From the NCBI GenBank assembly GCA_046290465.1, contig JBKAGP010000001.1:3008001-3072000 (forward strand): a DNA stretch of 64,000 nt. Reading direction: 5' to 3'. This document shows positions 1 to 64,000 of this stretch, in pieces. The number at the start of each line of letters is the position of its first letter. The first letter of the stretch is position 1. This DNA is from Planctomycetota bacterium. Lineage in GTDB: Bacteria > Planctomycetota > UBA1135 > UBA2386. The notes below the pieces were generated by a model. The model did no database searches and had not been told where the DNA came from. It was given only the letters and a program-made list of their open reading frames with translations. Position numbers and translations under genes: made by a program.

Positions 1-1272
1 GCTGCGTTCGGCGTCAATCAACTGAAGTGCACCGGCGGCGCCAGCAGCGAGTGATTGCTCCGCAATTCTGACGTTGGTCTGCGCGGCCGGAAGCACCTCG
101 TCACGGAGAATTCGGTGCTGTGCCGATGCGAGTTCGACAGTTGCGCGCGCGCGTTCGACTGCGTTCAAGACCCGATGTGCCTCGCTTTCATAACGTGTAC
201 GAGTCTCTTCTCGGAGCTTGCGGGCCTGGGCAATCGCTTGCTGGTTGCGGTCGAAGATTGGGAGTTCTATGCCCAGGCTCAGACCGAGGATCGTGCCCCG
301 CTCACCTGTCTCTCCCCCGATGGATGGCCCAAAGACAAGATCAGGGTATTGCCTGACCACCTCAAGATGCAGCTGGCGTTCAGCGACCTCGTACTCAGCG
401 CGAATACGGAACAGGCGTGGGTGCTCGTTCACAACCAACTCATGCAAATCCTCGGCGCCCGGAACCTGTGCAGGAAGCTCGGGCAATGCCTGCTCGGGCA
501 GCACTCCCAATCGCGATGCACGGATGGCCACAAGCTGCGACATATCGGCCGCAGCATTGACTCGGTCCAATCGAGCTCCAAGCACGCGACTGCATTCCCG
601 AGCATGCTCGAGCTGAAATAGGGAGACATCGAGCGCTGTCGCACCACCGGCAACGACCAGGTCGTTGACGACAGTCAACGAGGCTCGAGCAGCCCCCAGC
701 ACGGACTCACGCACCAACGCGCGTTTCTCGGCAACGGCAAGGCGAACGTAGGCCGCGCGAAGATCCAGATAGAGTTCCCTGAAGGTCGCGAGCGCTTCGG
801 CGCGAGCCGCCCCTGCCAGAGCCGCGTTCACGTCGTCCTGCCTTCCCAGTCGCCCACTGATTGGAATCGTGAGCGTGAGCCCGCCGAAGGGAACGACTTT
901 GTTGATCGGGTCTTCCCGCCCGAAGCCAAACTCGGGTCCCGCGTAGATCCCAGGGTTCGGCCACGGTGTCGAGACCCTAGCCTTGGCAGCAGCTGTGCGA
1001 TAGCGAGCTATTGCTTCTTGCACTCGGGGACCACGCTCGCGGAGCCACTGAGCTGCCCTGGAAAGAGTCAGCTTTCCCGGCTTCGCATCGGCCGACGGAC
1101 CCTCCCGCTCGTTCGAGAGGACAACGAGTTCTTCCCGGAGAATAGGGTCGGGTTCGTAGGATTGCGTAGCGCAACCCGACAACGTGAATGCGAGCCCTAC
1201 CGAGAGCGCAACGCGCCTCGGTGATGTGATGTTCTGCACCGCCCTTGGGACGGATTTACTTCGTGATTCCAA
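1..1272 (-). CDS. TolC/CzcC-family outer-membrane efflux lipoprotein (3' end runs off the window)
   Basis: Absent from the ORF track; translated by hand. The frame is open from TTG 1272 (AGGAGG 5 nt upstream) to position 1. It has a lipobox LSGC, 'PWPNPG', 'QYPDLVFG' and 'LSLGIELPIFDRNQQAIA', typical of CzcC-like OEP proteins. Confidence 0.85.
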   Translation of the reverse strand, partial: MESRSKSVPRAVQNITSPRRVALSVGLAFTLSGCATQSYEPDPILREELVVLSNEREGPSADAKPGKLTLSRAAQWLRERGPRVQEAIARYRTAAAKARVSTPWPNPGIYAGPEFGFGREDPINKVVPFGGLTLTIPISGRLGRQDDVNAALAGAARAEALATFRELYLDLRAAYVRLAVAEKRALVRESVLGAARASLTVVNDLVVAGGATALDVSLFQLEHARECSRVLGARLDRVNAAADMSQLVAIRASRLGVLPEQALPELPAQVPGAEDLHELVVNEHPRLFRIRAEYEVAERQLHLEVVRQYPDLVFGPSIGGETGERGTILGLSLGIELPIFDRNQQAIAQARKLREETRTRYESEAHRVLNAVERARATVELASAQHRILRDEVLPAAQTNVRIAEQSLAAGAAGALQLIDAERS

Positions 1273-1337
1273 ACTGTCCTCCTGAGGTTCTCAAGACGCC
1301 ACCGACATGGCGGCGCACTCATGGAACTCAGGAGAAC

Positions 1338-1835
1338 TCAGATCAGAAGGACGACAGACCGCCGCAGCTCAAGCTGCTGGCTCGGTCTGTGACGTGCGGC
1401 GTCTACCCACGACTCCACCAGCACGCAGTCGCGGTCAGGCCAGAGGCCTCCACGCCCCCATCTCGTTGACGGCAACGGCGGCAGATCATGCCCGTCCAGG
1501 TCTCCTATCGCCGCTGCAAGCGGCGAACCGGAACTGGACTCCCTGACTACCTCCGAACAGTCAAGAACCAGGTCATCGCACGGTGGGTGCTCTGCATCAA
1601 CTACCTGTGACGGCGCAGAATGCGCCGTCATCGAATGCGCCGTGTCGTGCTGGCAAGGGCACGGAGTCACGGAGTCACCGGTTCCGACCGATGGCACACC
1701 GACGCCCAGTCCAAGATGACCATCATGGCCCAGGCACACCGTCACCCCACTTGCCGGGACCAGGGCGATGAACACGGCAACCAGCAGGCTTAGCCAAGCC
1801 GCCGCGCGCTGCGTGTGGGAGCCCATGGTCATCAT
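1338..1835 (-). CDS. Small exported Cys/His-rich protein (DUF2946-like), upstream of the efflux gene
   Basis: N-terminal hydrophobic segment, 'VCLGHDGH', 'CPCQH', 'HPPCDD', C-terminal 'RRSVVLLI'; co-oriented directly upstream of the CzcC-like gene. Confidence 0.6.
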   Translation of the reverse strand: MMTMGSHTQRAAAWLSLLVAVFIALVPASGVTVCLGHDGHLGLGVGVPSVGTGDSVTPCPCQHDTAHSMTAHSAPSQVVDAEHPPCDDLVLDCSEVVRESSSGSPLAAAIGDLDGHDLPPLPSTRWGRGGLWPDRDCVLVESWVDAARHRPSQQLELRRSVVLLI

Positions 1836-1923
1836 CTCAGTTTAGGCATCGGGCACCTTCCCGACAACAGTTGAGTACATTTCGGCCTATCGTAGCGGAA
1901 GTCCGACTCCCAAGCCGCAGCAG

Positions 1924-2306
1924 ATGCCCGCTCCGAAGCCCCCCGGAGTTCTTCACGACCGCCATCACCAAGGCGCGCGCGGCCGGCAAGCCGATCGTGA
2001 TCGACTTCTGGGCTGAGTGGTGTGGACCGTGCAAGCAGCTAAAGAAGATCACGCTGGCGGAGACAGAGGTCGCAAAAGCCCTCGACGGTGTCGAGCTCAT
2101 ACTCGTAAGACCTCGACAAGAACCCGGAGCTTGCCAAGGCCTTCGGAGTAAAGGGTATCCCCGATGTGTTCTTCATCAGCACCGAGGGGTTGGTCGTCGA
2201 CAAGCTGCGGAAGTTCGAGGAGGCCAAACCGTTCCTCGCGCGCCTGAAGGCACTCAGTAAGAAGCCCGCGCCACCCCCGGTCAAGCAACCGGAGAAGGGG
2301 AAGTAG
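1924..2306 (+). pseudogene. Thioredoxin-family protein, frameshifted
   Basis: 'GKPIVIDFWAEWCGPCK' is in one frame. After an extra A at 2107/2108 the fold continues in another frame (DLDKNPELAKAFGVKGIPDVFFIST...) to TAG 2304-2306. The 5' end is also out of frame around the C-run at 1939-1944, so the start is uncertain. Confidence 0.75.
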
Positions 2307-2589
2307 CGAAGTAGCCGCGCGGCGGAGTTCCACGCTCAGTTGCCCCTGGGCCTTGCCTCACCGCAACCGCGGCGTGCCAGAGGTGGGCGAACAAGGGAAC
2401 CTCCATGGAGCGACCCACGCCGTCTCGTGTGCCAGTTTAGTGCCGACAATTCGCCCCGCGCATGCCCTCAGGTGTCCCCATCCTCATCACAAGTCGGTTC
2501 ATCTTGGTGATCGCAGGTCGTGCTATTGTCTTGACTTGACCGCGTCCGACCGCGATCGCCCTCACCTGCCCCCGGACCGTCAGACGCGC

Positions 2590-2637
2590 TTCCCAAGCTG
2601 AATGTCGTCGGTTCGATCCCGATCACCCGCTCCATTC
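2590..2637 (+). repeat. Displaced 3' fragment of tRNA-Gly(CCC); att-site direct repeat, copy 1
   Basis: TTCCCAA (anticodon loop), GCTGA, variable loop, T-arm GTCGG-TTCGATC-CCGAT, CACCCGC-TCCA. There is no 5' half (no GCGGGTG or D-arm) upstream. 46/48 identical to 32241-32288. Confidence 0.9.
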
Positions 2638-2653
2638 GCCACCCAACACCCAG

Positions 2654-3757
2654 CTACAGCCAGCTTGAACTCCCGAGCGGCGACACATCGTCGCGCACTG
2701 GTCGCATGACCTTGCCGACGAAGGGCGAGGTCATCGCCCGCAGCAGCGCGCTGTAGTTCGGCTCGAACCGGATCTCGGCTCCGACGGGTAGCAGTTCGCG
2801 CCCGGAGTGCACAATCAGATGGTCGCTGCTGGCACCCGAGATCTCGATTCCCCGTGGCGGATGCAGGCCGTCGGGATCCACGTCCTGCCGCCCGACCGCC
2901 AGGATCGCCTGCGGCACGAGCCCGCGATCCCCGGGAACCGGCACTTGCCCGAACGCTGCCTGCGCAGTCACGCCGGCCGGCCGCGACGACTTGATCTTCG
3001 ACTCGATAACTTCGGCGACCAGCACGATCGCGTCGGTATGGAGTCCCTGGATCGGCCGCCGATCCAATGGGTCTCGCCCCAGCAGGATGGCTTCGCCAAG
3101 ACGGAGGTCGTTGATCCTGCCGCAGTCCGCGCCTCCGAGCGCCCACCGGAGGTTCGCGGAGTTGCCACCGGAGACGATGCCGATCGTCAGCCCGAACGTC
3201 GCCTCGATCGAGTCCGCCAGTGCGGAGAGTCTGCCCATATTCTCCGAGTCTGGGATCACACCATATCGACATGCCAGATTCGCACCGAGACCCTCGAACG
3301 TGATCGAGGGCAGGCGCAGCGTCTCGCCGACCATGCGCTCTAGATCCGCAGGCATGATTCCCTCACGGAGGTCGCCGAGTTCGACCATCAACACGACCGC
3401 GTGCTGCTTGCCGGAAGCTTCCGCCGCCGCCGAGAGCTGCGTGATCACTTCGAGTTCGGTGTTGAAGCTCGAGTCTGCGCACGCGACCACTCGAGCCGCC
3501 TGGCTCATCATCGGCGATCGAATCAGGGTGAGCGACGCCGGCGCCTTGCTGCTGCGAAGCGCCTCGATGTTCTCGATCCTCGAGTCCCCCAACGAGCGAA
3601 CACCGGCACGCGTGAAGGCGTCGGCGATCGCCGGAGAACCGAGCATCGCCTTCGTAACACCGGTAATCGAGACCCCGCGCGTGCCGAGGGAGTGGACCAG
3701 GGCGCGCGCATTCTCGTGAATCTTGTCTAGGTCGATCTCGACGCGCGGCGCGCTCAC
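2654..3757 (-). CDS. Alanine/ornithine racemase-family PLP enzyme (Orr/YhfX-like)
   Basis: 'IDLDKI..NA', 'GVTKA' (PLP Lys), 'GDSRIENI', 'MVELGDLREGI', 'GANLAC', 'SGGNS', 'GASSDHL'; GTGA overlap with the upstream DUF1611 gene. Confidence 0.85.
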   Translation of the reverse strand: MSAPRVEIDLDKIHENARALVHSLGTRGVSITGVTKAMLGSPAIADAFTRAGVRSLGDSRIENIEALRSSKAPASLTLIRSPMMSQAARVVACADSSFNTELEVITQLSAAAEASGKQHAVVLMVELGDLREGIMPADLERMVGETLRLPSITFEGLGANLACRYGVIPDSENMGRLSALADSIEATFGLTIGIVSGGNSANLRWALGGADCGRINDLRLGEAILLGRDPLDRRPIQGLHTDAIVLVAEVIESKIKSSRPAGVTAQAAFGQVPVPGDRGLVPQAILAVGRQDVDPDGLHPPRGIEISGASSDHLIVHSGRELLPVGAEIRFEPNYSALLRAMTSPFVGKVMRPVRDDVSPLGSSSWL

Positions 3758-4953
3758 GACGTTTGGAGCGTGCGCTTGCAGACAAGCTGAGGGAACGCAG
3801 TGAAGACCATCCCGGTGAGCCTGTCGGCGGGCCCGGTCAGCGGATCGGTCACGGCGATCTCCAATTCGGTGGCGTAGCTGGCAACTGCGAGCTGCACCTC
3901 GGCGTCGGTCATGTTCTCGTGGTTGATGGTGAGTCCAATCACCTTCGTCTTGGCGAACATCTCGATGAGGCGGATTTCGTCGGCAGGACTCGGCATCGGC
4001 ATGCCTTCGAAGTCACATCGGTGTGACCGAGCCGGTGCATGCTGCAGGATGACGCCATCGGGGTGGCAGCCACGCAAGATGAGACTCGACGTCGAGAACG
4101 CTGGATGGCTCAGCGATCCCTGCCCCTCGATGACGATCACGTCCGGTTGCTCCTTCTCGAAGGCTTCCAGAATGGTCGCTTCGAGCTCTCCGGAGCAGAA
4201 TTGCGAAGGCACTGCGTCCAGCGCGACACCGTAGCGGGCCCCCTGGATCAACCCGGTCTGCCCCGTGCCCACCAGCACCGCGTTCAGCCCCAACTCGTTG
4301 AGTTCCTTCGTCAGTATGGTCGCCGTCGTTCGCTTGCCGATTGCGCAGTCGGTGCCGAGCACCGCGATGCGGGGGCACGTGACCTCGGCGATGCGACCGG
4401 TGAACAACCGCAGCTCCCGTTTCGAGCGGGGCTTCCTGATGTCGAGAATGCGCACGCCGTGCGCTGCGCTCGCCGCCAGGAACTCGGCGTCTTCGCTCAG
4501 GAACTCGTGCAGGCCGTTGACGACGTGCATGCCCAGGGCCATCGCGCTCAAGACGACGCCTCGCTCCTTCTTGCTCATCATGCCACTCGCCGGTGCCATG
4601 CCGAAGATGAAGGAGTCCGGCACGAACTCGGCGCTGGACAGCGCATGCTCCAGGTCGCGACAGATCGGGATCGCCTTGTGCTTTTCCCCGAGGGCGACAC
4701 CGGCGTCTTGTCCGGCAAGCGCGCTGTCGATCACCGAGAGGATCCTGTAGCGCTCCGAATGGCGGACCAGCCCGTTGGCGGTCTTGCCATCGATGGCCCC
4801 GAAGTTCCCCTCGCAGTACACGACTGCGGTAGTGGTGTCGACATCGTCGATGGCGGCCGGCGTCATCATCGCCAGGGCCATTTCGCCAGGGTCCATCAGG
4901 GCGGGCGGCGAAAGCGGATTCCGGGACGGGACCGGTCGCGTGGGGTCAGACAT
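3754..4953 (-). CDS. DUF1611 domain protein (DgcN-like, P-loop)
   Basis: 'GKTANGLVR', 'GLHEFL', 'GTDCAIGKRTT', 'TGQTG', 'IEGQGSLSHP'; ATG 4953 with GAGGAG RBS. Confidence 0.85.
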   Translation of the reverse strand: MSDPTRPVPSRNPLSPPALMDPGEMALAMMTPAAIDDVDTTTAVVYCEGNFGAIDGKTANGLVRHSERYRILSVIDSALAGQDAGVALGEKHKAIPICRDLEHALSSAEFVPDSFIFGMAPASGMMSKKERGVVLSAMALGMHVVNGLHEFLSEDAEFLAASAAHGVRILDIRKPRSKRELRLFTGRIAEVTCPRIAVLGTDCAIGKRTTATILTKELNELGLNAVLVGTGQTGLIQGARYGVALDAVPSQFCSGELEATILEAFEKEQPDVIVIEGQGSLSHPAFSTSSLILRGCHPDGVILQHAPARSHRCDFEGMPMPSPADEIRLIEMFAKTKVIGLTINHENMTDAEVQLAVASYATELEIAVTDPLTGPADRLTGMVFTAFPQLVCKRTLQTS

Positions 4954-5678
4954 GCGTACTCCTCGAGCGAGGCTCAGAAGAGGCGACGCGGTCACGACAG
5001 CCCGGATTGGCCGGTCGACGACGCAATCCCCGCCAAGCAACCCACCAACTCTACCGCCGATGCGAGCCAGGTGTTGCCGCGATCCCTGGCCGCCCCAGAT
5101 TTCATCTGATCTTGCGCTGCTTGGCCGGGTTGAACCCGGCGTCTCGACTGCAGCGGGCGCGGCACGCTTCCTCGGCTACGACTGCAGTCGAAGGTCGAGC
5201 GGCGGCGTCGGCTTGTGGTGTGAGGCCTCGACACGGGCGGAGATTCGGCTCCGCGTCGGGTCGAGAGTCTGGGCTTCGTCGAAGGGCATCGTGAATTCGC
5301 TGCCGTGCCGTGCCCACGGTCGCACGCCAACCCTCGGATCGGAAGCTCGCTGGAGAGTGGTGGGGCACTTCGTCGAGCGCGTCGGCCGCGGCCTTTCCCG
5401 AATTCACGATGCGCTCATGCCGGCCCCCTACAATGCCGGAGATTGGGACATCTCCAGCCTCTCAGAATCCTGGGGAAAGGACTGTACGCGGGGATGCCAG
5501 ACGCAACACGCCTCGCCTTCGGCACGTGGTGGCTAGGCCTGAGCGCGTCTCCGCAATCGGCCCCACGGGTCGGTCGGACTGCTCGGCGCCTTGCCTGCGA
5601 TCCGCTTGCTCTCACCCTCTCGGCTCCAACTCGAATCCTCGCTCACTGCGAACACCACCCCGTCAGCCGTCCCATAAC

Positions 5679-6404
5679 ATGGCCTTGAGACTCGATCCGA
5701 GTTGGAGCTCCGATGGAGCATCGACCACACTCCTGCAAGCGGGCGGTCTAGCGGCCGGGCCCGTGCACGAGGCGCCCTCCAACGAACCACGCCCGTCCCA
5801 ACAGGGCCGCGCCGCAATTCTCAAGCGGCTGCTCGACATCGCCGGCTCGGCGACGGCACTCACGCTCTTGTTGCCGGTCTTCGTCCTGTGCGCAGTCGCC
5901 GTGAAGACCAGTAGTCGTGGTTCGGTGTTCTTCCGGCAGATGCGAGTCGGCCAGGATGGCAAGCAGTTCCCCTGTTTCAAGTTTCGCACCATGCACCCGG
6001 GCGCGCACGCTCACCTCGAAGACCTGCGGGGCTCGAACATCCAGGACGGCCCGGCCTTCAAGATCCGGCGCGACCCACGCATCACGCGCGTCGGCTGCAT
6101 CCTGCGCAAGTTCAGCCTCGACGAGCTGCCGCAGTTCCTCAACGTGCTGTTGGGCCACATGAGCATCGTCGGTCCACGGCCGGCCATCCCCGCCGAGGTC
6201 GCCAAGTACACGCATTGGCAAAGCCGCCGCATCTCGGTGAAGCCGGGGATCACCTGCATCTGGCAGATCTATGGCCGCAACCGCGTCTCGTTCGATCGCT
6301 GGGTGGCCATGGACCTCTACTACATCGACAACTGGTCGTTGCTGCTCGATCTCCAGCTGATCGTGCGGACCGTCGGGGCTGTTGTTCGAGGCAACGGCAT
6401 GTGA
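5679..6404 (+). CDS. Bacterial sugar transferase (polyprenyl-phosphate phosphoglycosyltransferase catalytic domain)
   Basis: 'KRLLDI', '[18 protein letters not shown]', '[34 protein letters not shown]', 'KPGIT', 'DLYYI.NWSLLLD'. Start uncertain. Confidence 0.9.
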
Positions 6405-6592
6405 TCCGCGACACAGAGGCACGGCTACCGGCCGCCGCGCGGTTGCGACGAGCTGTCGGATCGATCGGCGTACGTGCTCGGACCTGCCGAGCGCGCATGC
6501 CGACGAGCGTTCGGGTCGCGCCGCCCCGAACGACCCTGGCTCGCGCACTCGCGCCGAACGTGCCTCGACCGACCCGGAGGGGCTGAGACCAG

Positions 6593-6695
6593 GTGGAGAT
6601 CTTCTGGTTCGTCCTTCTCGCCATGCACGGCGTGGTGACCCTCACGGCATGGCTCGACATCCTGCTGCACTACCGACGCTCGACCGCAGCGGTGG
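6593..6695 (+). pseudogene. cls: Cardiolipin synthase, 5' fragment (cut by IS21)
   Basis: GTG 6593 gives MEIFWFVLLAMHGVVTLTAWLDILLHYRRSTAAV. This joins in frame to AWLFSVATLPLLG after removing the IS and one GGTGG copy. Confidence 0.85.
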
Positions 6696-6820
6696 TGTCA
6701 CAGACCGCCCTATGAGAGCCACTCCGGTTCGCCCAAGCGGAGCCACCGCCAGTTCGGCCAAACGGAGCCAGGCCAGTTCGGCAGAACGGAGCCACCCTGG
6801 TTCGGCCAAGCGGAGCCACC
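6696..6820 (+). repeat. IS21 left end with five tandem GAGCCA-core repeats (~24-25 bp period)
   Basis: GAGCCA(C) cores recur near 6717, 6739, 6763, 6788 and 6812, separated by GTTCG(G/C)C-containing spacers. Multiple end repeats are characteristic of IS21 elements. Confidence 0.85.
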
Positions 6821-6913
6821 TGTGACGGGTTGAGCCGGAAGCGAGTCTGGAACTGGGTGAGCCCCCTGCCACCCGGGATCTTCGAGGAATCACTTACCCC
6901 CTCGAGGAACCAG

Positions 6914-8572
6914 ATGGGCAGGAGGCTCAGCATGCATCGTCTACAAGATCTCGTCCGACTCCACCGCGAAGGCGTCCCCGGCCGCACGGCGGCCCGCCTT
7001 CTGAAGATGGGGCGCAACACGATCGCCCGCTACACGAAGGCGCTGTCGGCGGCCGGCCTGCTGAGCGGCGACCCGAGAGACCTACCAGCCATCGAGGAGC
7101 TTCGCGCCGCGGTCGACGAACACGCGCCGCCGAGCACGCCGCCGCAGCAGAAGTCATCGATCGAACGATGGCTGCCGATCGTCGATGCAAAGTCCGACGA
7201 AGGCGTGCCGCCGACGGCGATCTTCGACTTCCTTCGGCTCGAGCACTCGGACTTCGCGGGCAGCCTGTCGGCGATCAAGCGCCGCTGCGCGGCCCTGCGC
7301 CGCGAACGCGGCGTGCAGCCAGGCGAGGTGACGATGCCCGTCGAGACGGCGGTCGGCGACGTCGCGCAAGTCGACTTCGGCTACGTCGGCAAGCTCTACG
7401 ACCCCGAGTCGGGCAAGGAAAAGAAGGCGTGGGTCTTCGTGATGACGCTCGGCCACAGCCGGCACATGGTCGCGCGCCTCGCCTTTGACCAGAAGGTCGA
7501 GACGTGGCTGCGCTTGCACATCGAGTGCTTCGAAGAACTCGGCGGCGTGCCGAAGACGATCGTGCCCGACAACCTGAAGGCGGCGGTCGTCCGCGCTGCC
7601 TTCGGCGTCGACGACGAGGTCACGCTCAACCGCAGCTACCGCGAGCTCGCGCGCCACTACGGCTTCGTCGTCGACCCGACGCCGCCACGCAGCCCGGAGA
7701 AGAAGGGCAAGGTCGAGTCGTCGGTGCGCTACGTGAAGTCCAGCTACTTCAAAGCGCACGCGCCCGAAGACGTCCGCGACGCGCGCGTCGGCATGCAGCG
7801 ATGGCTGATCGACATCGCCGGCCAACGACGTCACGGCACGACGGACCAGCGACCTGCCGACGTCTTCGCCCAGCGCGAGAAAGACGCGCTGCTGCCGCTG
7901 CCGCGTGAGCGCATGCAACTGGTCGCATGGCACCGCGCCAAGGTGCATCGCGACTGCCACGTCGTGTGCCGCGGCGAGTTCTACTCGGCGCCCTGGAACC
8001 TCGTCGGGGAGCACGTAGAGCTGCGTTTGACGCGTTTCGCGGTCACGCTCTACCACGACGACAAGCACGTCTGCACGCACGATCGCGTGTCGCGCGGCAA
8101 GCGTGCGACGATCGAATCGCACCTGCCCGACCAGCGGTCCGCGCTGCGGCACCGAAGCCGCGATCACTGGCAGTCCCTGGCCTACGAGATCGGCAAGCCC
8201 GTCGGCGACTACGTGGCGGCGATCTTCGATTCGGACGACGTGCTCCACAAGCTGCGCCAGGTCCAGGCGGTCGTCACGCACTTGCAGCGATTCCCCGTCG
8301 AGCGCGCCAACGCGGCGTGCATCCGGGCCATGCACTACGGCAACCAGTCCTACGCCGGGATCAAAGACATCCTCCGGCGCGGCCTCGACCTGATCCCGAT
8401 CCCCGGCGATGGCGATCGTCTTGCCAGCCACTGGTCGAACAAGCCGCGCTTCTCCCGTGTCCCATCAAGAGCCACCGATGCCCACGATCCAAGACCTGAC
8501 CAGCGTGCTGAAGAAGCTCCGACTCTCTGGCGTCCTCGAGACGATGGAACTCCGCGAGCGGCAAGCGAGTGA
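6914..8572 (+). CDS. istA: IS21 transposase IstA
   Basis: N-terminal HTH; 'AQVDFG', 'GGVPKTIVPDNLKAAV', 'KGKVESSVRYVK' DDE motifs; ATG 6914 with GAGGA RBS. Confidence 0.95.
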   Translation: MGRRLSMHRLQDLVRLHREGVPGRTAARLLKMGRNTIARYTKALSAAGLLSGDPRDLPAIEELRAAVDEHAPPSTPPQQKSSIERWLPIVDAKSDEGVPPTAIFDFLRLEHSDFAGSLSAIKRRCAALRRERGVQPGEVTMPVETAVGDVAQVDFGYVGKLYDPESGKEKKAWVFVMTLGHSRHMVARLAFDQKVETWLRLHIECFEELGGVPKTIVPDNLKAAVVRAAFGVDDEVTLNRSYRELARHYGFVVDPTPPRSPEKKGKVESSVRYVKSSYFKAHAPEDVRDARVGMQRWLIDIAGQRRHGTTDQRPADVFAQREKDALLPLPRERMQLVAWHRAKVHRDCHVVCRGEFYSAPWNLVGEHVELRLTRFAVTLYHDDKHVCTHDRVSRGKRATIESHLPDQRSALRHRSRDHWQSLAYEIGKPVGDYVAAIFDSDDVLHKLRQVQAVVTHLQRFPVERANAACIRAMHYGNQSYAGIKDILRRGLDLIPIPGDGDRLASHWSNKPRFSRVPSRATDAHDPRPDQRAEEAPTLWRPRDDGTPRAASE

Positions 8573-9212
8573 CGACAACCTGAGCAACCGCGACTTCCTG
8601 TTTCGCGTGCTCAACGACGAGGTCGAGCGGCGCGAGGCCAAGCAGCTTCACCTGCGCCTTCGCCGCGCCGCCTTCGACTGCCAGCGAACGATCGAAGACT
8701 TCGACTTCGCCTACAACCCGCAGATCCCCAAGGCCAAGATCGTGGACCTGGCGACGTGCCATTTCGTCGAGCGACACGAGAACGTGCTGCTCGTCGGCCC
8801 GACCGGCGTCGGCAAGTCGCACCTCGCGCAGGCGCTCGGTCACCGCGCGTGTCGCGCTGGCTACTCGGTGCTCTACGTCGCCGCGCACGAGATGCTGACC
8901 AAGCTGCGCGCGTCGCGAGCCGACGGCAGCTACGACCGATGCCTCGCCAAGTTTGCGAGCCCCGACCTGCTGATCATCGACGATCTCGGGCTGCGACCGT
9001 TGGAGAACGACGAGCCCATCGACCTCTACGAGGTCATCCGGCAACGCTACGAGCGCGGCGCGATGATCGTCACGAGCAACCGTGCGCTCGAGGAATGGCC
9101 GCCGCTCTTCGTCGATGAGCTGCTCGCCAGCGCGGCGATGGACCGCGTGCAGCACCATGCCCACGTCGTCGTCATCGATGGGCGGTCTTTCCGCCAACCG
9201 CGGAGCGCGTAG
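8478..9212 (+). CDS. istB: IS21 helper AAA+ ATPase IstB
   Basis: 'LKKLRLSG', Walker A 'GPTGVGKSHLA', Walker B 'LLIIDDLG', 'IVTSN', 'DRVQHH', 'GRSFR'. Confidence 0.95.
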   Translation: MPTIQDLTSVLKKLRLSGVLETMELRERQASDDNLSNRDFLFRVLNDEVERREAKQLHLRLRRAAFDCQRTIEDFDFAYNPQIPKAKIVDLATCHFVERHENVLLVGPTGVGKSHLAQALGHRACRAGYSVLYVAAHEMLTKLRASRADGSYDRCLAKFASPDLLIIDDLGLRPLENDEPIDLYEVIRQRYERGAMIVTSNRALEEWPPLFVDELLASAAMDRVQHHAHVVVIDGRSFRQPRSA

Positions 9213-9367
9213 TGGCTCCGTTTGGCCGAACTGGGCGCGATTCCTGCCGAACGCGATCAGGCTTCTGTGCCAATCCCGAAACGTCGCCTGTGCCAGTCCG
9301 AATCCGGCTTCGAGAGGTGGCTCCGAATGGCCGAACTGGGGTGGCTCCGATGAGGCGGCCCTTGACA
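9212..9367 (-). repeat. IS21 right end with inverted GGAGCCAC repeats
   Basis: GTGGCTCCG at about 9212, 9317 and 9341. The reverse complement of the end, TGTCAAGGGCCGCCTCATCGGAGCCACC, matches the left end. Confidence 0.85.
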
Positions 9368-9368
9368 G

Positions 9369-10703
9369 GTGGCGTGGTTGTTCAGCGTGGCGACGCTGCC
9401 GCTGCTCGGTGTCCTCGTCTACCTGGCCTTCGGTGTCTACCGCGGTCCCCATCGCATCCGCCGGCTACGGCAACGCGCGAGCATCGTGCGCGCCACTCGC
9501 AACCGTCGTGAAGGCCGGAGCGAGACGGCCTACCGGCGAGATTTCGCCCACTCGGGTTTCGCGACGCTGATGGCCAAGACGTGCACCTTCCCGCTTACCT
9601 CGGCCAACACGATCAAGGTGTTCGACAGCGACACCGAGGCTCTCGCGCGGCAATTGGAGTGCATCGCCGACGCCGAACGCGAGGTCGTGCTCTTGACCTA
9701 CATCCTCGTCACGGGCCAGATCCAGCGATCGCTGTTCGCGGCGCTCGCCACGGCCGCGCGACGCGGGGTCGCCGTTCGCCTGCTCGTCGACGGGTTCGGG
9801 TCCTATCGCCTCACCAGGCGCAGCATCCGCGAGCTCGAGACCAGTGGCGTCGAGACGCGGTTCTTCCAGCAACCGAATCCGCTGCGCGGACGGTTCCAGA
9901 TCAACTTCCGCAACCACCGCAAGCTGCTCGCGGTCGATGGCCAGGTGGCCTTCACCGGCGGCCGCAACTGGAGCGATAAGTACTACTCCAGCGCGCCCGG
10001 CCCGACGTTCCGCGACACCAGCTTCGAGGTGCGCGGGAGTGCACTGATCGACATGCGCCGGGTCTTCTTCGAGGACTGGACACTCGCGGGCGGTCGGCCC
10101 GAGCCACCTCAGGTCGAAGAACTCCCCGGGCTCGGCACCGTCGATGGCGGCGACGTGGAGATCCGAGTCCTGCCCGCCGGACTGGACGAGCCCATCGACG
10201 ACATCGCGACCGTGCTCTGCGCGGCGTTTCGGAGCGCGCGCCACAGCATCCTGATCGTGACTCCCTACTTCGTGCCGGCCCCACGCTCCTACGACGCCCT
10301 GCGGCTCGCTGCACTAAGCGGCGTCGACGTGCGCATCCTGGCGCCACGGCATAGCGGCCGACTGGCGATCGACTTGGCGGCCGCGAGTTGCTTCCGGCGT
10401 CTTCTTCAGGTCGGCGTCAGGATCTGGCTCCGACCCGCTCCGTTTCTGCACAGCAAGGCGATCGTGGTCGACGAAGCTTGGGCGACCGTGGGGAGCGTCA
10501 ACTTCGACGCGCGCTCGATGGAGCTGAACTTCGAACTCAACCTGGAGGTCGTCGATCGCGCGTTCGCGAGCAGGTTGCGCGCGCACTTCGACCAGGACTT
10601 CGAGGTGTCGACCGAACTCGATGCAGGCGAGTTCGCGAGGCCTCCGACTATCACGAGGCGGCTCTTGGAGAACATCGCGTCGATTTTCGCCCCGATCCTG
10701 TGA
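9369..10703 (+). pseudogene. cls: Cardiolipin synthase, 3' part (both PLD domains)
   Basis: Two HKD motifs, 'RNHRKLLAVDG' and 'FLHSKAIVVDE', plus 'TPYFVP' and 'GSVNFDARSMELNFE'. The reconstructed protein is ~477 aa. Confidence 0.9.
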
Positions 10704-10833
10704 ACGCCACACCCCCCGTTCGTCCGAGCGCGGCAAGTCGGTGGCAACCAAGCGTCTGCGCCGCGGGACGCGGGCCTTCCAGGCACGTGAGTCCCACGCC
10801 GGGCCGCTTCGCCGAGGCGCGGTCCAGCTCGTC

Positions 10834-12210
10834 CTATCGTGGTACAGGCTCCTGGCCGCCGGGCGCGTTGCACGAGGCAACACCTCTCGAGCCCCCGACC
10901 GGCCACGCCATCACGGTGATGCCGATGACCGCCGAGACGGCCGATGCGACGAGCACGCCGAGTTTCGCTCCGTCGATCGTCGCAGCGTCGAATGCCAGGT
11001 CGGCGATGAACAGCGCCATCGTGAACCCGATGCCGGCGAGGAAGCCGGCTCCGACCAGCATGCGCCAGCCGATGCCAGCCGGCCGCCTGGCCATGCCAAC
11101 GCGAACCGCCAACCAAGCAAAGCTGACCACGCCGAGAGGTTTGCCGACCGCGAAGCCGAGCACGATCGCGAGCGCGACCGGGTTCGCCGGATCGGCTCCG
11201 GACAGCGGGATGCCAGCGTTGGCCAGAGCGAACAGCGGCATGACCAGGACACTGACCCACGGGTGCAGCGTCAGCTCCAGGCGCTCGACCGGCGACATCG
11301 TCTCCCGAACGGCGGCTCCGGCGAGCACCCATGACGCGCGGGCAGTGTCGGCATCAACACGCGCGTCCCCGTTCGGGACGGCCTCCATCCTTCCCAGGAT
11401 CCTGCGCAGACGGCTCTGGCTCACCCACGCACGCGCCGGCGTGAGCAGTCCGAGGCAGACGCCGGTGATCGTGGCGTGCAGACCGGAGGCGTCGATGGCC
11501 ACCCAACACGCACCCCCGACCAGCACGTAGACGGCCACGTTCCGGATGCCGACGACCGCCAGCACACGGACACAGACGAGCCCGCCGGCACCGATCGCGA
11601 GCGCCCCCCAGGAGATCGGCCCGCTGTACCCAATCGCCACCACGAGGATGGCGCCGATGTCGTCGACGATGGCCAACGACAGCAGGAACACGCGCAGCCG
11701 TTGCGGGACGCGCCGCCCCAGCAACGCAAGGCACCCGATCACGAACGCGGTGTCGGTCGCCATCACCGCGCCCCAACCGTGCGCGCCCACCTCGCCGCCC
11801 TGCAGCAGCAAGTACAGCCCCGCCGGGACGAGCATGCCGCCGACCGCCGCGGCGATCGAGAAGGCCGCCTGCCGGGGACTGCGCAGCTCCCCGAGCACCA
11901 GCTCGCGCTTGAGCTCGAGGGCGACGACGAAGAAGAACAGCGTCATCAACCCGTCGCCAATCCACTCACGCACGGCGCGCGTGAAGTCGAGATCCCCGAA
12001 CCGCACACCCAGCGGCAGCTCCCAGAACCTCTCGTACGCGTGAGCCCACGGCGAGTTGGCGGCGGCCAGCGCAATCAGCGTTGCCAACAGCAGCAACATG
12101 CCGCCGAGTGACTCGATGTGCAGGAAACGCGACACCGACCGCGTGAATGGGTCGGCGAACCCTCGGGGCAGCCGGGAACTCGCCGTCGTCGCTCGCGGCA
12201 GATGGCTCAT
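10834..12210 (-). CDS. nhaA: Na+/H+ antiporter NhaA
   Basis: 'ANSPW', '[18 protein letters not shown]', 'GGMLVPA', 'ATDTAF', 'LAIVDDIGA', 'PLFALANAG', '[10 protein letters not shown]'; ATG 12210 overlaps the cgs stop (ATGA). Confidence 0.95.
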
Positions 12211-15200
12211 TCCCGTTCCGACGCCCCCCCGCCGCGGTCGACCCGGCCGGCGTCGCCAGCGTGCTCGGCGAGGATGACGACCCGCAGACACCGCGTCCGC
12301 CCATCGTCGACCAACGGGATCACGCCCGGATCTACGGTGGCGCCATCGAGCCGAGCTTCGACGATGCCGGCGGCTACGCGGTCCGGGTTGTCCACCTCGA
12401 TCTCGTAGGTGCTGCGGCCATGGCGCCACGTCGCGGAGAACCCGCGCCAAGAACCGGGAATGCGTGGCGTGATCGACAGGTGCTCACCGTGGCGCACGAG
12501 GCCGAGGATCGACTCGAGCCCGAGCCGGTACATCCACGCCGCCGAGCCCGTGTACCACGTCCACCCACCACGGCCGAGGTGCGCCGGGTGCGTGTAGACG
12601 TCCGCTGCCAATACGTACGGCTCGACGCGGTAGCGCTCGACGCCGACCGCCGTACGCGCATGGTTCACCGGGTTGAGCATGTGGAACAGCTCCACTGCCT
12701 CGTCGCCGTTGCCGAGTTCGGCGATTGCCATGACGGTCCACAGCGCTGCGTGCGTGTACTGGCCGCCGTTCTCCCGAATGCCAGGCAGGTAACCCTGGAT
12801 GTAGCCCGGGTCCGGGACCGAGGCGTCGAACGGCGGATCCAGCAGCTGCACAAGGCCGGCTTCTCGACGGACGAGATGCATGCGCACCGAGTTGATGGCG
12901 CGCGCGGCGCGGAGCGGCGACGCCGCGCCGGAGAGCACCGCCCAGCTCTGCGAGATCGCATCGATCCGGCATTCGCGCGACTGCGCGGAGCCGAGTGGCG
13001 TGCCATCGTCGAAGTAGGCGCGGCGGTACCATTCGCCGTCCCACGCCTGCTCGAGCATCGCGACCAGGTGCTCACGTTCGGCGCGCCATCGCTCGGCGCG
13101 CGGCCTATCACCCCGCTCGGCGGCGATCGCGGCGAAGTCGCGCAGGATGCAGGCGAGGAACCAACCCAGCCAGACGCTCTCTCCGCGACCGCGCTGGCCC
13201 ACCCGGTTCATCCCGTCGTTCCAGTCCCCGCAACCGATCAGCGGCAGTCCGTGGGAGCCTACCGCCAGACTGGCATCGACGGCGCGGGCACAGTGCTCGT
13301 AGAGCGAGCCGTGCTCCTCCGCGACGGCCGGCTCCCCATAGGCCTCTTGCTCGCCTGGCTGCAGCGGCGGCCCGATCAGGAACGGGATCTGCTCGACGAG
13401 TACGGCCAGATCACCCGTGCACGCGACGTAGTGGGCGACCGCGAACGGCAGCCACAGCCGGTCGTCCGAGCATCGACTTCGAATCCCTCGACCGGTGTGC
13501 CCGTGCCACCAGTGCTGCACGTCACCCTCGACGAACTGCCGCGATGCGCAGCGCAGCAGGTGCGCGCGGTAGAGGTCCGGACGGGCCGTGCCCAGCGCCA
13601 TCACGTCCTGCAGCTGGTCGCGGAAACCGTAGGCCCCGCCGGGCTGATGGAAGCCGGTGCGGCCCCAGAGCCGCGAGCTCACCGTCTGGTACAGCAGGAA
13701 CCGGTTCATCATCAGGTCGAACGAGTCGTCCGGCGTTCGGACCTGCACCGCACCCAGGAGCTCGTCCCAGCGCGCCTCGACCTCCGCGAGTGCTCTGCCC
13801 GCCGCTTCGACGCTTCCGAAGCGCTCCGCGAGCTTCAGGGCGTGATCGCGGTCATCACCCTGGCCCAGAAGCACCACCACGTCACGCGTCTCACCAGGTT
13901 CCAGGTCGAGGCGGATCTGCAACGCGGCGCACGGATCCAATCCGGCGCCGAAGCTCCCGGAGAGCGACTCGCGCCGCAGCGCCGCCGGCCTCCGCAGCGA
14001 GCCGTTGCGGCCCAGGAACTCGAGGCGGTCCCCGCTGGCCGAAGCCGGCCGCACGCTGGCGTGCGCGAACGCGACCCGTCCGTGGAAGTCCACGTTGTAG
14101 GCGTTGCGTGCCATCACGGTGCCCCGTTCGGCATCCCGTTCGGTCACGACGAAGGCGTTCTCGCCGGCCCTGGGCGGACACAGCGCCCACTCGACGTATG
14201 AGAAGACGCTGACGCGGCGCGCGACGGCGCTGTGGTTGGTAAGCGCGAGCAGGGTGAACTTGACCGGCTCGTCCGCGTGCACGAACACCGACATCTCGCA
14301 GCCGATGCCCCGGTCGTGGTGCGTGTAGCGCGTGACGCCGGCGCCGTGGCGCGTAATCCAGCGACCGCTCGCCGCCGTGCGCGGCAGCGGCCCGGGCGTG
14401 GCGCCGAACGCGTAGCCGCTGTCCTCGTCCCGCAGGTAGACGGCCTCGCCGCTCCACTCGCCGACGGGGTCGTTGCCGAACGGAGTCAACCGGTTCTCGC
14501 GACTGTTGCCGGCCCATGTCCACATGGCGCCGGTCGCGCCGACGACGCTGCCGAAGCCCTCATTCGCCAGGACGTTGACCCACGGCAACGGCGTATCCGC
14601 GTCCCCCTCGAGCACCACGACGTATTCGCGGCCGTCGACGGTGAAGCCGCCGAGGCCGTTCTGGTGGGTCAGCTCCGGCACCGCGGGCCCCGGCACCGCG
14701 GCCGCGGCGTCCGCGAGTGCCGGGGTCGGACGAGGCACGAAGTCGACCGGCCAAGAAGGCACCGGATCGAGCACGATGAGCTGTTCGGCGAGCGCACCGC
14801 GCGCGCCATCCAGCACCGCCCGGGCACTCACCATCAACAGCGTGCGCGCGGAATCGGACATGCCGTCGCCGCGCAGCAGGAACACGCCGCCAGCACGCTG
14901 CCGCCAGGCGGCCCACGGACCGATCTCGAGCAGGTCGCCGAGCCTCGCGTGCACCTCGTCGAGGTAGCTCGACGGGTGCTCGTTGAGCACGACGACGTCC
15001 ACGGTCAGGCCCATCAAGCGCCAGAGTTCCTGCGCGGAGAGCACCTGGCGCACGAGGCCGTCGTCTTCGCTGCGCACGACCCGTACCAGCAGGATCGGCA
15101 GGTCCCCGGAGATGCCGTGCTGCCAGAGGCCGGATTGACCGAGCGTGTTGTCGGCGAACGCTTCCGGACGCGCCCGCAACGAGGCGTCGGCCCAGAACAC

Positions 15201-18200
15201 GTAGGATGCGAGCCGCTCGTAAAGCCGCGCCTCGTCATCGGAGATGCCGAGGTGGCGCATGCGCATGCGGGTCTGCGACACCGCGAGCGCGAAGGTGCGC
15301 GCCGGCGCCGTCGGGTCGGCATACTTCTCGGTCAGCACGATCGCTTCGGCGCGACTCGTGGCGATCCCCGTCGCGAAGGCCAGCCGCACCCGGGCTCCGG
15401 GCGCAATGCGCACGCGCCGCCGGAGGCTGAGCACCGGTTCGAGCACGGCGCCGACGGTCCCCGACAGGGCTCGGCCGTCGAGCGCCACAGGGCTCTCGTA
15501 GGTGCGGCCGCGGCCCACGAAGCGCATGCGGTCGGTCTCCCACTCGATCGCTCCGTGCACGCCGCTCTCGACGCTCATAACGTGCACCGCCCATACCTCC
15601 GGATCGTCCGGAGCGCGACGGCGCCGGCCGCACAGCAGCGCGCAGGAGCCATGCACATACTCCGTCTCCAGGAACAGCTTCTGGAACGTCGGGTGGGACA
15701 GGTCCTCGGCGAGCGGCGCGAGCACGATCTCGACCAGGCTCGTCACCTCGATCTCGCGCATGGTGTCCGAATGGTTGGTGAGCGAGATGCGACGCATCTC
15801 GACGTCGTCCTCCGCCGACACCGCGACTTCGAGCCGGGTCTCGATGCCTTCGTCGACGCGCTCGAACCTCGCCCCGTCGGCTTCGAACCACACCTCGTAT
15901 TGCTCCGGTTCGCGGCACAGCGGCTGGTAGGTGGCGGACCAGGTGCTGCCCAGGCGCACGTCGCGCAGGTAGACGAACTGGCTGCCGGGGTCGCAGGTGG
16001 CATCGGCGCGTTCCCGTGTCACCGACATCCCGCGCCACCTGCTGGTGCCGCCGCCGGCGTTGGTCACGACGCTGACGTAGCGACCGTTCGACAGGAAGTG
16101 GGCGCTCGGGTGTCCCGTATGCGGCGTCAGGAAGCGATGCGGCGACACTCCGGGCACGGCGGGTTGGGGCCGTGCGGGCTCCTCGGCGAGCGGCTGCATC
16201 GACGGCGCGAAGCGCGGCACCCGCTCCTGCAGCAGCGCTTCGGTGGCCTGCACGCGCCGGTCGCTGTGGAAGCGTCGCACCATCGGCGCTCCGAAAACCG
16301 CGTTGGCGAGCGCCAACATCAGCATGCCCTGGTGGTGCGCGAACCACGCGCGAACGCGCCGGGTTCGCGGGTCGTCGGGCGTGTGTCCGCGGCTCGCGAG
16401 TCCATGGTCGCGCGGCGTGTAGTCGAGGGCCTCGAAGAACCCGTAGGTGCCGACGGCGCCCTCGCGCGTGAGACTGCGCAGGTTCGCAGCGGCCGCCGTC
16501 GGGTCGACGAGCGCGGCGAGCGCGGTCGCATAGGGCGCCACGACGAGGTCCTCCGAGAGACCCCGCTTCATGCCGAGCCCCGGGACCCCGAACGCCTTGT
16601 AGCCGTAGTCGCCGCGCGGGCTGACGACGTCGTAGGCCGATTCGGAGATGCCCCACGGCACCCGGCGACCATTGCCGTAACGAACCTGGATACGCACGGC
16701 CTCTCGGCACGCATGCTCGAGGAGGGTCGCCGGTGTGCTGCGGAGCAACAGCTGCGGCATCAGATACTCGAACATCGAGCCGCTCCACGACAGCAGCGTC
16801 ATGCTGCCCCCAACGTAGACCAGGGCGCGCGACAAGCGGAACCAGTGCTCCTGCGGGACGTCTCCGCGGGCAATGGCGATGAAGCTCGCAAGCCGGGCCT
16901 CGGAGGCCAGCAGGTCGTAGTGGGATCCGTCGCACCCGCCCGGCCCGTGTTCGTCCGGAAGACGGAAGCCCGTGACGAAGACACGACGGTCCTCGTCGAA
17001 CAGGAACCTCCACTCCATGGCGTCGGCGAGCTCGGCGCTGCGCTGCGCGATCTCCCGCAGGCGGGCCCGCAGCGACTCGCGCCATCCGGCGTCGTCCGGC
17101 GCCCGTTCCAGCGAACGGAGCAGCAGCCCACCCCAGGTGCTGACCTCGTCGGCCAGCGCCTCGCGAGGCGCCAGGGCGGCGAGCTCGGCGAGCTTGGCGC
17201 GCAACGACGCGGTCCGATGTCGGGCGGCACCGCTGCGTTCGCCGTCGGGCTCGCCTGCAGGCGCGACATCGGGAGCGACGGAGGTCGGCATGACGAGCAA
17301 CCCGTCGAGCTCCTTGCGGACGGCCGCGCAGGCACCGCGCAGTGCCCCGCGATCGTCCGGCATTCCCGCCAGCGACTCCAGCATCTCGGCCAGAACACCA
17401 GCCGTGTCGACGACTCCGGCCTGCATCCGTGACTCGTGGTCGTCGCCCTCGGCCAGCTCCGAGAATCCCGCGGCGAGCGCCATCAGGCATCCGGCCAGAT
17501 TGCCGCTGTCCACCGTCGACACGTAGTGGGGCGGCAGGACCTGCAAGCTGTCGGTGTCGTACCAGTTCAACAGGTGACCGCGGTGCCGTTCGAGCCCTTC
17601 GACCGTGCCGAGGGTGCGGTCGACGCGCTCGACGAGCTCCTCCGTATCGAGGAACCCGTGGTCGTGCGCCGCGAGGGTCGCGAGCAACCCCATCCCAATG
17701 TTCGTCGGCGACGTGCGGCGGGCCACACGGAGCTCCTCCCCCTCCGCGACGTTGTCGGGTGGCAGCCAGTGGTGCTCGCCGGTGACGAACTCCTCGAAGA
17801 AGTGCCAGGTCCGGCGAGCGACACGCCGTAGCTGACGCTCGTCCTCGGCGTCGAGATGGCGACTCGGAGCGACTGCCGGCCGGCTCAACCACCAGGCCAC
17901 CAGCGGCGAACTCCCCCACGCGACGAGGAACGGCAGCGCCGCAGGCACGGCGCCCGTCCGCTGCCACAACACCGCGGCGAACACGCCCGCTGCCAACGCC
18001 GGGCCGCTCCACATCTGCGCGAAGAAGTCACCCGGGCCGCGGTCGGCGAAACGCCCGGCCGACCGGGCATCCGTCGAAGCGGCAGTCTCCCACTCGAGCA
18101 GCCGACGCCGCGTCACGCCCATGCGCACAAGCGTCACGCCGATGGCGTGCATCGTCGCCATCGCATGGTGTACGAGCAGCGTGGTCTGCAGCGCGATCTG

Positions 18201-20855
18201 GGCGGCGGCGAGTCGGCACTCGCTCGCCACGTCCTGTAGGAAGGCCCAACGCGGCTGCTGCGGCCGCGGCCCGGCGATCAGGTGCGCCAGCGGCGGAAAC
18301 AGCGGGAACCCGAGCAACGTCAGCGCTACCAGCGTCCAGGCGAGCGCGCTCCCCGGCAGCACGGTCCACGAAAGGATCAGCAGCGCGAGCAGACTCGGCG
18401 CGACCAGGCTGCGCCGCAGGTTGTCGAAGATCTTCCAGCGGCTGATCAGAGGCAGCACGCTGCGACGCCGGCCAGTAGCCGTGGACACCAGCGGCAGCAT
18501 TGCCGCCAGGATCTGCCAATCCCCTCGCACCCAGCGGTTGTGGCGGCGCGCGTGGGCGAGCACGCTCGACGGGAAGTCGTCGACGAGCTCGATGTCGGAG
18601 ACCAGGGCACAGCGCGCAAACAGGCCCTCGTACAGATCGTGCGAGAGCATGGTGTTCTCGCGGACCCGGCCGTCGAGCGACGCGCGGAAGCTGTCGACGT
18701 CGTAGAGCCCTTTGCCGATGTAGCTGCCCTCGGCGAACAGGTCCTGGTAGGTGTCCGAGACCGTCGTGCTGTAGATATCGACCCCGGTGTGTCCGGCGTA
18801 GGCGCGGGCGAACAGCGACCCGGTCGCACTCGCCATCGTCACGCTGATTCGCGGCTGCAAGACACCGTAGCCCTCGACGACGCGCTGCTCTGCCGCGTCG
18901 AACCGTGGTCGGTTGAGCGGATGCTCGATGACGCCGATGAGCCGCCGAGCCGCGTCACGCGGCAGTCGCGTATCGCTGTCGAGGGTGATGCAGTAGCGGA
19001 CGCGGAGCAGGATCGACGGGTCGCCCACCTGCACGACGAAACCCGTGTCCTCGGCGCCGCGCAGCAGCCGGTTGAACTCGTCGATCTTGCCGCGCTTGCG
19101 TTCCCAGCCCATCCAGGCGCCTTCGCCGTCGTTCCAGCGCCGGTCCCGGTGAAACAGGAAAAAGCGGTCTCCGGCCACGCCGTTGTGGCGCGCGTTCAGC
19201 GCCGCGATCGCGGCGGTCGCCGCAGCGAGCACCGGGGCGTCCCCTGGCATCGTCGCCTGCGCGGCATCCGGGAAGTCGGTCAGGAGCGCGAAGTGCACGT
19301 GCGGGTCGAGGTTTCCGAGCGCGTGGATCTCGAGACGTTCTGCCAGCTGGCGCGCGCCGGCCGCCGAGGTCAGCATCGACGGCACGATGACCATGGTCCG
19401 TGCCCGTTCCGGAACGCCCGCGCGAAGATCGAGCCGCGGCAGCGGAACTGGTGCGACGAGTCGATGTACGAGGTGTTGCAGCAGCAACGTCGCCAACTCG
19501 CTCGCCGGCACGAGCGCGAACGACGCCGCCAGCAGGGCCAGAGCCAACGGACCGCCGGCGGCCCCCGTCAGCAGCATCGCCCCACCGAGTCCGGCCGCCG
19601 TCAGCACCGCCAGCGCTCCGAGGTAGAGCCCGGTCGCGTGGTCGAAGGCGAAACGATTCAGCCGTTGCCGCCACCGTGGGCGGTGGTCCACGTTGCGCTC
19701 GAACTCGCGGCGTCCGGGGCCGATCAGGTGGTAGCCCACGTGCGCTGTGCGCGCCTGCACGCCGGCGACCTCGCTGGCCTGCCTCGCGCTTTCGACGGCC
19801 CGTAGCGCCACCCGAACCTGGGCCTCGCCGGTGCGGTCCGCCAGCTCTTCCACGGCGCGGCGGTAACGATCCCGCGTCGAGAACTCCATGCGGCCGTAGT
19901 CGCTGGACGGATCGCGCCGCAGGACCTCCTCGATCTTGCTCATCCCCTCGATCTGTTCGCTCCAGTCGAGCGTCACGCAGAGCCGCAGGCTCGTGATCGA
20001 GTTTCCAATCGACAGCAGGTTCATGGCCTGCCGCTGGTGCTGGGCGCGCACCGCCTCCTCGACCGTCACGCCCGCCGCGCCAAGGTGCTCCTCGAGCTGC
20101 TTGCGCAACGCGGCAGCGCCGTGGCCGTGTTCTCGCATCCGCTGCAGCAGTCGATCGGCGAACGCAACGTGGAACGAACCCGGCAGCGGCGGTGGCAACC
20201 CCGCGCCCCGCTCGAACGCCTCCAGGTGGCGATCCGCTGCCAGGTGGCCGGCGCGACTCTCGACGAGCTCATCGACGAGCCGACGCAGGTGGGTGATCAG
20301 GGCCATCTTGAGCATGCACGGCCACGCCCACAGCTCGCCGATGGTTAGCGGTGCGACCGACTGGTAGGCGAGTACGAACCGGCCGATCCGGTGTTCGTCG
20401 AGCCTGGCGTCGCTGCAGCGCAGTAACTCGGTGGCCATCGCGTAGACGCGCGCCGTACCCGCCAGCTCTCGGGCGGCGAGCTTCGGCAGCTCGCGATAGA
20501 AGCGCGCAGGCAGATCTCGCCGGACCTCGCGGATCACGCTCGTCACCAGGTGGAAATTGTCGAGCAACCACTCCGCAGCGCCTGACGAGGCGCCCTGGTG
20601 CGCGTCCTCCGCGAAGGTGTGATGGCCGCGACGCAACGCTCGCTCGTCGACGGCGAGACATCGCAGCAGCTTGCGAGGACTCCGCCGCGATCGCGACAGC
20701 CTGTGCGCAGCAGCCATCAACCGGGCCCGCTCCTCCAGCTGCTCGACGCCGATCAGCTCCCCCCGCAAGGGGCTCGAGTCGAGTCCTATCAGTCGTCGGC
20801 AGGCCCCCTCTCGAGAACCGGCAGGCTTCGAATCATCCAGGTGGCTTGGGATCAA
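12207..20855 (-). CDS. cgs: Cyclic beta-1,2-glucan synthase (GT84 + glycoamylase-like + GH94 phosphorylase), 2882 aa
   Basis: 'EWLLDNF', 'GELWAWP', '[10 protein letters not shown]', 'ITLDSDT', 'LSHDLYEG', 'RWVRGDWQ', 'TSPTNIG', '[10 protein letters not shown]', '[12 protein letters not shown]', 'PWGISESAY', '[12 protein letters not shown]', 'GDWNDGMN', 'ENGGQYTH', 'WYTGSA'; size matches Cgs/NdvB. Confidence 0.95.
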
Positions 20856-21001
20856 TGAACGCTACCGCGGCGGCTTGATTACGGTCGAGGACGCGCCGAA
20901 TGCGCCCTCGACCGGGCGGCACAGGGCTCGACACGATCTGGGCAACAGCGAGCCCCACTGCTCGCCGCCTCGGGAAGCGACGACGATGGAGACCATTCCG
21001 T

Positions 21002-21556
21002 TCACGGCTTGACTCCCACAGCGGAGCTGCTCTGCGGCTCGACGGCCCGCGCCGGGACGGGGGGCTTCACCGTCCCATCGACCGGCTCTACGGGGACCGA
21101 GCTGCGGGGCCGGCCGATTGCGGCGAGCGTCCGCACCAGCCGCACCGCGTCGCTAGGCTTAGTACCGAGCGAGCCGCCGTCATCGACCCACCGCAGCAGG
21201 TCGTTGCAACACAGCATCCCCAGCAGCTGTCCATCAGGATCGACGACCGGCAGGCGATGCACGCCCCGGGAACGCATCAACATCTCCGCCGCCAGCAGAG
21301 AGTCGTCCGGCCCGATACCTGAGACGTCCTTGGCCATGCTGTCGCCGACATTCAGGTCCGCCAGCGGCTTTCCGGTCACGAAGGCCGCCATGCAGATGTC
21401 CCGATCCGTGATCATGCCCCGCACGTGGTTGCCCTCGTCGACCACCGGCATGCTGCCACAGTCCTTCTGCCACAGCCGACTGGCAGCATGCGCCAGGTTG
21501 TCGGTCACCAGGCAACACGCGGTGTCCGTCGTCATTCGTTCTGCAGTTCGCATCAT
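21002..21556 (-). CDS. CBS domain-containing protein
   Basis: 'DCGSMPVVD', 'GMITDRDICMAA', 'VHRLPVVD..GQLLGM'; ATG with GAGGAA RBS. Confidence 0.85.
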   Translation of the reverse strand: MMRTAERMTTDTACCLVTDNLAHAASRLWQKDCGSMPVVDEGNHVRGMITDRDICMAAFVTGKPLADLNVGDSMAKDVSGIGPDDSLLAAEMLMRSRGVHRLPVVDPDGQLLGMLCCNDLLRWVDDGGSLGTKPSDAVRLVRTLAAIGRPRSSVPVEPVDGTVKPPVPARAVEPQSSSAVGVKP

Positions 21557-22074
21557 CGTTCCTCGAATGGACCTGGATCCCCTGGTCGTTCGTCGACGCA
21601 GGCGAGGGGCAGCGCGGAAATCACACTGCGTGTCGCTCGTTCGCTGCGGCACCGGTCCATGGAGAGCGCCACCGCGGAGACAATGCGGGGCCGCCTGCCC
21701 CCAGGACCGTCACGAACTCTCGTAGAGAGGCTCGCTGATCGCCGTGGACCAGACGCTTCGCATGCTCAGGACGTCACTGATACGGCCCCGGCCTGAGTCG
21801 TGCATGAACTACGAATGAGGAGCACTTCACCTCATCAAGTGCACCGACTCCGGCCCGACTCCGGCCTACGACTGCTCGTGTGACGACTGCGCCTCACCGC
21901 AGTGATCGCATGATCCCCTTCTCCTGCGCAGTTCAGTCGGCCTTCACGACCACCGACTAATCACGCGTCCGAAAGAGGGTGACGTGAGAGGGCCATTCCG
22001 GCTGTCTACGACCATCACTCATCATCGCGGGCGATAGGGCGCTGCCCATCTTCCGCTTCACAAGGAAACTGTTC

Positions 22075-22794
22075 ATGCTCCATTACAAGATCGCACTCAC
22101 GGCGGTGACGCTATTCCCCTCGCTCGCACTCCAGGCCCAGCGCGCGGTGGGGTCCGAGGCTCCCGTGACGCAGATCACCGAACGCGAGGCCGTGAGCGCT
22201 CGCGACGCTGACCCGTTGCTCGCCAGCTGGCTCGCCGCGGGATGCGACACCGAGGTCGCGATTGCGCGCCTCGCCCTTCGCAAGTCGCAGAGCGGCGAAG
22301 TCAAGAAGTTCGCCCAGATGATGCTGGACGACCATGCCAGGCTATCGACCGACCTGAAGAAGATCGCCGTCGTCGACGGGCCGCACGACAGCGCCAAGCC
22401 TGTCACCGGCCAAGGCAAGGAAGATGTCAAGCGGCCCATTCGCGACACCGCCGAAGCCAGCAGCAAGCGTGTGCCCGCGACCGAAGGCGGTTTCGACCAC
22501 ATCGCGCTCATCCGCGACCTGAACGATCGGTGCCGCGCGGCCCAGATCGAGATGCTCGAGGCGCTGTCGACGGACAAGTTCGATCATGGGTTCATGTCCG
22601 CACAGGTCGCCGCACACACGCAGGCCATCATCATGACCGAGGTATTCCGCGACCACGCTTCCGACGGTCTGCGCCCGACACTGGAGCGGGCCGGCAAGGC
22701 GCTGCGCGATCACCTGGAACAGGCCAAAACCCTCTGCAAGAGGATCGAGGTCGCGGCCGCAGACGGCGAGCCGTCTCGTGGCAGCCGGAAGTAG
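22075..22794 (+). CDS. Secreted DUF4142-family (ferritin-like helical) protein
   Basis: Signal peptide; 'EVAIARLA..KSQSGEVKKFAQMMLDDH', 'FDHGFMSAQVAAH', 'HLEQAK'; AAGGA RBS. Confidence 0.8.
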   Translation: MLHYKIALTAVTLFPSLALQAQRAVGSEAPVTQITEREAVSARDADPLLASWLAAGCDTEVAIARLALRKSQSGEVKKFAQMMLDDHARLSTDLKKIAVVDGPHDSAKPVTGQGKEDVKRPIRDTAEASSKRVPATEGGFDHIALIRDLNDRCRAAQIEMLEALSTDKFDHGFMSAQVAAHTQAIIMTEVFRDHASDGLRPTLERAGKALRDHLEQAKTLCKRIEVAAADGEPSRGSRK

Positions 22795-23428
22795 CTAGCT
22801 ACGGACACCGGCTCTCCGCTCGCCCGAGCGCCTCTTGGGCCTGAGTTGGCCACGAGGAGTCCACTTCGTCGATCGCCCACCGAGCCCCGATCGGTCTGGC
22901 CCCTGACGTGCTCCAAGGTTGGGCGATGTCGAGACGCAAGAGACCGCCAGCTCCCGCGGATGCCGCTCCGGGCCGCAAAGAGCAGACGAAGCGACGGCCT
23001 CTCACCTCCTGTCAGCTCCGCGACCCGTGCAGGAGCGAACACCTCCATTCCAGAAGCATGCCTACCATGCCCAGATCCTGGCCCCAGATCGTCATCGCAC
23101 TCGAACAGGTGGCCGCTTCAGCCGCCGTCGTGCGACCCGGCTTGTACCGACGCGTCCTGCAACGCCTGTTCACCGAGGGCCTGCTGCCAGCAGGTCACGT
23201 CATGGTGATGCCTAATGACGACGTCGAACGCGGCCATGCGGCGCCCCCCGCCGCAGCACCCGAAGATGCGCTACCGTAGTCGCCCGTTCGCCCGACCGGG
23301 ACCGGCTCCGTTCAAGGCGTGTCGTCCATGGCCGCCCCGTCCTTCGGCGCGACGACCTGTCTCGGGGGCCGTGGCCGTTCGGCCCCGCGACTCTGATCTG
23401 CGATGGGAAGCGAGCCGCCTGGCTGCCC

Positions 23429-23723
23429 GAGACCGGTCGACTCGTCGGGCTCCTGAGCGAACGCGACCTCGTTCGGCGAGTGCTCATCGAGGACTTCGAC
23501 ATCGACGCCACACGCGTGTCCGAGGTCATGACCAGACAACTCGTCATCGGACGCCCGAATGACCGAAGCAGCGACGCCGCGCGGCTGATGCACCTCCATC
23601 ACATCAGGCACCTGCCCCGTCGTCGACGAGCACAACGGCTTCATCGGCATGGTTTCTATACGCGATCTTCTTCGCAGCAAGATCCAAGATCTTCACGACT
23701 ACATGAGGCAGTCCGGCGAATGA
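23429..23723 (+). pseudogene. CBS-domain gene remnant (5'-truncated, frameshifted)
   Basis: ETGRLVGLLSERDLVRRVL...MHLHHIRHLP, then an extra C in the run at 23615-23618, then VVDEHNGFIGMVSIRDLL...DYMRQSGE*. Clearly paralogous to 24741-25157. Confidence 0.8.
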
Positions 23724-23873
23724 CGATGACCGCCGCGATCGCGGCAGGTCAGGTCCGAGCCTGACTCCGACCCAGAAGACCGGGTGCTTCGCGGCGACCG
23801 CCACGGACACGCCGTCAACAGGGACTCGTCCGCCGATCGCCGGATCGGGGCGTCGCCCGCGACCTCATCCGGC

Positions 23874-24152
23874 TCAGGACTGGCCCACCGAACTCGCATC
23901 GTCGTCGGCCCGGAGGTGCCGCAGTGCGAGCGCCATCTGTGACTCATGCAACTTCTCGGTTGGCACGACAGCGTTCACGATGTTGACCTGCTGTGATCGT
24001 GCGTAGCCCGCCTCGAGCGACGCCGGGTACGATTCGATGAGCCTGTCGCTTGCGTGGAGCGCGCCGAGCAGGTCACGCGTCTTGTAGTGAATCGAGTGGG
24101 CCTTCGAGTAATGCTCACGGGCATCGTCGACGCGGTCGTGGTTGTCGTTCAT
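23874..24152 (-). CDS. Hypothetical small helical (TPR-like) protein, 92 aa
   Basis: ATG with GAGGTG RBS; 'HYSKAHSIHYKTRDLLGAL...YPASLEAGYARSQ' resembles a single helical hairpin repeat. Confidence 0.55.
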   Translation of the reverse strand: MNDNHDRVDDAREHYSKAHSIHYKTRDLLGALHASDRLIESYPASLEAGYARSQQVNIVNAVVPTEKLHESQMALALRHLRADDDASSVGQS

Positions 24153-24740
24153 GTTGTCACCTCGTATGGAGAAGCGGGCTGGGGGCGAGGAGCGGCCAGC
24201 ACCGTCAGCACGCGCACATCGCTCGCGCCGATCGGGTCCCGGCAACGCCCGACCGCTGAGATCACCACGTCGCTGAAGTAGACCAGCTCGCGCGCAGTTG
24301 TCTCGCCGTCGGCCAACCGGCACGTTTGCAGTAGAGAGTTCTCGACCAGATCCGACAGGTGTCGGACCTCGATGCGAGGTAGTGCTAACCACCCCGTACC
24401 GTGCGCGCGAGCGCCTGCTCACCTCATTCCCGACCGCCCTCGCCGTCGACCTCGCGCCAACTCGAAGCCGCGCTGCCCAACTCCCAAGCCATCGCTTCGT
24501 CGAGAATTTACTTTGTGCAGCGGCTGGATCCCTCCGTCGCCGCGACCCATGTGAGTAGATCCGAGCCTGGATGCATGCGGCCCGAAGAGGCCGCCCCTGC
24601 GAGCATCCGGCGCTGCGGGGATCCGGCAGCGTGCCTTCCATGGACACGGCGGCCGAGGAGTCGCGACGCTCATCTCGCGCGCACCGCGATACACGGTTGC
24701 TCCGATGTGACCCTCGGCGTCCACATGGAATCCGGAGCAA

Positions 24741-25157
24741 GTGACCCTACTCAAAGAACTGATCACGAGGCTGCCAAAGTTCGTATCGGTGGCGCCGACG
24801 GACTCGGTGCGTACTGCCGCGAAAGTCATGACCGACACCAACAGGAACGCGGTGGTCATCATCGATGGCCAGGACATGGTCGGGATCGTCACTGAGCGAG
24901 ACCTAGTAAGGCGGGTGCTCCTCGGGGGCCGGGACGTGGACCAGGTGACGGCCGCAGAGATCATGACCGAGGATCTCGTGGTCGCCCGACAAGACTCGAG
25001 TGTCGGGGCGGCGATCGTGCTGATGCGACGACACCACATCCAGCATGTTCCGGTGGTCGGCCACCACGGCACGCTGCTGGCCGTGCTCGCGCTCCGGGAC
25101 CTGATCAGTGAGGAAGTGCACGAGATGCGGGACTACCTGGCCCTCGGAGACGGCTGA
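24741..25157 (+). CDS. CBS domain-containing protein
   Basis: 'SVAPTDSVRTAAKVM', 'VGIVTERDLVRRV', 'IMT', 'HIQHVPVV'; GGAG RBS. Confidence 0.85.
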   Translation: MTLLKELITRLPKFVSVAPTDSVRTAAKVMTDTNRNAVVIIDGQDMVGIVTERDLVRRVLLGGRDVDQVTAAEIMTEDLVVARQDSSVGAAIVLMRRHHIQHVPVVGHHGTLLAVLALRDLISEEVHEMRDYLALGDG

Positions 25158-25312
25158 TTCCCCTCGGTCGCGTGCGTACGTCGCTTGCGCGGAGCGACAT
25201 CCGCGCACCCGTGACTCCGGCGGCGCTAACGGCTTCATGCGGGCATCACGTGCCTTTGGCATCCTCCCCCTCGGCTGCAGGCTTGCTGTCACGACAACCA
25301 AGCGAACCCCCG

Positions 25313-25474
25313 ATGCTCCACACGACGCTACACATCCTCTCCCTCACGCTGGTCACCGGACTCGTTGCGTTCTACGGGGCGAGCCCCAACATCGCACTGC
25401 CGGGGCAACTGTTCCTCAGTGGCCTGCTGCTGCTCGGCCTCGATCTGCTGGACAGACGACGGAGGCGGGCATGA
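25313..25474 (+). CDS. Small two-helix membrane protein (53 aa, loosely DUF1328-like)
   Basis: MLHTTLHILSLTLVTGLVAFYG...LFLSGLLLLGLDLLDRRRRRA: two hydrophobic stretches and a basic tail; ATGA overlap with the next ORF. Confidence 0.5.
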   Translation: MLHTTLHILSLTLVTGLVAFYGASPNIALPGQLFLSGLLLLGLDLLDRRRRRA

Positions 25475-25758
25475 GCATCGATCCCACCGGTGGCGGCCAG
25501 CCGTGCAGCGGCGAGAACACCGCGCCGGCATGGCCGGACGCCTGCATTCGCCGGCAGGCCATCGCCATACGCGATGCGCTGCGCCACCGCCGACAGGCCC
25601 GCGACCTCTGCCTCCAGCAGCGTCTCTACGACGAGCACTGTCTGTTCGGTCCGGCGCGGGAAGCTCGTGATGGCGTGATGCAGTCGCTGCGCGCTACGAG
25701 CCTCTGCTGGCGGCTCGCACTCGGGCTCGATGCCAGCGGCGGTGATCGTGGCTCGTAG
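25471..25758 (+). CDS. Hypothetical protein
   Basis: GGAGG RBS and ATGA coupling to the upstream small ORF; no recognisable motif. Confidence 0.35.
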   Translation: MSIDPTGGGQPCSGENTAPAWPDACIRRQAIAIRDALRHRRQARDLCLQQRLYDEHCLFGPAREARDGVMQSLRATSLCWRLALGLDASGGDRGS

Positions 25759-25942
25759 CCCATCGGCGCCCGTACCACCGGCTGCCGCTCGAGGCCGGAC
25801 TTCCGGTCACGAACGGCGGCCCTCGTCGCGGCCAGGATCTGCGTCGGCGTCGTCGAGCGTCGAGGCGGTTCCGTCGCGGATCACGCGGTCGCCGGGCAGC
25901 CCACGGTCACCAAACGCGAGAGTCGTAGGTCGGGAGGAGACG

Positions 25943-26644
25943 ATGCGCATTCTGATCATCGAAGACAACGAGAAGCTGTCCAGCAGCATCAAGGTCTGCC
26001 TCGAACAGCACGGCTACTGCATCAACGTCGCGAAGGACGTGGCGGAAGGTGAGGAGATCGCCTGCATCGAACACCACGACGCGATCATCGTCGACGTCAA
26101 GCTCCCCGACGGCGACGGAGTCGATCTCTGCCGGCGGCTGCGTGAGCAGAAGGTCAGCTCCCCGATCCTGATCCTGTCGGTGCTCGCAACGACCGCCGAC
26201 AAAGTGCGCGGTCTCGACGCAGGCGCCGATGACTACCTCACCAAGCCGTTCCAGACCGAAGAGCTGCTCGCGCGCCTACGCAGTCTGCTGCGGCGTTCGC
26301 AGGCGATCCCGGGCGGCATCCTGCAGTCCGGCGATCTGCAGCTCAACCTGATCGAGCGCAAGGTCTACATCGCCGACGTGGAAGTGCGCATGTCCAACAA
26401 GGAGATCGCGCTGCTGGAATACCTCATGCGCAACCCGCGAAAGCTGCTGTCGAGGACGATGATCAGCGAAAGCGTCTGGGACATGAACTACGAGCCGAGC
26501 AGCAACGTGATCGACGTCTACGTCTCGAGCCTACGCCGGAAGATCGACACCGGCGCCGTGCAGCGCATCGAGACGGTCATCGGCAGCGGCTACCGGTTCC
26601 TGGATTGTCCCGAACCCCGTGGCTCGGTGGCGCCCGTGTCGTGA
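25943..26644 (+). CDS. OmpR/PhoB-family response regulator
   Basis: 'MRILIIEDN', 'IIVDVKLPDGDG', 'GADDYLTKPF', winged helix 'NVIDVYVSSLRRKID...IETVIGSGY'; GGAGGAG RBS. Confidence 0.95.
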   Translation: MRILIIEDNEKLSSSIKVCLEQHGYCINVAKDVAEGEEIACIEHHDAIIVDVKLPDGDGVDLCRRLREQKVSSPILILSVLATTADKVRGLDAGADDYLTKPFQTEELLARLRSLLRRSQAIPGGILQSGDLQLNLIERKVYIADVEVRMSNKEIALLEYLMRNPRKLLSRTMISESVWDMNYEPSSNVIDVYVSSLRRKIDTGAVQRIETVIGSGYRFLDCPEPRGSVAPVS

Positions 26645-27615
26645 TCGCCCGCCGGGGGCCGTTCTTCGTGGCAGTCGGGCTGATAATGGCCGTGGCGATC
26701 GGCGTGCTCGCGCACGCGTCGTGGCTGCCAGCCGGACTGCTGCTGCTCGCGGTGATGCTGCTCGTGTTCGGCCGACGACGTGCCGAGGCGCTACGCGAGC
26801 TGGCGCTGACGGAGAACCGTCGGTTGTCGGCGCGCATCGACGAGTTCGCGATCATGCAGGGCCGATTCGTCGGCAACATCGCGCACGAGATCAAGACGCC
26901 GCTGGCGGTCGTACTGGGCGAAGCCGAGGTGCTGCAGCTACGCGGGGGCGATGCGATCGCAGTGCAGGCCATCGCGGAGAGCATCGTCGCCGATGTCCGC
27001 CACCTGGCCGATCTCGTCGACAGCTTCCTGCAGCTGGCGCACCCCCTCGCCCAGGACGAGACGGTCGAGCACGGCCCCGTCTACCTCAGCGACGTGGTGC
27101 TCGCGGCGGTCGGACGCTGTAGTGGCATGAGCACCAAGCACAAGGTGCGCCTGGTGACGCTGCTGGCGCCGCCGGACAGCGGCGATCCCTCCGCCGAAGT
27201 GCTGGGTGACGCGGTGTTGCTGGAGGTGATGGTGGAGAACCTGCTGCGCAACGCGGTGCGCTTCTCCTCGGCGGGCGCGCAGGTGACGGTGCGCACGACC
27301 GCCGATCGACGCTCTGTCGGCCTGATGGTCCAGGACCACGGCGTCGGCATTCCCATCGAACGACAGCAGGCAGTGTTCGACTGGTTCTTCGACGGCCCAC
27401 TACGCCCATCCGGCGCGTCGGGCATTGGCTTCGGCCTCTCCATCACCAAGCGCATCGTCGACCATCACGGTGGCACGATCGTCCTGCGCGACACGCCGGG
27501 CGGTGGCTGCGAATTCGAGATCACGCTGGCGCGGTGGTGGCCCGAGGCTGATGAGCCAGCGGGCGAAGGGTGCGCGCCGCCGGTGGAACCGACCGCTACG
27601 CCGGCGTCGTGGTGA
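26641..27615 (+). CDS. Membrane sensor histidine kinase
   Basis: Two TM helices, H-box 'NIAHEIKTPL', N-box 'ENLLRNAVRF', 'DHGVGI', 'GIGFGLSI'; GTGA overlap with the regulator. Confidence 0.92.
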   Translation: MIARRGPFFVAVGLIMAVAIGVLAHASWLPAGLLLLAVMLLVFGRRRAEALRELALTENRRLSARIDEFAIMQGRFVGNIAHEIKTPLAVVLGEAEVLQLRGGDAIAVQAIAESIVADVRHLADLVDSFLQLAHPLAQDETVEHGPVYLSDVVLAAVGRCSGMSTKHKVRLVTLLAPPDSGDPSAEVLGDAVLLEVMVENLLRNAVRFSSAGAQVTVRTTADRRSVGLMVQDHGVGIPIERQQAVFDWFFDGPLRPSGASGIGFGLSITKRIVDHHGGTIVLRDTPGGGCEFEITLARWWPEADEPAGEGCAPPVEPTATPASW

Positions 27616-28346
27616 CGAGGCGACCGTCGCCCCCGTCCGACTTGCCTGCAATGCTCCGCGTTCGTCGGTGCCGTCAGGCGTCGTGCGAGACGGTGACTGC
27701 CGAGCGCCCTCCTCGGCGAAGAGGCGGTTCGGGCCCAGCATCAACGACCGCGAACGTCTCGATGGCCTGAGAGCGCAAGCTCCGCCCCACGACTTTGTGG
27801 CCCGCCAGCGCGAGCGCATCCGCGTCAGGTCCTGTTCAGCGCCCGCGTCGCGAAGGTGGCATCTGCTTCGTAGAGGCTCTGCGCGCGCAACTGCGAGCAG
27901 TAGAACAACGAGCACGACATCAGGCATGCGAGCGGAAGGAGGAGATCGAGGGATGACGGCAGGAAAGATGCTCGAAGTTGCATGGCGGTGGCTCCTGCCA
28001 GACGAGGCAGGGGGTGCGCCCAGGACGGCATCCATGCCGCGCCGCTTCGGTAGCACGATATCCGGCGGGAAGGAACGACAAGCTGCGGTCCAGCTCATCC
28101 GAAACCCACCGCCTGGCGCCCGCCGGCCGGTCGCGGCCCGAATCAGCAACCGCAGTGAACGCCCAGGCCCCACCACAATGCCCTGTTCGCAGCCTGACCC
28201 GTTCGCAACGGTCGCGTAGTTCGCGATTGGCACCGAATGGGTTCACCCTGGCGGCACGCGCGCTCGCATCGCCTGCGCCAGCGCCTCGCCACTCGGTGGC
28301 GCTCCGTCCGCACCCCTCGACAACCGCGGCGCTATGCTGGCTCGAA

Positions 28347-28636
28347 TGCTTGGTGGCGAACCGCGCGACTCGGAAGTGACACATCCTGGTTGGAACCGGA
28401 GCAACTGGCTGGCCGAGAAGATCCTCAGCGGCGAGCTGCCGGCGGCGAAGAACGAGGTCCTGCGGAGATGTGATCGGGTCTTCGCCGAAGACGGCGACCT
28501 CGACGAGCACGTGCACGAGCTCGCGGCCGTCCTGGGTGGCGCCGATGCCTGCTCGACCAGCCGCCTCGCTGAGGTGCGGGCCTACCTGGAGCGCCTGCTG
28601 CACGTCCGCGAGATGTGGGCGTCGGAGCGCACCTGA
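28347..28636 (+). CDS. Hypothetical protein (start 28334 or the next in-frame ATG)
   Basis: GC3-rich helical ORF of ~96-100 aa; TATGCT sits just before the second ATG. Start coordinate approximate. Confidence 0.45.
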
Positions 28637-28637
28637 A

Positions 28638-28687
28638 GATCCGGAGCGCGGGTAGCAGGGGCGCCTCGGCGCCTACCGCTCCGGATC
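28638..28687. terminator. Stem-loop between convergent genes
   Basis: GATCCGGAGCG ... CGCTCCGGATC inverted repeat with an inner GGCGCC-TC-GGCGCC pair; no U-tract. Confidence 0.4.
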
Positions 28688-28812
28688 GTCGACCTCGATG
28701 ATGATGGCGACGATCGTGCCGCACGCGCCGTCATCTTCGACAGCGAGATCATCGCCGCCGCCGACGTGCAGCAAGCGAACGAAGCCGGCAGCGATACCGG
28801 CAGGACCAACCG

Positions 28813-30066
<1,254 letters not shown>

Positions 30067-30156
30067 GGAGTTGGTGCGGCGGGAGCGCCTGGGGCGGTCC
30101 GCGCCTGATCGGATGTCAAGAGCTGCCAGGCCGAGCCCGGACGGCCCGCGGACGCG

Positions 30157-31158
30157 TCATGCGTAATCGCGCTGCCGTGCGACCCTGAGCTGGCGAAAGC
30201 CAACGAGCTTGCCGCTCGCTTCGTCCCAGAGCTTCAGGCTGAAGGTCCGGAGGGAGCGCAGGAGCGTCATCGGCGTCACCTGCTCGAAGTGAGCGTCGGA
30301 CTCGTGACAGGCCTGCAGGTTGTAGTTGGGGATGCGGGCGCTGAGGTGGTGGATGTGGTGGTAGCCGATGTTGCCGGTGAACCACTGCAGCACCCTCGGC
30401 AGCGCGAGGAACGCGCTGCCCTTCAGCGCGGCGTCGGAGTAGCTCCAGTCCTCACGCCGTGCCCAGTAGGCGCCGTCGAACTGGTGCTGCGAATAGAACA
30501 GCCAGACGCCGATGCCGCCCGCGACGGCGAGGATCGTCAGCTGCAGGATCAGGTACGGCAGGAAGCCGAAGATCGCGCTCATGCCGATCGCCATCGCCAG
30601 CAGGCACAGGTTCGTCCACCAGACCGACCGTCGCTCGCGAGCGCCGGCCCGCGAGCTCGGCAGGCGCTGCTCCAGCAGGAACATCACCAGCGGCGCGATG
30701 CCGAGCAGCACGATCGGGTTGCGAGCCACCCGATACGCGGCGCGCTTCCACCACGAGGACTGCTGGTACTCGCGGACCGTCATCGTCCACATGTCCCCGA
30801 CACCTCGGCGGTCGAGGTTGCCGGTGGTCCCGTGGTGGATGGCGTGCTCCCAGCGCCAGTGCGCGTACGGGGTGAAGGTCAGCACGCCGGTGACGAACCC
30901 CCACCGGTCGTTCGCGGTCCGCGACGCGAAGAACGACGCGTGCCCGCAGTCGTGGAAGATGATGAACACGCGCACGAGCACGGCGCCGGCCAGGATGGCG
31001 AGCGGGATGGTCAGCCACCACGACACGGTCAGCGCGAAGGCCATGGCGCACCACAGCGCGACGTAGGGGCCGACGGAGTTGACCAGCTGCCAGCTGGCTC
31101 GCGCGACGCTCGGTCGCTGGTACTCCGCGATCAGCGGCTTCCAGACTTCGGTCTTCAT
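30157..31158 (-). CDS. des: Membrane acyl-lipid fatty acid desaturase (Bacillus Des-like)
   Basis: Three His boxes, 'HDCGH', 'HAIHH' and 'HHIHH'; 'QHQF', 'IPNYNL', 'LKLWDE'. Confidence 0.93.
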   Translation of the reverse strand: MKTEVWKPLIAEYQRPSVARASWQLVNSVGPYVALWCAMAFALTVSWWLTIPLAILAGAVLVRVFIIFHDCGHASFFASRTANDRWGFVTGVLTFTPYAHWRWEHAIHHGTTGNLDRRGVGDMWTMTVREYQQSSWWKRAAYRVARNPIVLLGIAPLVMFLLEQRLPSSRAGARERRSVWWTNLCLLAMAIGMSAIFGFLPYLILQLTILAVAGGIGVWLFYSQHQFDGAYWARREDWSYSDAALKGSAFLALPRVLQWFTGNIGYHHIHHLSARIPNYNLQACHESDAHFEQVTPMTLLRSLRTFSLKLWDEASGKLVGFRQLRVARQRDYA

Positions 31159-31346
31159 ATGGCTCTGCCTTCTCGCACCTGGACGGCCGGCGCGGAGCGC
31201 GCGGCAGGGCCAGTCGCTCCCGCGCGGCCGCGGGCCACGACGGACCTCGGCCTGGTGCCTGCGGGAGCACCGACTGTGCCCATGGCCGCGGCGCGGCCCT
31301 GGGCTCGATCCACCGGCGAAGTCAGCGCGTCGCCCGGCGGCCTGGG

Positions 31347-31646
31347 TTACCAGCGACGATCGCGGTCGGGGCGGCCGCCGCCGCCGGAGCGGGGCTGGCG
31401 CGCCTGCGCCTCGTTGACGCGCAGGGTGCGGCCATCGAGTTCGGAACCGTCGAGCGCTTCGATGGCGGCGCGTGCGTCATCGGCCGACGCCATCTCGACG
31501 AAGGCGAAGCCGCGCGGCTGTCCGGTTTCCCGGTCGGTGATCACGGAGACACTCTGGACGCGGCGCGAATCGCGCTCGAACGCCTGGGTGATCGCGTCTT
31601 CGGTGGATTGGAAAGAGAGGTTGCCTACGTAGAGCTTGGTGCTCAT
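31347..31646 (-). CDS. RRM RNA-binding protein (Rbp-type, Gly/Arg tail)
   Basis: RNP2 'LYVGNL', RNP1 'RGFAFVEM', 'GRTLRVNEA'; AAGGA RBS. Confidence 0.95.
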   Translation of the reverse strand: MSTKLYVGNLSFQSTEDAITQAFERDSRRVQSVSVITDRETGQPRGFAFVEMASADDARAAIEALDGSELDGRTLRVNEAQARQPRSGGGGRPDRDRRW

Positions 31647-32240
31647 GGATTCGATCCTTGGGGTCGAGAGGTTGCGGAAGTCGAACTCGAGCGCCGTTGC
31701 CAACGTGTCAACGGGTACTCCGCACTGTGGCCGGGTGGGACCCGGCGTCTCGACAGCCCTTCTTCAGGACCGAACCGAGCGCGTCTGCCTGCCGAGGTGG
31801 CTGCAGACGCCGCATACGCACGCGAAATCGATGAGACTGCAAAGCGCGCGACGGGGATTGAGACTCCGCTCACACGCCGGACGCAACATAGGGCAGACTG
31901 CGGCCGTACGCTCTGGAATCTGAGAAAGATCCGCACTGGGCACCTGCCGATCGGGCAGAGACGGACCGCACGGCCATCACCTGGCCCGAGGACACGGAGG
32001 GTTGGCGCCGTGCGCAGCATCGCCTCTTCGGGCGAGCCCTTCGGTTGGCACCGAGTGCGGGATGGCCCACCACCTGCCTGTGCCAACTTGATGCCAGGAA
32101 TGCCCCCCGAACATGTCCTCAGGTGTCCGCATCGCGTTCACAAGTCGAGTCACGCGGTTCTTCCGAAGCCTCGTCAACATCCTCACTTGGCCGCGAATGA
32201 CCTGCGACGTCCGCATCTGCCCGCGTAGCACCCGCCCGAG

Positions 32241-32288
32241 TTCCCAAGCTGAGTGTCGTCGGTTCGATCCCGATCATCCGCTCCATTC
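32241..32288 (+). repeat. Displaced 3' fragment of tRNA-Gly(CCC); att-site direct repeat, copy 2
   Basis: TTCCCAAGCTGAGTGTCGTCGGTTCGATCCCGATCATCCGCTCCATTC; two mismatches versus copy 1; no tRNA 5' half upstream. Confidence 0.9.
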
Positions 32289-32380
32289 TCGCATGGCGAA
32301 TACAGTCCAGCATCTTGCGCCCCCGGTCGCCCCAACCTGCGCAACGCCGCAAGATTCGAGGAGAGCCCGACACAGCCTCA

Positions 32381-35035
32381 TCACCGACCCGAATCCGCAG
32401 CCGCCCCCTCAAGCACTCCCGCAAGCCCACGCAACACCTCGGCCAGCACCGCAGCCGATTCGCGATCGGCCTCGATCACCAACCCTCCATCCGATCGCGG
32501 CTGCACGCTGAGACCCGCGAGCAGACTGCGGACCCCGGCGAGTTCGAGGCCCGCGCGCTGGCTAGCGACCTCGGGCGCATCCACCCCCTCGTCCACGCCA
32601 GCACCACCGGGCGGGGGCTCGCCGACGGAGCGGTCGGCCGCCTCGCGTCCGCGCCCGGTCGCAAGCCGCGCGTCCTTGTCCGCGTCGTCTTCCTCGGTGT
32701 CCGCGGCAGCCCCCACACCCACGTCATCGACGAGCTTGCGCGCCGCACGGAGGAACCCGCCCCGCTCCTCGAACCGAACCTCATCGCTGTCGCCGTCGAA
32801 CACCGCCGAGAACGCCGCCTGCTTGGTCCGCAGCGCACCTGCCATCCTGGTCTCGATGCTGCATTCACCGACGAGTGAGTAGACGTCGACCTTCTCGGTC
32901 TGGCCAAGCCGCCAGACCCGGCCGACACGCTGCTCGAACACCGCCGGGTTCCACGGCAGGTCGAAGTGCACACAGCACGACGCGGCGCGCTGCAGGTTGA
33001 GCCCGACGCCGCCGGCGTCGGTGGCGAACAGGATCCGCGTTGCGGGGTCATCGTGGAACGCGACGATGTTCTCGTCGCGACGGCGCTGCGATTCCGCGCC
33101 CGTGAAGAACTTGCTCTGCACTCCGTGCTGCTGCAATGGCGCGGCGACGGCCCAGTCGGCCAGGCGCAGCGCGCGACGCCAGGCGCTGAACACCACCACC
33201 TTGCGCTCCTGCTCGACGACCAGTTCGTGCAGCAGCGCGCGCAGTTCGGCGAGCTTCGGCATCGCCAGGCTGTCGAGCAGCGCGCGGGTCGGCTGCGCCT
33301 TCTCGATGGCGGGCCACACCTCTTCAAACTCGAACTGGGCCATACCGTTGGCCAGGATCCGCTGCTCGGTGAACAGCATCATCAGCCTGAGGAACTCGGC
33401 GCGCGTCAGCGGCCGACGTTCGGCGCGAGAGAGAATCTGGACGATCGGCTGCGTGCGCTCGTCGTGTTCTTCCTGCTGGACCGCGGTCAGCGGCACATCG
33501 ATGCACGTATCGGTCCGCTCCGGCAGCTGCGATAGCACCTCCTGACGGCGGCGGCGCACCAGCACTGGCGCCAGGCGCTCGCGAAGCACGTCGAGGTTCT
33601 GCATGCCCTGACCGTCCGCCATCTGGTGATGCGGCAGCAACCGCCACATCGGCTGCAGCGGCCGACGGTCGAGCCACTCGAGGATCGAGTCGAGCTCCGA
33701 CAGACGGTTCTCGAACGGCGTCCCCGTCAGCACCAGACGAAACGGCACCTCGAGCTGCTTGATCGTGGCGGCGGTCTTCGTCTGCCAGTTCTTGATGCGT
33801 TGCGCCTCGTCGAGCAGCACGAGGTCGGCGTTCCACTCCTGCGCGATTTCGACGTCGCGCAGGACCTGCTCGTAGTTGACGACGAGGAAGCCCCGCTTCG
33901 TGCGGCGGTAGCAGGCCGCGCGCTCGTCGGGGCCTCCATCGACGACTTCGATCGGCAGGTCGCTGCACGCCTGCCACTCCCGCAGCCACTGCTGCTTGAG
34001 GGGCGCAGGCACGACGAGCAGGCCACGACGCACCGAGCCGTGATGGTGCAGGATGTGGCACGCCGCGATCGCCTGGGTCGTCTTGCCGAGCCCCATGTCG
34101 TCGGCGAGCAGCAGGCGCCCTGTCGCGAGGAAGCGCGCGACCCCGTCGCGCTGGAACGGATAGAGCTCGCGACGAAATCCGCGGGGGCGGGCCGGAGGCC
34201 GGGAGAGCGAGGCCAGGGCAGCTGCGGTCGTCAGGCGTTCCTGCTCGTCGGCGATCCAGCCGCAGAGTGCCGGGTCGTCGGTGCACGACCGAAGCCGGCA
34301 CACCAACTCCGAGCGCCGTCGCACATCGCCCGCATGTGCGGTGCGCAACCGCATGGGGTGCCCACCGGCGCCTGGTGCAAACGCTCGCCGCAGCTCGCGC
34401 CAAGGCGCAGCCGGCTTGCTCCCGCCCTGTGGCCAGTGCAGCTCGATCTGCATCATCCAGTCCCCGCAGCCGGTCAGCGGCTTGCACACCGACCAGCGCA
34501 GCTCCGGCTCGGTCCTCGACGGCAAGGGGTGCGCGCGGGCGCGGGCCAGCACCCGCTTGCGCTTGCTCAGGTCGGCGAGGACCGCGAGCACGTGCTTGCA
34601 CAACCCGAGCGAGTTGCCGCGAAAGTCCGGACAGTCACAGCTCGCCTCCAGCGGAACGAGCCGATAGAGCCGCGTCGTGTAGGGCCGCGGCGCCTGACGT
34701 GGACGCGCCGTGCGGTAGTCGCCAAACGCTCCGTTCGCCGGCCGCTCCCGAACGCGCAGCTTCTCACTGGCGGTGATCTGCATCCGCCGCTCCGTGGCCT
34801 GGGCCGCCGCCCGCAGGATCACGAATCCGGCTTCGCCGTGCAGCGCCATCATCAGGTCGGTGAGCAGGTCGCTCGGGATGCCGGACTTGCGGGACTTCAG
34901 CAGCGCAGCGACCCGGGCCCTTGCTTCCTCGCCAGCCGGGACCAGCTCGCGGCGCAAGGCAGCGGCATCCGAGGACGTGACAGTACGAGGCGGTTCGACC
35001 TCGCGGGCCACGGTTACATCTGAGTTCGGAAGCAT
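32381..35035 (-). CDS. SWIM zinc finger + SNF2-family helicase/ATPase
   Basis: SWIM 'CDCPDF......CKH'; 'LADDMGLGKT', 'DEAQRIKN', 'LTGTPFENRL', 'GGVGLNLQ', 'WNPAVFEQRVGRVWRLGQ'. Start uncertain. Confidence 0.92.
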   Translation of the reverse strand: MLPNSDVTVAREVEPPRTVTSSDAAALRRELVPAGEEARARVAALLKSRKSGIPSDLLTDLMMALHGEAGFVILRAAAQATERRMQITASEKLRVRERPANGAFGDYRTARPRQAPRPYTTRLYRLVPLEASCDCPDFRGNSLGLCKHVLAVLADLSKRKRVLARARAHPLPSRTEPELRWSVCKPLTGCGDWMMQIELHWPQGGSKPAAPWRELRRAFAPGAGGHPMRLRTAHAGDVRRRSELVCRLRSCTDDPALCGWIADEQERLTTAAALASLSRPPARPRGFRRELYPFQRDGVARFLATGRLLLADDMGLGKTTQAIAACHILHHHGSVRRGLLVVPAPLKQQWLREWQACSDLPIEVVDGGPDERAACYRRTKRGFLVVNYEQVLRDVEIAQEWNADLVLLDEAQRIKNWQTKTAATIKQLEVPFRLVLTGTPFENRLSELDSILEWLDRRPLQPMWRLLPHHQMADGQGMQNLDVLRERLAPVLVRRRRQEVLSQLPERTDTCIDVPLTAVQQEEHDERTQPIVQILSRAERRPLTRAEFLRLMMLFTEQRILANGMAQFEFEEVWPAIEKAQPTRALLDSLAMPKLAELRALLHELVVEQERKVVVFSAWRRALRLADWAVAAPLQQHGVQSKFFTGAESQRRRDENIVAFHDDPATRILFATDAGGVGLNLQRAASCCVHFDLPWNPAVFEQRVGRVWRLGQTEKVDVYSLVGECSIETRMAGALRTKQAAFSAVFDGDSDEVRFEERGGFLRAARKLVDDVGVGAAADTEEDDADKDARLATGRGREAADRSVGEPPPGGAGVDEGVDAPEVASQRAGLELAGVRSLLAGLSVQPRSDGGLVIEADRESAAVLAEVLRGLAGVLEGAAADSGR

Positions 35036-35372
35036 GCGACCTGGATGGGGTCGAGACACGGTGCGGGAATCCGAGGTCCACGAGTGGTCCACCGACTGCC
35101 ACCACGTCGAATCGGAAGGGGCTCCTGCCCGCTCCTGCGCCGCCTTTCGGTGCAGGCCCCGCGGAAACCGATGCGACCGGGCCATGCTGCATCCGCGATC
35201 GCGTCAGGCCGACACGACCCGAGCAACGGACCCGATCACACGGACAGGGGACGGGCATCGCGATCTTTGGACCTTCGCTCGCGAGAGCAGCGCGCCGACT
35301 CCCGCGCGGGCCAGAACCAACCGACCAGCCCCTCACCCCACCGCACCCCCTTGCACCCGCGCACCAGATCCC

Positions 35373-36431
35373 ATGACATGCCCCCCGCCCACCAAGACCA
35401 CCCTCACCGTCGCGCTCCTCAGCCTGCTCCCCGCCTGCGCCCTCAGCGGACCCGGCACCGTCGGCAGCGACCGCTTCGACTACGTGTCCGCCATCGCGCG
35501 TTCGCAGGACCAGCAGCTGCTGCTCAACATCGTGCGCGCGCGCTACGCCGAGTCGCCGATGGTCGTCGACGTCGGCAGCGTCGTGTCGGGCTATGAGTTC
35601 GGGGGCAAGGGTGGGGCGACGTGGGCCAACGTCGGGCTCAGTTCGGACACGCTCGAGCTCGGCGTCGAAGGGCGGTGGCTGGAGCAGCCGACCATCACCT
35701 ACAAGCCGGTCACGGGGCGGCAGTTCGATCGCGTGCTGGTGACGCCGGTGCCGCCGGGTGCGGTGCTCTACTTCATGCAGGCGGGTTGGCCGGCGCAGAT
35801 GGTGCTGCGGATGGCCGTCGACAGCGTCAACGACCACCGCAACGGAACGTTCCTCGCGGGGCGCGGGCCGGCGGGGGACGCGATCTTCGATCGCATGATC
35901 GACGTGCTGACGCAGCGGCTGCACACCGGCTCGCTCGGGCTGCGGCTCGAGCGCGACGAGGACGGTGCCTACACGACGACGATGGCGCTGCTCGACGAAC
36001 GCATCCCACCCGAGGACCGACAGCAGGGGGCGCAGCTGCGGGAGAGCCTCGGCATCGCACCGGACCAGAACGCGTTTCCGATCGTCTACGGGCCGGCCGA
36101 CGGCAACCCGGCGACGATCAACGTGCTGACGCGGCCGCTGCTGCAGGTGCTCAACGAACTGTCGGCCGGCGTGCAGTTGCCCGACGACGACCGCGACCGT
36201 GCGCTCGCCGTCGACACGTCGCGCGACCAGCGGCCGCCGATCCGCATCGCCAGCGGCTCGAGCCGGCCGGGCGAGCGCGCGTTCGTGGCGGTGCAGTACC
36301 GCGGCCACTGGTTCTGGATCGACGACGACGACCTCGAGTCCAGGCAGGCGTTCGGGCTGCTGCTGGTGCTGTTCCACGTGATGGCCGGCGGCGACGCGGG
36401 GTTCGGGCCATCGCAGACGATCCCGACCTGA
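35373..36431 (+). CDS. Conserved hypothetical lipoprotein
   Basis: Lipobox 'LLPAC'; 'GP......RFDY..AI..S...Q.LLNIVR.RY...P', 'PTITYKP' and 'VQYRGHWFWIDDDD' resemble an uncharacterised family; strong GC3 bias. Confidence 0.8.
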   Translation: MTCPPPTKTTLTVALLSLLPACALSGPGTVGSDRFDYVSAIARSQDQQLLLNIVRARYAESPMVVDVGSVVSGYEFGGKGGATWANVGLSSDTLELGVEGRWLEQPTITYKPVTGRQFDRVLVTPVPPGAVLYFMQAGWPAQMVLRMAVDSVNDHRNGTFLAGRGPAGDAIFDRMIDVLTQRLHTGSLGLRLERDEDGAYTTTMALLDERIPPEDRQQGAQLRESLGIAPDQNAFPIVYGPADGNPATINVLTRPLLQVLNELSAGVQLPDDDRDRALAVDTSRDQRPPIRIASGSSRPGERAFVAVQYRGHWFWIDDDDLESRQAFGLLLVLFHVMAGGDAGFGPSQTIPT

Positions 36432-36477
36432 GGCCGATCACCGCGCCACACCGCCCCCCGGTCGCACACCTCGGGGG

Positions 36478-37785
36478 GTGCCCACACTCCGACCAACGAT
36501 CCGCTTCCACCGGGGCCTGGCCCTCGTCGACGGCTGGCCCGCGCGGCTGGCGACACCGTCCGGCGCGCACCGCGACGGCGCGCGACTCCGCGCCCCCGCA
36601 CGGCTTCGCCATCGCCTGCGCCACGCGCTCGCCCTCGCGGGTGTCCCCTATCGCGACGAGACCAACGCCGCGTCGCCGGCTGCGGCCGCGGCCGGCGGCT
36701 CGGCGCACGCGACCCCACCGGGCCTCGCCCAGGCGCTGCGAACGTCCCGGCACCGCGGCATCCTGATCGGCCAGTCCGAGACGACGTGCGCCGCCGTCGC
36801 CCGGCTGCTGACGCAGCTCACGTCGGCGCCTCCGCTGACCGTCACGCCGGACACCGCGACCGCGCACCGCTGGCAGGCGCGGCCGGATCTGCCCGACCAG
36901 GCCGAACTCGCAAGCGCGACGATCCTCACCATCCAGCGCGCCGCGCGCGACATGCACTGGCTCGGCGGCCGCCACGACACGGTGCTGGTCGACGGCCCGG
37001 AACGCATGCCGGCGACGCTGCTCGACCCGGCGCTCGACCAGTGCGCGGCGCTGGCGCGGATCGGCTTCGCAGGTTCGATGCCGGCGCGCGACGCGGAGCG
37101 CTGGTGCACGCGCATCGGACCGGTGCTCGCGGTCGCCGCTCCGCCGAGCATGCCGCACGGCGCCTCCCTGCTGGTGCCGCTGCCGCCCGAGGCGGAGCGG
37201 CACTACCACGAGGCGTGGAGCACGTTCCTCGGCGCGTTCGACCGCTTCGTCGCGGCGCGCGGCGACGCCGGCTTCGGCACGTTCCTGGCGCAGGCGCGCA
37301 AGGACCCGCTGCAGCGGCCGGCGGTGCACGCGTGGCACGAGGCGATCCGGTGCGCGGCGTGGCACGAGCACAAGGCGCTCGTCGTCGACGACCTGCTGCA
37401 CCGCCACGCCGACCGCCGCGTGCTGCTGTTCACCCCCGATCGCAACAGCGCCTACGAGCTGTCGCGACGCCACCTGATCCCGGCGCTGACCTCCGAGCTG
37501 CCGCTGCGAGAACGCGCCGCACTGCTCGACGCGTATGCCGACGGCACGGTGCGCGCGCTCGCCGGGCCCAAGCTGCTCGACAGCGGCGTCGCCGAGCGCA
37601 GCGCCGATGTCGGCATCCTGGTCGGCGGCGGCTTCGGGCCGGCACAGCGGGCCAGTCGCTGCCGGCGGGTGCGCGCCGACGGGATCGTGTTCGAACTGCT
37701 CTCCCAGGACACGCTGGAGGTCGGGCGTGCGCATCGATGGCATCACGCGGCTGCCGGCACGGCTGCTGTCGTTCACCAGCGCTGA
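36478..37785 (+). CDS. XPB/Rad25-like SF2 helicase homolog with degenerate catalytic motifs
   Basis: The C-terminal half matches the bacterial XPB partners of DUF790 ('K...DLL.RH.D.RVLLFT......YELSRRHLIPALT......ER..LL'). Motifs I, II, III and VI are degenerate. Confidence 0.8.
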   Translation: MPTLRPTIRFHRGLALVDGWPARLATPSGAHRDGARLRAPARLRHRLRHALALAGVPYRDETNAASPAAAAAGGSAHATPPGLAQALRTSRHRGILIGQSETTCAAVARLLTQLTSAPPLTVTPDTATAHRWQARPDLPDQAELASATILTIQRAARDMHWLGGRHDTVLVDGPERMPATLLDPALDQCAALARIGFAGSMPARDAERWCTRIGPVLAVAAPPSMPHGASLLVPLPPEAERHYHEAWSTFLGAFDRFVAARGDAGFGTFLAQARKDPLQRPAVHAWHEAIRCAAWHEHKALVVDDLLHRHADRRVLLFTPDRNSAYELSRRHLIPALTSELPLRERAALLDAYADGTVRALAGPKLLDSGVAERSADVGILVGGGFGPAQRASRCRRVRADGIVFELLSQDTLEVGRAHRWHHAAAGTAAVVHQR

Positions 37786-38923
37786 CGGCGAACTGGTGCC
37801 GACGTGGTTCGGCGACCGCGATCGGCCGTGGCTGCGCGACCTGCTCCACGACGCCGAGGCGCTGGCGGGGCAGCCGTTCGAAGTGTGGCGTCGACGATGG
37901 GCGCGCGGCGATCCCGACCCGCGCGCAGGCCGCACCCGGCAGCGCATCGCCGTGCACGTGCTCGCCGCGTGGCTCAAGCGCCGCTCGCGCACGCCGCCGC
38001 GGTCGGAGCTGCGACGCACGCTGTTCGAGCTGGGCGCCAGCGGCGTGCCACGCGAGGCCGCGCTCGCCGAGACCGCGAAGCGCCACGGCACGACGGTCGC
38101 GGCGCTGCAGCGGGATCTCTACCGCGACCTGCCCGACCAGCGCCCGGTCGCCTGGCCGTCGACGCCGCCCGACGCCGGCGCGTTCGCCGCCGCGATCAAC
38201 CTGGCGCTCGTGCGCGGCATGCTGCACGGCAGCGACCACGTCGCGATCACCGTGCGCGGCGGCTCGCGCGCGCTGCTGCGCACCGCGTGGCTGCTCGGCA
38301 TGAACGTGCAGGTCGACGGCCGTCGTGACGATCGCAGCCGGATCGTCTGGCCCAGCCCGGCGCCCAGCCCGACGACCAGCGCGACGACCAGCGCGGCAAC
38401 CAGCCCGTCGGCCAGCGCGGCGCGGCGCGGCCCGCTGTCGCTGGTCGCGATGCTGCCGTGGTGCCATCGCTACCGCCTGCAGGCGCGGTGCACGATCGGC
38501 GGCGCGCGCGGCCGGTTGGTCGTGAGCAGCGGCGACCCGATCCAGCCCGGCCCCGAGCCGCGGCGCTTCGACAGCAACCTCGAACGTCGCTTCGACCAGG
38601 CGTTTCGTCGCGAGTATCCGGAGTGGCGCGTGGTGCGAGAACCGTGCGCCGTGCCCACCGCGCACGGCCTGGCGTTTCCGGACTTCTCGCTGCAGGCGCC
38701 AGGGCACGAGCCGTGGCTGTGCGAGATCGCCGGCCTGCGCGATCCGCTGGCGCGCGCGGCCAAGCTGGCGCTGCTGCCGGCGTGCCCGCGGCTGGTGCTG
38801 TGCCTGCCGCGCGCGGCGATGGACGACCGGCTGCGTGCGCACCCGCGGGTCGTGCCGTTCGGGCGCAGCGTCGATGCGCGCAAGGTCGCGGAGGTGGTGC
38901 GGCGCGGCTCGCGCGAGGCGTGA
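37727..38923 (+). CDS. DUF790 (Bax1-like) endonuclease
   Basis: 'LPARLL', 'LYRDL', 'NLALVRGML', 'FDSNLERRF', 'WRVVREP', 'FPDFSL...LCEIAG'; in-frame GTG 37727 lies 6 nt after GGAGG. Confidence 0.8.
   Translation: MRIDGITRLPARLLSFTSADGELVPTWFGDRDRPWLRDLLHDAEALAGQPFEVWRRRWARGDPDPRAGRTRQRIAVHVLAAWLKRRSRTPPRSELRRTLFELGASGVPREAALAETAKRHGTTVAALQRDLYRDLPDQRPVAWPSTPPDAGAFAAAINLALVRGMLHGSDHVAITVRGGSRALLRTAWLLGMNVQVDGRRDDRSRIVWPSPAPSPTTSATTSAATSPSASAARRGPLSLVAMLPWCHRYRLQARCTIGGARGRLVVSSGDPIQPGPEPRRFDSNLERRFDQAFRREYPEWRVVREPCAVPTAHGLAFPDFSLQAPGHEPWLCEIAGLRDPLARAAKLALLPACPRLVLCLPRAAMDDRLRAHPRVVPFGRSVDARKVAEVVRRGSREA
38352..38423 (+). repeat. 12-bp tandem repeat x6 (CCAGC(C/G)CG....) inside the DUF790 gene
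   Basis: CCAGC at 38352, 38364, 38376, 38388, 38400 and 38412; encodes PSPAPSPTTSATTSAATSPSASAA. Confidence 0.8.
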
Positions 38924-39011
38924 TCGACGCGCGGACCGCCGCCGCCTGACCGGCCCGGACGCCACGACGCCGGCCCCTGCGAGGCGATCGCCCATCGGCT
39001 ACGCTCGCCGC

Positions 39012-39908
39012 GTGCCGCCCCTTCGCCGTCCACGCCGCGCTGCGCCAACCGCCGCCCCGGGCGCGTGGATCTGCGCGCTGTTTGCAGCCAGCGCCGCCTG
39101 CTCCACGTGGATCCCGGCGCACTCCCCCACGTTCGAGAGCGACGAGACCGTGCAGCGGCGGCACTACCGGGCCACCATCGCCGACGGCCGCGACGTCGAG
39201 GTGTCGTATCTGCGTTCGGGCAACGCCGAGGCCCAGCGCGTCATCTTCGTGCACGGCACCCCGGGGCAGGCGACGGCGTGGCTCGCGTTCTTGCGCGACG
39301 ATCCGCAGCAGCTCGAACACGTGGCGCTCGACCGGCCCGGCTTCGGCGCGACGCGGCCGCTGCAGGAGGTGACGTCGCTGCGGCAGCAGGCCGCGGCGAT
39401 CGAGCCGCTGCTGCAACCGCGCAACGGCCGCTGGCCGATCCTGGTCGGGCACTCTCTCGGCGGGCCGATCGTCGCGGCGGTCGCGGCCTACTACCCCGAC
39501 AAGGTCGACGGCATCGTGATCGCGGCGGGCTCGATCGATCCGGACCAGGAGGACCTCTACCTCGCGCAGTTCCTGGGCGAGGAGCCGCCGTTCGTGTGGC
39601 TGGTGCCGACGCCGCTGCGCCACGCCAACCGCGAAGTGCTCGAGCTCGAGACCGAACTGGTGATGCTCGGCCACGACCTCGACCGGATCCGCTGCCGGAC
39701 GATCATCGTGCACGGCACCGACGACGCCCTCGTGCCGTACGGCAACGTCGCCTACATGCAGGACAAGCTCGTGCGCACGGAGGAGCTGCAGCTGGTCCGG
39801 CTCGAGGGCGGCGACCACTTCCTGCCGTGGAACGCGCAGGACGTGCTGCGCGACGCGGTCGCCCGGCTGGTCGCGCAGGACCTCGGACCGACGGATCCGT
39901 TCCGCTAG
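39012..39908 (+). CDS. Alpha/beta hydrolase, probable lipoprotein
   Basis: 'FVHGTPG', 'DRPGFG', nucleophile elbow 'GHSLGG', 'HGTDDALVP', 'GDHFLPW'; 'SAAC' lipobox-like. Confidence 0.9.
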   Translation: MPPLRRPRRAAPTAAPGAWICALFAASAACSTWIPAHSPTFESDETVQRRHYRATIADGRDVEVSYLRSGNAEAQRVIFVHGTPGQATAWLAFLRDDPQQLEHVALDRPGFGATRPLQEVTSLRQQAAAIEPLLQPRNGRWPILVGHSLGGPIVAAVAAYYPDKVDGIVIAAGSIDPDQEDLYLAQFLGEEPPFVWLVPTPLRHANREVLELETELVMLGHDLDRIRCRTIIVHGTDDALVPYGNVAYMQDKLVRTEELQLVRLEGGDHFLPWNAQDVLRDAVARLVAQDLGPTDPFR

Positions 39909-40022
39909 GAGCGCGTCCATGCAGTGGACGCGCTGCCGACCGTGATCGCGGAAGCGGCGTGTACGCGTGCGGGCGGGGCTTTGCCCGCTACGAGCGCGTC
40001 CAGGTAGTGGACGCGCTCCTAG
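39905..40022. repeat. REP/REPIN-like palindromic doublet
   Basis: Two copies of the AGCGCGTCCA-N5-TGGACGCGCT hairpin; whole unit bounded by CTAGGAGCGCGTCCA / TGGACGCGCTCCTAG; central GCGGGC...GCCCGC hairpin. Confidence 0.7.
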
Positions 40023-40129
40023 CCGGGGGCCGGCGGCCGTTCACGTTGGCGACGACGCGCGGCGGGTCGGTCGCGAGGTGGCGCGCTGGTCGGAGTGGTC
40101 TGCTCCCGGAGCCAGACGATCGGAACCAA

Positions 40130-41026
40130 CTATCGGACCGTCGGGTCGTTGGGGGTTGGTTTGGTGGCGTTGGGGAAGGTCTCGGGGACGGGGGTGGTGA
40201 CCTTGCCGGTTGCGGCCCATTCGGCGCCGCGGACCAGGGTGACCTGGAAGGCGAGGCACTTCATCGCGGTGGCGTCGTGGCCGAGTGCGGTGTGGAAGCA
40301 GCGGCCCGTGCCGAAGTCGATGGCCATCAGCAGCGGTTCGTGCTCGCCGCTGCCGCCGGTCTTCTTGTCGGAGAACGCGGTGGCCAGCACGGTCAGGTTC
40401 TCGGCCGGCCCGCGCAGGCGGTCGTAGAGTTCGTCGGCGCAGTGCAGGAAGCGCGGCGGCAGGCCCTTGGTGATCGGGTGTCCGGCATCGCGCACGTCGA
40501 GCACGAACTCGTGCCGACGGCCGTGCGAGCCGCCGCGGCCGGGCCCCGTGTCGCGCACGATCTTGCCGTCGCGCCAACGCACGTAGGGTCCCGACTTCTC
40601 GTTGCGGCGCCCCCAGCCGCCGACGCCGATCATCAGGTTGTAGTCCTTCCAGTTGGGGAACGCGTTGTCGGCGGCGTGCACGGACACGAAGCCGCCGCCA
40701 CCGCGCACGAACCCGGCGAACGCCTCGCGCGCGGCCTTCGGCCACAGCTGGCCGTTGTAGTTGGAGACGACGACGTCGTAGTCGGAGAACTTCGGCGCGA
40801 ACGCCGCGATCTCCTCCTTGCGAGATGGCGAGGTCGCGACGTCGACGACGAACCGCTCGCTGTTCTCGAGCGTCGCGCGCAGCAGCGGCGTGGTCCGCCG
40901 CCAGTCGTGGTTGTTCTGGCCGTCGACGATCAGCGCCTTCAGGCGCTTTGGCGCCGCGTCCTGCGCGACCACCAGGGACGCCGCGACCAGCGCGACCGAC
41001 AACGAACGGAGCAGACGGTGCATCAT
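40130..41026 (-). CDS. ThuA (trehalose utilization)-like domain protein, secreted
   Basis: Signal peptide; '[11 protein letters not shown]', '[10 protein letters not shown]', '[10 protein letters not shown]', 'HPIT', 'DELY', '[10 protein letters not shown]'. Confidence 0.88.
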
Positions 41027-41032
41027 GGGTTC

Positions 41033-42385
41033 CTACTTGCCGCCGATCGTCATCACGCCGTAGTTGGCGACCACCGCACCAAACGTGTTGGCGCCCGGAT
41101 CGAGCGCCGCACCCTGGCAGTAGATCTGGCCACCGAGCAGCTGCGGGTCGTTGGGCAGCGGCCGCGACCAGGTCGCGACGTTGCCGTTGGCCAGGAACGC
41201 ATCGATCAGCACCGGGTCGACCTGCAGGTCACAACCCGGCAAGCCGAACGCGGCCAGCGACGTCGGCAGCGGCCCGTAGAGCGCCGAGTTGGTGTCGCTG
41301 AGCCCGTAGAGCATCAGGCCGATGCCGTTGGTCGGCACCGGCGCGACGTCGACGGTGAAGGTCGAACCGATCCACGGCCGCGCGGTCGGCGTGATCGACG
41401 GCGTGCCGGCCGAGCCGGCGCAGCCGACGCCGCCGGTCGTGAACGTCGGGCTGTTGGTCACCGCGTAGCGCCACATCTCGGGCGTCGCGACGCTGCCGAA
41501 CATCAACACTTCCTCGCGCACGAAGTCGTAGGCGAGGTAGGTGTCGAAGCGCGGCGCCGGCAACGTCACCGGCGTGCGCTGCAGCCAGTCGGTGCCGTCC
41601 CACTCCCACGTGTCGGCCGGCGACACGCCGCCGAACATCACGATGCGATCGCGCACGATGTCGGTGACCATCGTGTGGTCGTAGCGCGCCGGCGGCAGCG
41701 TGGTCGGCTGCAGCTGCTGCCAGTCGGTGCCGTCGAACAGCCACGTGTCGTTGGTCTGGAAGTAGCCGCTGAACAGCAGCAGGCCGCCGGTCACCGGGTC
41801 GTAGGCCATGTCGCTGGCGCGACGAGCCGGCGGCGCGGTGACGGTCGTGATCTGCGCCCAGTCGGTGCCGTTCCACTCCCACAGGTCGTTGAGGTCGCTC
41901 GACGCAGCGCCGCCGAACATCACGACCGTGCCGCGGCTCGGCAGGTAGGCCATCGGATGCGAACGCCGCGACGGCGGGAACGTCGCCGGGATCACCTGGG
42001 TCCAGTCGAACCCGTCCCACTCCCACGTGTCACCGAGCAGACCACCGAACGTGTCGATGCCGCCGAACATGACCAGCTTCGCGCGCGCGGCGTCGTAGGC
42101 CATCGAGTGCGCGACGCGCGCCGGCGGCACGTTGGTCGGGCTCGCCTGGCTCCAGTCGCTGCCGTTCCAGATCCAGGTCTGGTCGCTGCGCACGTTGTTC
42201 TCGACCCCGCCGAACAGGACCGTCTGGTCCAGCGGCAGGAAGTAGGCCATCGAATGCGCGGTGAGCGCGGGCGGCGCGTTGTTGGGCGCCAACAGGGTCC
42301 ATTCGGTCTGCGCCGACAGCGACGCGACGACGGACGAGAAACTCAGCGCCGCTGCGAGCGGCGCGAGACGGGGGCGAGCAGGCAT
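41033..42385 (-). CDS. Secreted kelch-like beta-propeller protein with shared C-terminal domain
   Basis: Signal peptide; about six repeats 'PPAR..HSMAYD......VMFGG.....DTWEWDG.DW'; GGAG RBS. Confidence 0.88.
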   Translation of the reverse strand: MPARPRLAPLAAALSFSSVVASLSAQTEWTLLAPNNAPPALTAHSMAYFLPLDQTVLFGGVENNVRSDQTWIWNGSDWSQASPTNVPPARVAHSMAYDAARAKLVMFGGIDTFGGLLGDTWEWDGFDWTQVIPATFPPSRRSHPMAYLPSRGTVVMFGGAASSDLNDLWEWNGTDWAQITTVTAPPARRASDMAYDPVTGGLLLFSGYFQTNDTWLFDGTDWQQLQPTTLPPARYDHTMVTDIVRDRIVMFGGVSPADTWEWDGTDWLQRTPVTLPAPRFDTYLAYDFVREEVLMFGSVATPEMWRYAVTNSPTFTTGGVGCAGSAGTPSITPTARPWIGSTFTVDVAPVPTNGIGLMLYGLSDTNSALYGPLPTSLAAFGLPGCDLQVDPVLIDAFLANGNVATWSRPLPNDPQLLGGQIYCQGAALDPGANTFGAVVANYGVMTIGGK

Positions 42386-42575
42386 GGTGTTCTCCGGTTC
42401 GAGGTGGAACGTGCAATCTACCCGCGGTGGCCGCATCGCGCAGCGCGGCGCCGCGCCGACGGCGTCGCGAATCCGTGCCGGAGGGCCTCAGCCGCGCGCA
42501 TTGCCGTTGTCCATGGCGGACAGGATGCGCCAGCGGCCGCCCGGCAGCGAGCGGCCGGCGCGCGGTGGCCGGCGG

Positions 42576-43235
42576 CTACGCGCCGCCGAGCAGGCTCGCG
42601 AGCGCGGCCAGCCGTTCGGTCCACTGCTCGCGCGCGCGGTCGGCGGACGCCTTGTCGGCAAAGCCGCGGTGCTGCAGCTGCACCTGGCTCTTGCCGGGCC
42701 CCTTGGGCCAGAAGTAGACGTCGAGGCGGGTGTCGTCCCCCCAGTCGAAGCGCATCGACTTCTCGCGGGTCGCGGTGCGGATCCGGCACGTCACGTCGCC
42801 GAGCCACTGGCCTCGCCGCTTGCTGCCGAACGCGTCGTAGAGCACGTCGATCGGCACCGGCAGCGTCTTGCTCTTGTTGACGTCGTAGCCGCCGCCGCGC
42901 CGCTGGCCCTTGTCGCGCAGGCCGCGGATGCGTTCGTAGCCGACGGTGATCGTCTGGCACCACCACGGCGCCACGCCGTGCGCATCGCGCAGCCACCTGG
43001 CGATCTCCTTGTGGGTCTTGGAGGTCGACCCGGCCGCGTCCAGCACGGCGACCCATCCGCGCCAGTCGCGGTCGGTCTTGGCCTTGACGGCCTCGTCGCG
43101 CATGCCCGCCAGTTCGGCGAAGTCGCGACGGTCGTCGTTGGCGCGCACGATGTGCTTGCGCGCGGCGGTGTAGGACTCGCCGGTGCGGTCCATGCGATCG
43201 CGCACCAGGCGCTTCAAATCCTTCTGCTTTGGCAT
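42576..43235 (-). CDS. Conserved hypothetical protein (basic 'KRLVR.RM..TGESYTAAR' N-terminus + DUF4287-like + SRPBCC-like region)
   Basis: ATG 43235 with GGAG RBS; 'DEAVKAKTDRDWRGWVAVLDA', 'HKEIARWL', 'WWCQTITVGYER.RGLR'. Confidence 0.8.
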   Translation of the reverse strand: MPKQKDLKRLVRDRMDRTGESYTAARKHIVRANDDRRDFAELAGMRDEAVKAKTDRDWRGWVAVLDAAGSTSKTHKEIARWLRDAHGVAPWWCQTITVGYERIRGLRDKGQRRGGGYDVNKSKTLPVPIDVLYDAFGSKRRGQWLGDVTCRIRTATREKSMRFDWGDDTRLDVYFWPKGPGKSQVQLQHRGFADKASADRAREQWTERLAALASLLGGA

Positions 43236-43412
43236 TCTCGGTCTCCAGTCGTCGAGCGAGAACTCCGCACCCCGGCTACGAAGCCCGCGCGGAACGAACG
43301 GAGCTTCTGGATGCCCATCGAGATGGACCCGTCCGGGAGTATGCCTCCCTTTGCCTCGCGAGGATCCATGCCGGGGATGGATCGAAGAGGTTGGGCGTGG
43401 ACCGCGCCTGAG
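43236..43412 (-). ncRNA. Candidate structured 5' leader RNA (cis-regulatory), family not recognised
   Basis: Run of stems: GGCG/CGCC; CCTC/GAGG enclosing GATCCAT/ATGGATC; GGGAG/CTCCC; CCAT/ATGG; AGAAGCTCCG/CGGAG-TTCT enclosing GGCT/AGCC. It lies between a putative promoter and the RBS. Confidence 0.5.
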
Positions 43413-43418
43413 GTGCGA

Positions 43419-43447
43419 AGGATGCGCGGTGCGGGCCGTTCCGTCAA
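43419..43447 (-). promoter_or_regulatory. Putative sigma70-type promoter
   Basis: TTGACG (43447-43442), 17 nt, CATCCT (43424-43419). Confidence 0.4.
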
Positions 43448-43487
43448 GCGTCGACGCCGCCGCGCGGTCTAAGATGCCCCACCCACC

Positions 43488-44399
43488 ATGGAACGCTTCT
43501 ACCCCATCGGCACTCCCGGCCAGCCCTGGACCGACGCAGACAAGGTCGCCTGGTTCGAACAGCAGACCCGCAAGCGCAGCTACCGCGAGCAGGTGCTCGA
43601 CAAGATCGACGCGCTGCGCGACCGCTTCGACGTGACGCAGTACGGCGCGCTCGAGGTCGACCCCGAGCGCTACCCGCTGTTCGCGTTCGCGCCGAAGGCG
43701 CCGAAGCCCGATCGGCCGTGGGCGCTGATCACCGGCGGCGTGCACGGCTACGAGACCAGCGGCGTGCAGGGTGCGCTCGCCTTCCTCGCCGAGCACGCCG
43801 AGCACTACGCCGACCGCGTCAACCTGCTGGTCGCGCCGTGCGTCAGCCCGTGGGCCTACGAGATGATCCATCGCTGGAACGCCAAGGCGATCGACCCCAA
43901 CCGTTCGTTCGTCGACGACAGCCCGTGCGGCGAGTCGGCGGCGGTGATGCAGCTGGTCGCGAGCCGGGGCGTGTCCTGGCTGATGCACATGGACCTGCAC
44001 GAGACGACCGACACCGACGAGTCCGAGTTCCGTCCGGCCAAGGCCGCGCGCGACGGCGAGGCCAACGAACCGGGCACGATCCCCGACGGCTTCTACACGG
44101 TCGGCGACAGCGACAACCCGCAGCCGGAGTTCCAGGCCGCGATCATCGCATCGGTCGCCAAGGTCACGCACATCGCGCCGCCCGACGAGAACGGCCAGAT
44201 CATCGGCGCCGACGTCGAGCAGAACGGCGTCATCAACTACCCCGTGCACGAACTCGGCCTGTGCACGTCGATGACCGGCGCGACCTACACGAGCACGACC
44301 GAGGTCTACCCGGACAGCCCGAAGGTCACCGACGACGACTGCAACCGCGCGCAGGTCGCCGCGGTGCGCGGCGCGCTCGACTTCGTGCTCGCACGGTAG
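43488..44399 (+). CDS. M14-family zinc metallocarboxypeptidase (AstE/AspA-like)
   Basis: 'GGVHGYE' (HxxE), 'DPNRSF', 'DLHE', 'TTEVYP'. Confidence 0.88.
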   Translation: MERFYPIGTPGQPWTDADKVAWFEQQTRKRSYREQVLDKIDALRDRFDVTQYGALEVDPERYPLFAFAPKAPKPDRPWALITGGVHGYETSGVQGALAFLAEHAEHYADRVNLLVAPCVSPWAYEMIHRWNAKAIDPNRSFVDDSPCGESAAVMQLVASRGVSWLMHMDLHETTDTDESEFRPAKAARDGEANEPGTIPDGFYTVGDSDNPQPEFQAAIIASVAKVTHIAPPDENGQIIGADVEQNGVINYPVHELGLCTSMTGATYTSTTEVYPDSPKVTDDDCNRAQVAAVRGALDFVLAR

Positions 44400-44425
44400 C
44401 GGCGGCCGCGTGCGTCGCGTAGCCG

Positions 44426-45814
44426 CTACTGCACCGACTCGCCGAACGTGTTGGTGATCGTCACGCCGACCAGCGGATCGAACACCACACCCTGGTAGTT
44501 GAGCGGCGTGCCGACCAGCGCCGGCACGTTGGGCAGGGCCCAGGTGACGGTCAGCGGGCTCGCACCGGTCTGCGCACCGACCACCAGCGCGCTCGCCGGA
44601 TCGAGGCGCAGCGTGCCGATCGGGCCGAGCGGCAGCACGCCGGCACCGAACGACGCGACCAGCAGGCCGGGGTAGGCGCCGCCGGTGCGGGTGTGCAGTT
44701 CGACCGAGTAGTTGCCGGCGATCACCGGCGGCGCCGTGGCGTCGACGTGGCGCAGGAAGTTGGGCAGGCCGGGCAGGTCGAGGTCGCCGTCCCCGTCGTA
44801 GTCGGCGGCGACGGCGCCGCGGTAGACGCCGAACGACACCTGCTGCGACGACGCGACGAACGTGAACACGCCGGTGCCGTCGTTGAAGCCGATCTCGGCC
44901 GGACGCACCAGGTCGACGTCGCCGTCGTCGTCGACGTCGAACGCGCCGTAGCCCGGCACCGTCGAGGCGACACCGGAGTTGCCGGTGACGTCGACGAACA
45001 CGCCGTTCCCGAGGTTCTCGTAGAGCAGCCGGCCGTAGCTCGCGAACACGTCGATGTCGCCGTCGCCGTCGACGTCGACCAGCCAGTGCGCGCCCGACGC
45101 GGCCGCAGGAAGCTGCGTCGCGGCCGGCGTCAGCACGCCGTTCTGGTTGAGCAGCAGACCGCCGACGCCCGGCACCAGCACGTCGAGGTCGCCGTCGCCG
45201 TCGAGGTCGCGCGCCGGCGGCGCCTGGTAGTACTCGAAGCCGAGGCCGAGCGGCACGTTGAGCAGGCGCACCGCGGTCTGGTCGGAGAACACACCGGCAC
45301 CGTTGTTCTCGTAGTAGCGGCAGCCATCGGGTCCGACCGCGAGCCAGTCGGCATCGCCGTCGCCGTCGAAGTCGGCCACGACGTGGTTCTTGGTGTCGAA
45401 CGCCTGCGCCGGCAGGGCCGTCGCGGTGACGTTGGTGAACACACCGGCGCCGTTGTTGACGTAGACCTCGTTGGACACGAAGTCCTCGTTGCCCATCAGC
45501 AGGTCGAGGTCGCCGTCGCCGTCGATGTCGACGAGGTCGACGCAGTGGTTGTCGACGAACGCCGGCGAGGTCAGGCGGGTGGCGGACTCGTCGACGAAGC
45601 CGCCGTTGCCGTCGTTGATCAGCACTTGCGCCGCGAAGAAGTCGTTGGCCGCGACGAGATCGAGATCGCCGTCACCGTCGAGGTCGCCGCTGGTCAGCTT
45701 GACGGGGTTGAGGTTCTGCGGGAGCGTCGCGAAGCGCGTCGCCCGGAACGGCGACTGGGCCGACGCGGCGGCGCACAGGACGAGGGAAGAGAGCAGGCAG
45801 AGGGGTCGTTGCAT
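44426..45814 (-). CDS. Secreted FG-GAP/VCBS repeat protein with shared C-terminal domain
   Basis: Signal peptide; seven 'D.DGDGD.D' repeats, several followed by 'N.G.G.F.D.T'. Confidence 0.9.
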   Translation of the reverse strand: MQRPLCLLSSLVLCAAASAQSPFRATRFATLPQNLNPVKLTSGDLDGDGDLDLVAANDFFAAQVLINDGNGGFVDESATRLTSPAFVDNHCVDLVDIDGDGDLDLLMGNEDFVSNEVYVNNGAGVFTNVTATALPAQAFDTKNHVVADFDGDGDADWLAVGPDGCRYYENNGAGVFSDQTAVRLLNVPLGLGFEYYQAPPARDLDGDGDLDVLVPGVGGLLLNQNGVLTPAATQLPAAASGAHWLVDVDGDGDIDVFASYGRLLYENLGNGVFVDVTGNSGVASTVPGYGAFDVDDDGDVDLVRPAEIGFNDGTGVFTFVASSQQVSFGVYRGAVAADYDGDGDLDLPGLPNFLRHVDATAPPVIAGNYSVELHTRTGGAYPGLLVASFGAGVLPLGPIGTLRLDPASALVVGAQTGASPLTVTWALPNVPALVGTPLNYQGVVFDPLVGVTITNTFGESVQ

Positions 45815-46010
45815 CGGACTCCGAGGGGTGGGTCGTTGCCTTGGGGGCGCGCGACCAGGAGCAACTGCCATGCCCGTCCCACCGATGTCCCGGCGCGGAC
45901 ACGACAGCGGCCCGGACGTTCCGCGGGCGTAACGGCAAGGCCGTCGACGCCGGCGATGCGCCGGGCCGCTGGCGCGACGCCCCGGAGGGCGCCGCAGCTT
46001 TGGACCTGGA

Positions 46011-48413
46011 CTACAGGATCACGAAGTCGAACGTGTAGTCGGCACCGAGCGCCGGGATGAAGTCGCCGCCCAGCACGATGCCGGTCGTCGAGCTGCTCAT
46101 GTCCTGGCCGAACGTCTGCGTGCCGAGGCCGAGCACCAGGCGCCAGCCGTTCGACAGCTGCAGCGGGTTGCTCGGGAACACGATCGGGTTGTTCATGCCG
46201 ACCTGCGCCGAGACCGTCGAGCCGATCAGGTTGGTGTCGTTCGGGATCGGCAGCACCGGGATGTTGGACGTCGAGACCGGGTAGATCAGGATCGGCGCGA
46301 CGCGCAGCACGTCGTCGACCTCCGGGCCGAACGGCAGCGCACCTTCTTGCAGACCGATGAACAGGAAGCACTCCGGCTCCGCCGCGGCGAACTCCGCGCC
46401 GCCGAGGTAGATCGTGTAGGCACCGGCCGAACCGAAGCCGCTGCCGTTCCACGAGGCGATCGGGTTGGCCGCACCGGGGCCGTCCGGCTGGCGCTCGACC
46501 TCGAACGGACCGTTGGTCCACAGGTTGTCGCCGTTGGCGTCCTGGGCGTCGTTGTTGTAGCGCGAGACCGCGATCAGCACCGGACCGGGGCCGGTCAGGA
46601 ACTGGCCGGTCAGGGTCGAGCGCAGCGTGCCCGGATCGTCGTCCCGGAACGCGATGCCGGTGCCATCCGGCTTGAACATCCACATCTGCGTGTCGAACGC
46701 AGCGCCGCCGACCGTGCTGGCCGAGAACGACGCGACGTCGAAGACGTTGACCAGGAACATGTCGACGTCGTTGGCACTGTCGAGCGTGCCGCGGATCTCG
46801 GCGATCGCGCCCGCGCCGGTGGTGACGTCGGCCGTGCCCGGCAGCTCACCCGCGTCGGCGACCTCCGAGAAGATCTGGCCAGGGATGTAGTCGATCGAGA
46901 ACAGGCTGATCGCCCCGTCGCCTTCGCTGGTCACCGCCAGCAGCGGCGTGCCGGTCGAGCTCTCGCTCGCCGGGATGAACTGCAGGCCCTCGGGCGCCTC
47001 GGCGCCGATGCCGCTCTCACCGGCGACGTCGATCACGTCGCGCAGGATCGGGTTGTTGGGGTTCTGCACGCTGTAGACCAGCACCGAGTTGGTGCGCTCG
47101 AGGCCGATGAACAGCAGCGGCAGGCCGTTGACCTCGCCGAACACGATCGACTCCGGCTCCGGGCCCTTGTCGTCCGAGCGGCCGTCTTCCCACAGGCCGC
47201 GCGCCAGCATCGTGCGCTCGAACTCGTCGCCCGAGTCGAACACGAGGTTGCCGCCGGTGTCCCAGATCGTGAACGAACGGGCGCCGAACGAGTAGAGCTG
47301 GTCGACGTCGCCGTCGTTGTCGGTGTCGCCGCGGGCGATGTCGTAGTCGCTGGTGACGAACTTCAGGCGACCGAGGATCGCATCGTCATTGAGATCGGCC
47401 GAGGAGTAGAGGCCGGTTTCGGGCGTCGGGTCCTCGGTATCGAGCGTGAAGCCGTCCTCGAGGTCATCGCCGCGCGTCTCGTCGCCGAAGCCCGCGAAGT
47501 CGTCGCGGCCGTCACCTTCGTTGGCCGTCGCGATGTACTCGACGCCGCCGACCGTGAAGCTGGTGATCGCGTCCGGCATGTAGTAGCCGAGGATCGGGAA
47601 GTTGAGGAAGTTGCCGTCGATGCCGTCGTCGTTCGACGGATCGAACGCGTTGCCCGGCAGGTTGTGGTCCTTCTCGCCGAGCGGGAAGATGTCGGTGACG
47701 GTGACGGTCGCGATGTCGACGACGGCGATCGCGTTGTTCTCCTGCAGCGTGCAGTAGGCGGTCGTGCCGGCGGCGTTGATCGTCAGGTACTCCGGCTCGA
47801 CGTCCTGCGCGAGCGTGATGCCGTTGACGTCCGACAGGCGCACCCCGGCGGCCTGCAGCGCGGCCTTCTGCGCGTTGAACGGCACGAAGCTGGCCGTCTG
47901 GGCGGTGCGCGACGCGACGTCGACGACGCTGATCGAACCCTCGGGGTTGTTCAGGCCGGTGGCCTCGTCGGCCTCGCCTTCGTTGGCGGTCAGCACCTTG
48001 CTGCCGTCCGGCGTGAACGCGAGCATGTCCGGCAGCGGGCCGACGGTGACCGAGGCGCCGCTGACGGCACCGGTCGCAGCATCGAAGAACTGCACCTGGC
48101 CGAGGTCCTGCTTGGTCGGGCCTTCGACGGCGACCGCGACGAGGCCGTTGTAGACCGCGACGCTGTTGGGCGCGCCGGCGAGCGGGATCGAGCCGATCAG
48201 CGACAGCTGGCCGGTGGCCGACGACGTGAACACGTCGAGCTCGTCGCTGCCCGGGTTGGTGACGAAGTAGCGGCCGCTGCCGGCGTCGTAGGCGACGATC
48301 TCGCCTTCCTGGTTGGTCGACTGGATCGTCGAGAGGTGCGTGTGCGAGATCTGCGCCGAGAGCGACGCGGTCGCAGCGAGGGCGGCGGCGAGCGCCAGGA
48401 TCCGGATGGTCAT
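46011..48413 (-). CDS. Secreted choice-of-anchor I (alkaline-phosphatase-associated propeller) protein + PPC/DVUA0089-like domain + C-terminal domain
   Basis: 'GPLPDMLAFTPDG', 'ANEGE', 'EPEY', 'LQENNA', 'MPDAI', 'TANEGD', 'GARSF', 'RSDDKGPEPE', 'GLER', 'APEG'; then 'DAGELP..A...I.G.L....DVDMF', 'FDTQ..F'. Confidence 0.88.
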   Translation of the reverse strand: MTIRILALAAALAATASLSAQISHTHLSTIQSTNQEGEIVAYDAGSGRYFVTNPGSDELDVFTSSATGQLSLIGSIPLAGAPNSVAVYNGLVAVAVEGPTKQDLGQVQFFDAATGAVSGASVTVGPLPDMLAFTPDGSKVLTANEGEADEATGLNNPEGSISVVDVASRTAQTASFVPFNAQKAALQAAGVRLSDVNGITLAQDVEPEYLTINAAGTTAYCTLQENNAIAVVDIATVTVTDIFPLGEKDHNLPGNAFDPSNDDGIDGNFLNFPILGYYMPDAITSFTVGGVEYIATANEGDGRDDFAGFGDETRGDDLEDGFTLDTEDPTPETGLYSSADLNDDAILGRLKFVTSDYDIARGDTDNDGDVDQLYSFGARSFTIWDTGGNLVFDSGDEFERTMLARGLWEDGRSDDKGPEPESIVFGEVNGLPLLFIGLERTNSVLVYSVQNPNNPILRDVIDVAGESGIGAEAPEGLQFIPASESSTGTPLLAVTSEGDGAISLFSIDYIPGQIFSEVADAGELPGTADVTTGAGAIAEIRGTLDSANDVDMFLVNVFDVASFSASTVGGAAFDTQMWMFKPDGTGIAFRDDDPGTLRSTLTGQFLTGPGPVLIAVSRYNNDAQDANGDNLWTNGPFEVERQPDGPGAANPIASWNGSGFGSAGAYTIYLGGAEFAAAEPECFLFIGLQEGALPFGPEVDDVLRVAPILIYPVSTSNIPVLPIPNDTNLIGSTVSAQVGMNNPIVFPSNPLQLSNGWRLVLGLGTQTFGQDMSSSTTGIVLGGDFIPALGADYTFDFVIL

Positions 48414-48624
48414 GTGGTGTCTAGTTGCTGGGTGTTCGCTTGCGGAATTGCCAGGTCATTGGCGGCGCCAAAGAGACGCGCAACGACGAGGCAGTGAGCA
48501 AACGCCACCGCGAGAAGGGCACGACATGCCGCGATGAAGGAACGCGCAACGAGCCGTGAATCGGAGGTGGGCACCCAGATCAAGACGGCGTGAAGACTCC
48601 CGCGGCGCGACCAAGAGCCGCTCG

Positions 48625-49518
48625 TCAGCCGTCGTAGTCCATGCCGCCGAGACCCGAACGCATGCGGCGCTTGCGGTGGTCGCGCAGGTGGAACCTCGAC
48701 TGGCGCAGGTCCCACTCGCCGCGGCGCAGGGCCTGCAGCACCACCAGGATGTCGTCGCGACAGTTGGGGCAGCCGGCCTTCTCCGACGGCGCCGCGCTGG
48801 CGATCGTCGCCAGGATCGCCGCGTCGACCGTCCGCTGGAACAGCTGCGCCTCGCCGCGCGCGGCGGCGCGGACCACGGCATCCAGCTCCGAACGCAGCTT
48901 GTGGACGTAGCGTGGGCGATGGCCGCGCAGTGCCGCGACGTTGGTCTCGACGTGCGGCGGCACCGGCGCGACCCACGCACGCTGCTGCGACAACAACCTG
49001 CGCGCCTCCTCCAGCACGCCGAGCGCTTCGTCGACGTGGTCGCGCCGGCTCAGTTCGTCGGCGAGCCGGCGGTGCGCCCGATAGCAGGCCGCAGCGGCCT
49101 TCCCGATGTCGTGGCGGTGCGTGCCGGCAACCCGTTCCAGCGGCGGGTGCGACGGCAGCACCCCATACGTGCGGAAGGCGGCGACCTGCCGGCGCAGGCC
49201 GTCGCGTTCGGCGGCCTTGCGTTCGAGGGGCAGGCTGCGCCCGATCTTGCCGATGGCCTCGTCCAGGGCGCCGTCGAGCGCCGCCTCGCGTTGCTTGACG
49301 GTCTCGCCGTAGCTGGCGATGGCTTCGCGAACCCGGCGGTGGAGTCGCCCCAGCTTGTCGGGGGCGGCCTCGTCACCGTGGTGAGCCTTCTCCGTGCCAA
49401 CCTCCGGTTGGCCACCCTGACCCGCGCAGGCGGAGCAGAGCAGCACCATGGTCAGCAGGTTGGTGATGGCCAACGGCCAGCACGGCATCGCGGCCAGAAT
49501 CTGTCGAAAGGGGTTCAT
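48625..49518 (-). CDS. Hypothetical helical lipoprotein
   Basis: ATG after GAGGAA; hydrophobic stretch ending 'LCSAC'; no family recognised. Confidence 0.55.
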   Translation of the reverse strand: MNPFRQILAAMPCWPLAITNLLTMVLLCSACAGQGGQPEVGTEKAHHGDEAAPDKLGRLHRRVREAIASYGETVKQREAALDGALDEAIGKIGRSLPLERKAAERDGLRRQVAAFRTYGVLPSHPPLERVAGTHRHDIGKAAAACYRAHRRLADELSRRDHVDEALGVLEEARRLLSQQRAWVAPVPPHVETNVAALRGHRPRYVHKLRSELDAVVRAAARGEAQLFQRTVDAAILATIASAAPSEKAGCPNCRDDILVVLQALRRGEWDLRQSRFHLRDHRKRRMRSGLGGMDYDG

Positions 49519-49745
49519 CTGTCGTTCCTCGTCGGGACCAGGCAACGCGACGGACCACCGTGGTCCCCGCGCGCTACCCCTGTCGCGCGGGCACGCCGCG
49601 AGGTCGGCACCGGTTTTTCGTCGAAGGGGCTGGCCGCGCCTGCGACCGGCGGTCTACCGGGGCGCGCATCCGCACATCGCCTGCGGTCGCAGCGCCACGT
49701 TCTCGGCCACGTTCTCGGCTGGCAGGGAAGCCGGAGGGATCGCTG

Positions 49746-50132
49746 CTAGTTGGGCCGCCGCAATGGGCGAGTCCGTGGCTTCTGCTTTGCCTGGCCTTGC
49801 TGAGGGAACAAGTACTTCGCGATCACGAGAACGATTCCGTAGGCCTGCACCAGCGTCGCGGTCAGCCAGATCCGCAGAGTGACCGCGTCCAGCTGGAGCA
49901 ACTGGAACGACGCGAGCGCCAACACGCCGACGTTGACGACGGTCAGGAGGCCGATGAGGATGCCGAGCATCCACATCATGAACTTCCCCCGCAGCTCGCG
50001 GTCCTTCTTCTGATCCTCCTCGTCCTGGGAGAGCTCCTTCGAGCGCGTGCCCTGCTCCTGCTTGACCTGGCGCCGCAGACCTGCGAAGAGGGCGCGTTCG
50101 CGATCTTCGTTGGAAGCGTCTTCGCCAGCCAT
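49746..50132 (-). CDS. Hypothetical two-TM membrane protein
   Basis: Charged N-terminus, two hydrophobic helices, 'IAKYLFP'; TGATG overlap with the upstream peptidase gene. Confidence 0.75.
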   Translation of the reverse strand: MAGEDASNEDRERALFAGLRRQVKQEQGTRSKELSQDEEDQKKDRELRGKFMMWMLGILIGLLTVVNVGVLALASFQLLQLDAVTLRIWLTATLVQAYGIVLVIAKYLFPQQGQAKQKPRTRPLRRPN

Positions 50133-50635
50133 CAGGACTTGCGGGCCTTGTCCAGCCTGACGCGGAGCGCATGCGGCGAGACCTTGAACCGTCGGGCAGC
50201 TCTCGCGAGGTCGGCCAGCGACGGGTCACCCCCCAAGTCCTTCAGCAGATCCTCGATGTGCTCGTCCGGCATCAGGAGGCGCGCGGCAAACTCGTTGGCG
50301 TAGACCTCATCCTCGCTGCGGCTCGATTCGCTGCGATAGTCGACGTAGCTGAACTTGCCCTTCTTGTCGTTGTCGAAGAAGTGGCCGAGCTCGTGAGCGC
50401 AGGAGAAGCGTCGGCGGTTTTCGTGGTCACGAACCTCGAGGTAGATGACCGCGTTCTCTCCTTCGCCCTTCTCGATCGCTCCACTGACGTCATCTGGCAA
50501 CTTGACGTCGAAGACCTCGACACCGTTCTCCCGGGCGATCGCAATCGGATCCACGGGCAGACTTCCGTCCCAGTGCCACGTCAGAATGGTGGCTGCATCA
50601 CGCGCTGCGCGGGATCGGGTGTCTCCGGATGGCAC
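50132..50635 (-). CDS. ImmA/IrrE (DUF955) metallo-endopeptidase
   Basis: 'PVDPIAIA', 'VSGAI', 'RRRFSCAHELGH' (HExxH), 'EVYANEFAARLLMP', 'FKVS'. Confidence 0.92.
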   Translation of the reverse strand: MPSGDTRSRAARDAATILTWHWDGSLPVDPIAIARENGVEVFDVKLPDDVSGAIEKGEGENAVIYLEVRDHENRRRFSCAHELGHFFDNDKKGKFSYVDYRSESSRSEDEVYANEFAARLLMPDEHIEDLLKDLGGDPSLADLARAARRFKVSPHALRVRLDKARKS

Positions 50636-50751
50636 GGACGGATCTTAGGACGCGATCTCGGCCATTTGGAAGGCCCATTCAGGCCCCTGGGACCCGCGCT
50701 CGCGCCACTCCCTGCCGTCACGGCCCCGGGCATGCCCTGCAGCTCGTTCGC

Positions 50752-52308
50752 TCAGCGCGGCTGCAGGTCGATGACCACCCAGTTGGCGGGATCGTTGGGG
50801 CGGTCCGGATACACCGCGGTCGCTTCGATCGGCCGGCCCGCTGCGACCTCGCGGGCCATCGCCGCGCGCAGGTAGTCCGCGGTCGTTCCCGGCGGCTGGT
50901 CCGCAGCGGCGTCGGCGATCGAGAACGCGACGAAGCGCGCGCGGAACCGTTCGCGGATCAGGCCGATCGGGTCCGGCGCCCTGGCCTGCTTGATCGCCTG
51001 CCAGTCGCGCCACAGCTCCGGGTGGTGCGACCACATGAACACCGGGTCGATCATGCCGGTGAAGCGCGTCATCTGGTCGCGCGTGTACCAGGTCAACGGT
51101 GAGCTGACGCCCCAGTCCGTCACGAACACCAGATCGCCGAGGTCGGCGCGTTCGCGCAGCCACGCGGCGACCGGCTCGAGCTCGCGGATGCGGTTGGCCT
51201 CGGCGCCCTCGGCGGCGGTCGGCACGTGCACGACGAAGCCGAGCGCCGCGACCGCGATCGCCGCCCACCAGCGCAGCCGGTGGCGCCAGCTGACCGCGAC
51301 GTAGAGCAGCAGCAGCGGCGTCGCCAGCTCCATCATGCGGCGGCTGAGCAGCGCCGCCACGATCATGAACATCGTCGGCAGCAGCAGCGGCCAGCGGCGG
51401 CGCGCGCCGGCCGACCACGCGAGCCACGCGCAGACGACGCCGCCGAGCACGAACGTCCACTCGATCGCCAGCAGGTCGCCGAGGCCGAGCGGCAGCAGCT
51501 CGAACGGCCGCACTTCGAGTTCGCCCTGCAGCGCGGCCCACGGCGTGCCGAGGTTGAGGTCGGCCCAGACCCGCAGATTGGCGGGGAAGTCCGGACGCAG
51601 CGTGCCGGAGATCACGACGCCGGCAGCGACCCACAGTCCGTCCCGCCACGGCAGCGAACCGCGGCCGTTGGCGATGCGCGCGCCGAGCGCCGCGAGCGAC
51701 CACAGCACGATCGGCAGCACGACCGCGCCGTGGCAGTAGCCGAACACCGCCGTCACCAGCAGCAGCCACCACGGCCGCACCGCCAGACGATCCTCCGCGC
51801 GCCGCGCGGCGATCGTGACGACCAGCAGCACCAGTGACGTGCTCAGCAGCATCGTGCGCAGCGTGGTGCAGCGGAACATCCAGGTCTGCGACACCGCCGG
51901 CAGCAGCAGGATCCACAGCGGCGACGCGTCGCGGCGCAGCAGCCGCGCACACCCCCACAGCACGAGCCCCTGCAGGCCGACCAGCGACCAGATCAGCGGC
52001 GGCACGGTGGCCTCGTCGAGCGATCGACCGCCGACCAGCGCGACCAGCGCGTCGAAGCCGAGCTGCTGGTCGCCGAAGTGGTGCTCGAGGCCGGTGAACG
52101 AAGCTGACGGCATCGTCTGCGGGAAGCCGTTCTCCGCCCAGGTGCGCGCGATCCACAGCGAACGGAACACGTCGTAGCCGACCGGGTGGGAGCCGGCCGG
52201 CACCAGGTGGACCATCAACGCGACCAGCGCGCCGACGCCGAGGAGCAGCCACAGCCAGGTGGCGGCGGCGCGTCCGGGTGGCACAACGGGCGACGGGGCG
52301 TCGGGCAT
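50752..52308 (-). CDS. Polytopic membrane protein, possibly GT-C-type glycosyltransferase
   Basis: More than 10 hydrophobic segments with an early periplasmic loop ('GYDVF') and a C-terminal soluble domain ('VFVTDW', 'GMIDPVFM'); function inferred from architecture only. Confidence 0.65.
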   Translation of the reverse strand: MPDAPSPVVPPGRAAATWLWLLLGVGALVALMVHLVPAGSHPVGYDVFRSLWIARTWAENGFPQTMPSASFTGLEHHFGDQQLGFDALVALVGGRSLDEATVPPLIWSLVGLQGLVLWGCARLLRRDASPLWILLLPAVSQTWMFRCTTLRTMLLSTSLVLLVVTIAARRAEDRLAVRPWWLLLVTAVFGYCHGAVVLPIVLWSLAALGARIANGRGSLPWRDGLWVAAGVVISGTLRPDFPANLRVWADLNLGTPWAALQGELEVRPFELLPLGLGDLLAIEWTFVLGGVVCAWLAWSAGARRRWPLLLPTMFMIVAALLSRRMMELATPLLLLYVAVSWRHRLRWWAAIAVAALGFVVHVPTAAEGAEANRIRELEPVAAWLRERADLGDLVFVTDWGVSSPLTWYTRDQMTRFTGMIDPVFMWSHHPELWRDWQAIKQARAPDPIGLIRERFRARFVAFSIADAAADQPPGTTADYLRAAMAREVAAGRPIEATAVYPDRPNDPANWVVIDLQPR

Positions 52309-52338
52309 CGTGCGCCGGACTCTACGTCACCGACCGCA

Positions 52339-53901
52339 TCACCACACCACTTCGCGCACGCCGTCCGCGATCCGCACGTCGTCGATCCAGGTGCGCCGCC
52401 CGTGCGAACGCGACACCCGCAGCCGCAGCGGCCCCTGGCCGGCCGGACCGAACACGATGCAGCGACCGCCGGCGTCGGTTTCGGCGCGGTAGACGATCGT
52501 CGCAAAGCGCGTGGCGGGATCCCGCGACCGCATGCGCAGCTGCTGGCCGCGCGCGTCGTCGCAGCGATCGCGGTGGCGGCTGTTGCCCGGAACGACCACC
52601 TCGACGGTGACCCCGGCGCGCGGCTCGCCGGATGCACTGCGCACGTCGACCTGCATCGGTGCCATCCGTTCGAGCCGCACCACGATCGGCTTCATCCGGT
52701 CGCGCCCGAACACGTCGACCGACGTGACCATGCGCCGCGGATCGTCGGGCACGATCGCCAGCCGCGCCTCGCCGCGACGCACCGGCACGCGCACGCGGCC
52801 CTGCTCGTGACGGCCGGCAAGGCGGAGGCGCGTCTGCCGGTGGCTGGCATCGAACGCGTAGCTGCGCACCGCGAACGCCTCGATCGGCGCGCCGTCCTCG
52901 GCCGCGACGACGTCGACCACCACCTCCGGAGAGCGCTCGAGCTCGAGCCGCAGCGCCGAACTCCCCCACCCGAACGGACCGAACTCGGCGTGCCGTTCGC
53001 AGCGAGCCGGATCGACGATGACGATCGGCACGCGGTCGGCGGCGGGCCCCGACCGCAGGATCGTGAACGCGCCGTGCCGGTCCGTCTCCGCCTCCATCGA
53101 CGGGCCGTAGCGGTTGTTCTTCGCGCGCAGCAGCACCCCGGCCACCGGCTCGCCGAGCTCGTCGACGACCACCCCGGTCAGCCGCGGCAACGCCGCCATC
53201 ACGACGTCGATGCGGCGCGGCGCGCCGTCGATCAGCTGGTAGCGCAGCGCATGCGTCGGCCGCATGCCCGGCGCCGACACCCAGACCTGCGCCCGGCCCG
53301 CCGGCACGCGCCCGTCGACCGAGAACGTGCCGTCGGCGGCGACCGTCGCGTCGCAGATGTAGAGCCGTTCGTAGCGCGCCGTCGCGGTCGGCCCGTCGAA
53401 CCGGACGCGGAACGGCGAACGCGGCGCGTCCGGACGCATCGACGGACCGCCTGGGCGCGATCCCTCGACCGTCGCGGTCACGTGCAGCGAGACCTGCCCC
53501 ACCACCGGCCGGCCGCGGCGGTCCCGGAGCGTGCCCGTCACCCGCACCCCGCGGCGCAGCTCCACATCGAGCCGACCGCTCGCACCGAGCGCCGCCGCAG
53601 ACGCCTCGAACTCCTTGCTGCGACGGCCATCGCAGGTCACCCGCACGCAGACGGTGGCGCCATCGGGCGGGGCCAGCGACAGCTCGAAGGCGCCGAGGCT
53701 CGTTGTCGTTACGGGCTCCGGACGGTGCCCCGACTCGAGCGGCCGGCCGTTGTGTCGGTATGCGACCGTGACGGTCGCCCGGGCGAGCCCGACGCCCGAC
53801 TCCGCAGCGACGCAACGGCCTGTGATCCGACAGGTTGGGTCCTGCGCCCGAGCGCTGGAGGCGGCTGGCTGCAGCGCCAGCGCGATCGCGGTCGGGAGCA
53901 T
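52339..53901 (-). CDS. Secreted protein with repeated carboxypeptidase-regulatory-like (beta-sandwich) domains
   Basis: Repeats 'ITGRCV', 'VTGTLRDRRGRPV', 'LTGVVVDELGEPVAGV', 'TDRHGAFT', 'TDAGGR'. Confidence 0.75.
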   Translation of the reverse strand: MLPTAIALALQPAASSARAQDPTCRITGRCVAAESGVGLARATVTVAYRHNGRPLESGHRPEPVTTTSLGAFELSLAPPDGATVCVRVTCDGRRSKEFEASAAALGASGRLDVELRRGVRVTGTLRDRRGRPVVGQVSLHVTATVEGSRPGGPSMRPDAPRSPFRVRFDGPTATARYERLYICDATVAADGTFSVDGRVPAGRAQVWVSAPGMRPTHALRYQLIDGAPRRIDVVMAALPRLTGVVVDELGEPVAGVLLRAKNNRYGPSMEAETDRHGAFTILRSGPAADRVPIVIVDPARCERHAEFGPFGWGSSALRLELERSPEVVVDVVAAEDGAPIEAFAVRSYAFDASHRQTRLRLAGRHEQGRVRVPVRRGEARLAIVPDDPRRMVTSVDVFGRDRMKPIVVRLERMAPMQVDVRSASGEPRAGVTVEVVVPGNSRHRDRCDDARGQQLRMRSRDPATRFATIVYRAETDAGGRCIVFGPAGQGPLRLRVSRSHGRRTWIDDVRIADGVREVVW

Positions 53902-53987
53902 CCAGGAACGGCAGTGCGCGAACACACCGCCGGTCTGGCAACAACCGCTCCGGCCGAGCTGGCCATTCAGGACATCTTGCAGAGTTC

Positions 53988-56409
<2,422 letters not shown>

Positions 56410-56440
56410 TCCGGCGGCAGGGCCGCACTACAGTGGGTTC

Positions 56441-57290
56441 ATGCGCTTCGGCATGAACCTGCTGTTGTGGACCACCCACGTCACCCCCGAGCACGAACGC
56501 ACGCTCGCCTTCGTCAAGGAGTGCGGCTTCGACGGCGTCGAGATCCCGCTGTTCGACGGCGATCCCGACCACTACGCGCAGCTCGGCAAGCTGTGCGATG
56601 CGCTCGGCCTGCAGCGCACCTGCTCGACCGGGCTCGCGCCGGAGCACGACCCGATCCACGACGATCCGGCGGTGCGCGCAGCGGCGCTCGAACGGCTGCG
56701 CTGGGCGATCGACTGCACCGAGGCGGCCGGCGGCGACGTGCTGTGCGGCCCGCTGCACTCGGCGTTCAAGGTGTTCCGCGATCGCGGCCCCAACGACGAC
56801 GAGGTGCAGCGCAGCGCCGACGTGCTGCGGCAGGCGGCCGAACACGCGCAGCCGGCCGGCGTGCTGCTGGCCCCCGAGGCGCTCAACCGCTTCGAGTGCT
56901 ACCTGCTCAACACCGCCGCGCAGATGCGGCAGCTGGTCGAGCGCGTCGACCACCCCCACCTGAAGGCGCACTACGACACGCACCACATGCACCTCGAGGA
57001 GCCGGACGCCGGCGCCGCGGTCGCGCACACCGCACCGGTGCTCGGCCACGTGCACTGCAGCGAGAACGACCGCGGCGTGCCCGGCCGCGGCCAGGTCGAC
57101 TGGCAGGGAACGTTCGCCGCGCTGCGCGCCGCCGGCTACGACGGCTGGTGCGTGATCGAGGCGTTCTCCCGCCTCGACCCCGCGTTCGCCGCCGGCATCC
57201 ACGTCTGGCGCGACTACTTCCACGCGCCCGAGGACGTCTGCACCGAAGGCCTCGCATTCGTGCGCGCCGCACTCCAGAAGCTCGGACGGC
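56441..57290 (+). CDS. Sugar phosphate isomerase/epimerase (D-tagatose/psicose 3-epimerase-like TIM barrel); natural stop codon missing
   Basis: 'FGMNLLLW', 'GFDGVEIP', 'EALNRFECYLLN', 'YDTHH', 'HVHCSENDRGVPG', 'IEAF'. Homology ends near 'EGLAFVRAAL' but the frame stays open to 59317. Confidence 0.85.
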
Positions 57291-57341
57291 GGTCGCTCCA
57301 ACTGCGGCGCCCTGCGCCGCGAACGTTGGAGGATGGACCGC
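57289..57341. terminator. Long imperfect hairpin between convergent genes
   Basis: Nested pairs GCGGTC/GACCGC, CTCCAAC/GTTGGAG and GCGGCGC/GCGCCGC. Confidence 0.5.
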
Positions 57342-57352
57342 GTACCGTACCG

Positions 57353-59233
57353 CTACTTTCGGAAGGTGCCGAGCAGGCGTTCGACCTTGGCGGGGTCGAA
57401 GTTCTTGCCGGGCTTGCCCGACTGGTTGGCCTGCAGCGCCTTCAGGTCGGGGGTCTCCGACGGCACCCCGCCTTCGGGAACGTCGACGTCGGCACACCAG
57501 GCGATCGCGTTGAGCACCACGGTGCGGAAGTCACGGTGGCCCCAGTTCCAGTGCACGTGCCCGCCGGTGAAGCCGAACGAGCGGCCGCCGTCGGGACGCT
57601 GGAACGCCCAGCCGACGTGCTGCGGGACCGCGTTGGCGACGTCCTCGCGCACCGCCGGGTTGCCGCTGTGCGGACCGTCCTTGCGCCGCATCGTCGACTC
57701 GGGCGCGACCGCCGACAGGATCGGCGTCACCCCCTGCATGCCCTTCTGGAAGCGCATGTGGAAGTACCACTCGTCGTGGATCGCGAACGGCTGCACGCCG
57801 CGACCGATCGGGTGCTCGGGGATCGCCGTGAACTCGGCGGTCCAGTGCGGATTGACCGACCAGTGGGTCTCGAAGTAACCGCCGAGCCAGTCGACGAAGC
57901 GGTCGCCCGGCCTGCCCTTCGGCACCTCGACGGCGTAGTGGATGCAGACCAGCGACAGGCCGCGCGCCATCTGCGGCGCGAGTTCCTCCATGTGCCGCAG
58001 GAACGGGTGGCGGCCGCCGCCGTCCGCGAAGCAGACCAGCACGTCGGCACGTTCGATCGCCTGCTCGTCCTTCGGCCACTGCACGTGCACCTCGGTCTCG
58101 ATCGGCAGCCCGCTGGAGCGGATCGCGTCGGCGAGCAGCATGCAGCCGGCGCGGTGTTCGTGCGCCGCGTAGCCGTGGCTCGGGCCGCCCGACACGAACA
58201 CCACCCGGCGCGTGCGCTGCGGGTCGTTCTCGACCACCCAGACGTTGCGGTAGGCGACCGGGTTGCCGTGGTTCTGCAGGTAGAGGCCGCCGGCCGAGTC
58301 CGACTCCTTGCGCTTCGCGGCGGCCGTCACGTTCGGCAGCGCGACGTCGTCGTGCACCAGGATGCCGTTGAGGTGCACGGTCATGCGCGCGTCGCGCTTC
58401 TTGACCAGCCCGCTCCAGCGCGCCGCGGTGAACGTGATGTCGTAGGTCTGCCAGGTCCCGGGCGGCAGGCACGCGTTGACGATCGGCTCGGCGATCGAGT
58501 AGATGCCGCCGCACTCGTTCTGCTTGCCGTCGAGGCCGAACGAATCGAGCACCTGGCACTCGTAGCGCCCCTGCACGTAGACGCCGCTGTTGCCGCGACC
58601 CTGGCCGCGCGCCTCCGGCTGGAACGGCGTGCGGAACTCGAGGTGGATATGGTGGTCACCGAAGCGCTGCCTGGAGTCGCAACCGACGCCGAGCAGGCCA
58701 CCCTCGAGCAGGCGGCCACCCTCGAACGCATCGGCCGAAGAACCGTCGAACAGCACCACCGCACCCGCGGGCGGCGTCGCGCCGAGCGTGGGGCTCCGGC
58801 GCGCGACCTTCTTCAGCCGGCCGGTCTCCTCGCCCTCCTTGCCGGCGAACACCAGTTCGCCGTCGACGAGCTTCGCCGACAGCTTGCCCTTGGTGAACTC
58901 CGCGATGCCGTCGACCAGCGGTGCCTCGAAGGTCCGCCGCGGCTCGCCGCGCCGCCACCCCGCACCGGGCAGGCCGCCGAGGTGGAGCACCATCTGCAGG
59001 CGTGGGTTGCCGCCGTCCTGGTCGCACAGCGCCACCAGCTGCGCGCCGAGCGGCTGCGGCCCGGAGCGGCTCGGGTCGACGATGTCGACCTCACCGACGT
59101 ATTCGCCCTGCGCCTGCAGCAGCTGGTCCGTCGAGTCTCGACCAGTCGCGTGCTGGTCCTTCGGGCTTTGGGCGGACGCGCCGACGCACAGCAGCAACGC
59201 CAGCGCCGACGAGAGGAACGAGGTGCGGCTCAT
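57353..59233 (-). CDS. Secreted DUF1080 (3-keto-disaccharide hydrolase-like) + ThuA fusion
   Basis: Signal peptide; 'LFDG', 'HLEF', 'GNSGVY', 'YECQVLDS', 'WQTYDI', 'LQNHG..V.YRN'; then ThuA 'GPSHG..AHEH', 'GRSFGFTGGH'. Confidence 0.9.
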   Translation of the reverse strand: MSRTSFLSSALALLLCVGASAQSPKDQHATGRDSTDQLLQAQGEYVGEVDIVDPSRSGPQPLGAQLVALCDQDGGNPRLQMVLHLGGLPGAGWRRGEPRRTFEAPLVDGIAEFTKGKLSAKLVDGELVFAGKEGEETGRLKKVARRSPTLGATPPAGAVVLFDGSSADAFEGGRLLEGGLLGVGCDSRQRFGDHHIHLEFRTPFQPEARGQGRGNSGVYVQGRYECQVLDSFGLDGKQNECGGIYSIAEPIVNACLPPGTWQTYDITFTAARWSGLVKKRDARMTVHLNGILVHDDVALPNVTAAAKRKESDSAGGLYLQNHGNPVAYRNVWVVENDPQRTRRVVFVSGGPSHGYAAHEHRAGCMLLADAIRSSGLPIETEVHVQWPKDEQAIERADVLVCFADGGGRHPFLRHMEELAPQMARGLSLVCIHYAVEVPKGRPGDRFVDWLGGYFETHWSVNPHWTAEFTAIPEHPIGRGVQPFAIHDEWYFHMRFQKGMQGVTPILSAVAPESTMRRKDGPHSGNPAVREDVANAVPQHVGWAFQRPDGGRSFGFTGGHVHWNWGHRDFRTVVLNAIAWCADVDVPEGGVPSETPDLKALQANQSGKPGKNFDPAKVERLLGTFRK

Positions 59234-59280
59234 GCGGCGATTAGACCGGCGAGCGGGCCACGCGACCAGCCGCCGGCCGA

Positions 59281-59832
59281 CTACGGGGTCGACGGCCGCG
59301 GATCCGACAGGTCGTAGAGGGTGTCGCCGTCGAGGTACGGGGTCAGCCGTGCGCCGCGGCGCAGCCGGTCCTCGGCGTCGGGGCCGACGTGGTAGGACTG
59401 GATGCTGCGAGCCACCCGGTGCACCTCGTCGACCAGCACCTCGCGCGCCTGCGCCGCCAGCTGCTCGCCGGGCACGAGCGGGACCTCGCCGGCGATCACC
59501 GCGAGCGAGCCGAACGCACCACCGGGGCGGACCACGAAGCCGGTGGGATTGCCCAGGCGGTCGACGATCCGGCGCTCGCCGTGCGCCCGTCGCTCGGCGA
59601 CGCGCGCCACCGGCTCGACGTCGCTCGGCAGCACCAGCCACTGCGGGTTGCTCGACGGGTCGCCGGTCGGCGCGACGCCGAAGTCGTCGACGTCGGCGAT
59701 GCTCGACCAGCTGGTCGGCTCGCCTTCGACGGCACCGACGCGCACGTAGCGCACCGGCAGCTGCCGTTCGAACGCGGCGGTGACCCGCAGCCAGTCCGCC
59801 CGCGTCAGGTAGACGTGCAGCGCGCCGCTCAT
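59281..59832 (-). CDS. Hypothetical protein
   Basis: 183-aa ORF with GC3 bias and ATGA overlap with the upstream gene. Confidence 0.7.
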   Translation of the reverse strand: MSGALHVYLTRADWLRVTAAFERQLPVRYVRVGAVEGEPTSWSSIADVDDFGVAPTGDPSSNPQWLVLPSDVEPVARVAERRAHGERRIVDRLGNPTGFVVRPGGAFGSLAVIAGEVPLVPGEQLAAQAREVLVDEVHRVARSIQSYHVGPDAEDRLRRGARLTPYLDGDTLYDLSDPRPSTP

Positions 59833-61337
59833 CGCGTCTTCGACAGCGTGTAGTAGACCTTGGTGCCGAGCAGCGGCCGACCGCTGCGCGATCGGACCTT
59901 GCCGAGGTCGATCGTGTCGACGTGGCCCGGCCGCAGCTTCGCCCCCGACAGGAAGACGTTGGTGGCCGCCGCGTCGGGCCCCGGCTCACCGGTCGGCACC
60001 GGCCGTTCGTCGACCTTCGGGGAGCCGTAGGCCTTGTGGTAGTGGTAGCGGTGCTCGCGCAGCGTGATGCCGTCGATGCTGTTGACGTCGACCGGCTCGG
60101 TGAAGTGCAGCCGGAAGCCGTTGCGGACCGTCTCGACCTCGTCGACCGCGAACATGCCGGCGGCCTCGCCCTTCCAGCGCACGCGCACCAGCCCTTCGGC
60201 GCCGGCCCACGACAGGTGGGTCTTGCCGATCCACAGCGAGCCATCGGGCGTGAATGTCATCCGGTGGTTGCCGGCGCCGAGCGCCTCGCTGTCGAAGAAC
60301 GGCACCGCGGCCCCCTGGGACACGTCCCCGATGCAGTCCGGCAGCAGACGCACCAGCGACTTCTGGTTCATCTCGCCGATCAGCGTCTGGCCGGCGAGCG
60401 GACCGAACACCCCGGCCGGGATCGCGATCGGCTGCGTCGGCGAGTTGGCCAGCTCGCCCTGCGGCAGCAGCGCCATCGCCGGCGTGCGCAGCGCGTCGAG
60501 CTCGGCGACCGGGACCTGCAGCGGGTCGCGGTCCCAGCCTTCGCGCCAGACCAGCGACGCCGGGTGGCCACAGAACCGCCCCGCGCGAACGTGGTGCACC
60601 TTGCTGGTGCCGAGCCAGTCGCCCTGGTTGTCGGTCACCAGCAGGCGGCCGTCGGCATCGAAGCCGATGCCGTCGGGAGAACGGAAGCCGCACGCGAACG
60701 GCTGCGCGTCGCTGCCGTCCGGCGACAGCCGCACGACCCAGCCGCGCCACCTGACGCGCGAATACATGCGACCGGCGGCGCCCTTGACCTTGCCCCACTC
60801 CTTGCCGCGCACGGCCATGCGCGCCCGTTCGACGCCGATCTCGCTCCACTCGCCGCGGATCTCGTCGCGGATGCCGGCGCCGTTCGACGCGGTGTTGAGC
60901 GCGACGTACAGGTTGCCTTCGGCGTCGCGCGCGGGGCCGAACGCGAACTCGTGGTAGTTGCCGGTCATGCCGAAGCCGTCGAAGACGGTCTCGTACTCGT
61001 CGGCGACGCCGTCGCCGTCGGTGTCGCGCAGCCGCGTCAGTTCGCAGCGCTGCATCACCAGCATGCTGGACTCGCTCTCGACCAGCAGCCCGAGCGGCTC
61101 GTGCAGCCCTTCCCCGAACTGCGCCCACGCGCCGTTCTTCGGGTCGTAGGTGAACACCTCGCCGCGGTGGAAGCACATCGCCAGCTTGCCCGACGGCGTC
61201 GCGTCGAGGCCGCCGATCTGCGGATCGACGCCCGGCGGCAGCTCGATCCGCTCGATGTCGAAGGCCTCGGTCCAGCGGTCCTGCTGGCAGACGAGCGGCG
61301 CGAGCAGCGCGCCGAGCACGATCGCTGCGCGCATCAT
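59829..61337 (-). CDS. Secreted PVC-type beta-propeller (glucose/sorbosone dehydrogenase-like, DUF7133-type)
   Basis: 'GLHEPLGL', 'ELTRLRDTDGDGVADEY', 'NYHEFAFGP', 'GFRSPDG', 'TDNQGDW', 'YHKAYGSP'; GGAG RBS and ATGA overlap. Confidence 0.85.
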   Translation of the reverse strand: MMRAAIVLGALLAPLVCQQDRWTEAFDIERIELPPGVDPQIGGLDATPSGKLAMCFHRGEVFTYDPKNGAWAQFGEGLHEPLGLLVESESSMLVMQRCELTRLRDTDGDGVADEYETVFDGFGMTGNYHEFAFGPARDAEGNLYVALNTASNGAGIRDEIRGEWSEIGVERARMAVRGKEWGKVKGAAGRMYSRVRWRGWVVRLSPDGSDAQPFACGFRSPDGIGFDADGRLLVTDNQGDWLGTSKVHHVRAGRFCGHPASLVWREGWDRDPLQVPVAELDALRTPAMALLPQGELANSPTQPIAIPAGVFGPLAGQTLIGEMNQKSLVRLLPDCIGDVSQGAAVPFFDSEALGAGNHRMTFTPDGSLWIGKTHLSWAGAEGLVRVRWKGEAAGMFAVDEVETVRNGFRLHFTEPVDVNSIDGITLREHRYHYHKAYGSPKVDERPVPTGEPGPDAAATNVFLSGAKLRPGHVDTIDLGKVRSRSGRPLLGTKVYYTLSKTR

Positions 61338-62239
61338 TCCTTCTCCTCCATGACGATCGTGAACGACGCGGCCTTGGCCTTGCTCGGCGTGAACACCAGC
61401 CCGTCGAAGGTGCCGTCCTCGCTGGTGTAGGTCATCTTGTCGGATGCGGTCAGCGTCAGCCGGAAGCCGGCCGGCGCCCCCTCGAGCGTGAACTGCCGCG
61501 CCAGCCCCCATCCGTCGAGCAACGGCGTGATGCGCTCCTCGACCAGCACCTTGCCCAGGCGGTAGCGGAACGTCGGCAGGCCGTCCTTCATCCGGTAGCC
61601 GAGGAAGCGCGGCCGGGTGCCCTGCTTGCGCGGCAGCGGCGAGGCCCGTTCGCGCAGCACGACGTCCCCGACGACCTTGGCGAGCGCGTTGCCGTTGGCA
61701 CGCCAGACCGGCCAACCGTCGATGAAGTCGCCCTTCCAGACGTAGCGCAGCCGGCACGGTCCGGCGTCCCAGCAGTAGTGCCACTCGTCGTTGGTCGCAA
61801 CCGCGATCGCGGCCGGGCCGGCGCCCGGCATGAAGATGCGCTGCACCAGCGGCCGACGCCGCATCGACGGCGACGCGCGGAAGCGGTCGCCGCCCTTGAC
61901 CTTCACCTCCTTCTTGCCCTTGGTGCTCGACACGATCCACGCATGGATCTTGCGCAGGTTCGCCTTGTCGACGTGCGCCATCGACGGCATCTGGATGACG
62001 CCCTTGCGCTTCTGCTGCGGCTCGTGGCACCAGGCGACGAACTCGTCGGGCTTGCTGCCGTAGAGCTTGCCGACCTCGATCAGCGACGGGCCGACGTGGA
62101 AGCGATCCGGCAGGTGGCACGAGGCGCAGAAGACCTTGTAGAGGTCCTGGCCCTGCTGGGCGCACAGCGCCGTCGACACCAGGCCGGTCGGCAGCAGCAG
62201 GACGAACGCGAACAGAAGGCGCGAGATGGGATGGTACAT
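61334..62239 (-). CDS. c-type cytochrome domain protein
   Basis: Signal peptide; haem motif 'CASCH', 'VGPSL', distal 'MPSM'; C-terminal 'WDAGPCRLRYVWKGDFID', 'FLGYR...G.PTFRY'. Confidence 0.88.
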   Translation of the reverse strand: MYHPISRLLFAFVLLLPTGLVSTALCAQQGQDLYKVFCASCHLPDRFHVGPSLIEVGKLYGSKPDEFVAWCHEPQQKRKGVIQMPSMAHVDKANLRKIHAWIVSSTKGKKEVKVKGGDRFRASPSMRRRPLVQRIFMPGAGPAAIAVATNDEWHYCWDAGPCRLRYVWKGDFIDGWPVWRANGNALAKVVGDVVLRERASPLPRKQGTRPRFLGYRMKDGLPTFRYRLGKVLVEERITPLLDGWGLARQFTLEGAPAGFRLTLTASDKMTYTSEDGTFDGLVFTPSKAKAASFTIVMEEKE

Positions 62240-62286
62240 GGGCGATCGGGAGGGCGTGCAGACGATCGAGCGCCGCGCGCCGACCG

Positions 62287-63471
62287 TCAACCGGCGTTCG
62301 CAGAACCCGACGGACCCGATGCGCGCAGTTCGTGGGCGCGTGCCGCGACGTCGACGATCCACGGCTGGCGGCCGGCGTCGACCAGCACGACCTGCTCGGC
62401 GAGATTGACCGTCGGACAGACGTGGCGCGGCACCAGCAGCAGTTCGGTGCCGCGCGCGGGCCGCTCGCCGCTGCAGCGCATCGGCAGGTGCTCCTCGCTC
62501 GGAGCCATCGCCGCGAGCCCGCCTCGCCCCAGCACGAACGCACACGGATCGCCGGCTTCGGCCGCGACCGACTTGGAGCCGGCATCGCACGTCGCGATGT
62601 CGCTGGCCGGGTGGCTGATCACCCGGGTCAGCACCAGCGCCGCCGGCACCAACGACACGTCGGGGTTCTCGAGCTCGCTGCGCGCGTCGTGGAACACGAC
62701 CGTGCCCGGGCTGACGCGGTGCACGAACGGCACGTGCGCGAAGCCCTCGAACCCGAGGGCATGGTGGAACGCGGGCGTGCCCGCGGTCACGACCTCGGCG
62801 ACGCTCACGCCCTGCACGTCGAGGCCGGCGACGATCTCGAGCAGCTGCCGGTAGCCGTCGAAGATCCGTTGCCGCCGCTGCGCGAGGTCGGGCTCGTGCA
62901 GGTGGCCGTCGTAGAAGTGCAGCCCGCGGAACCGTTCGGCCGCGCCGCGCGCGATCGCGAGCACCTGGTCGAACGCGCCGATCGGCACCCCGGTGCGGTT
63001 CATGCCCGGGTTGACGTCGACGAACACGCCGAGCTGCGCCGGCAGTTCGACGACCAGCGACGGATCCTCGACCAGCACCGACAGGTTGGCGTGCGTCGCC
63101 GCCGCTGCGATCTCGCCGAGGCGATGCAGCGACGGGCCGCGGTGCGGGTACGCGACCAGCAGGTCGATCTGCTCGCCGGCACGCGCCGCGACGTCGGCCA
63201 TCACCGCCGCCTCGCGGGTCGTCGCGCACTTGAACTGCCGCACGCCGGCGCGCAGCAGTTCGCGCCAGACCTCCGGGATCTTGGTCGTCTTCAGGTGCGG
63301 CCGCCAGCGGTCGACGCTGCCGCAGTAGTCGATCATGCGCTGCAGGTTCTCACGCACCCGCTCGAGGTAGACGACCAGCGTCGGCGTCTGCAGGTCGTCC
63401 AGCAGGTCGCGCGGCAGCTCGTAGGCGGTCGTCGCGCGCTGCGCGAACGGGTTGGCGAGGTCTTCGGACAT
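62287..63471 (-). CDS. D-threonine aldolase/DSD1-family PLP enzyme (fold type III)
   Basis: 'TPTLVV', 'RPHLKTTK', 'KCAT..EA', 'GMNRTG', 'YDGH', 'DAGSKS', 'SEEH', 'PRHVCPTVNL'. Confidence 0.9.
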   Translation of the reverse strand: MSEDLANPFAQRATTAYELPRDLLDDLQTPTLVVYLERVRENLQRMIDYCGSVDRWRPHLKTTKIPEVWRELLRAGVRQFKCATTREAAVMADVAARAGEQIDLLVAYPHRGPSLHRLGEIAAAATHANLSVLVEDPSLVVELPAQLGVFVDVNPGMNRTGVPIGAFDQVLAIARGAAERFRGLHFYDGHLHEPDLAQRRQRIFDGYRQLLEIVAGLDVQGVSVAEVVTAGTPAFHHALGFEGFAHVPFVHRVSPGTVVFHDARSELENPDVSLVPAALVLTRVISHPASDIATCDAGSKSVAAEAGDPCAFVLGRGGLAAMAPSEEHLPMRCSGERPARGTELLLVPRHVCPTVNLAEQVVLVDAGRQPWIVDVAARAHELRASGPSGSANAG

Positions 63472-63486
63472 GACCGGATTGCAGCG

Positions 63487-64000
63487 TCAGGCGGGCTCGT
63501 TGGCCAGTTGCGGCAACGATCCCGGCGCGGGCAGTACGATCCAGCCCTCCTCGGCGGCCTCGCCGTCCGGACAGCGATGCTCGTCGAGCACGTGCCCGGC
63601 CACCTCTGCGCGCACCGCCAGGCTCGCCAGCAGCGCATCGAACGCGTCGTCGCTCGACCGGACCATCGCCTCGAAGCGGGCCGACAGCGACAGCCACCCG
63701 GCGTGCGCGCACAGCGCGTCGACGCGCCGACCGAGCTCGTCGCGCTTGCGCGGCCCCTTGTAGCCGCGCGGCTCGATCCGCCACTGGTGCAGCGCGACTG
63801 CCGGATAGACCTCGAGGCACGATCGACCCGCCGCCGAAAGCCGCGCCAGCAGGCCGCGGCAGCGCATCGCGACCACCCCGATCAGGTCCGACGAGACGCT
63901 GAGCGGCCACAGCCCGGTCGCGCGATGCACGAAGCGGTCGGTCTCGCGGTAGCGCAGCAGGTTGCGTTCGCCCGGCCACGCGAACGGCCGCGGCGGCTCC
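63487..64000 (-). CDS. DUF429-family (RNase H-like) protein, 5' end off window
   Basis: 'YRETDRFV', 'PLSVSSDLI', 'EVYPA', 'DAFDALLA', 'EEGWIVLP'. Confidence 0.8.
   Translation of the reverse strand, partial: EPPRPFAWPGERNLLRYRETDRFVHRATGLWPLSVSSDLIGVVAMRCRGLLARLSAAGRSCLEVYPAVALHQWRIEPRGYKGPRKRDELGRRVDALCAHAGWLSLSARFEAMVRSSDDAFDALLASLAVRAEVAGHVLDEHRCPDGEAAEEGWIVLPAPGSLPQLANEPA

Follow-up and report, generated by a model that had tools for sequence, protein, structure and literature searches.

Introduction

The locus analyzed here, a window of 64,000 nucleotides from a planctomycete genome (G000, contig C1), raises the question of how two related islands came to lie one behind the other at a single tRNA gene, and why the one without a recombinase of its own has kept a complete attachment arm. 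We propose, with a probability of roughly 0.7, that two islands (E1 and E2) are stacked at this site, that E2 is likely decayed, and that the right arms likely have two roles, binding the recombination proteins and encoding an acidic tail of the E1 integrase (Int). The features on which this proposal rests are listed in Table 1.

Table 1. Features of E1, E2 and their junctions (window positions unless prefixed with C1)
Feature	Position	Strand	Remark
Tyrosine integrase P0002, 455 aa	C1:2933144-2934511	-	antisense through tRNA 3' half
E1 left-arm GTGCCA repeat	C1:2933241-2933257		
HTH_17 protein, 84 aa	C1:2934508-2934762	-	likely excisionase (Xis-like)
TrwB-type coupling protein and TrwC relaxase	C1:2937956-2942786	-	
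E1, right end	1..2637	.	whole E1 77.5 kb, G000:C1:2933149-3010637
E1 right arm	2428..2589	+	GTGCCA repeats, YGNCC motifs
Predicted Int tail, excised E1 circle	2468..2590	-	40 codons after core, net charge -8
tRNA-Gly 3' fragment, E1/E2 junction	2590..2637	+	identical to intact gene
E2 cargo, no recombinase	2638..32078	.	
Alanine racemase-like	2654-3757	-	stop 16 nt from tRNA repeat
IS21-family element (istA, istB) within E2	6696..9367	+	
GH94/GT2 cyclic-glucan-synthase-like ORF, 2,882 aa	12207-20855	-	
E2 right arm	32079..32240	+	layout as in E1 arm, 62% identical
Open tail frame in E2 arm	32119..32241	-	40 codons, net charge -7
tRNA-Gly 3' fragment, right junction of E2	32241..32288	+	2 changes vs intact gene
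SNF2 helicase, flank right of E2	32289-35200		

Two islands at one tRNA gene

A tRNA gene search of the window found none and an Rfam scan of it gave 0 hits. The tandem arrangement put forward in the preliminary description requires an intact tRNA-Gly gene upstream. Such a gene is present: tRNA-Gly(CCC) lies on the same strand (G000:C1:2933119-2933193, +), the window starting 74.8 kb downstream of it, and a 50-nt repeat at 2588-2637 matches this gene. The two tRNA-Gly fragments are 46/48 identical and each begins at the 7-nt anticodon loop, as had been reported, and together with the arms they support the view that this planctomycete tRNA-Gly(CCC) carries two related islands, which belong to a single family of tyrosine-integrase elements and lie in tandem at its anticodon loop. 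The integrase-less unit had been called the inner one, which has to be corrected, as E2 (2590-32288) is the unit distal to the tRNA.

The right arms of the two islands align without gaps at 100 of 162 positions (62%), far beyond the highest value among 100,000 random genome windows (mean 44.3 identities, SD 5.6, maximum 70), and the similarity is lost immediately on the upstream side of the first motif, where blocks of 20 have 2-9 identities. It is extremely improbable that E2 is no island but part of the host backbone or a duplication made in assembly, even with a GC content of 0.681 that is near that of the genome (0.702; flanks 0.70-0.71), paralogues of several of its genes elsewhere in G000, and a search of the compared loci that found no empty site bearing the downstream flank of G000. 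E2 terminates in a family att arm plus a tRNA fragment, a contig from run X1, which may be the source of the window DNA, spans its right junction, and different DNA lies behind the equivalent tRNA in G096, G301 and other genomes. An excised circle was looked for in Logan contigs and none was seen, these contigs being interrupted at the 50-nt repeat, and the X1 depths of 119-152 are not copy numbers. The stacking of islands is by itself ordinary.

E1, an element with its own integrase

E1 has the genes expected of an IME as defined in PMC5704250, namely Int, an Xis-like HTH protein, a MOBF-type (TrwC) relaxase and a TrwB-type coupling protein, with no mating-pair system found by a genome-wide G000 search for VirB4 (PF03135) or a Pfam scan of 74 E1 ORFs. 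A divergent mating-pair system may still be encoded, because 45/74 of these ORFs (some of them likely spurious frames) had no Pfam match. The cargo includes copper/metal genes and Hachiman. G096, which belongs to another genus, has a copy of E1 with 99.98% identity across 78 kb, and this identity stops exactly at 2637; judged by such identity across genera, E1 is recently mobile, a copper-resistance element that has passed between genera with hardly any change, in a lineage that has received little study.

Int itself is a lambda-type tyrosine integrase (PF00589, 75.8 bits against a cut-off of 27.1) of net charge +25, in which R244, K271, H351, R354 and Y387 are invariant and H377 nearly invariant among 111 sequences. 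Its predicted fold matches those of Tn1549 and lambda Int; the modeled N-domain has three strands plus a helix, and residues 410-455 are placed with low confidence beyond the catalytic fold. Both E1 ends carry the putative arm-type GTGCCA motif, which at the left end is found ~47 nt behind the intact tRNA.

An att core within the integrase gene

The att core sits in frame within int, a point absent from the preliminary description, and the integrated Int runs antisense through the tRNA, with about 15 of its residues antisense to the tRNA in the integrated and excised states alike. In the integrated state the stop codon starts 2 nt past the core and Int has 455 aa, while in the excised circle, as predicted from sequence, Int would extend into the right arm and acquire an acidic tail of 39 residues, for a total of 494 aa, such that the predicted C-termini of the two states differ. 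Each of the 7 cluster representatives with ≥56% identity (P0002-P0008), and G053 as well, has a frame that crosses the core. Within one clade of planctomycete integrases, an att core inside int is the norm. Most relatives at 42-53% identity stop ~20 residues after the catalytic domain and have no read-through, and the tail is therefore not needed for catalysis. An acidic tail at the C-terminus was found in 0/15 close database proteins (P0002-P0008, P0122-P0129).

The tail frame was analyzed in family arms, which were obtained from 43 distinct pattern matches by removing the 22 that have no tRNA-like 3' half. From the remaining 21 we dropped an unrelated Streptomyces arm (L122), three intact tRNAs (L146, L151, L154), one arm of 161 nt that is reported apart (L098), two near-duplicates (L106, L132) and, at first, L118. 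In the 13 non-redundant arms so obtained (52-90% mutual identity) the Int frame has no stop within 39 codons (0/13; column-permutation P=0.00035), while the remaining two frames of that strand have stops in 3/13 and 12/13 arms. With L118 and the G238 arm, which has a damaged core, the Int frame is open in 14/15 arms and closed in 1/15 (permutation P=0.0012), and 8 representatives at <75% identity give P=0.0017; all of these P values come from arms related by descent, and the tests are not fully independent. Aspartate and glutamate make up 29% of the tail as compared to 9% after permutation, and hydrophobic residues 6% as compared to 19%, and in each case 0/3000 permutations reach the observed value. 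The stop of the E1 tail at 2468-2470 lies inside a CCTCAGG block, and that of the E2 tail at 32119-32121 is at the equal position. The tail of G053 has only 25 residues.

As DNA, the arms are conserved in a manner that partly agrees with the preliminary description. Its five blocks are found at offsets 0, 33, 59, 106 and 135 in both arms, and its suggestion that they mark integrase or accessory-factor sites fits the predicted arm-type repeats and phased motifs among them. In offset order, the exact blocks are kept in 10, 6, 2, 6 and 3 of the 13 family arms, and some of them are pair-specific because they hold in so few arms. The E1 arm has GTGCCA direct repeats at 2428-2444 and, at the family consensus offsets, YGNCC motifs near 2452, 2463 and 2473 and again near 2537, 2547, 2557 and 2567, with a helically phased spacing of 10-11 bp in 10-13 of the 13 arms.

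The arms could have been kept only as DNA-binding sites, with the acidic frame a by-product of pyrimidine-rich motifs read antisense and the tail a harmless run-on. The DNA motifs are clearly conserved, and a pN/pS of 0.87 for the tail frame, with no codon-position effect on conservation (P=0.27), means that the amino acid sequence of the tail is barely constrained; moreover, a stop right after the core has removed the tail in arm L118 (G302), and most of the distant relatives have no read-through at all. We nevertheless consider this quite unlikely. A motif period of 10-11 bp cycles through the frames, yet aspartate and glutamate reach 29% in the Int frame as against 2% and 5% in the remaining frames of that strand, and 59% of first codon positions in the Int frame are G. 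A run-on would also tolerate stops, which are not seen in 14/15 arms, and the acidic bias recurs at two other tRNA targets, as does the att core inside int. These are out-of-sample sister elements of the same layout, at tRNA-Thr (G222, a 34-residue acidic tail) and tRNA-His (G288, 25 residues), and an open acidic tail is present in both of those that could be assessed (2/2, from four elements), a search for attR in the other two, G081 and G158, having found none. Our reading is that in this clade the tail would be selected for its acidity and not for its sequence.

E2, an island without a recombinase

The preliminary description saw no recombinase but the IS21 transposase between 2638 and 32240, which agrees with our searches: no tyrosine recombinase was found there by a six-frame genome search with PF00589, local tblastn and HMM, no serine recombinase (PF00239) was found in E2, and none of these searches found an integrase remnant. 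A Pfam search of 33 ORFs, picked from those listed for E2, found no relaxase, the sole mobility function being IS21 istA/istB, and this IS21 element has a 99.4% identical copy elsewhere in G000. The cargo also includes DUF1611, sugar transferase, cardiolipin synthase-like PLD, NhaA and CBS proteins, DUF4142, a two-component pair, a DEAD-box helicase, a desaturase and an RRM protein. E2 keeps both att cores and a complete right arm, and a recognizable left-arm motif is absent, the family GTGCCA site having been looked for in E2.

It had been left undecided whether E2 is immobilized or a satellite mobilized in trans, and our results speak against the second. A satellite mobilized in trans would be expected to have an att arm at each end together with an oriT or a packaging signal, and E2 has neither a left arm nor an E1-like oriT; the best match between E1 and E2 in a search for a common oriT-like stretch was 25 nt (E=0.013), and none was above chance, although E2 may have an oriT unrelated to that of E1. 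That E2 is a working satellite, excised and moved by the integrase of E1 or another element, is very unlikely. Integrase-less units that end in a family arm do occur in 5 places (G015, G096, G238, a TARA contig and E2), the G015 arm being 86% identical to that of E2, and in run X2 the left end and right arm of E2 are present (depth 5-7), E1 sequence at 1200-2587 is absent, and 30 nt of tRNA sequence without mutations come after the E2 arm; the X2 contigs are compatible equally with a circle or a lone integrated E2. Set against this are the missing left-arm site with a cargo gene ending next to the repeat, the missing relaxase, the unrelated cargo of the other integrase-less units with no mobility gene in common, and the two changes in the right tRNA fragment. 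In addition, a search of 90 family genomes gave no near-identical copy of the left 4 kb of E2; its best long match, 77% over 2.3 kb, is at a locus with no tRNA gene.

E2 is, in our view, likely a decayed CIME-like island and the older resident. CIMEs are described in PMC5704250 as decayed units that have lost integration and transfer genes and keep attL and attR, with composite excision as a possibility. The loss of such genes applies to E2, which like the relatives of ICESt1/ICESt3 lies as a decayed unit behind a newer element at one site; E2 differs from them in keeping both cores and the right arm with no recognizable left arm. Decay is common in the element family, as seen in the integrase-less units of G015, G096, G238 and the TARA contig and in a family left end that is cut by a DDE transposase. 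A left-end signature was also sought for the integrase-less units, and the short inverted repeat seen in several of them is not in E2, so no satellite class could be defined.

A proposed sequence of events

E2 would have integrated earlier and later lost its left end together with int, and the IME-like E1 would then have inserted ahead of E2, at the anticodon loop. In favor of this order, run X2 has the E2 left end and right arm with no E1 sequence at 1200-2587. Int would be made as 455 aa with a tRNA-derived stop when integrated and as 494 aa with a disordered tail of charge about -8 when excised, a small candidate directionality switch in which the form of the enzyme depends on the state of the element. 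If the tail is functional, there is not far short of an even chance that it favors re-integration of the circle by raising the stability or activity of Int.

E2 would be unable to leave alone. Somewhat more tentatively, its exit might occur only as a 107-kb composite formed between the E1 left end and the E2 right arm, which would give Int of E1 the E2 tail; mobilization of E2 in cis by the adjoining E1 may thus be a third option beside the immobilized and satellite states. We have no record of composite transfer, and in G096 the E1 copy is followed by different units and not by E2. A tail-coding role of the arm might account for its full retention on an island that has no integrase. Between G000 and G301 the int gene is 89% and the left arm 94% identical and the right arm only 65%, which points to arm exchange. 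A broader and rather unlikely extension is that the right arms are interchangeable modules bringing cargo and integrase tail together, that units of the E2 type keep an open acidic frame because a neighbor borrows the tail on composite excision, and that one integrase would have at its disposal a stock of disordered tails that report the circle state and are selected for charge and length over sequence.

Comparison with known systems

By analogy, the closest known arrangement would be that of IntP/IntX of Mx8 combined with CIME accretion. As described in PMC4701971, a 2016 paper that calls an att site inside int rare, the attP of Mx8 lies inside int and integration replaces 112 residues by 13 with lower activity; the location of attP within int is also given by PMC6070905 and PMC4383910. 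Like E1, Mx8 (with a phage form, IntP, and a shortened prophage form) and also Mx9 have a tyrosine integrase whose C-terminus is swapped on integration. E1 differs in that it is a mobilizable island and not a phage, its integrated Int loses only 39 residues and retains the residues antisense to the tRNA, its tail is conserved in length and acidity and not in sequence, and a spare tail is present on an integrase-less neighbor. In mycobacteriophage BPs, for which PMC3694055 describes proteolysis tags on Rep and Int, a C-terminus likewise changes on recombination and thereby signals which state the element is in, although attP of BPs is in the repressor gene and integration removes the tag, while the att site of E1 is in int. 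Our literature searches returned precedents only from Mx8, archaeal and streptococcal systems.

The C-terminal residue of the integrated Int is Ser. Among the short-ended relatives, which are kin to one another, 28/105 end in Ala as compared to 9% of G000 genes, a faint hint of a C-terminal degron in the short-ended forms.

Two Islands Stacked at a tRNA-Gly Hotspot

The paired ends at this locus are a real feature and, on sequence comparison, fit a variation on known systems: an IME-like element (E1, the tRNA-proximal island carrying an integrase) with a probable integrase switch of the Mx8 type, stacked on a CIME-like relic with a spare tail (E2, labeled the inner unit in the preliminary description and here placed as the distal one). 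The earlier alignment held up: the two 210-nt ends pair without gaps, with 100 of 162 positions identical in the arms (the conserved right ends of the islands) and 46 of 48 in the tRNA parts, the best of 100,000 random windows reaches 70/162, and all five conserved blocks have the offsets first reported. A tRNA gene search of the window found none and an Rfam scan of it gave no match; the intact upstream tRNA-Gly(CCC) expected from the preliminary description is present in the source genome (G000), a single contig of 6.59 Mb.

Coordinates of the islands and associated features
Feature	Coordinates	Remarks
E1	tRNA to window 2637; G000:C1:2933149-3010637	77.5 kb
E1 tyrosine integrase	C1:2933144-2934511	Converges on tRNA; first E1 gene
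E1 copy in G096	G096:C1:564827-643706	1.4-kb insertion relative to G000
E2	Window 2590-32288	Distal unit relative to tRNA
Intact tRNA-Gly(CCC)	G000 C1:2933119-2933193	Same strand; 74.8 kb before window start
Other integrase families at tRNA-Gly(CCC)	G028:C3:41915-69490; G036:C12:313582-334630; G096:C1:541752-564826; G238:C308
tRNA-Gly/M14 peptidase fusion	L109:771-1326 (G196:C136)	Homologue at window 43488-44399
Orphan partial arms	L052:6450-6505 (G036:C22); L147 (two places)	First 35-66 nt
Integrase-less unit of G015:C9	L037:14480-20000; L038:1-17900	23.4 kb
Mini-element	L096:4076-8272 (G249:C266)	4.2 kb
Thioredoxin-like gene	Window 1871-2300	E1 right end
Desaturase and RRM genes	Window 30157-31646	In E2
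Paralogous pair	G000:C1:3082938-3084730	~44 kb downstream
M78 peptidase gene pair	Window 49746-50635

The same tRNA-Gly(CCC) core is used by other tyrosine-integrase families, whose arm motifs differ and whose integrase is oriented away from the tRNA, and the site is a multi-family hotspot. At one locus a tRNA-Gly 3′ fragment is joined straight to an M14 peptidase gene, which may mark a second place of integration or a chimera in the contig, and the orphan partial arms have no tRNA fragment behind them.

E1 begins with the integrase and an adjacent HTH_17 gene, and also encodes a TrwB-type coupling protein, a TrwC relaxase, RHH, ParA and RadC proteins, a Hachiman pair and copper/metal efflux cargo; it is considered IME-like because VirB4 was not found in G000 with the PF03135 profile. 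E1 is 99.98% identical over 78 kb to the island in G096, a one-contig genome of another genus that has E1 without E2, with the match stopping exactly at 2637, and its copper/metal resistance and Hachiman defense cargo is near-identical in two genera. In eleven listed runs outside samples S1 and S2, 0.35-0.41 of window 1000-5000 is present, approximately the size of the E1 part, and two of these runs, X6 and X16, both contain E1 sequence. The thioredoxin-like gene at the E1 right end appears frameshifted, its Pfam match ending at profile position 81/103.

The Arm as Predicted Integrase Code

The reading frame of the integrase passes along the left arm and then, antisense, across the tRNA 3′ half, with its stop codon starting 2 nt beyond the core. 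The core is crossed in frame in all seven representatives at at least 56% identity and in G053, and the C-terminal end differs wherever the tRNA 5′ half has given way to other DNA (P0008, P0126, G053). A crossover in the anticodon loop would extend this frame into the right arm. There, 12 of the 13 non-redundant arms have another 39 open codons ahead of a shared TGA, and the thirteenth has seven more (column permutation, P = 0.00035; 0.0002-0.0026 when blocks of 2-5 columns are permuted). One arm, L118, was initially left out of this count and later put back together with the damaged-core arm of G238, giving a single closed frame among 15 arms (P = 0.0012). That arm is L118 itself, in which a stop comes immediately past the core and the acidic frame is open from there on.

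The tail is 29% D/E versus 9% in permuted arms and 6% hydrophobic versus 19%, with a net charge of -4 to -12. The pN/pS of 0.87 and the equal conservation across codon positions count against a classical coding signal, and constraint on the tail appears to act on length and charge. Two of four sister elements could be assessed, and both have the same layout, with tails of 34 residues (26% D/E) at tRNA-Thr in G222 and 25 residues (24% D/E) at tRNA-His in G288.

The predicted structure of the E1 integrase, whose best fold matches are the Tn1549 and lambda integrases, is confident to approximately residue 400 and of low confidence for residues 410-455, and the protein has a net charge of +25. Layout and frames can be read directly from the sequence; on excision, the tRNA-derived stop of this basic protein would give way to a tail that is acidic and disordered. 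No excised circle was seen. Mx8, in which the prophage form of the integrase is less active (PMC4701971), offers an analogy: integrase made from the circle would be more active or more stable than the integrated form and would favor re-integration. C-terminal proteolysis, as in BPs (PMC3694055), may be another route, and the terminal Ala of 28 of 105 short-ended relatives is a hint, and only that, of a degron.

The arm also has features of a DNA site. GTGCCA direct repeats are found in it and at the element left end, and YGNCC motifs recur at offsets 24, 35, 45 and 109, 119, 129, 139 in 10-13 of 13 arms. Such spacing is typical of arm-type and excisionase sites, which these arrays resemble and are predicted to be. 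Between G000 and G301 the integrase gene is 89%, the left arm 94% and the right arm 65% identical, as would be expected from right-end exchange; faster evolution of the arm is an alternative account of the same contrast.

Integrase-Less Units

No tyrosine recombinase was found by a remnant scan of E2, in agreement with the preliminary description, nor was a serine recombinase or relaxase found in it. E2 has no left arm motif, which occurs in the region only behind the intact tRNA and in the two right arms, and E2 would be excised, if at all, only together with E1, as CIMEs are with an adjacent element (PMC5704250). At a depth of 5-7 and with gaps, run X2 contains the E2 left end and right arm and no E1 sequence at 1200-2587, consistent with an arrival of E2 before E1. 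The cargo of E2 (a GH94/GT2 glucan synthase-like ORF, NhaA, PLD, a DEAD-box helicase, a desaturase and an RRM protein) resembles a set for osmotic and cold adaptation, and E2 also contains an IS21. Its desaturase and RRM genes have a downstream paralogous pair at 74 and 69% DNA identity.

The arm recurs, equally far from the core, in G011 (twice), G009, G015, G036, G096, G238, G249, G301, G302 and three TARA junctions, and 1 nt closer in G053, where, from the two ends examined, integrase and arm are 60 kb apart. Complete units with integrase are those of G000/G096, G301 and G249. Five arm-ended units are without one: E2, those of G015 and G096 (52 kb), a 6-kb TARA unit and the 5.5-kb unit of G238:C936, whose core is damaged. 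These five carry unrelated cargo and have no mobility gene in common. The G015 unit adjoins the intact tRNA, and its genome (82% complete) yielded no family integrase. A DDE transposase interrupts one family left end after ~100 nt. Decay at the hotspot accounts for the integrase-less units more simply than a satellite class; a trans-mobilised satellite was one of the two options in the preliminary description.

Comparison with Known Systems

An att site inside int is already known from Mx8, Mx9, SSV1 and streptococcal rumA ICEs, as is accretion with CIMEs (PMC5704250). E1 resembles Mx8 in this and in an integrase C-terminus predicted to differ by state. The comparison drew on PMC4701971, PMC6070905, PMC4383910, PMC3694055, PMC5861418, PMC5704250 and bioRxiv 10.64898/2026.01.13.699239, and a literature search, with subscription journals largely outside it, found none that matched all terms for a tRNA-Gly element in planctomycetes or for an attP tail of acidic character.

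Other Cargo

The G015 unit has genes for nitrate reductase, an NO-reductase-like protein and hemerythrin, likely a denitrification cassette, and the mini-element of the arm family contains only an integrase and AbiEi/AbiEii genes. Within otherwise host-like DNA of the window, a small gene pair of low codon adaptation encodes an IrrE/ImmA-type M78 peptidase domain.

Follow-up and report, generated by a model that had tools for sequence, protein, structure and literature searches.

The window analysed here is a 64,000-nucleotide stretch of DNA from a member of the Planctomycetota. On its minus strand lies a gene for a 219-residue protein, preceded by a structured leader and a promoter candidate (Table 1). 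Two Pfam families approach the window protein, DUF4287 (25.7 bits, cut-off 27) and AHSA1 (20.8 bits, cut-off 22.1), both just below their cut-offs, and homologues lie above them (AHSA1, 31.7 bits at locus L056; DUF4287, 31.3 bits at locus L096). The AF2 model of the protein has a pLDDT of 92.8, and a Foldseek search with it returned 33 PDB chains at E <= 0.001, mostly Aha1/AHSA1/START-like (SRPBCC) structures. The modelled body of the protein has the SRPBCC fold, of the AHSA1/START-like kind. A paper on DUF4287 (PMC6653060) has type 6 secretion as its subject. The reading frame of the gene is also open 5' of the ATG.

Table 1. Features of the leader and of the gene behind it, in window coordinates
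Feature	Position	Strand	Basis or remark
-35-like hexamer TTGACG (candidate)	43442..43447	-	read from sequence
-10-like hexamer CATCCT (candidate)	43419..43424	-	read from sequence; 17-nt spacer to the -35
Whole structured leader RNA, about 177 nt	43236..43412	-	5' end inferred from promoter candidate
P1 hairpin, GGCG (43408-43405)/CGCC (43397-43394), loop CGGUCCA	43394..43408	-	A4 pair count
Pseudoknot PK1, 5' strand GUCC, within P1 loop	43399..43402	-	covariation; partner GGAC 43334-43331
P2, CCUC/GAGG (43390-43387/43357-43354), around P3 hairpin	43354..43390	-	compensatory changes
P3, GAUCCAU/AUGGAUC (43383-43377/43369-43363)	43363..43383	-	compensatory changes
P3 loop CCCCGGC, 5' kissing-loop partner	43370..43376	-	perfect 7-nt complement of GCCGGGG 43276-43270
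Unpaired junction CAAA (CAAAG with first G of P4)	43350..43353	-	most conserved unpaired stretch
P4 hairpin, GGGAG-GCAUA-CUCCC (43349-43345/43339-43335)	43335..43349	-	A4 pair count
Pseudoknot PK1, 3' strand GGAC, directly 3' of P4	43331..43334	-	A4 pair count
Lineage-specific 25-nt insert with small CCAU/AUGG hairpin	43305..43329	-	central 12 columns gapped in the other 68 A4 rows
3' domain, long hairpin: base = anti-SD:SD helix, tip = kissing hairpin	43243..43303	-	folding and covariation
Anti-Shine-Dalgarno CUCCG	43299..43303	-	pairs with UGGAG 43247-43243, P 0.88-0.97
Apical loop GCCGGGG, 3' kissing-loop partner	43270..43276	-	complementarity and folding
Shine-Dalgarno region UGGAG	43243..43247	-	GGAG 43246-43243, 7 nt 5' of ATG
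Window gene, 219 aa	43235 to 42576	-	N-terminus MPKQKDLKRLVRDRMDRTGESYTAARKH
Conserved basic N-terminal peptide, start codon and 34 codons	43134..43235	-	peptide alignment A5 and AF2
Remainder of gene: DUF4287-like helical domain, AHSA1/SRPBCC domain and stop codon	42576..43133	-	Pfam, AF2, Foldseek

An earlier sequence-only reading of this DNA had drawn five stems between the promoter candidate and the ribosome-binding site. Three of them, CCTC/GAGG, GATCCAT/ATGGATC and GGGAG/CTCCC, are helices P2, P3 and P4 of a leader family and carry compensatory changes. The CCAT/ATGG stem did not hold as a conserved part of the leader, as it sits in a 25-nt insert absent from the other 68 aligned leaders, and in place of the 9-bp stem drawn at 43259-43308 the conserved pairing is a long hairpin, 43303-43243, with CUCCG:UGGAG at its base. 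The isolated 3' domain of the window has a minimum free energy of -33.1 kcal/mol and forms this base with P 0.88-0.97. P1, the pseudoknot, the kissing loop and sequestration of the ribosome-binding site are features beyond those five stems. A covariance model, R1, matches the window at 43325-43411 (80.2 bits, E 2e-13), its sole match in the window genome. The two promoter hexamers read earlier are present at the spacing then given, but a strict scan of 43150-43550 for sigma-70 promoters, and likewise for terminators, gave 0 sites of either kind. Among the family members, TTGAC stands 32-39 nt upstream of the RNA core in 20/74, and in others hexamers resembling CATCCT, CACAAT or TATCGT are seen by eye about 8-12 nt 5' of P1.

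An RNA-only pattern scan gave 80 loci; R1 matched 74 of these and left six without a match (L043, L069, L093, L101, L109 and L115). Pair counts were taken from A4, a structure-blind MAFFT alignment of 69 leaders from many phyla. The anti-SD of Actinomycetota-type leaders does not line up with that of the majority type in A4, and those cells were counted as unpaired. Of the proposed pairs, 28/41 show changes on both sides, and each of the 8 helices has support. Paired cells make up 89.8% of the total, versus 82.3% in shuffles, none of which (0/500) reaches the observed value, and 41.8-57.8% when the partners are slid. Changes on both sides were found in 7/7 pairs of P3, 2/4 of P2, 5/5 of PK1 and 6/6 of P5, and the pairs of P6 covary too. 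PK1 variants include GAUCC/GGAUC, GACUC/GAGUC and GAACCAG/CUGGUUC. P1 is nearly invariant in sequence, with rare changes to GGUG/CACC (L021) and GCGCG/CGCGC (L023). In P4, 94.8% of cells are paired, many of them as G-U pairs, and the fold is therefore that of a strand-specific RNA. The CAAA junction is invariant in A4 and nearly so in the peptide-first alignment A7, where the variants CCAAG, GAAAAG, UAAAG and CGAAG occur. Covariation shows a pseudoknotted 5' domain made of P1, P2-P3, P4 and PK1, the last joining the P1 loop to the P4 tail, with the conserved CAA(C) and CAAAG junctions unpaired.

The 3' part of the leader is tied to this domain by a second tertiary contact. A perfect 7-nt partner of the P3 loop lies 33-49 nt 5' of the AUG in 61/69 leaders. 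Eight different loop sequences occur with matching partners, and the match is perfect in 14/20 leaders with a minority loop; in the control, just 20/828 non-cognate combinations gave 7 matches. Taken with the covariation, this shows a long 3' hairpin whose base pairs the Shine-Dalgarno sequence with the anti-SD and whose 7-nt apical loop kisses the loop of P3. The 3' part folds with a mean z of -2.22 (38/69 leaders below -2) and a mean dG of -36.1 kcal/mol, and whole leaders have a family-wide mean z of -0.76. In partition functions the SD core is paired with a probability of 0.69 versus 0.58 in controls and lies above its control in 49/67 leaders; because this excess is modest, SD pairing is argued here from covariation. 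An 'on' state in which the anti-SD would pair with the CAAAGG junction was considered and dropped, since by eye only CCUUUG-type leaders, and not the window, fit it.

The sequence-only reading had named, besides a match to a known family, two observations that would tell against its leader, lack of conservation or covariation upstream of homologues and folding no better than shuffled controls. The first does not apply, with compensatory changes in 28/41 pairs across 69 leaders. The second does: the 212-nt window leader folds at -85.1 kcal/mol, versus a shuffle mean of -85.1 kcal/mol (z 0.00). Single-sequence folding of this leader is uninformative, however, because the RNA is pseudoknotted and GC-rich, and it is covariation rather than folding energy that excludes chance. 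From the comparative evidence, the leader is a real, conserved structured RNA.

No catalogued RNA corresponds to it. A search of window positions 42000-44500 with Rfam 15 (4227 models, E <= 10) gave as its best match a spurious one on the opposite strand (E 0.23), and at 13 other loci (E <= 1) only tRNA genes and spurious matches were returned, leaving the leader without a match. The earlier failure to assign a named Rfam family is borne out by these scans, and a published description of either the RNA or the peptide was not found in the literature searched. The leader belongs to an uncatalogued and widespread family of cis-acting mRNA elements.

What follows the RNA is nearly constant at one end. 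Starting from the RNA, 71/74 R1 loci continue into an open reading frame beginning M..K..K...R.RM..TGE.Y..AR; starting from the peptide, the RNA is present at 55/55 loci, with complete counts in each set (14/14 upstream regions in the window's phylum, 28/28 in another set, and 19/19 paralog loci, 13 of them new). The statement in the sequence-only reading that this module heads diverse proteins, often behind a similar leader, is confirmed, and the RNA-plus-peptide module that it proposed is seen in both directions. Four RNA copies lack the peptide: L068 and L088, which have the full core, and L034 and L037. In L068, L088 and L037 the 3' domain is not intact either, and these copies look decayed; L034 keeps the kissing-loop strand (5/7 pairs). 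The two weakest peptide matches, L026 and L027, were set aside as chance matches, motif and RNA both being absent. On these genomic counts, RNA and basic helical-hairpin peptide co-occur almost without exception, whatever domain follows; the link between them is purely one of genomic association.

The cassette is sporadic and widely spread. It was found in 12/401 genomes of the window's phylum, window genome included and the two chance matches dropped, and in 52/401 genomes of an Actinomycetota sample. The RNA is present in at least eight phyla, and in public data 4057 protein clusters (50% identity) bear its partner peptide. Where a genome has 3-4 cassettes, the peptide is nearly the same on each. 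The subtype of the RNA tracks that of the peptide and the C-terminal family, and subtype-2 RNA occurs with BtrH_N in three phyla.

The peptide itself is well defined. In A5, a gap-free alignment of 82 peptides, M1, K8, R12, R14, T18, G19, E20 and A25 are invariant and R26 is nearly so. AF2 predicts a helical hairpin (H4-18 and H22-35), with a pLDDT of 88.5 for the peptide alone. Its place is always N-terminal: among the top 150 profile matches, 121 start at residues 1-3, and 6/6 inspected exceptions are over-extended gene calls. No Pfam family covers it, and none of 12 peptides matched a ribosomal-protein family at E <= 10. A likeness to the basic ends of ribosomal proteins was rejected, the same search giving only DUF6703 (E 0.1-0.2, 2/12 peptides). 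Foldseek with the 34-residue model gave nothing at E <= 0.001 (best E 3.0), a null that is uninformative because the hairpin is so small, and an ESM Atlas look-up with residues 1-36 gave no usable match.

By contrast with this constancy of RNA and peptide, Pfam placed the domains of 42 downstream proteins in DUF4287/AHSA1 (SRPBCC), BtrH_N with DUF4872, TPR, Clp_N, DUF1835 and Ldh_1_N with Ldh_1_C (malate dehydrogenase). These domains are mutually unrelated, and the peptide is therefore the only common partner of the RNA; with one kind of RNA and peptide standing before unrelated C-terminal domains, the module is independent of what follows. For the same reason the earlier proposal of a ligand-binding-like C-terminal region as the sensor of a signal is not supported.

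Several known systems resemble parts of this arrangement. The mRNAs of ribosomal proteins carry autogenous translational operators, among them the pseudoknot operators of L20 and S15. PMC8470358 deals with rpsO control in mycobacteria. The likeness lies in a structured, pseudoknotted leader that involves the ribosome-binding site, here through PK1, the kissing loop and the anti-SD:SD helix, and, by analogy, in a proposed logic whereby the encoded protein would bind its own leader, which may mimic the main RNA target of the protein. Here, however, the presumed binder is a tag of ~34 N-terminal residues on unrelated, non-ribosomal proteins, and Pfam searches of full proteins and of 12 peptides found no downstream gene for a ribosomal or known RNA-binding protein.

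In cobalamin riboswitches (RF00174), the ribosome-binding site lies in a downstream hairpin, and the apical loop of this hairpin forms a kissing pair with a loop of the sensing domain. The P3 loop, pairing with the apical loop of the SD hairpin, resembles this in working, which does not amount to membership: RF00174 is unmatched, P1, PK1 and the CAA/CAAAG junctions set the core apart, none of the domains that Pfam gave for 42 downstream proteins relates to B12, and the present family has an obligate partner peptide. To our knowledge, no riboswitch class has such a peptide. Like riboswitches in general, the leader has in the 5' UTR a conserved, covarying, aptamer-like domain connected to an expression platform. 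The genes behind a riboswitch class are normally coherent in function, whereas here they have only the N-terminal peptide in common.

Arginine-rich peptide-RNA pairs are known from phages and viruses (lambda N-boxB, HIV Tat-TAR and Rev-RRE); the N, Tat and Rev peptides target small RNA hairpins and influence transcription or export in trans. By analogy, the present peptide is likewise a short, basic, helical segment at a protein end that would recognise a specific folded RNA, but its RNA would be a multi-domain leader of ~165-180 nt on the mRNA that encodes it, and it has the form of a two-helix hairpin. Rop (Rom) of ColE1 plasmids binds the RNA I-RNA II kissing complex. It shares with our system a helical-hairpin protein, a kissing complex of two 7-nt loops, and loops that vary while the protein stays (here eight loop variants and an invariant peptide). 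It differs in that the peptide matches it in neither sequence nor fold (Foldseek best E 3.0; Pfam none), the peptide helices are about half as long, and the kissing complex is intramolecular, within an mRNA leader.

Taken together, the coupled leader and peptide point to an undescribed RNA-plus-peptide control unit. We consider it plausible, at slightly less than an even chance, that the leader and the first ~34 codons form one unit, a self-contained translational feedback cassette. The peptide, nascent or within the finished protein, would bind its own leader, probably at the invariant 5' core or the kissing complex, and would thereby lock the closed, SD-hidden fold, giving negative translational feedback. 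In a variant of this scheme the main target of the peptide would be another cellular RNA that the leader mimics, as in ribosomal-protein feedback. Put more ambitiously, and more tentatively, promoter, knotted leader and 34-codon tag may form a portable cassette, in which the tag would clamp the kissing-loop fold of the mRNA that encodes it, either while leaving the ribosome or once free as protein, and would stop further initiation. Fusion to the tag would then supply any protein with its own dosage control, possibly exerted in cis on each mRNA molecule, and here too the leader may mimic the real cellular RNA target of the tag. Since nearly the same peptide stands on the 3-4 cassettes of one genome, any feedback would be shared among paralogs rather than private.

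Some observations speak against feedback, namely the purely genomic nature of the link, the whole-leader z values (window 0.00, family -0.76), the modest SD-core excess, the deviating anti-SD of Actinomycetota-type leaders, the sharing of nearly one peptide among paralogous cassettes and the RNA copies that lack the peptide. In addition, the 3' hairpin, at about -36 kcal/mol, looks closed by default, a state that suits an inducible 'off' element as well as, or better than, a feedback repressor. A less likely alternative is that the leader acts as a riboswitch, or as a target for some trans-acting factor, and senses a global signal (a metabolite, ion, stress or regulatory protein), the signal opening or locking the SD-hiding hairpin via the kissing loop. 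The peptide would then have a separate common job, for example tethering to nucleic acid or to a cellular machine, and the cassette would be inherited as a block, as the joint travel of RNA subtype, peptide subtype and C-terminal family would suggest. The pseudoknotted core, invariant unpaired junctions, kissing loop to the SD hairpin and stable closed state make an aptamer-like layout, and 3-4 cassettes in a genome would amount to a small regulon under one signal. Yet the only feature common to the downstream genes is the peptide, no Rfam riboswitch model matches, and the coupling (71/74 and 55/55) exceeds what one would expect from block inheritance by itself across such distances. Of the four peptide-less copies, moreover, three (L068, L088 and L037) lack an intact 3' domain as well, with L034 retaining its kissing-loop strand.

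We regard as improbable the simpler view that the leader is a constitutive, ligand-free element that damps translation or stabilises the mRNA, with the peptide a functionally unrelated nucleic-acid-binding or localisation tag and the pairing the legacy of one ancient 5' gene segment that gene fusion and transfer have spread. The stability of the 3' hairpin (mean dG -36.1 kcal/mol) and the sporadic distribution, as of an accessory cassette, in both genome samples would suit it, but PK1 and the 7-bp kissing loop are kept by compensatory changes beyond the needs of simple occlusion of the ribosome-binding site, the junction nucleotides are invariant across at least eight phyla, and neither part is lost from the other at the 55 peptide-first loci. 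That the apparent structure is chance or coding conservation in GC-rich DNA, such as an N-terminal extension from an upstream start, has next to no probability: the window leader folds no better than shuffles, the frame is open 5' of its ATG and some database gene calls read through the leader, but this reading is already contradicted, as far as sequence comparison goes, by the compensatory changes in 28/41 pairs, with many G-U pairs functional on one strand only, by a distance from RNA core to AUG that varies from 58 to 151 nt without keeping frame, by the SD and ATG or GTG conserved at the peptide start, and by an in-frame leader translation without protein conservation beyond the RNA core.

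Even without feedback, the leaders make up a large structured RNA class with two tertiary contacts that is absent from Rfam. If peptide and leader do work together, unrelated proteins would receive feedback control from a natural, transferable 'tag plus operator' unit, the first of its kind; this would amount to a regulatory principle that is new and would offer synthetic biology a part ready for use.

The structured mRNA leader and the basic N-terminal peptide form a cassette in which the two parts are coupled almost obligately, independently of the C-terminal domain that follows. A query comprising the first 45 residues matched 14 of 401 genomes of the window's phylum, and a search through relatives added one further homologue; the two weakest matches (L026, L027) carried neither the peptide motif, M..K..K...R.RM..TGE.Y..AR, nor the RNA. 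The same RNA element lies within 330 nt upstream of all 14 true-peptide loci, window included, as the sequence-only reading had expected of homologues. It was likewise found 65–75 nt upstream at 28 of 28 loci from elsewhere (25 from an Actinomycetota sample, three from other genomes) and at 19 of 19 paralogous loci, 13 of them new, in six multi-copy genomes, so that peptide-first searches gave the RNA at 55 of 55 distinct loci. The Actinomycetota sample contains the peptide in 52 of 401 genomes, at up to four copies each, a tally that includes eight genomes flagged as unpublished, whose sequences were not used.

The coupling also holds when read from the RNA. Scanning the genomes of 185,579 species for a pattern drawn from the RNA alone returned at least 120 stretches, of which 80 loci were examined; by record titles these span Gemmatimonadota, Acidobacteriota, Actinomycetota, Myxococcota, Planctomycetota, Chloroflexota, Dormiibacterota, Krumholzibacteriia and others. 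R1, a covariance model built from 14 leader cores, matches 74 of the 80, and in 69 of these a peptide-starting ORF follows 58–151 nt downstream. Re-reading of the five misses located the peptide in a broken gene (L050) and behind a masked stretch of a Steroidobacteraceae MAG contig (L052), bringing the count to 71 of 74 among the 80 pattern loci examined; L076 runs out at the contig end, and L068 and L088 are without the peptide. When 151 genomes of the window's phylum were searched with a covariance model, two more peptide-less copies (L034, L037) turned up, along with a weak match within an ORF (L035). In the window's own genome the single R1 match is the window copy, at 80.2 bits.

L068 keeps the kissing-loop strand and has lost the RBS and ORF, L088 has an esterase-like reading frame directly after the RNA core, and the ORFs that follow L034 and L037 are small, unrelated and membrane-like at their N-termini. 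All four copies except L034 look decayed or recombined. In L052 the R1 match is broken off by a run of N, followed by a partial core from the P3 loop onward, the 3' domain and a peptide with RS in place of RM; the arrangement may reflect a single leader with the N run inside it, or two leaders in tandem.

Sixty-nine full leaders, aligned by MAFFT blind to structure (A4; L082, 259 nt long, was omitted), support eight helices: P1 (GGCG/CGCC), the pseudoknot PK1 between the P1 loop and the P4 tail (both-side changes in 5/5 pairs), P2, P3 (7/7), P4, P5 between anti-Shine-Dalgarno and Shine-Dalgarno (SD) strands (6/6; the anti-SD of Actinomycetota-type leaders does not align with that of the majority, and those cells counted as unpaired), P6 (3/3) and a 7-bp kissing loop joining the P3 and P6 loops. 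Overall, 28 of the 41 proposed pairs change on both sides. Paired cells amount to 89.8%, compared with 82.3% in shuffles (0/500 reaching the observed value), which overstate significance because the sequences are related, and 41.8–57.8% for slid partners. The weight of the comparative argument lies with the slid-partner result and with compensatory variants that differ from one another. Many of the pairs are G-U, which makes the fold strand-specific and thus a property of RNA. Portions of P1 and P2, of the CAAAG junction and of P4 (its 5' strand) are written into the scan pattern, so their invariance in A4 and in a second leader alignment, A3, is partly by construction; their true variation was read from an alignment of 41 peptide-first rows (A7).

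A perfect 7-nt complement of the P3 loop occurs 33–49 nt upstream of the AUG in 61/69 leaders. Eight different P3-loop sequences have matching partners, and just 20 of 828 non-cognate loop combinations reach 7. Among 19 loci of six Actinomycetota genomes (L191–L209; G612, G544, G572, G651, G664, G729), the P3 loops (CCCCAGC, CCCACGC, CUCACGC, also ACCACGC or UCCACGC) differ among the three to four paralogous cassettes of a genome, which could keep the kissing contacts of separate mRNAs from crossing. These differences are not independent evidence, since the six genomes are probably relatives of one another and their paralogs fall into three old subfamilies.

For the window copy, the motifs of the sequence-only reading are present at their coordinates, and its CCTC/GAGG, GATCCAT/ATGGATC and GGGAG/CTCCC stems are the conserved P2, P3 and P4. 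A proposed CCAT/ATGG hairpin exists but lies inside a window-specific insert, and a proposed 9-bp stem gives way to the family-type hairpin. Folded in isolation, the 3' domain forms that hairpin (MFE -33.1 kcal/mol), with the anti-SD CUCCG pairing to UGGAG of the RBS (P 0.88–0.97); GGAG stands 7 nt upstream of the ATG, and the P3 loop CCCCGGC has an exact complement. The 212-nt leader folds at -85.1 kcal/mol against a dinucleotide-shuffle mean of -85.1 (z 0.00), so that this single sequence gave the result that the earlier reading had named as speaking against it. Across the family, whole leaders are weakly better than shuffles (mean z -0.76). A strict promoter scan around the leader returned no site where a promoter had been proposed. 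TTGAC occurs 32–39 nt upstream of the core in 20/74 members, and other -35/-10 likenesses are candidate promoters judged by eye.

The leader matched no Rfam family, in the window region or at 13 other loci, in line with the earlier reading, which could assign it to no named one. A tRNA-Sec gene (RF01852, 69.2 bits) lies immediately upstream of one member's leader, and an ordinary tRNA gene near another. Close homologues are named 'hypothetical protein', 'DUF4287 domain-containing protein' or 'YndB with AHSA1/START domain'. A full-text literature search covering main texts, few of them from subscription journals, found nothing relevant on the RNA or peptide; a supplementary table of motifs may hold one or the other.

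The peptides (82) align gap-free over 34 residues, with M1, K8, R12, R14, T18, G19, E20 and A25 invariant and M15, Y22 and R26 nearly so; modelled alone, the peptide is a helical hairpin (pLDDT 88.5). Against 1.84 billion cluster representatives, a profile of the peptide matched 4057 proteins at E <= 0.001, of which 1129 reach E <= 1e-10. The peptide begins at residues 1–3 in 121 of the top 150 matches, and all six exceptions inspected proved to be gene models that run on through the leader, an over-extension arising because 70% GC DNA gives long open frames. Very long frames on non-coding strands, such as window 39065–42880 (+; 1271 aa), are typical of such DNA and were rejected as genes. Pfam assigned 42 downstream proteins to DUF4287 and/or AHSA1, BtrH_N+DUF4872, TPR, Clp_N, DUF1835 and Ldh_1_N+Ldh_1_C, many having no family; none covered the peptide in these or in 12 N-terminal peptides. 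Two of the 12 faintly matched DUF6703 (PF20444) at positions 4–38 (E 0.11 and 0.19); the start of that model may include the cassette peptide. One Acidimicrobiales MAG contig carries the cassette on a core-metabolism-type enzyme, a malate/lactate dehydrogenase (Ldh_1_N, E 1.6e-31; Ldh_1_C, E 6.2e-21).

The window protein matches DUF4287 (residues 49–92) and AHSA1 (143–217) weakly, slightly below cut-offs. Its AlphaFold2 model (pLDDT 92.8) comprises an N-terminal helical hairpin (H4–18, H22–35), a helical domain and an SRPBCC (AHSA1/START-like) domain, and Foldseek returned 33 PDB chains at E <= 0.001, mostly Aha1/AHSA1/START-like (SRPBCC). A 252-nt intergenic region separates the gene from its divergent neighbour. 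Among the members looked at, none of the four window neighbours recurred beside the cassette.

Features of the window cassette, its neighbours and loci of other members
Feature	Locus	Coordinates	Strand	Remarks
Cassette gene	window	43235-42576	minus	219 aa; N-terminus MPKQKDLKRLVRDRMDRTGESYTAARKH
Family-type 3' hairpin	window	43303-43243	minus	
Complement of P3 loop, GCCGGGG	window	43276-43270	minus	
ThuA-family protein	window	40133-41026	minus	neighbour
Kelch-repeat protein	window	41036-42385	minus	neighbour; signal-like N-terminus
M14/DUF2817-like peptidase (weak)	window	43488-44396	plus	divergent from leader
FG-GAP repeat protein	window	44429-45871	minus	neighbour
tRNA-Sec gene	L015	1887-1981	plus	
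tRNA gene	L020	2099-2172	plus	
Malate/lactate dehydrogenase	L100	3-1118	minus	cassette leader and N-terminal peptide

The fold places the RBS within a pairing, and the main rival explanation has the leader sensing a small molecule or trans-acting factor, with another role for the peptide. The thermodynamics lend it some weight: the 3' hairpin is highly stable (mean dG -36.1 kcal/mol; mean z -2.22 against shuffles, 38/69 below -2), and the SD pairing probability exceeds controls just modestly (0.69 vs 0.58). So does the near-identity of the peptides among paralogous cassettes of one genome. In the autogenous reading that we put forward, the peptide would bind its own leader, and the bound peptide would stabilise the closed state, giving feedback on its own expression; in a variant, the leader would be a mimic of the peptide's real RNA target.
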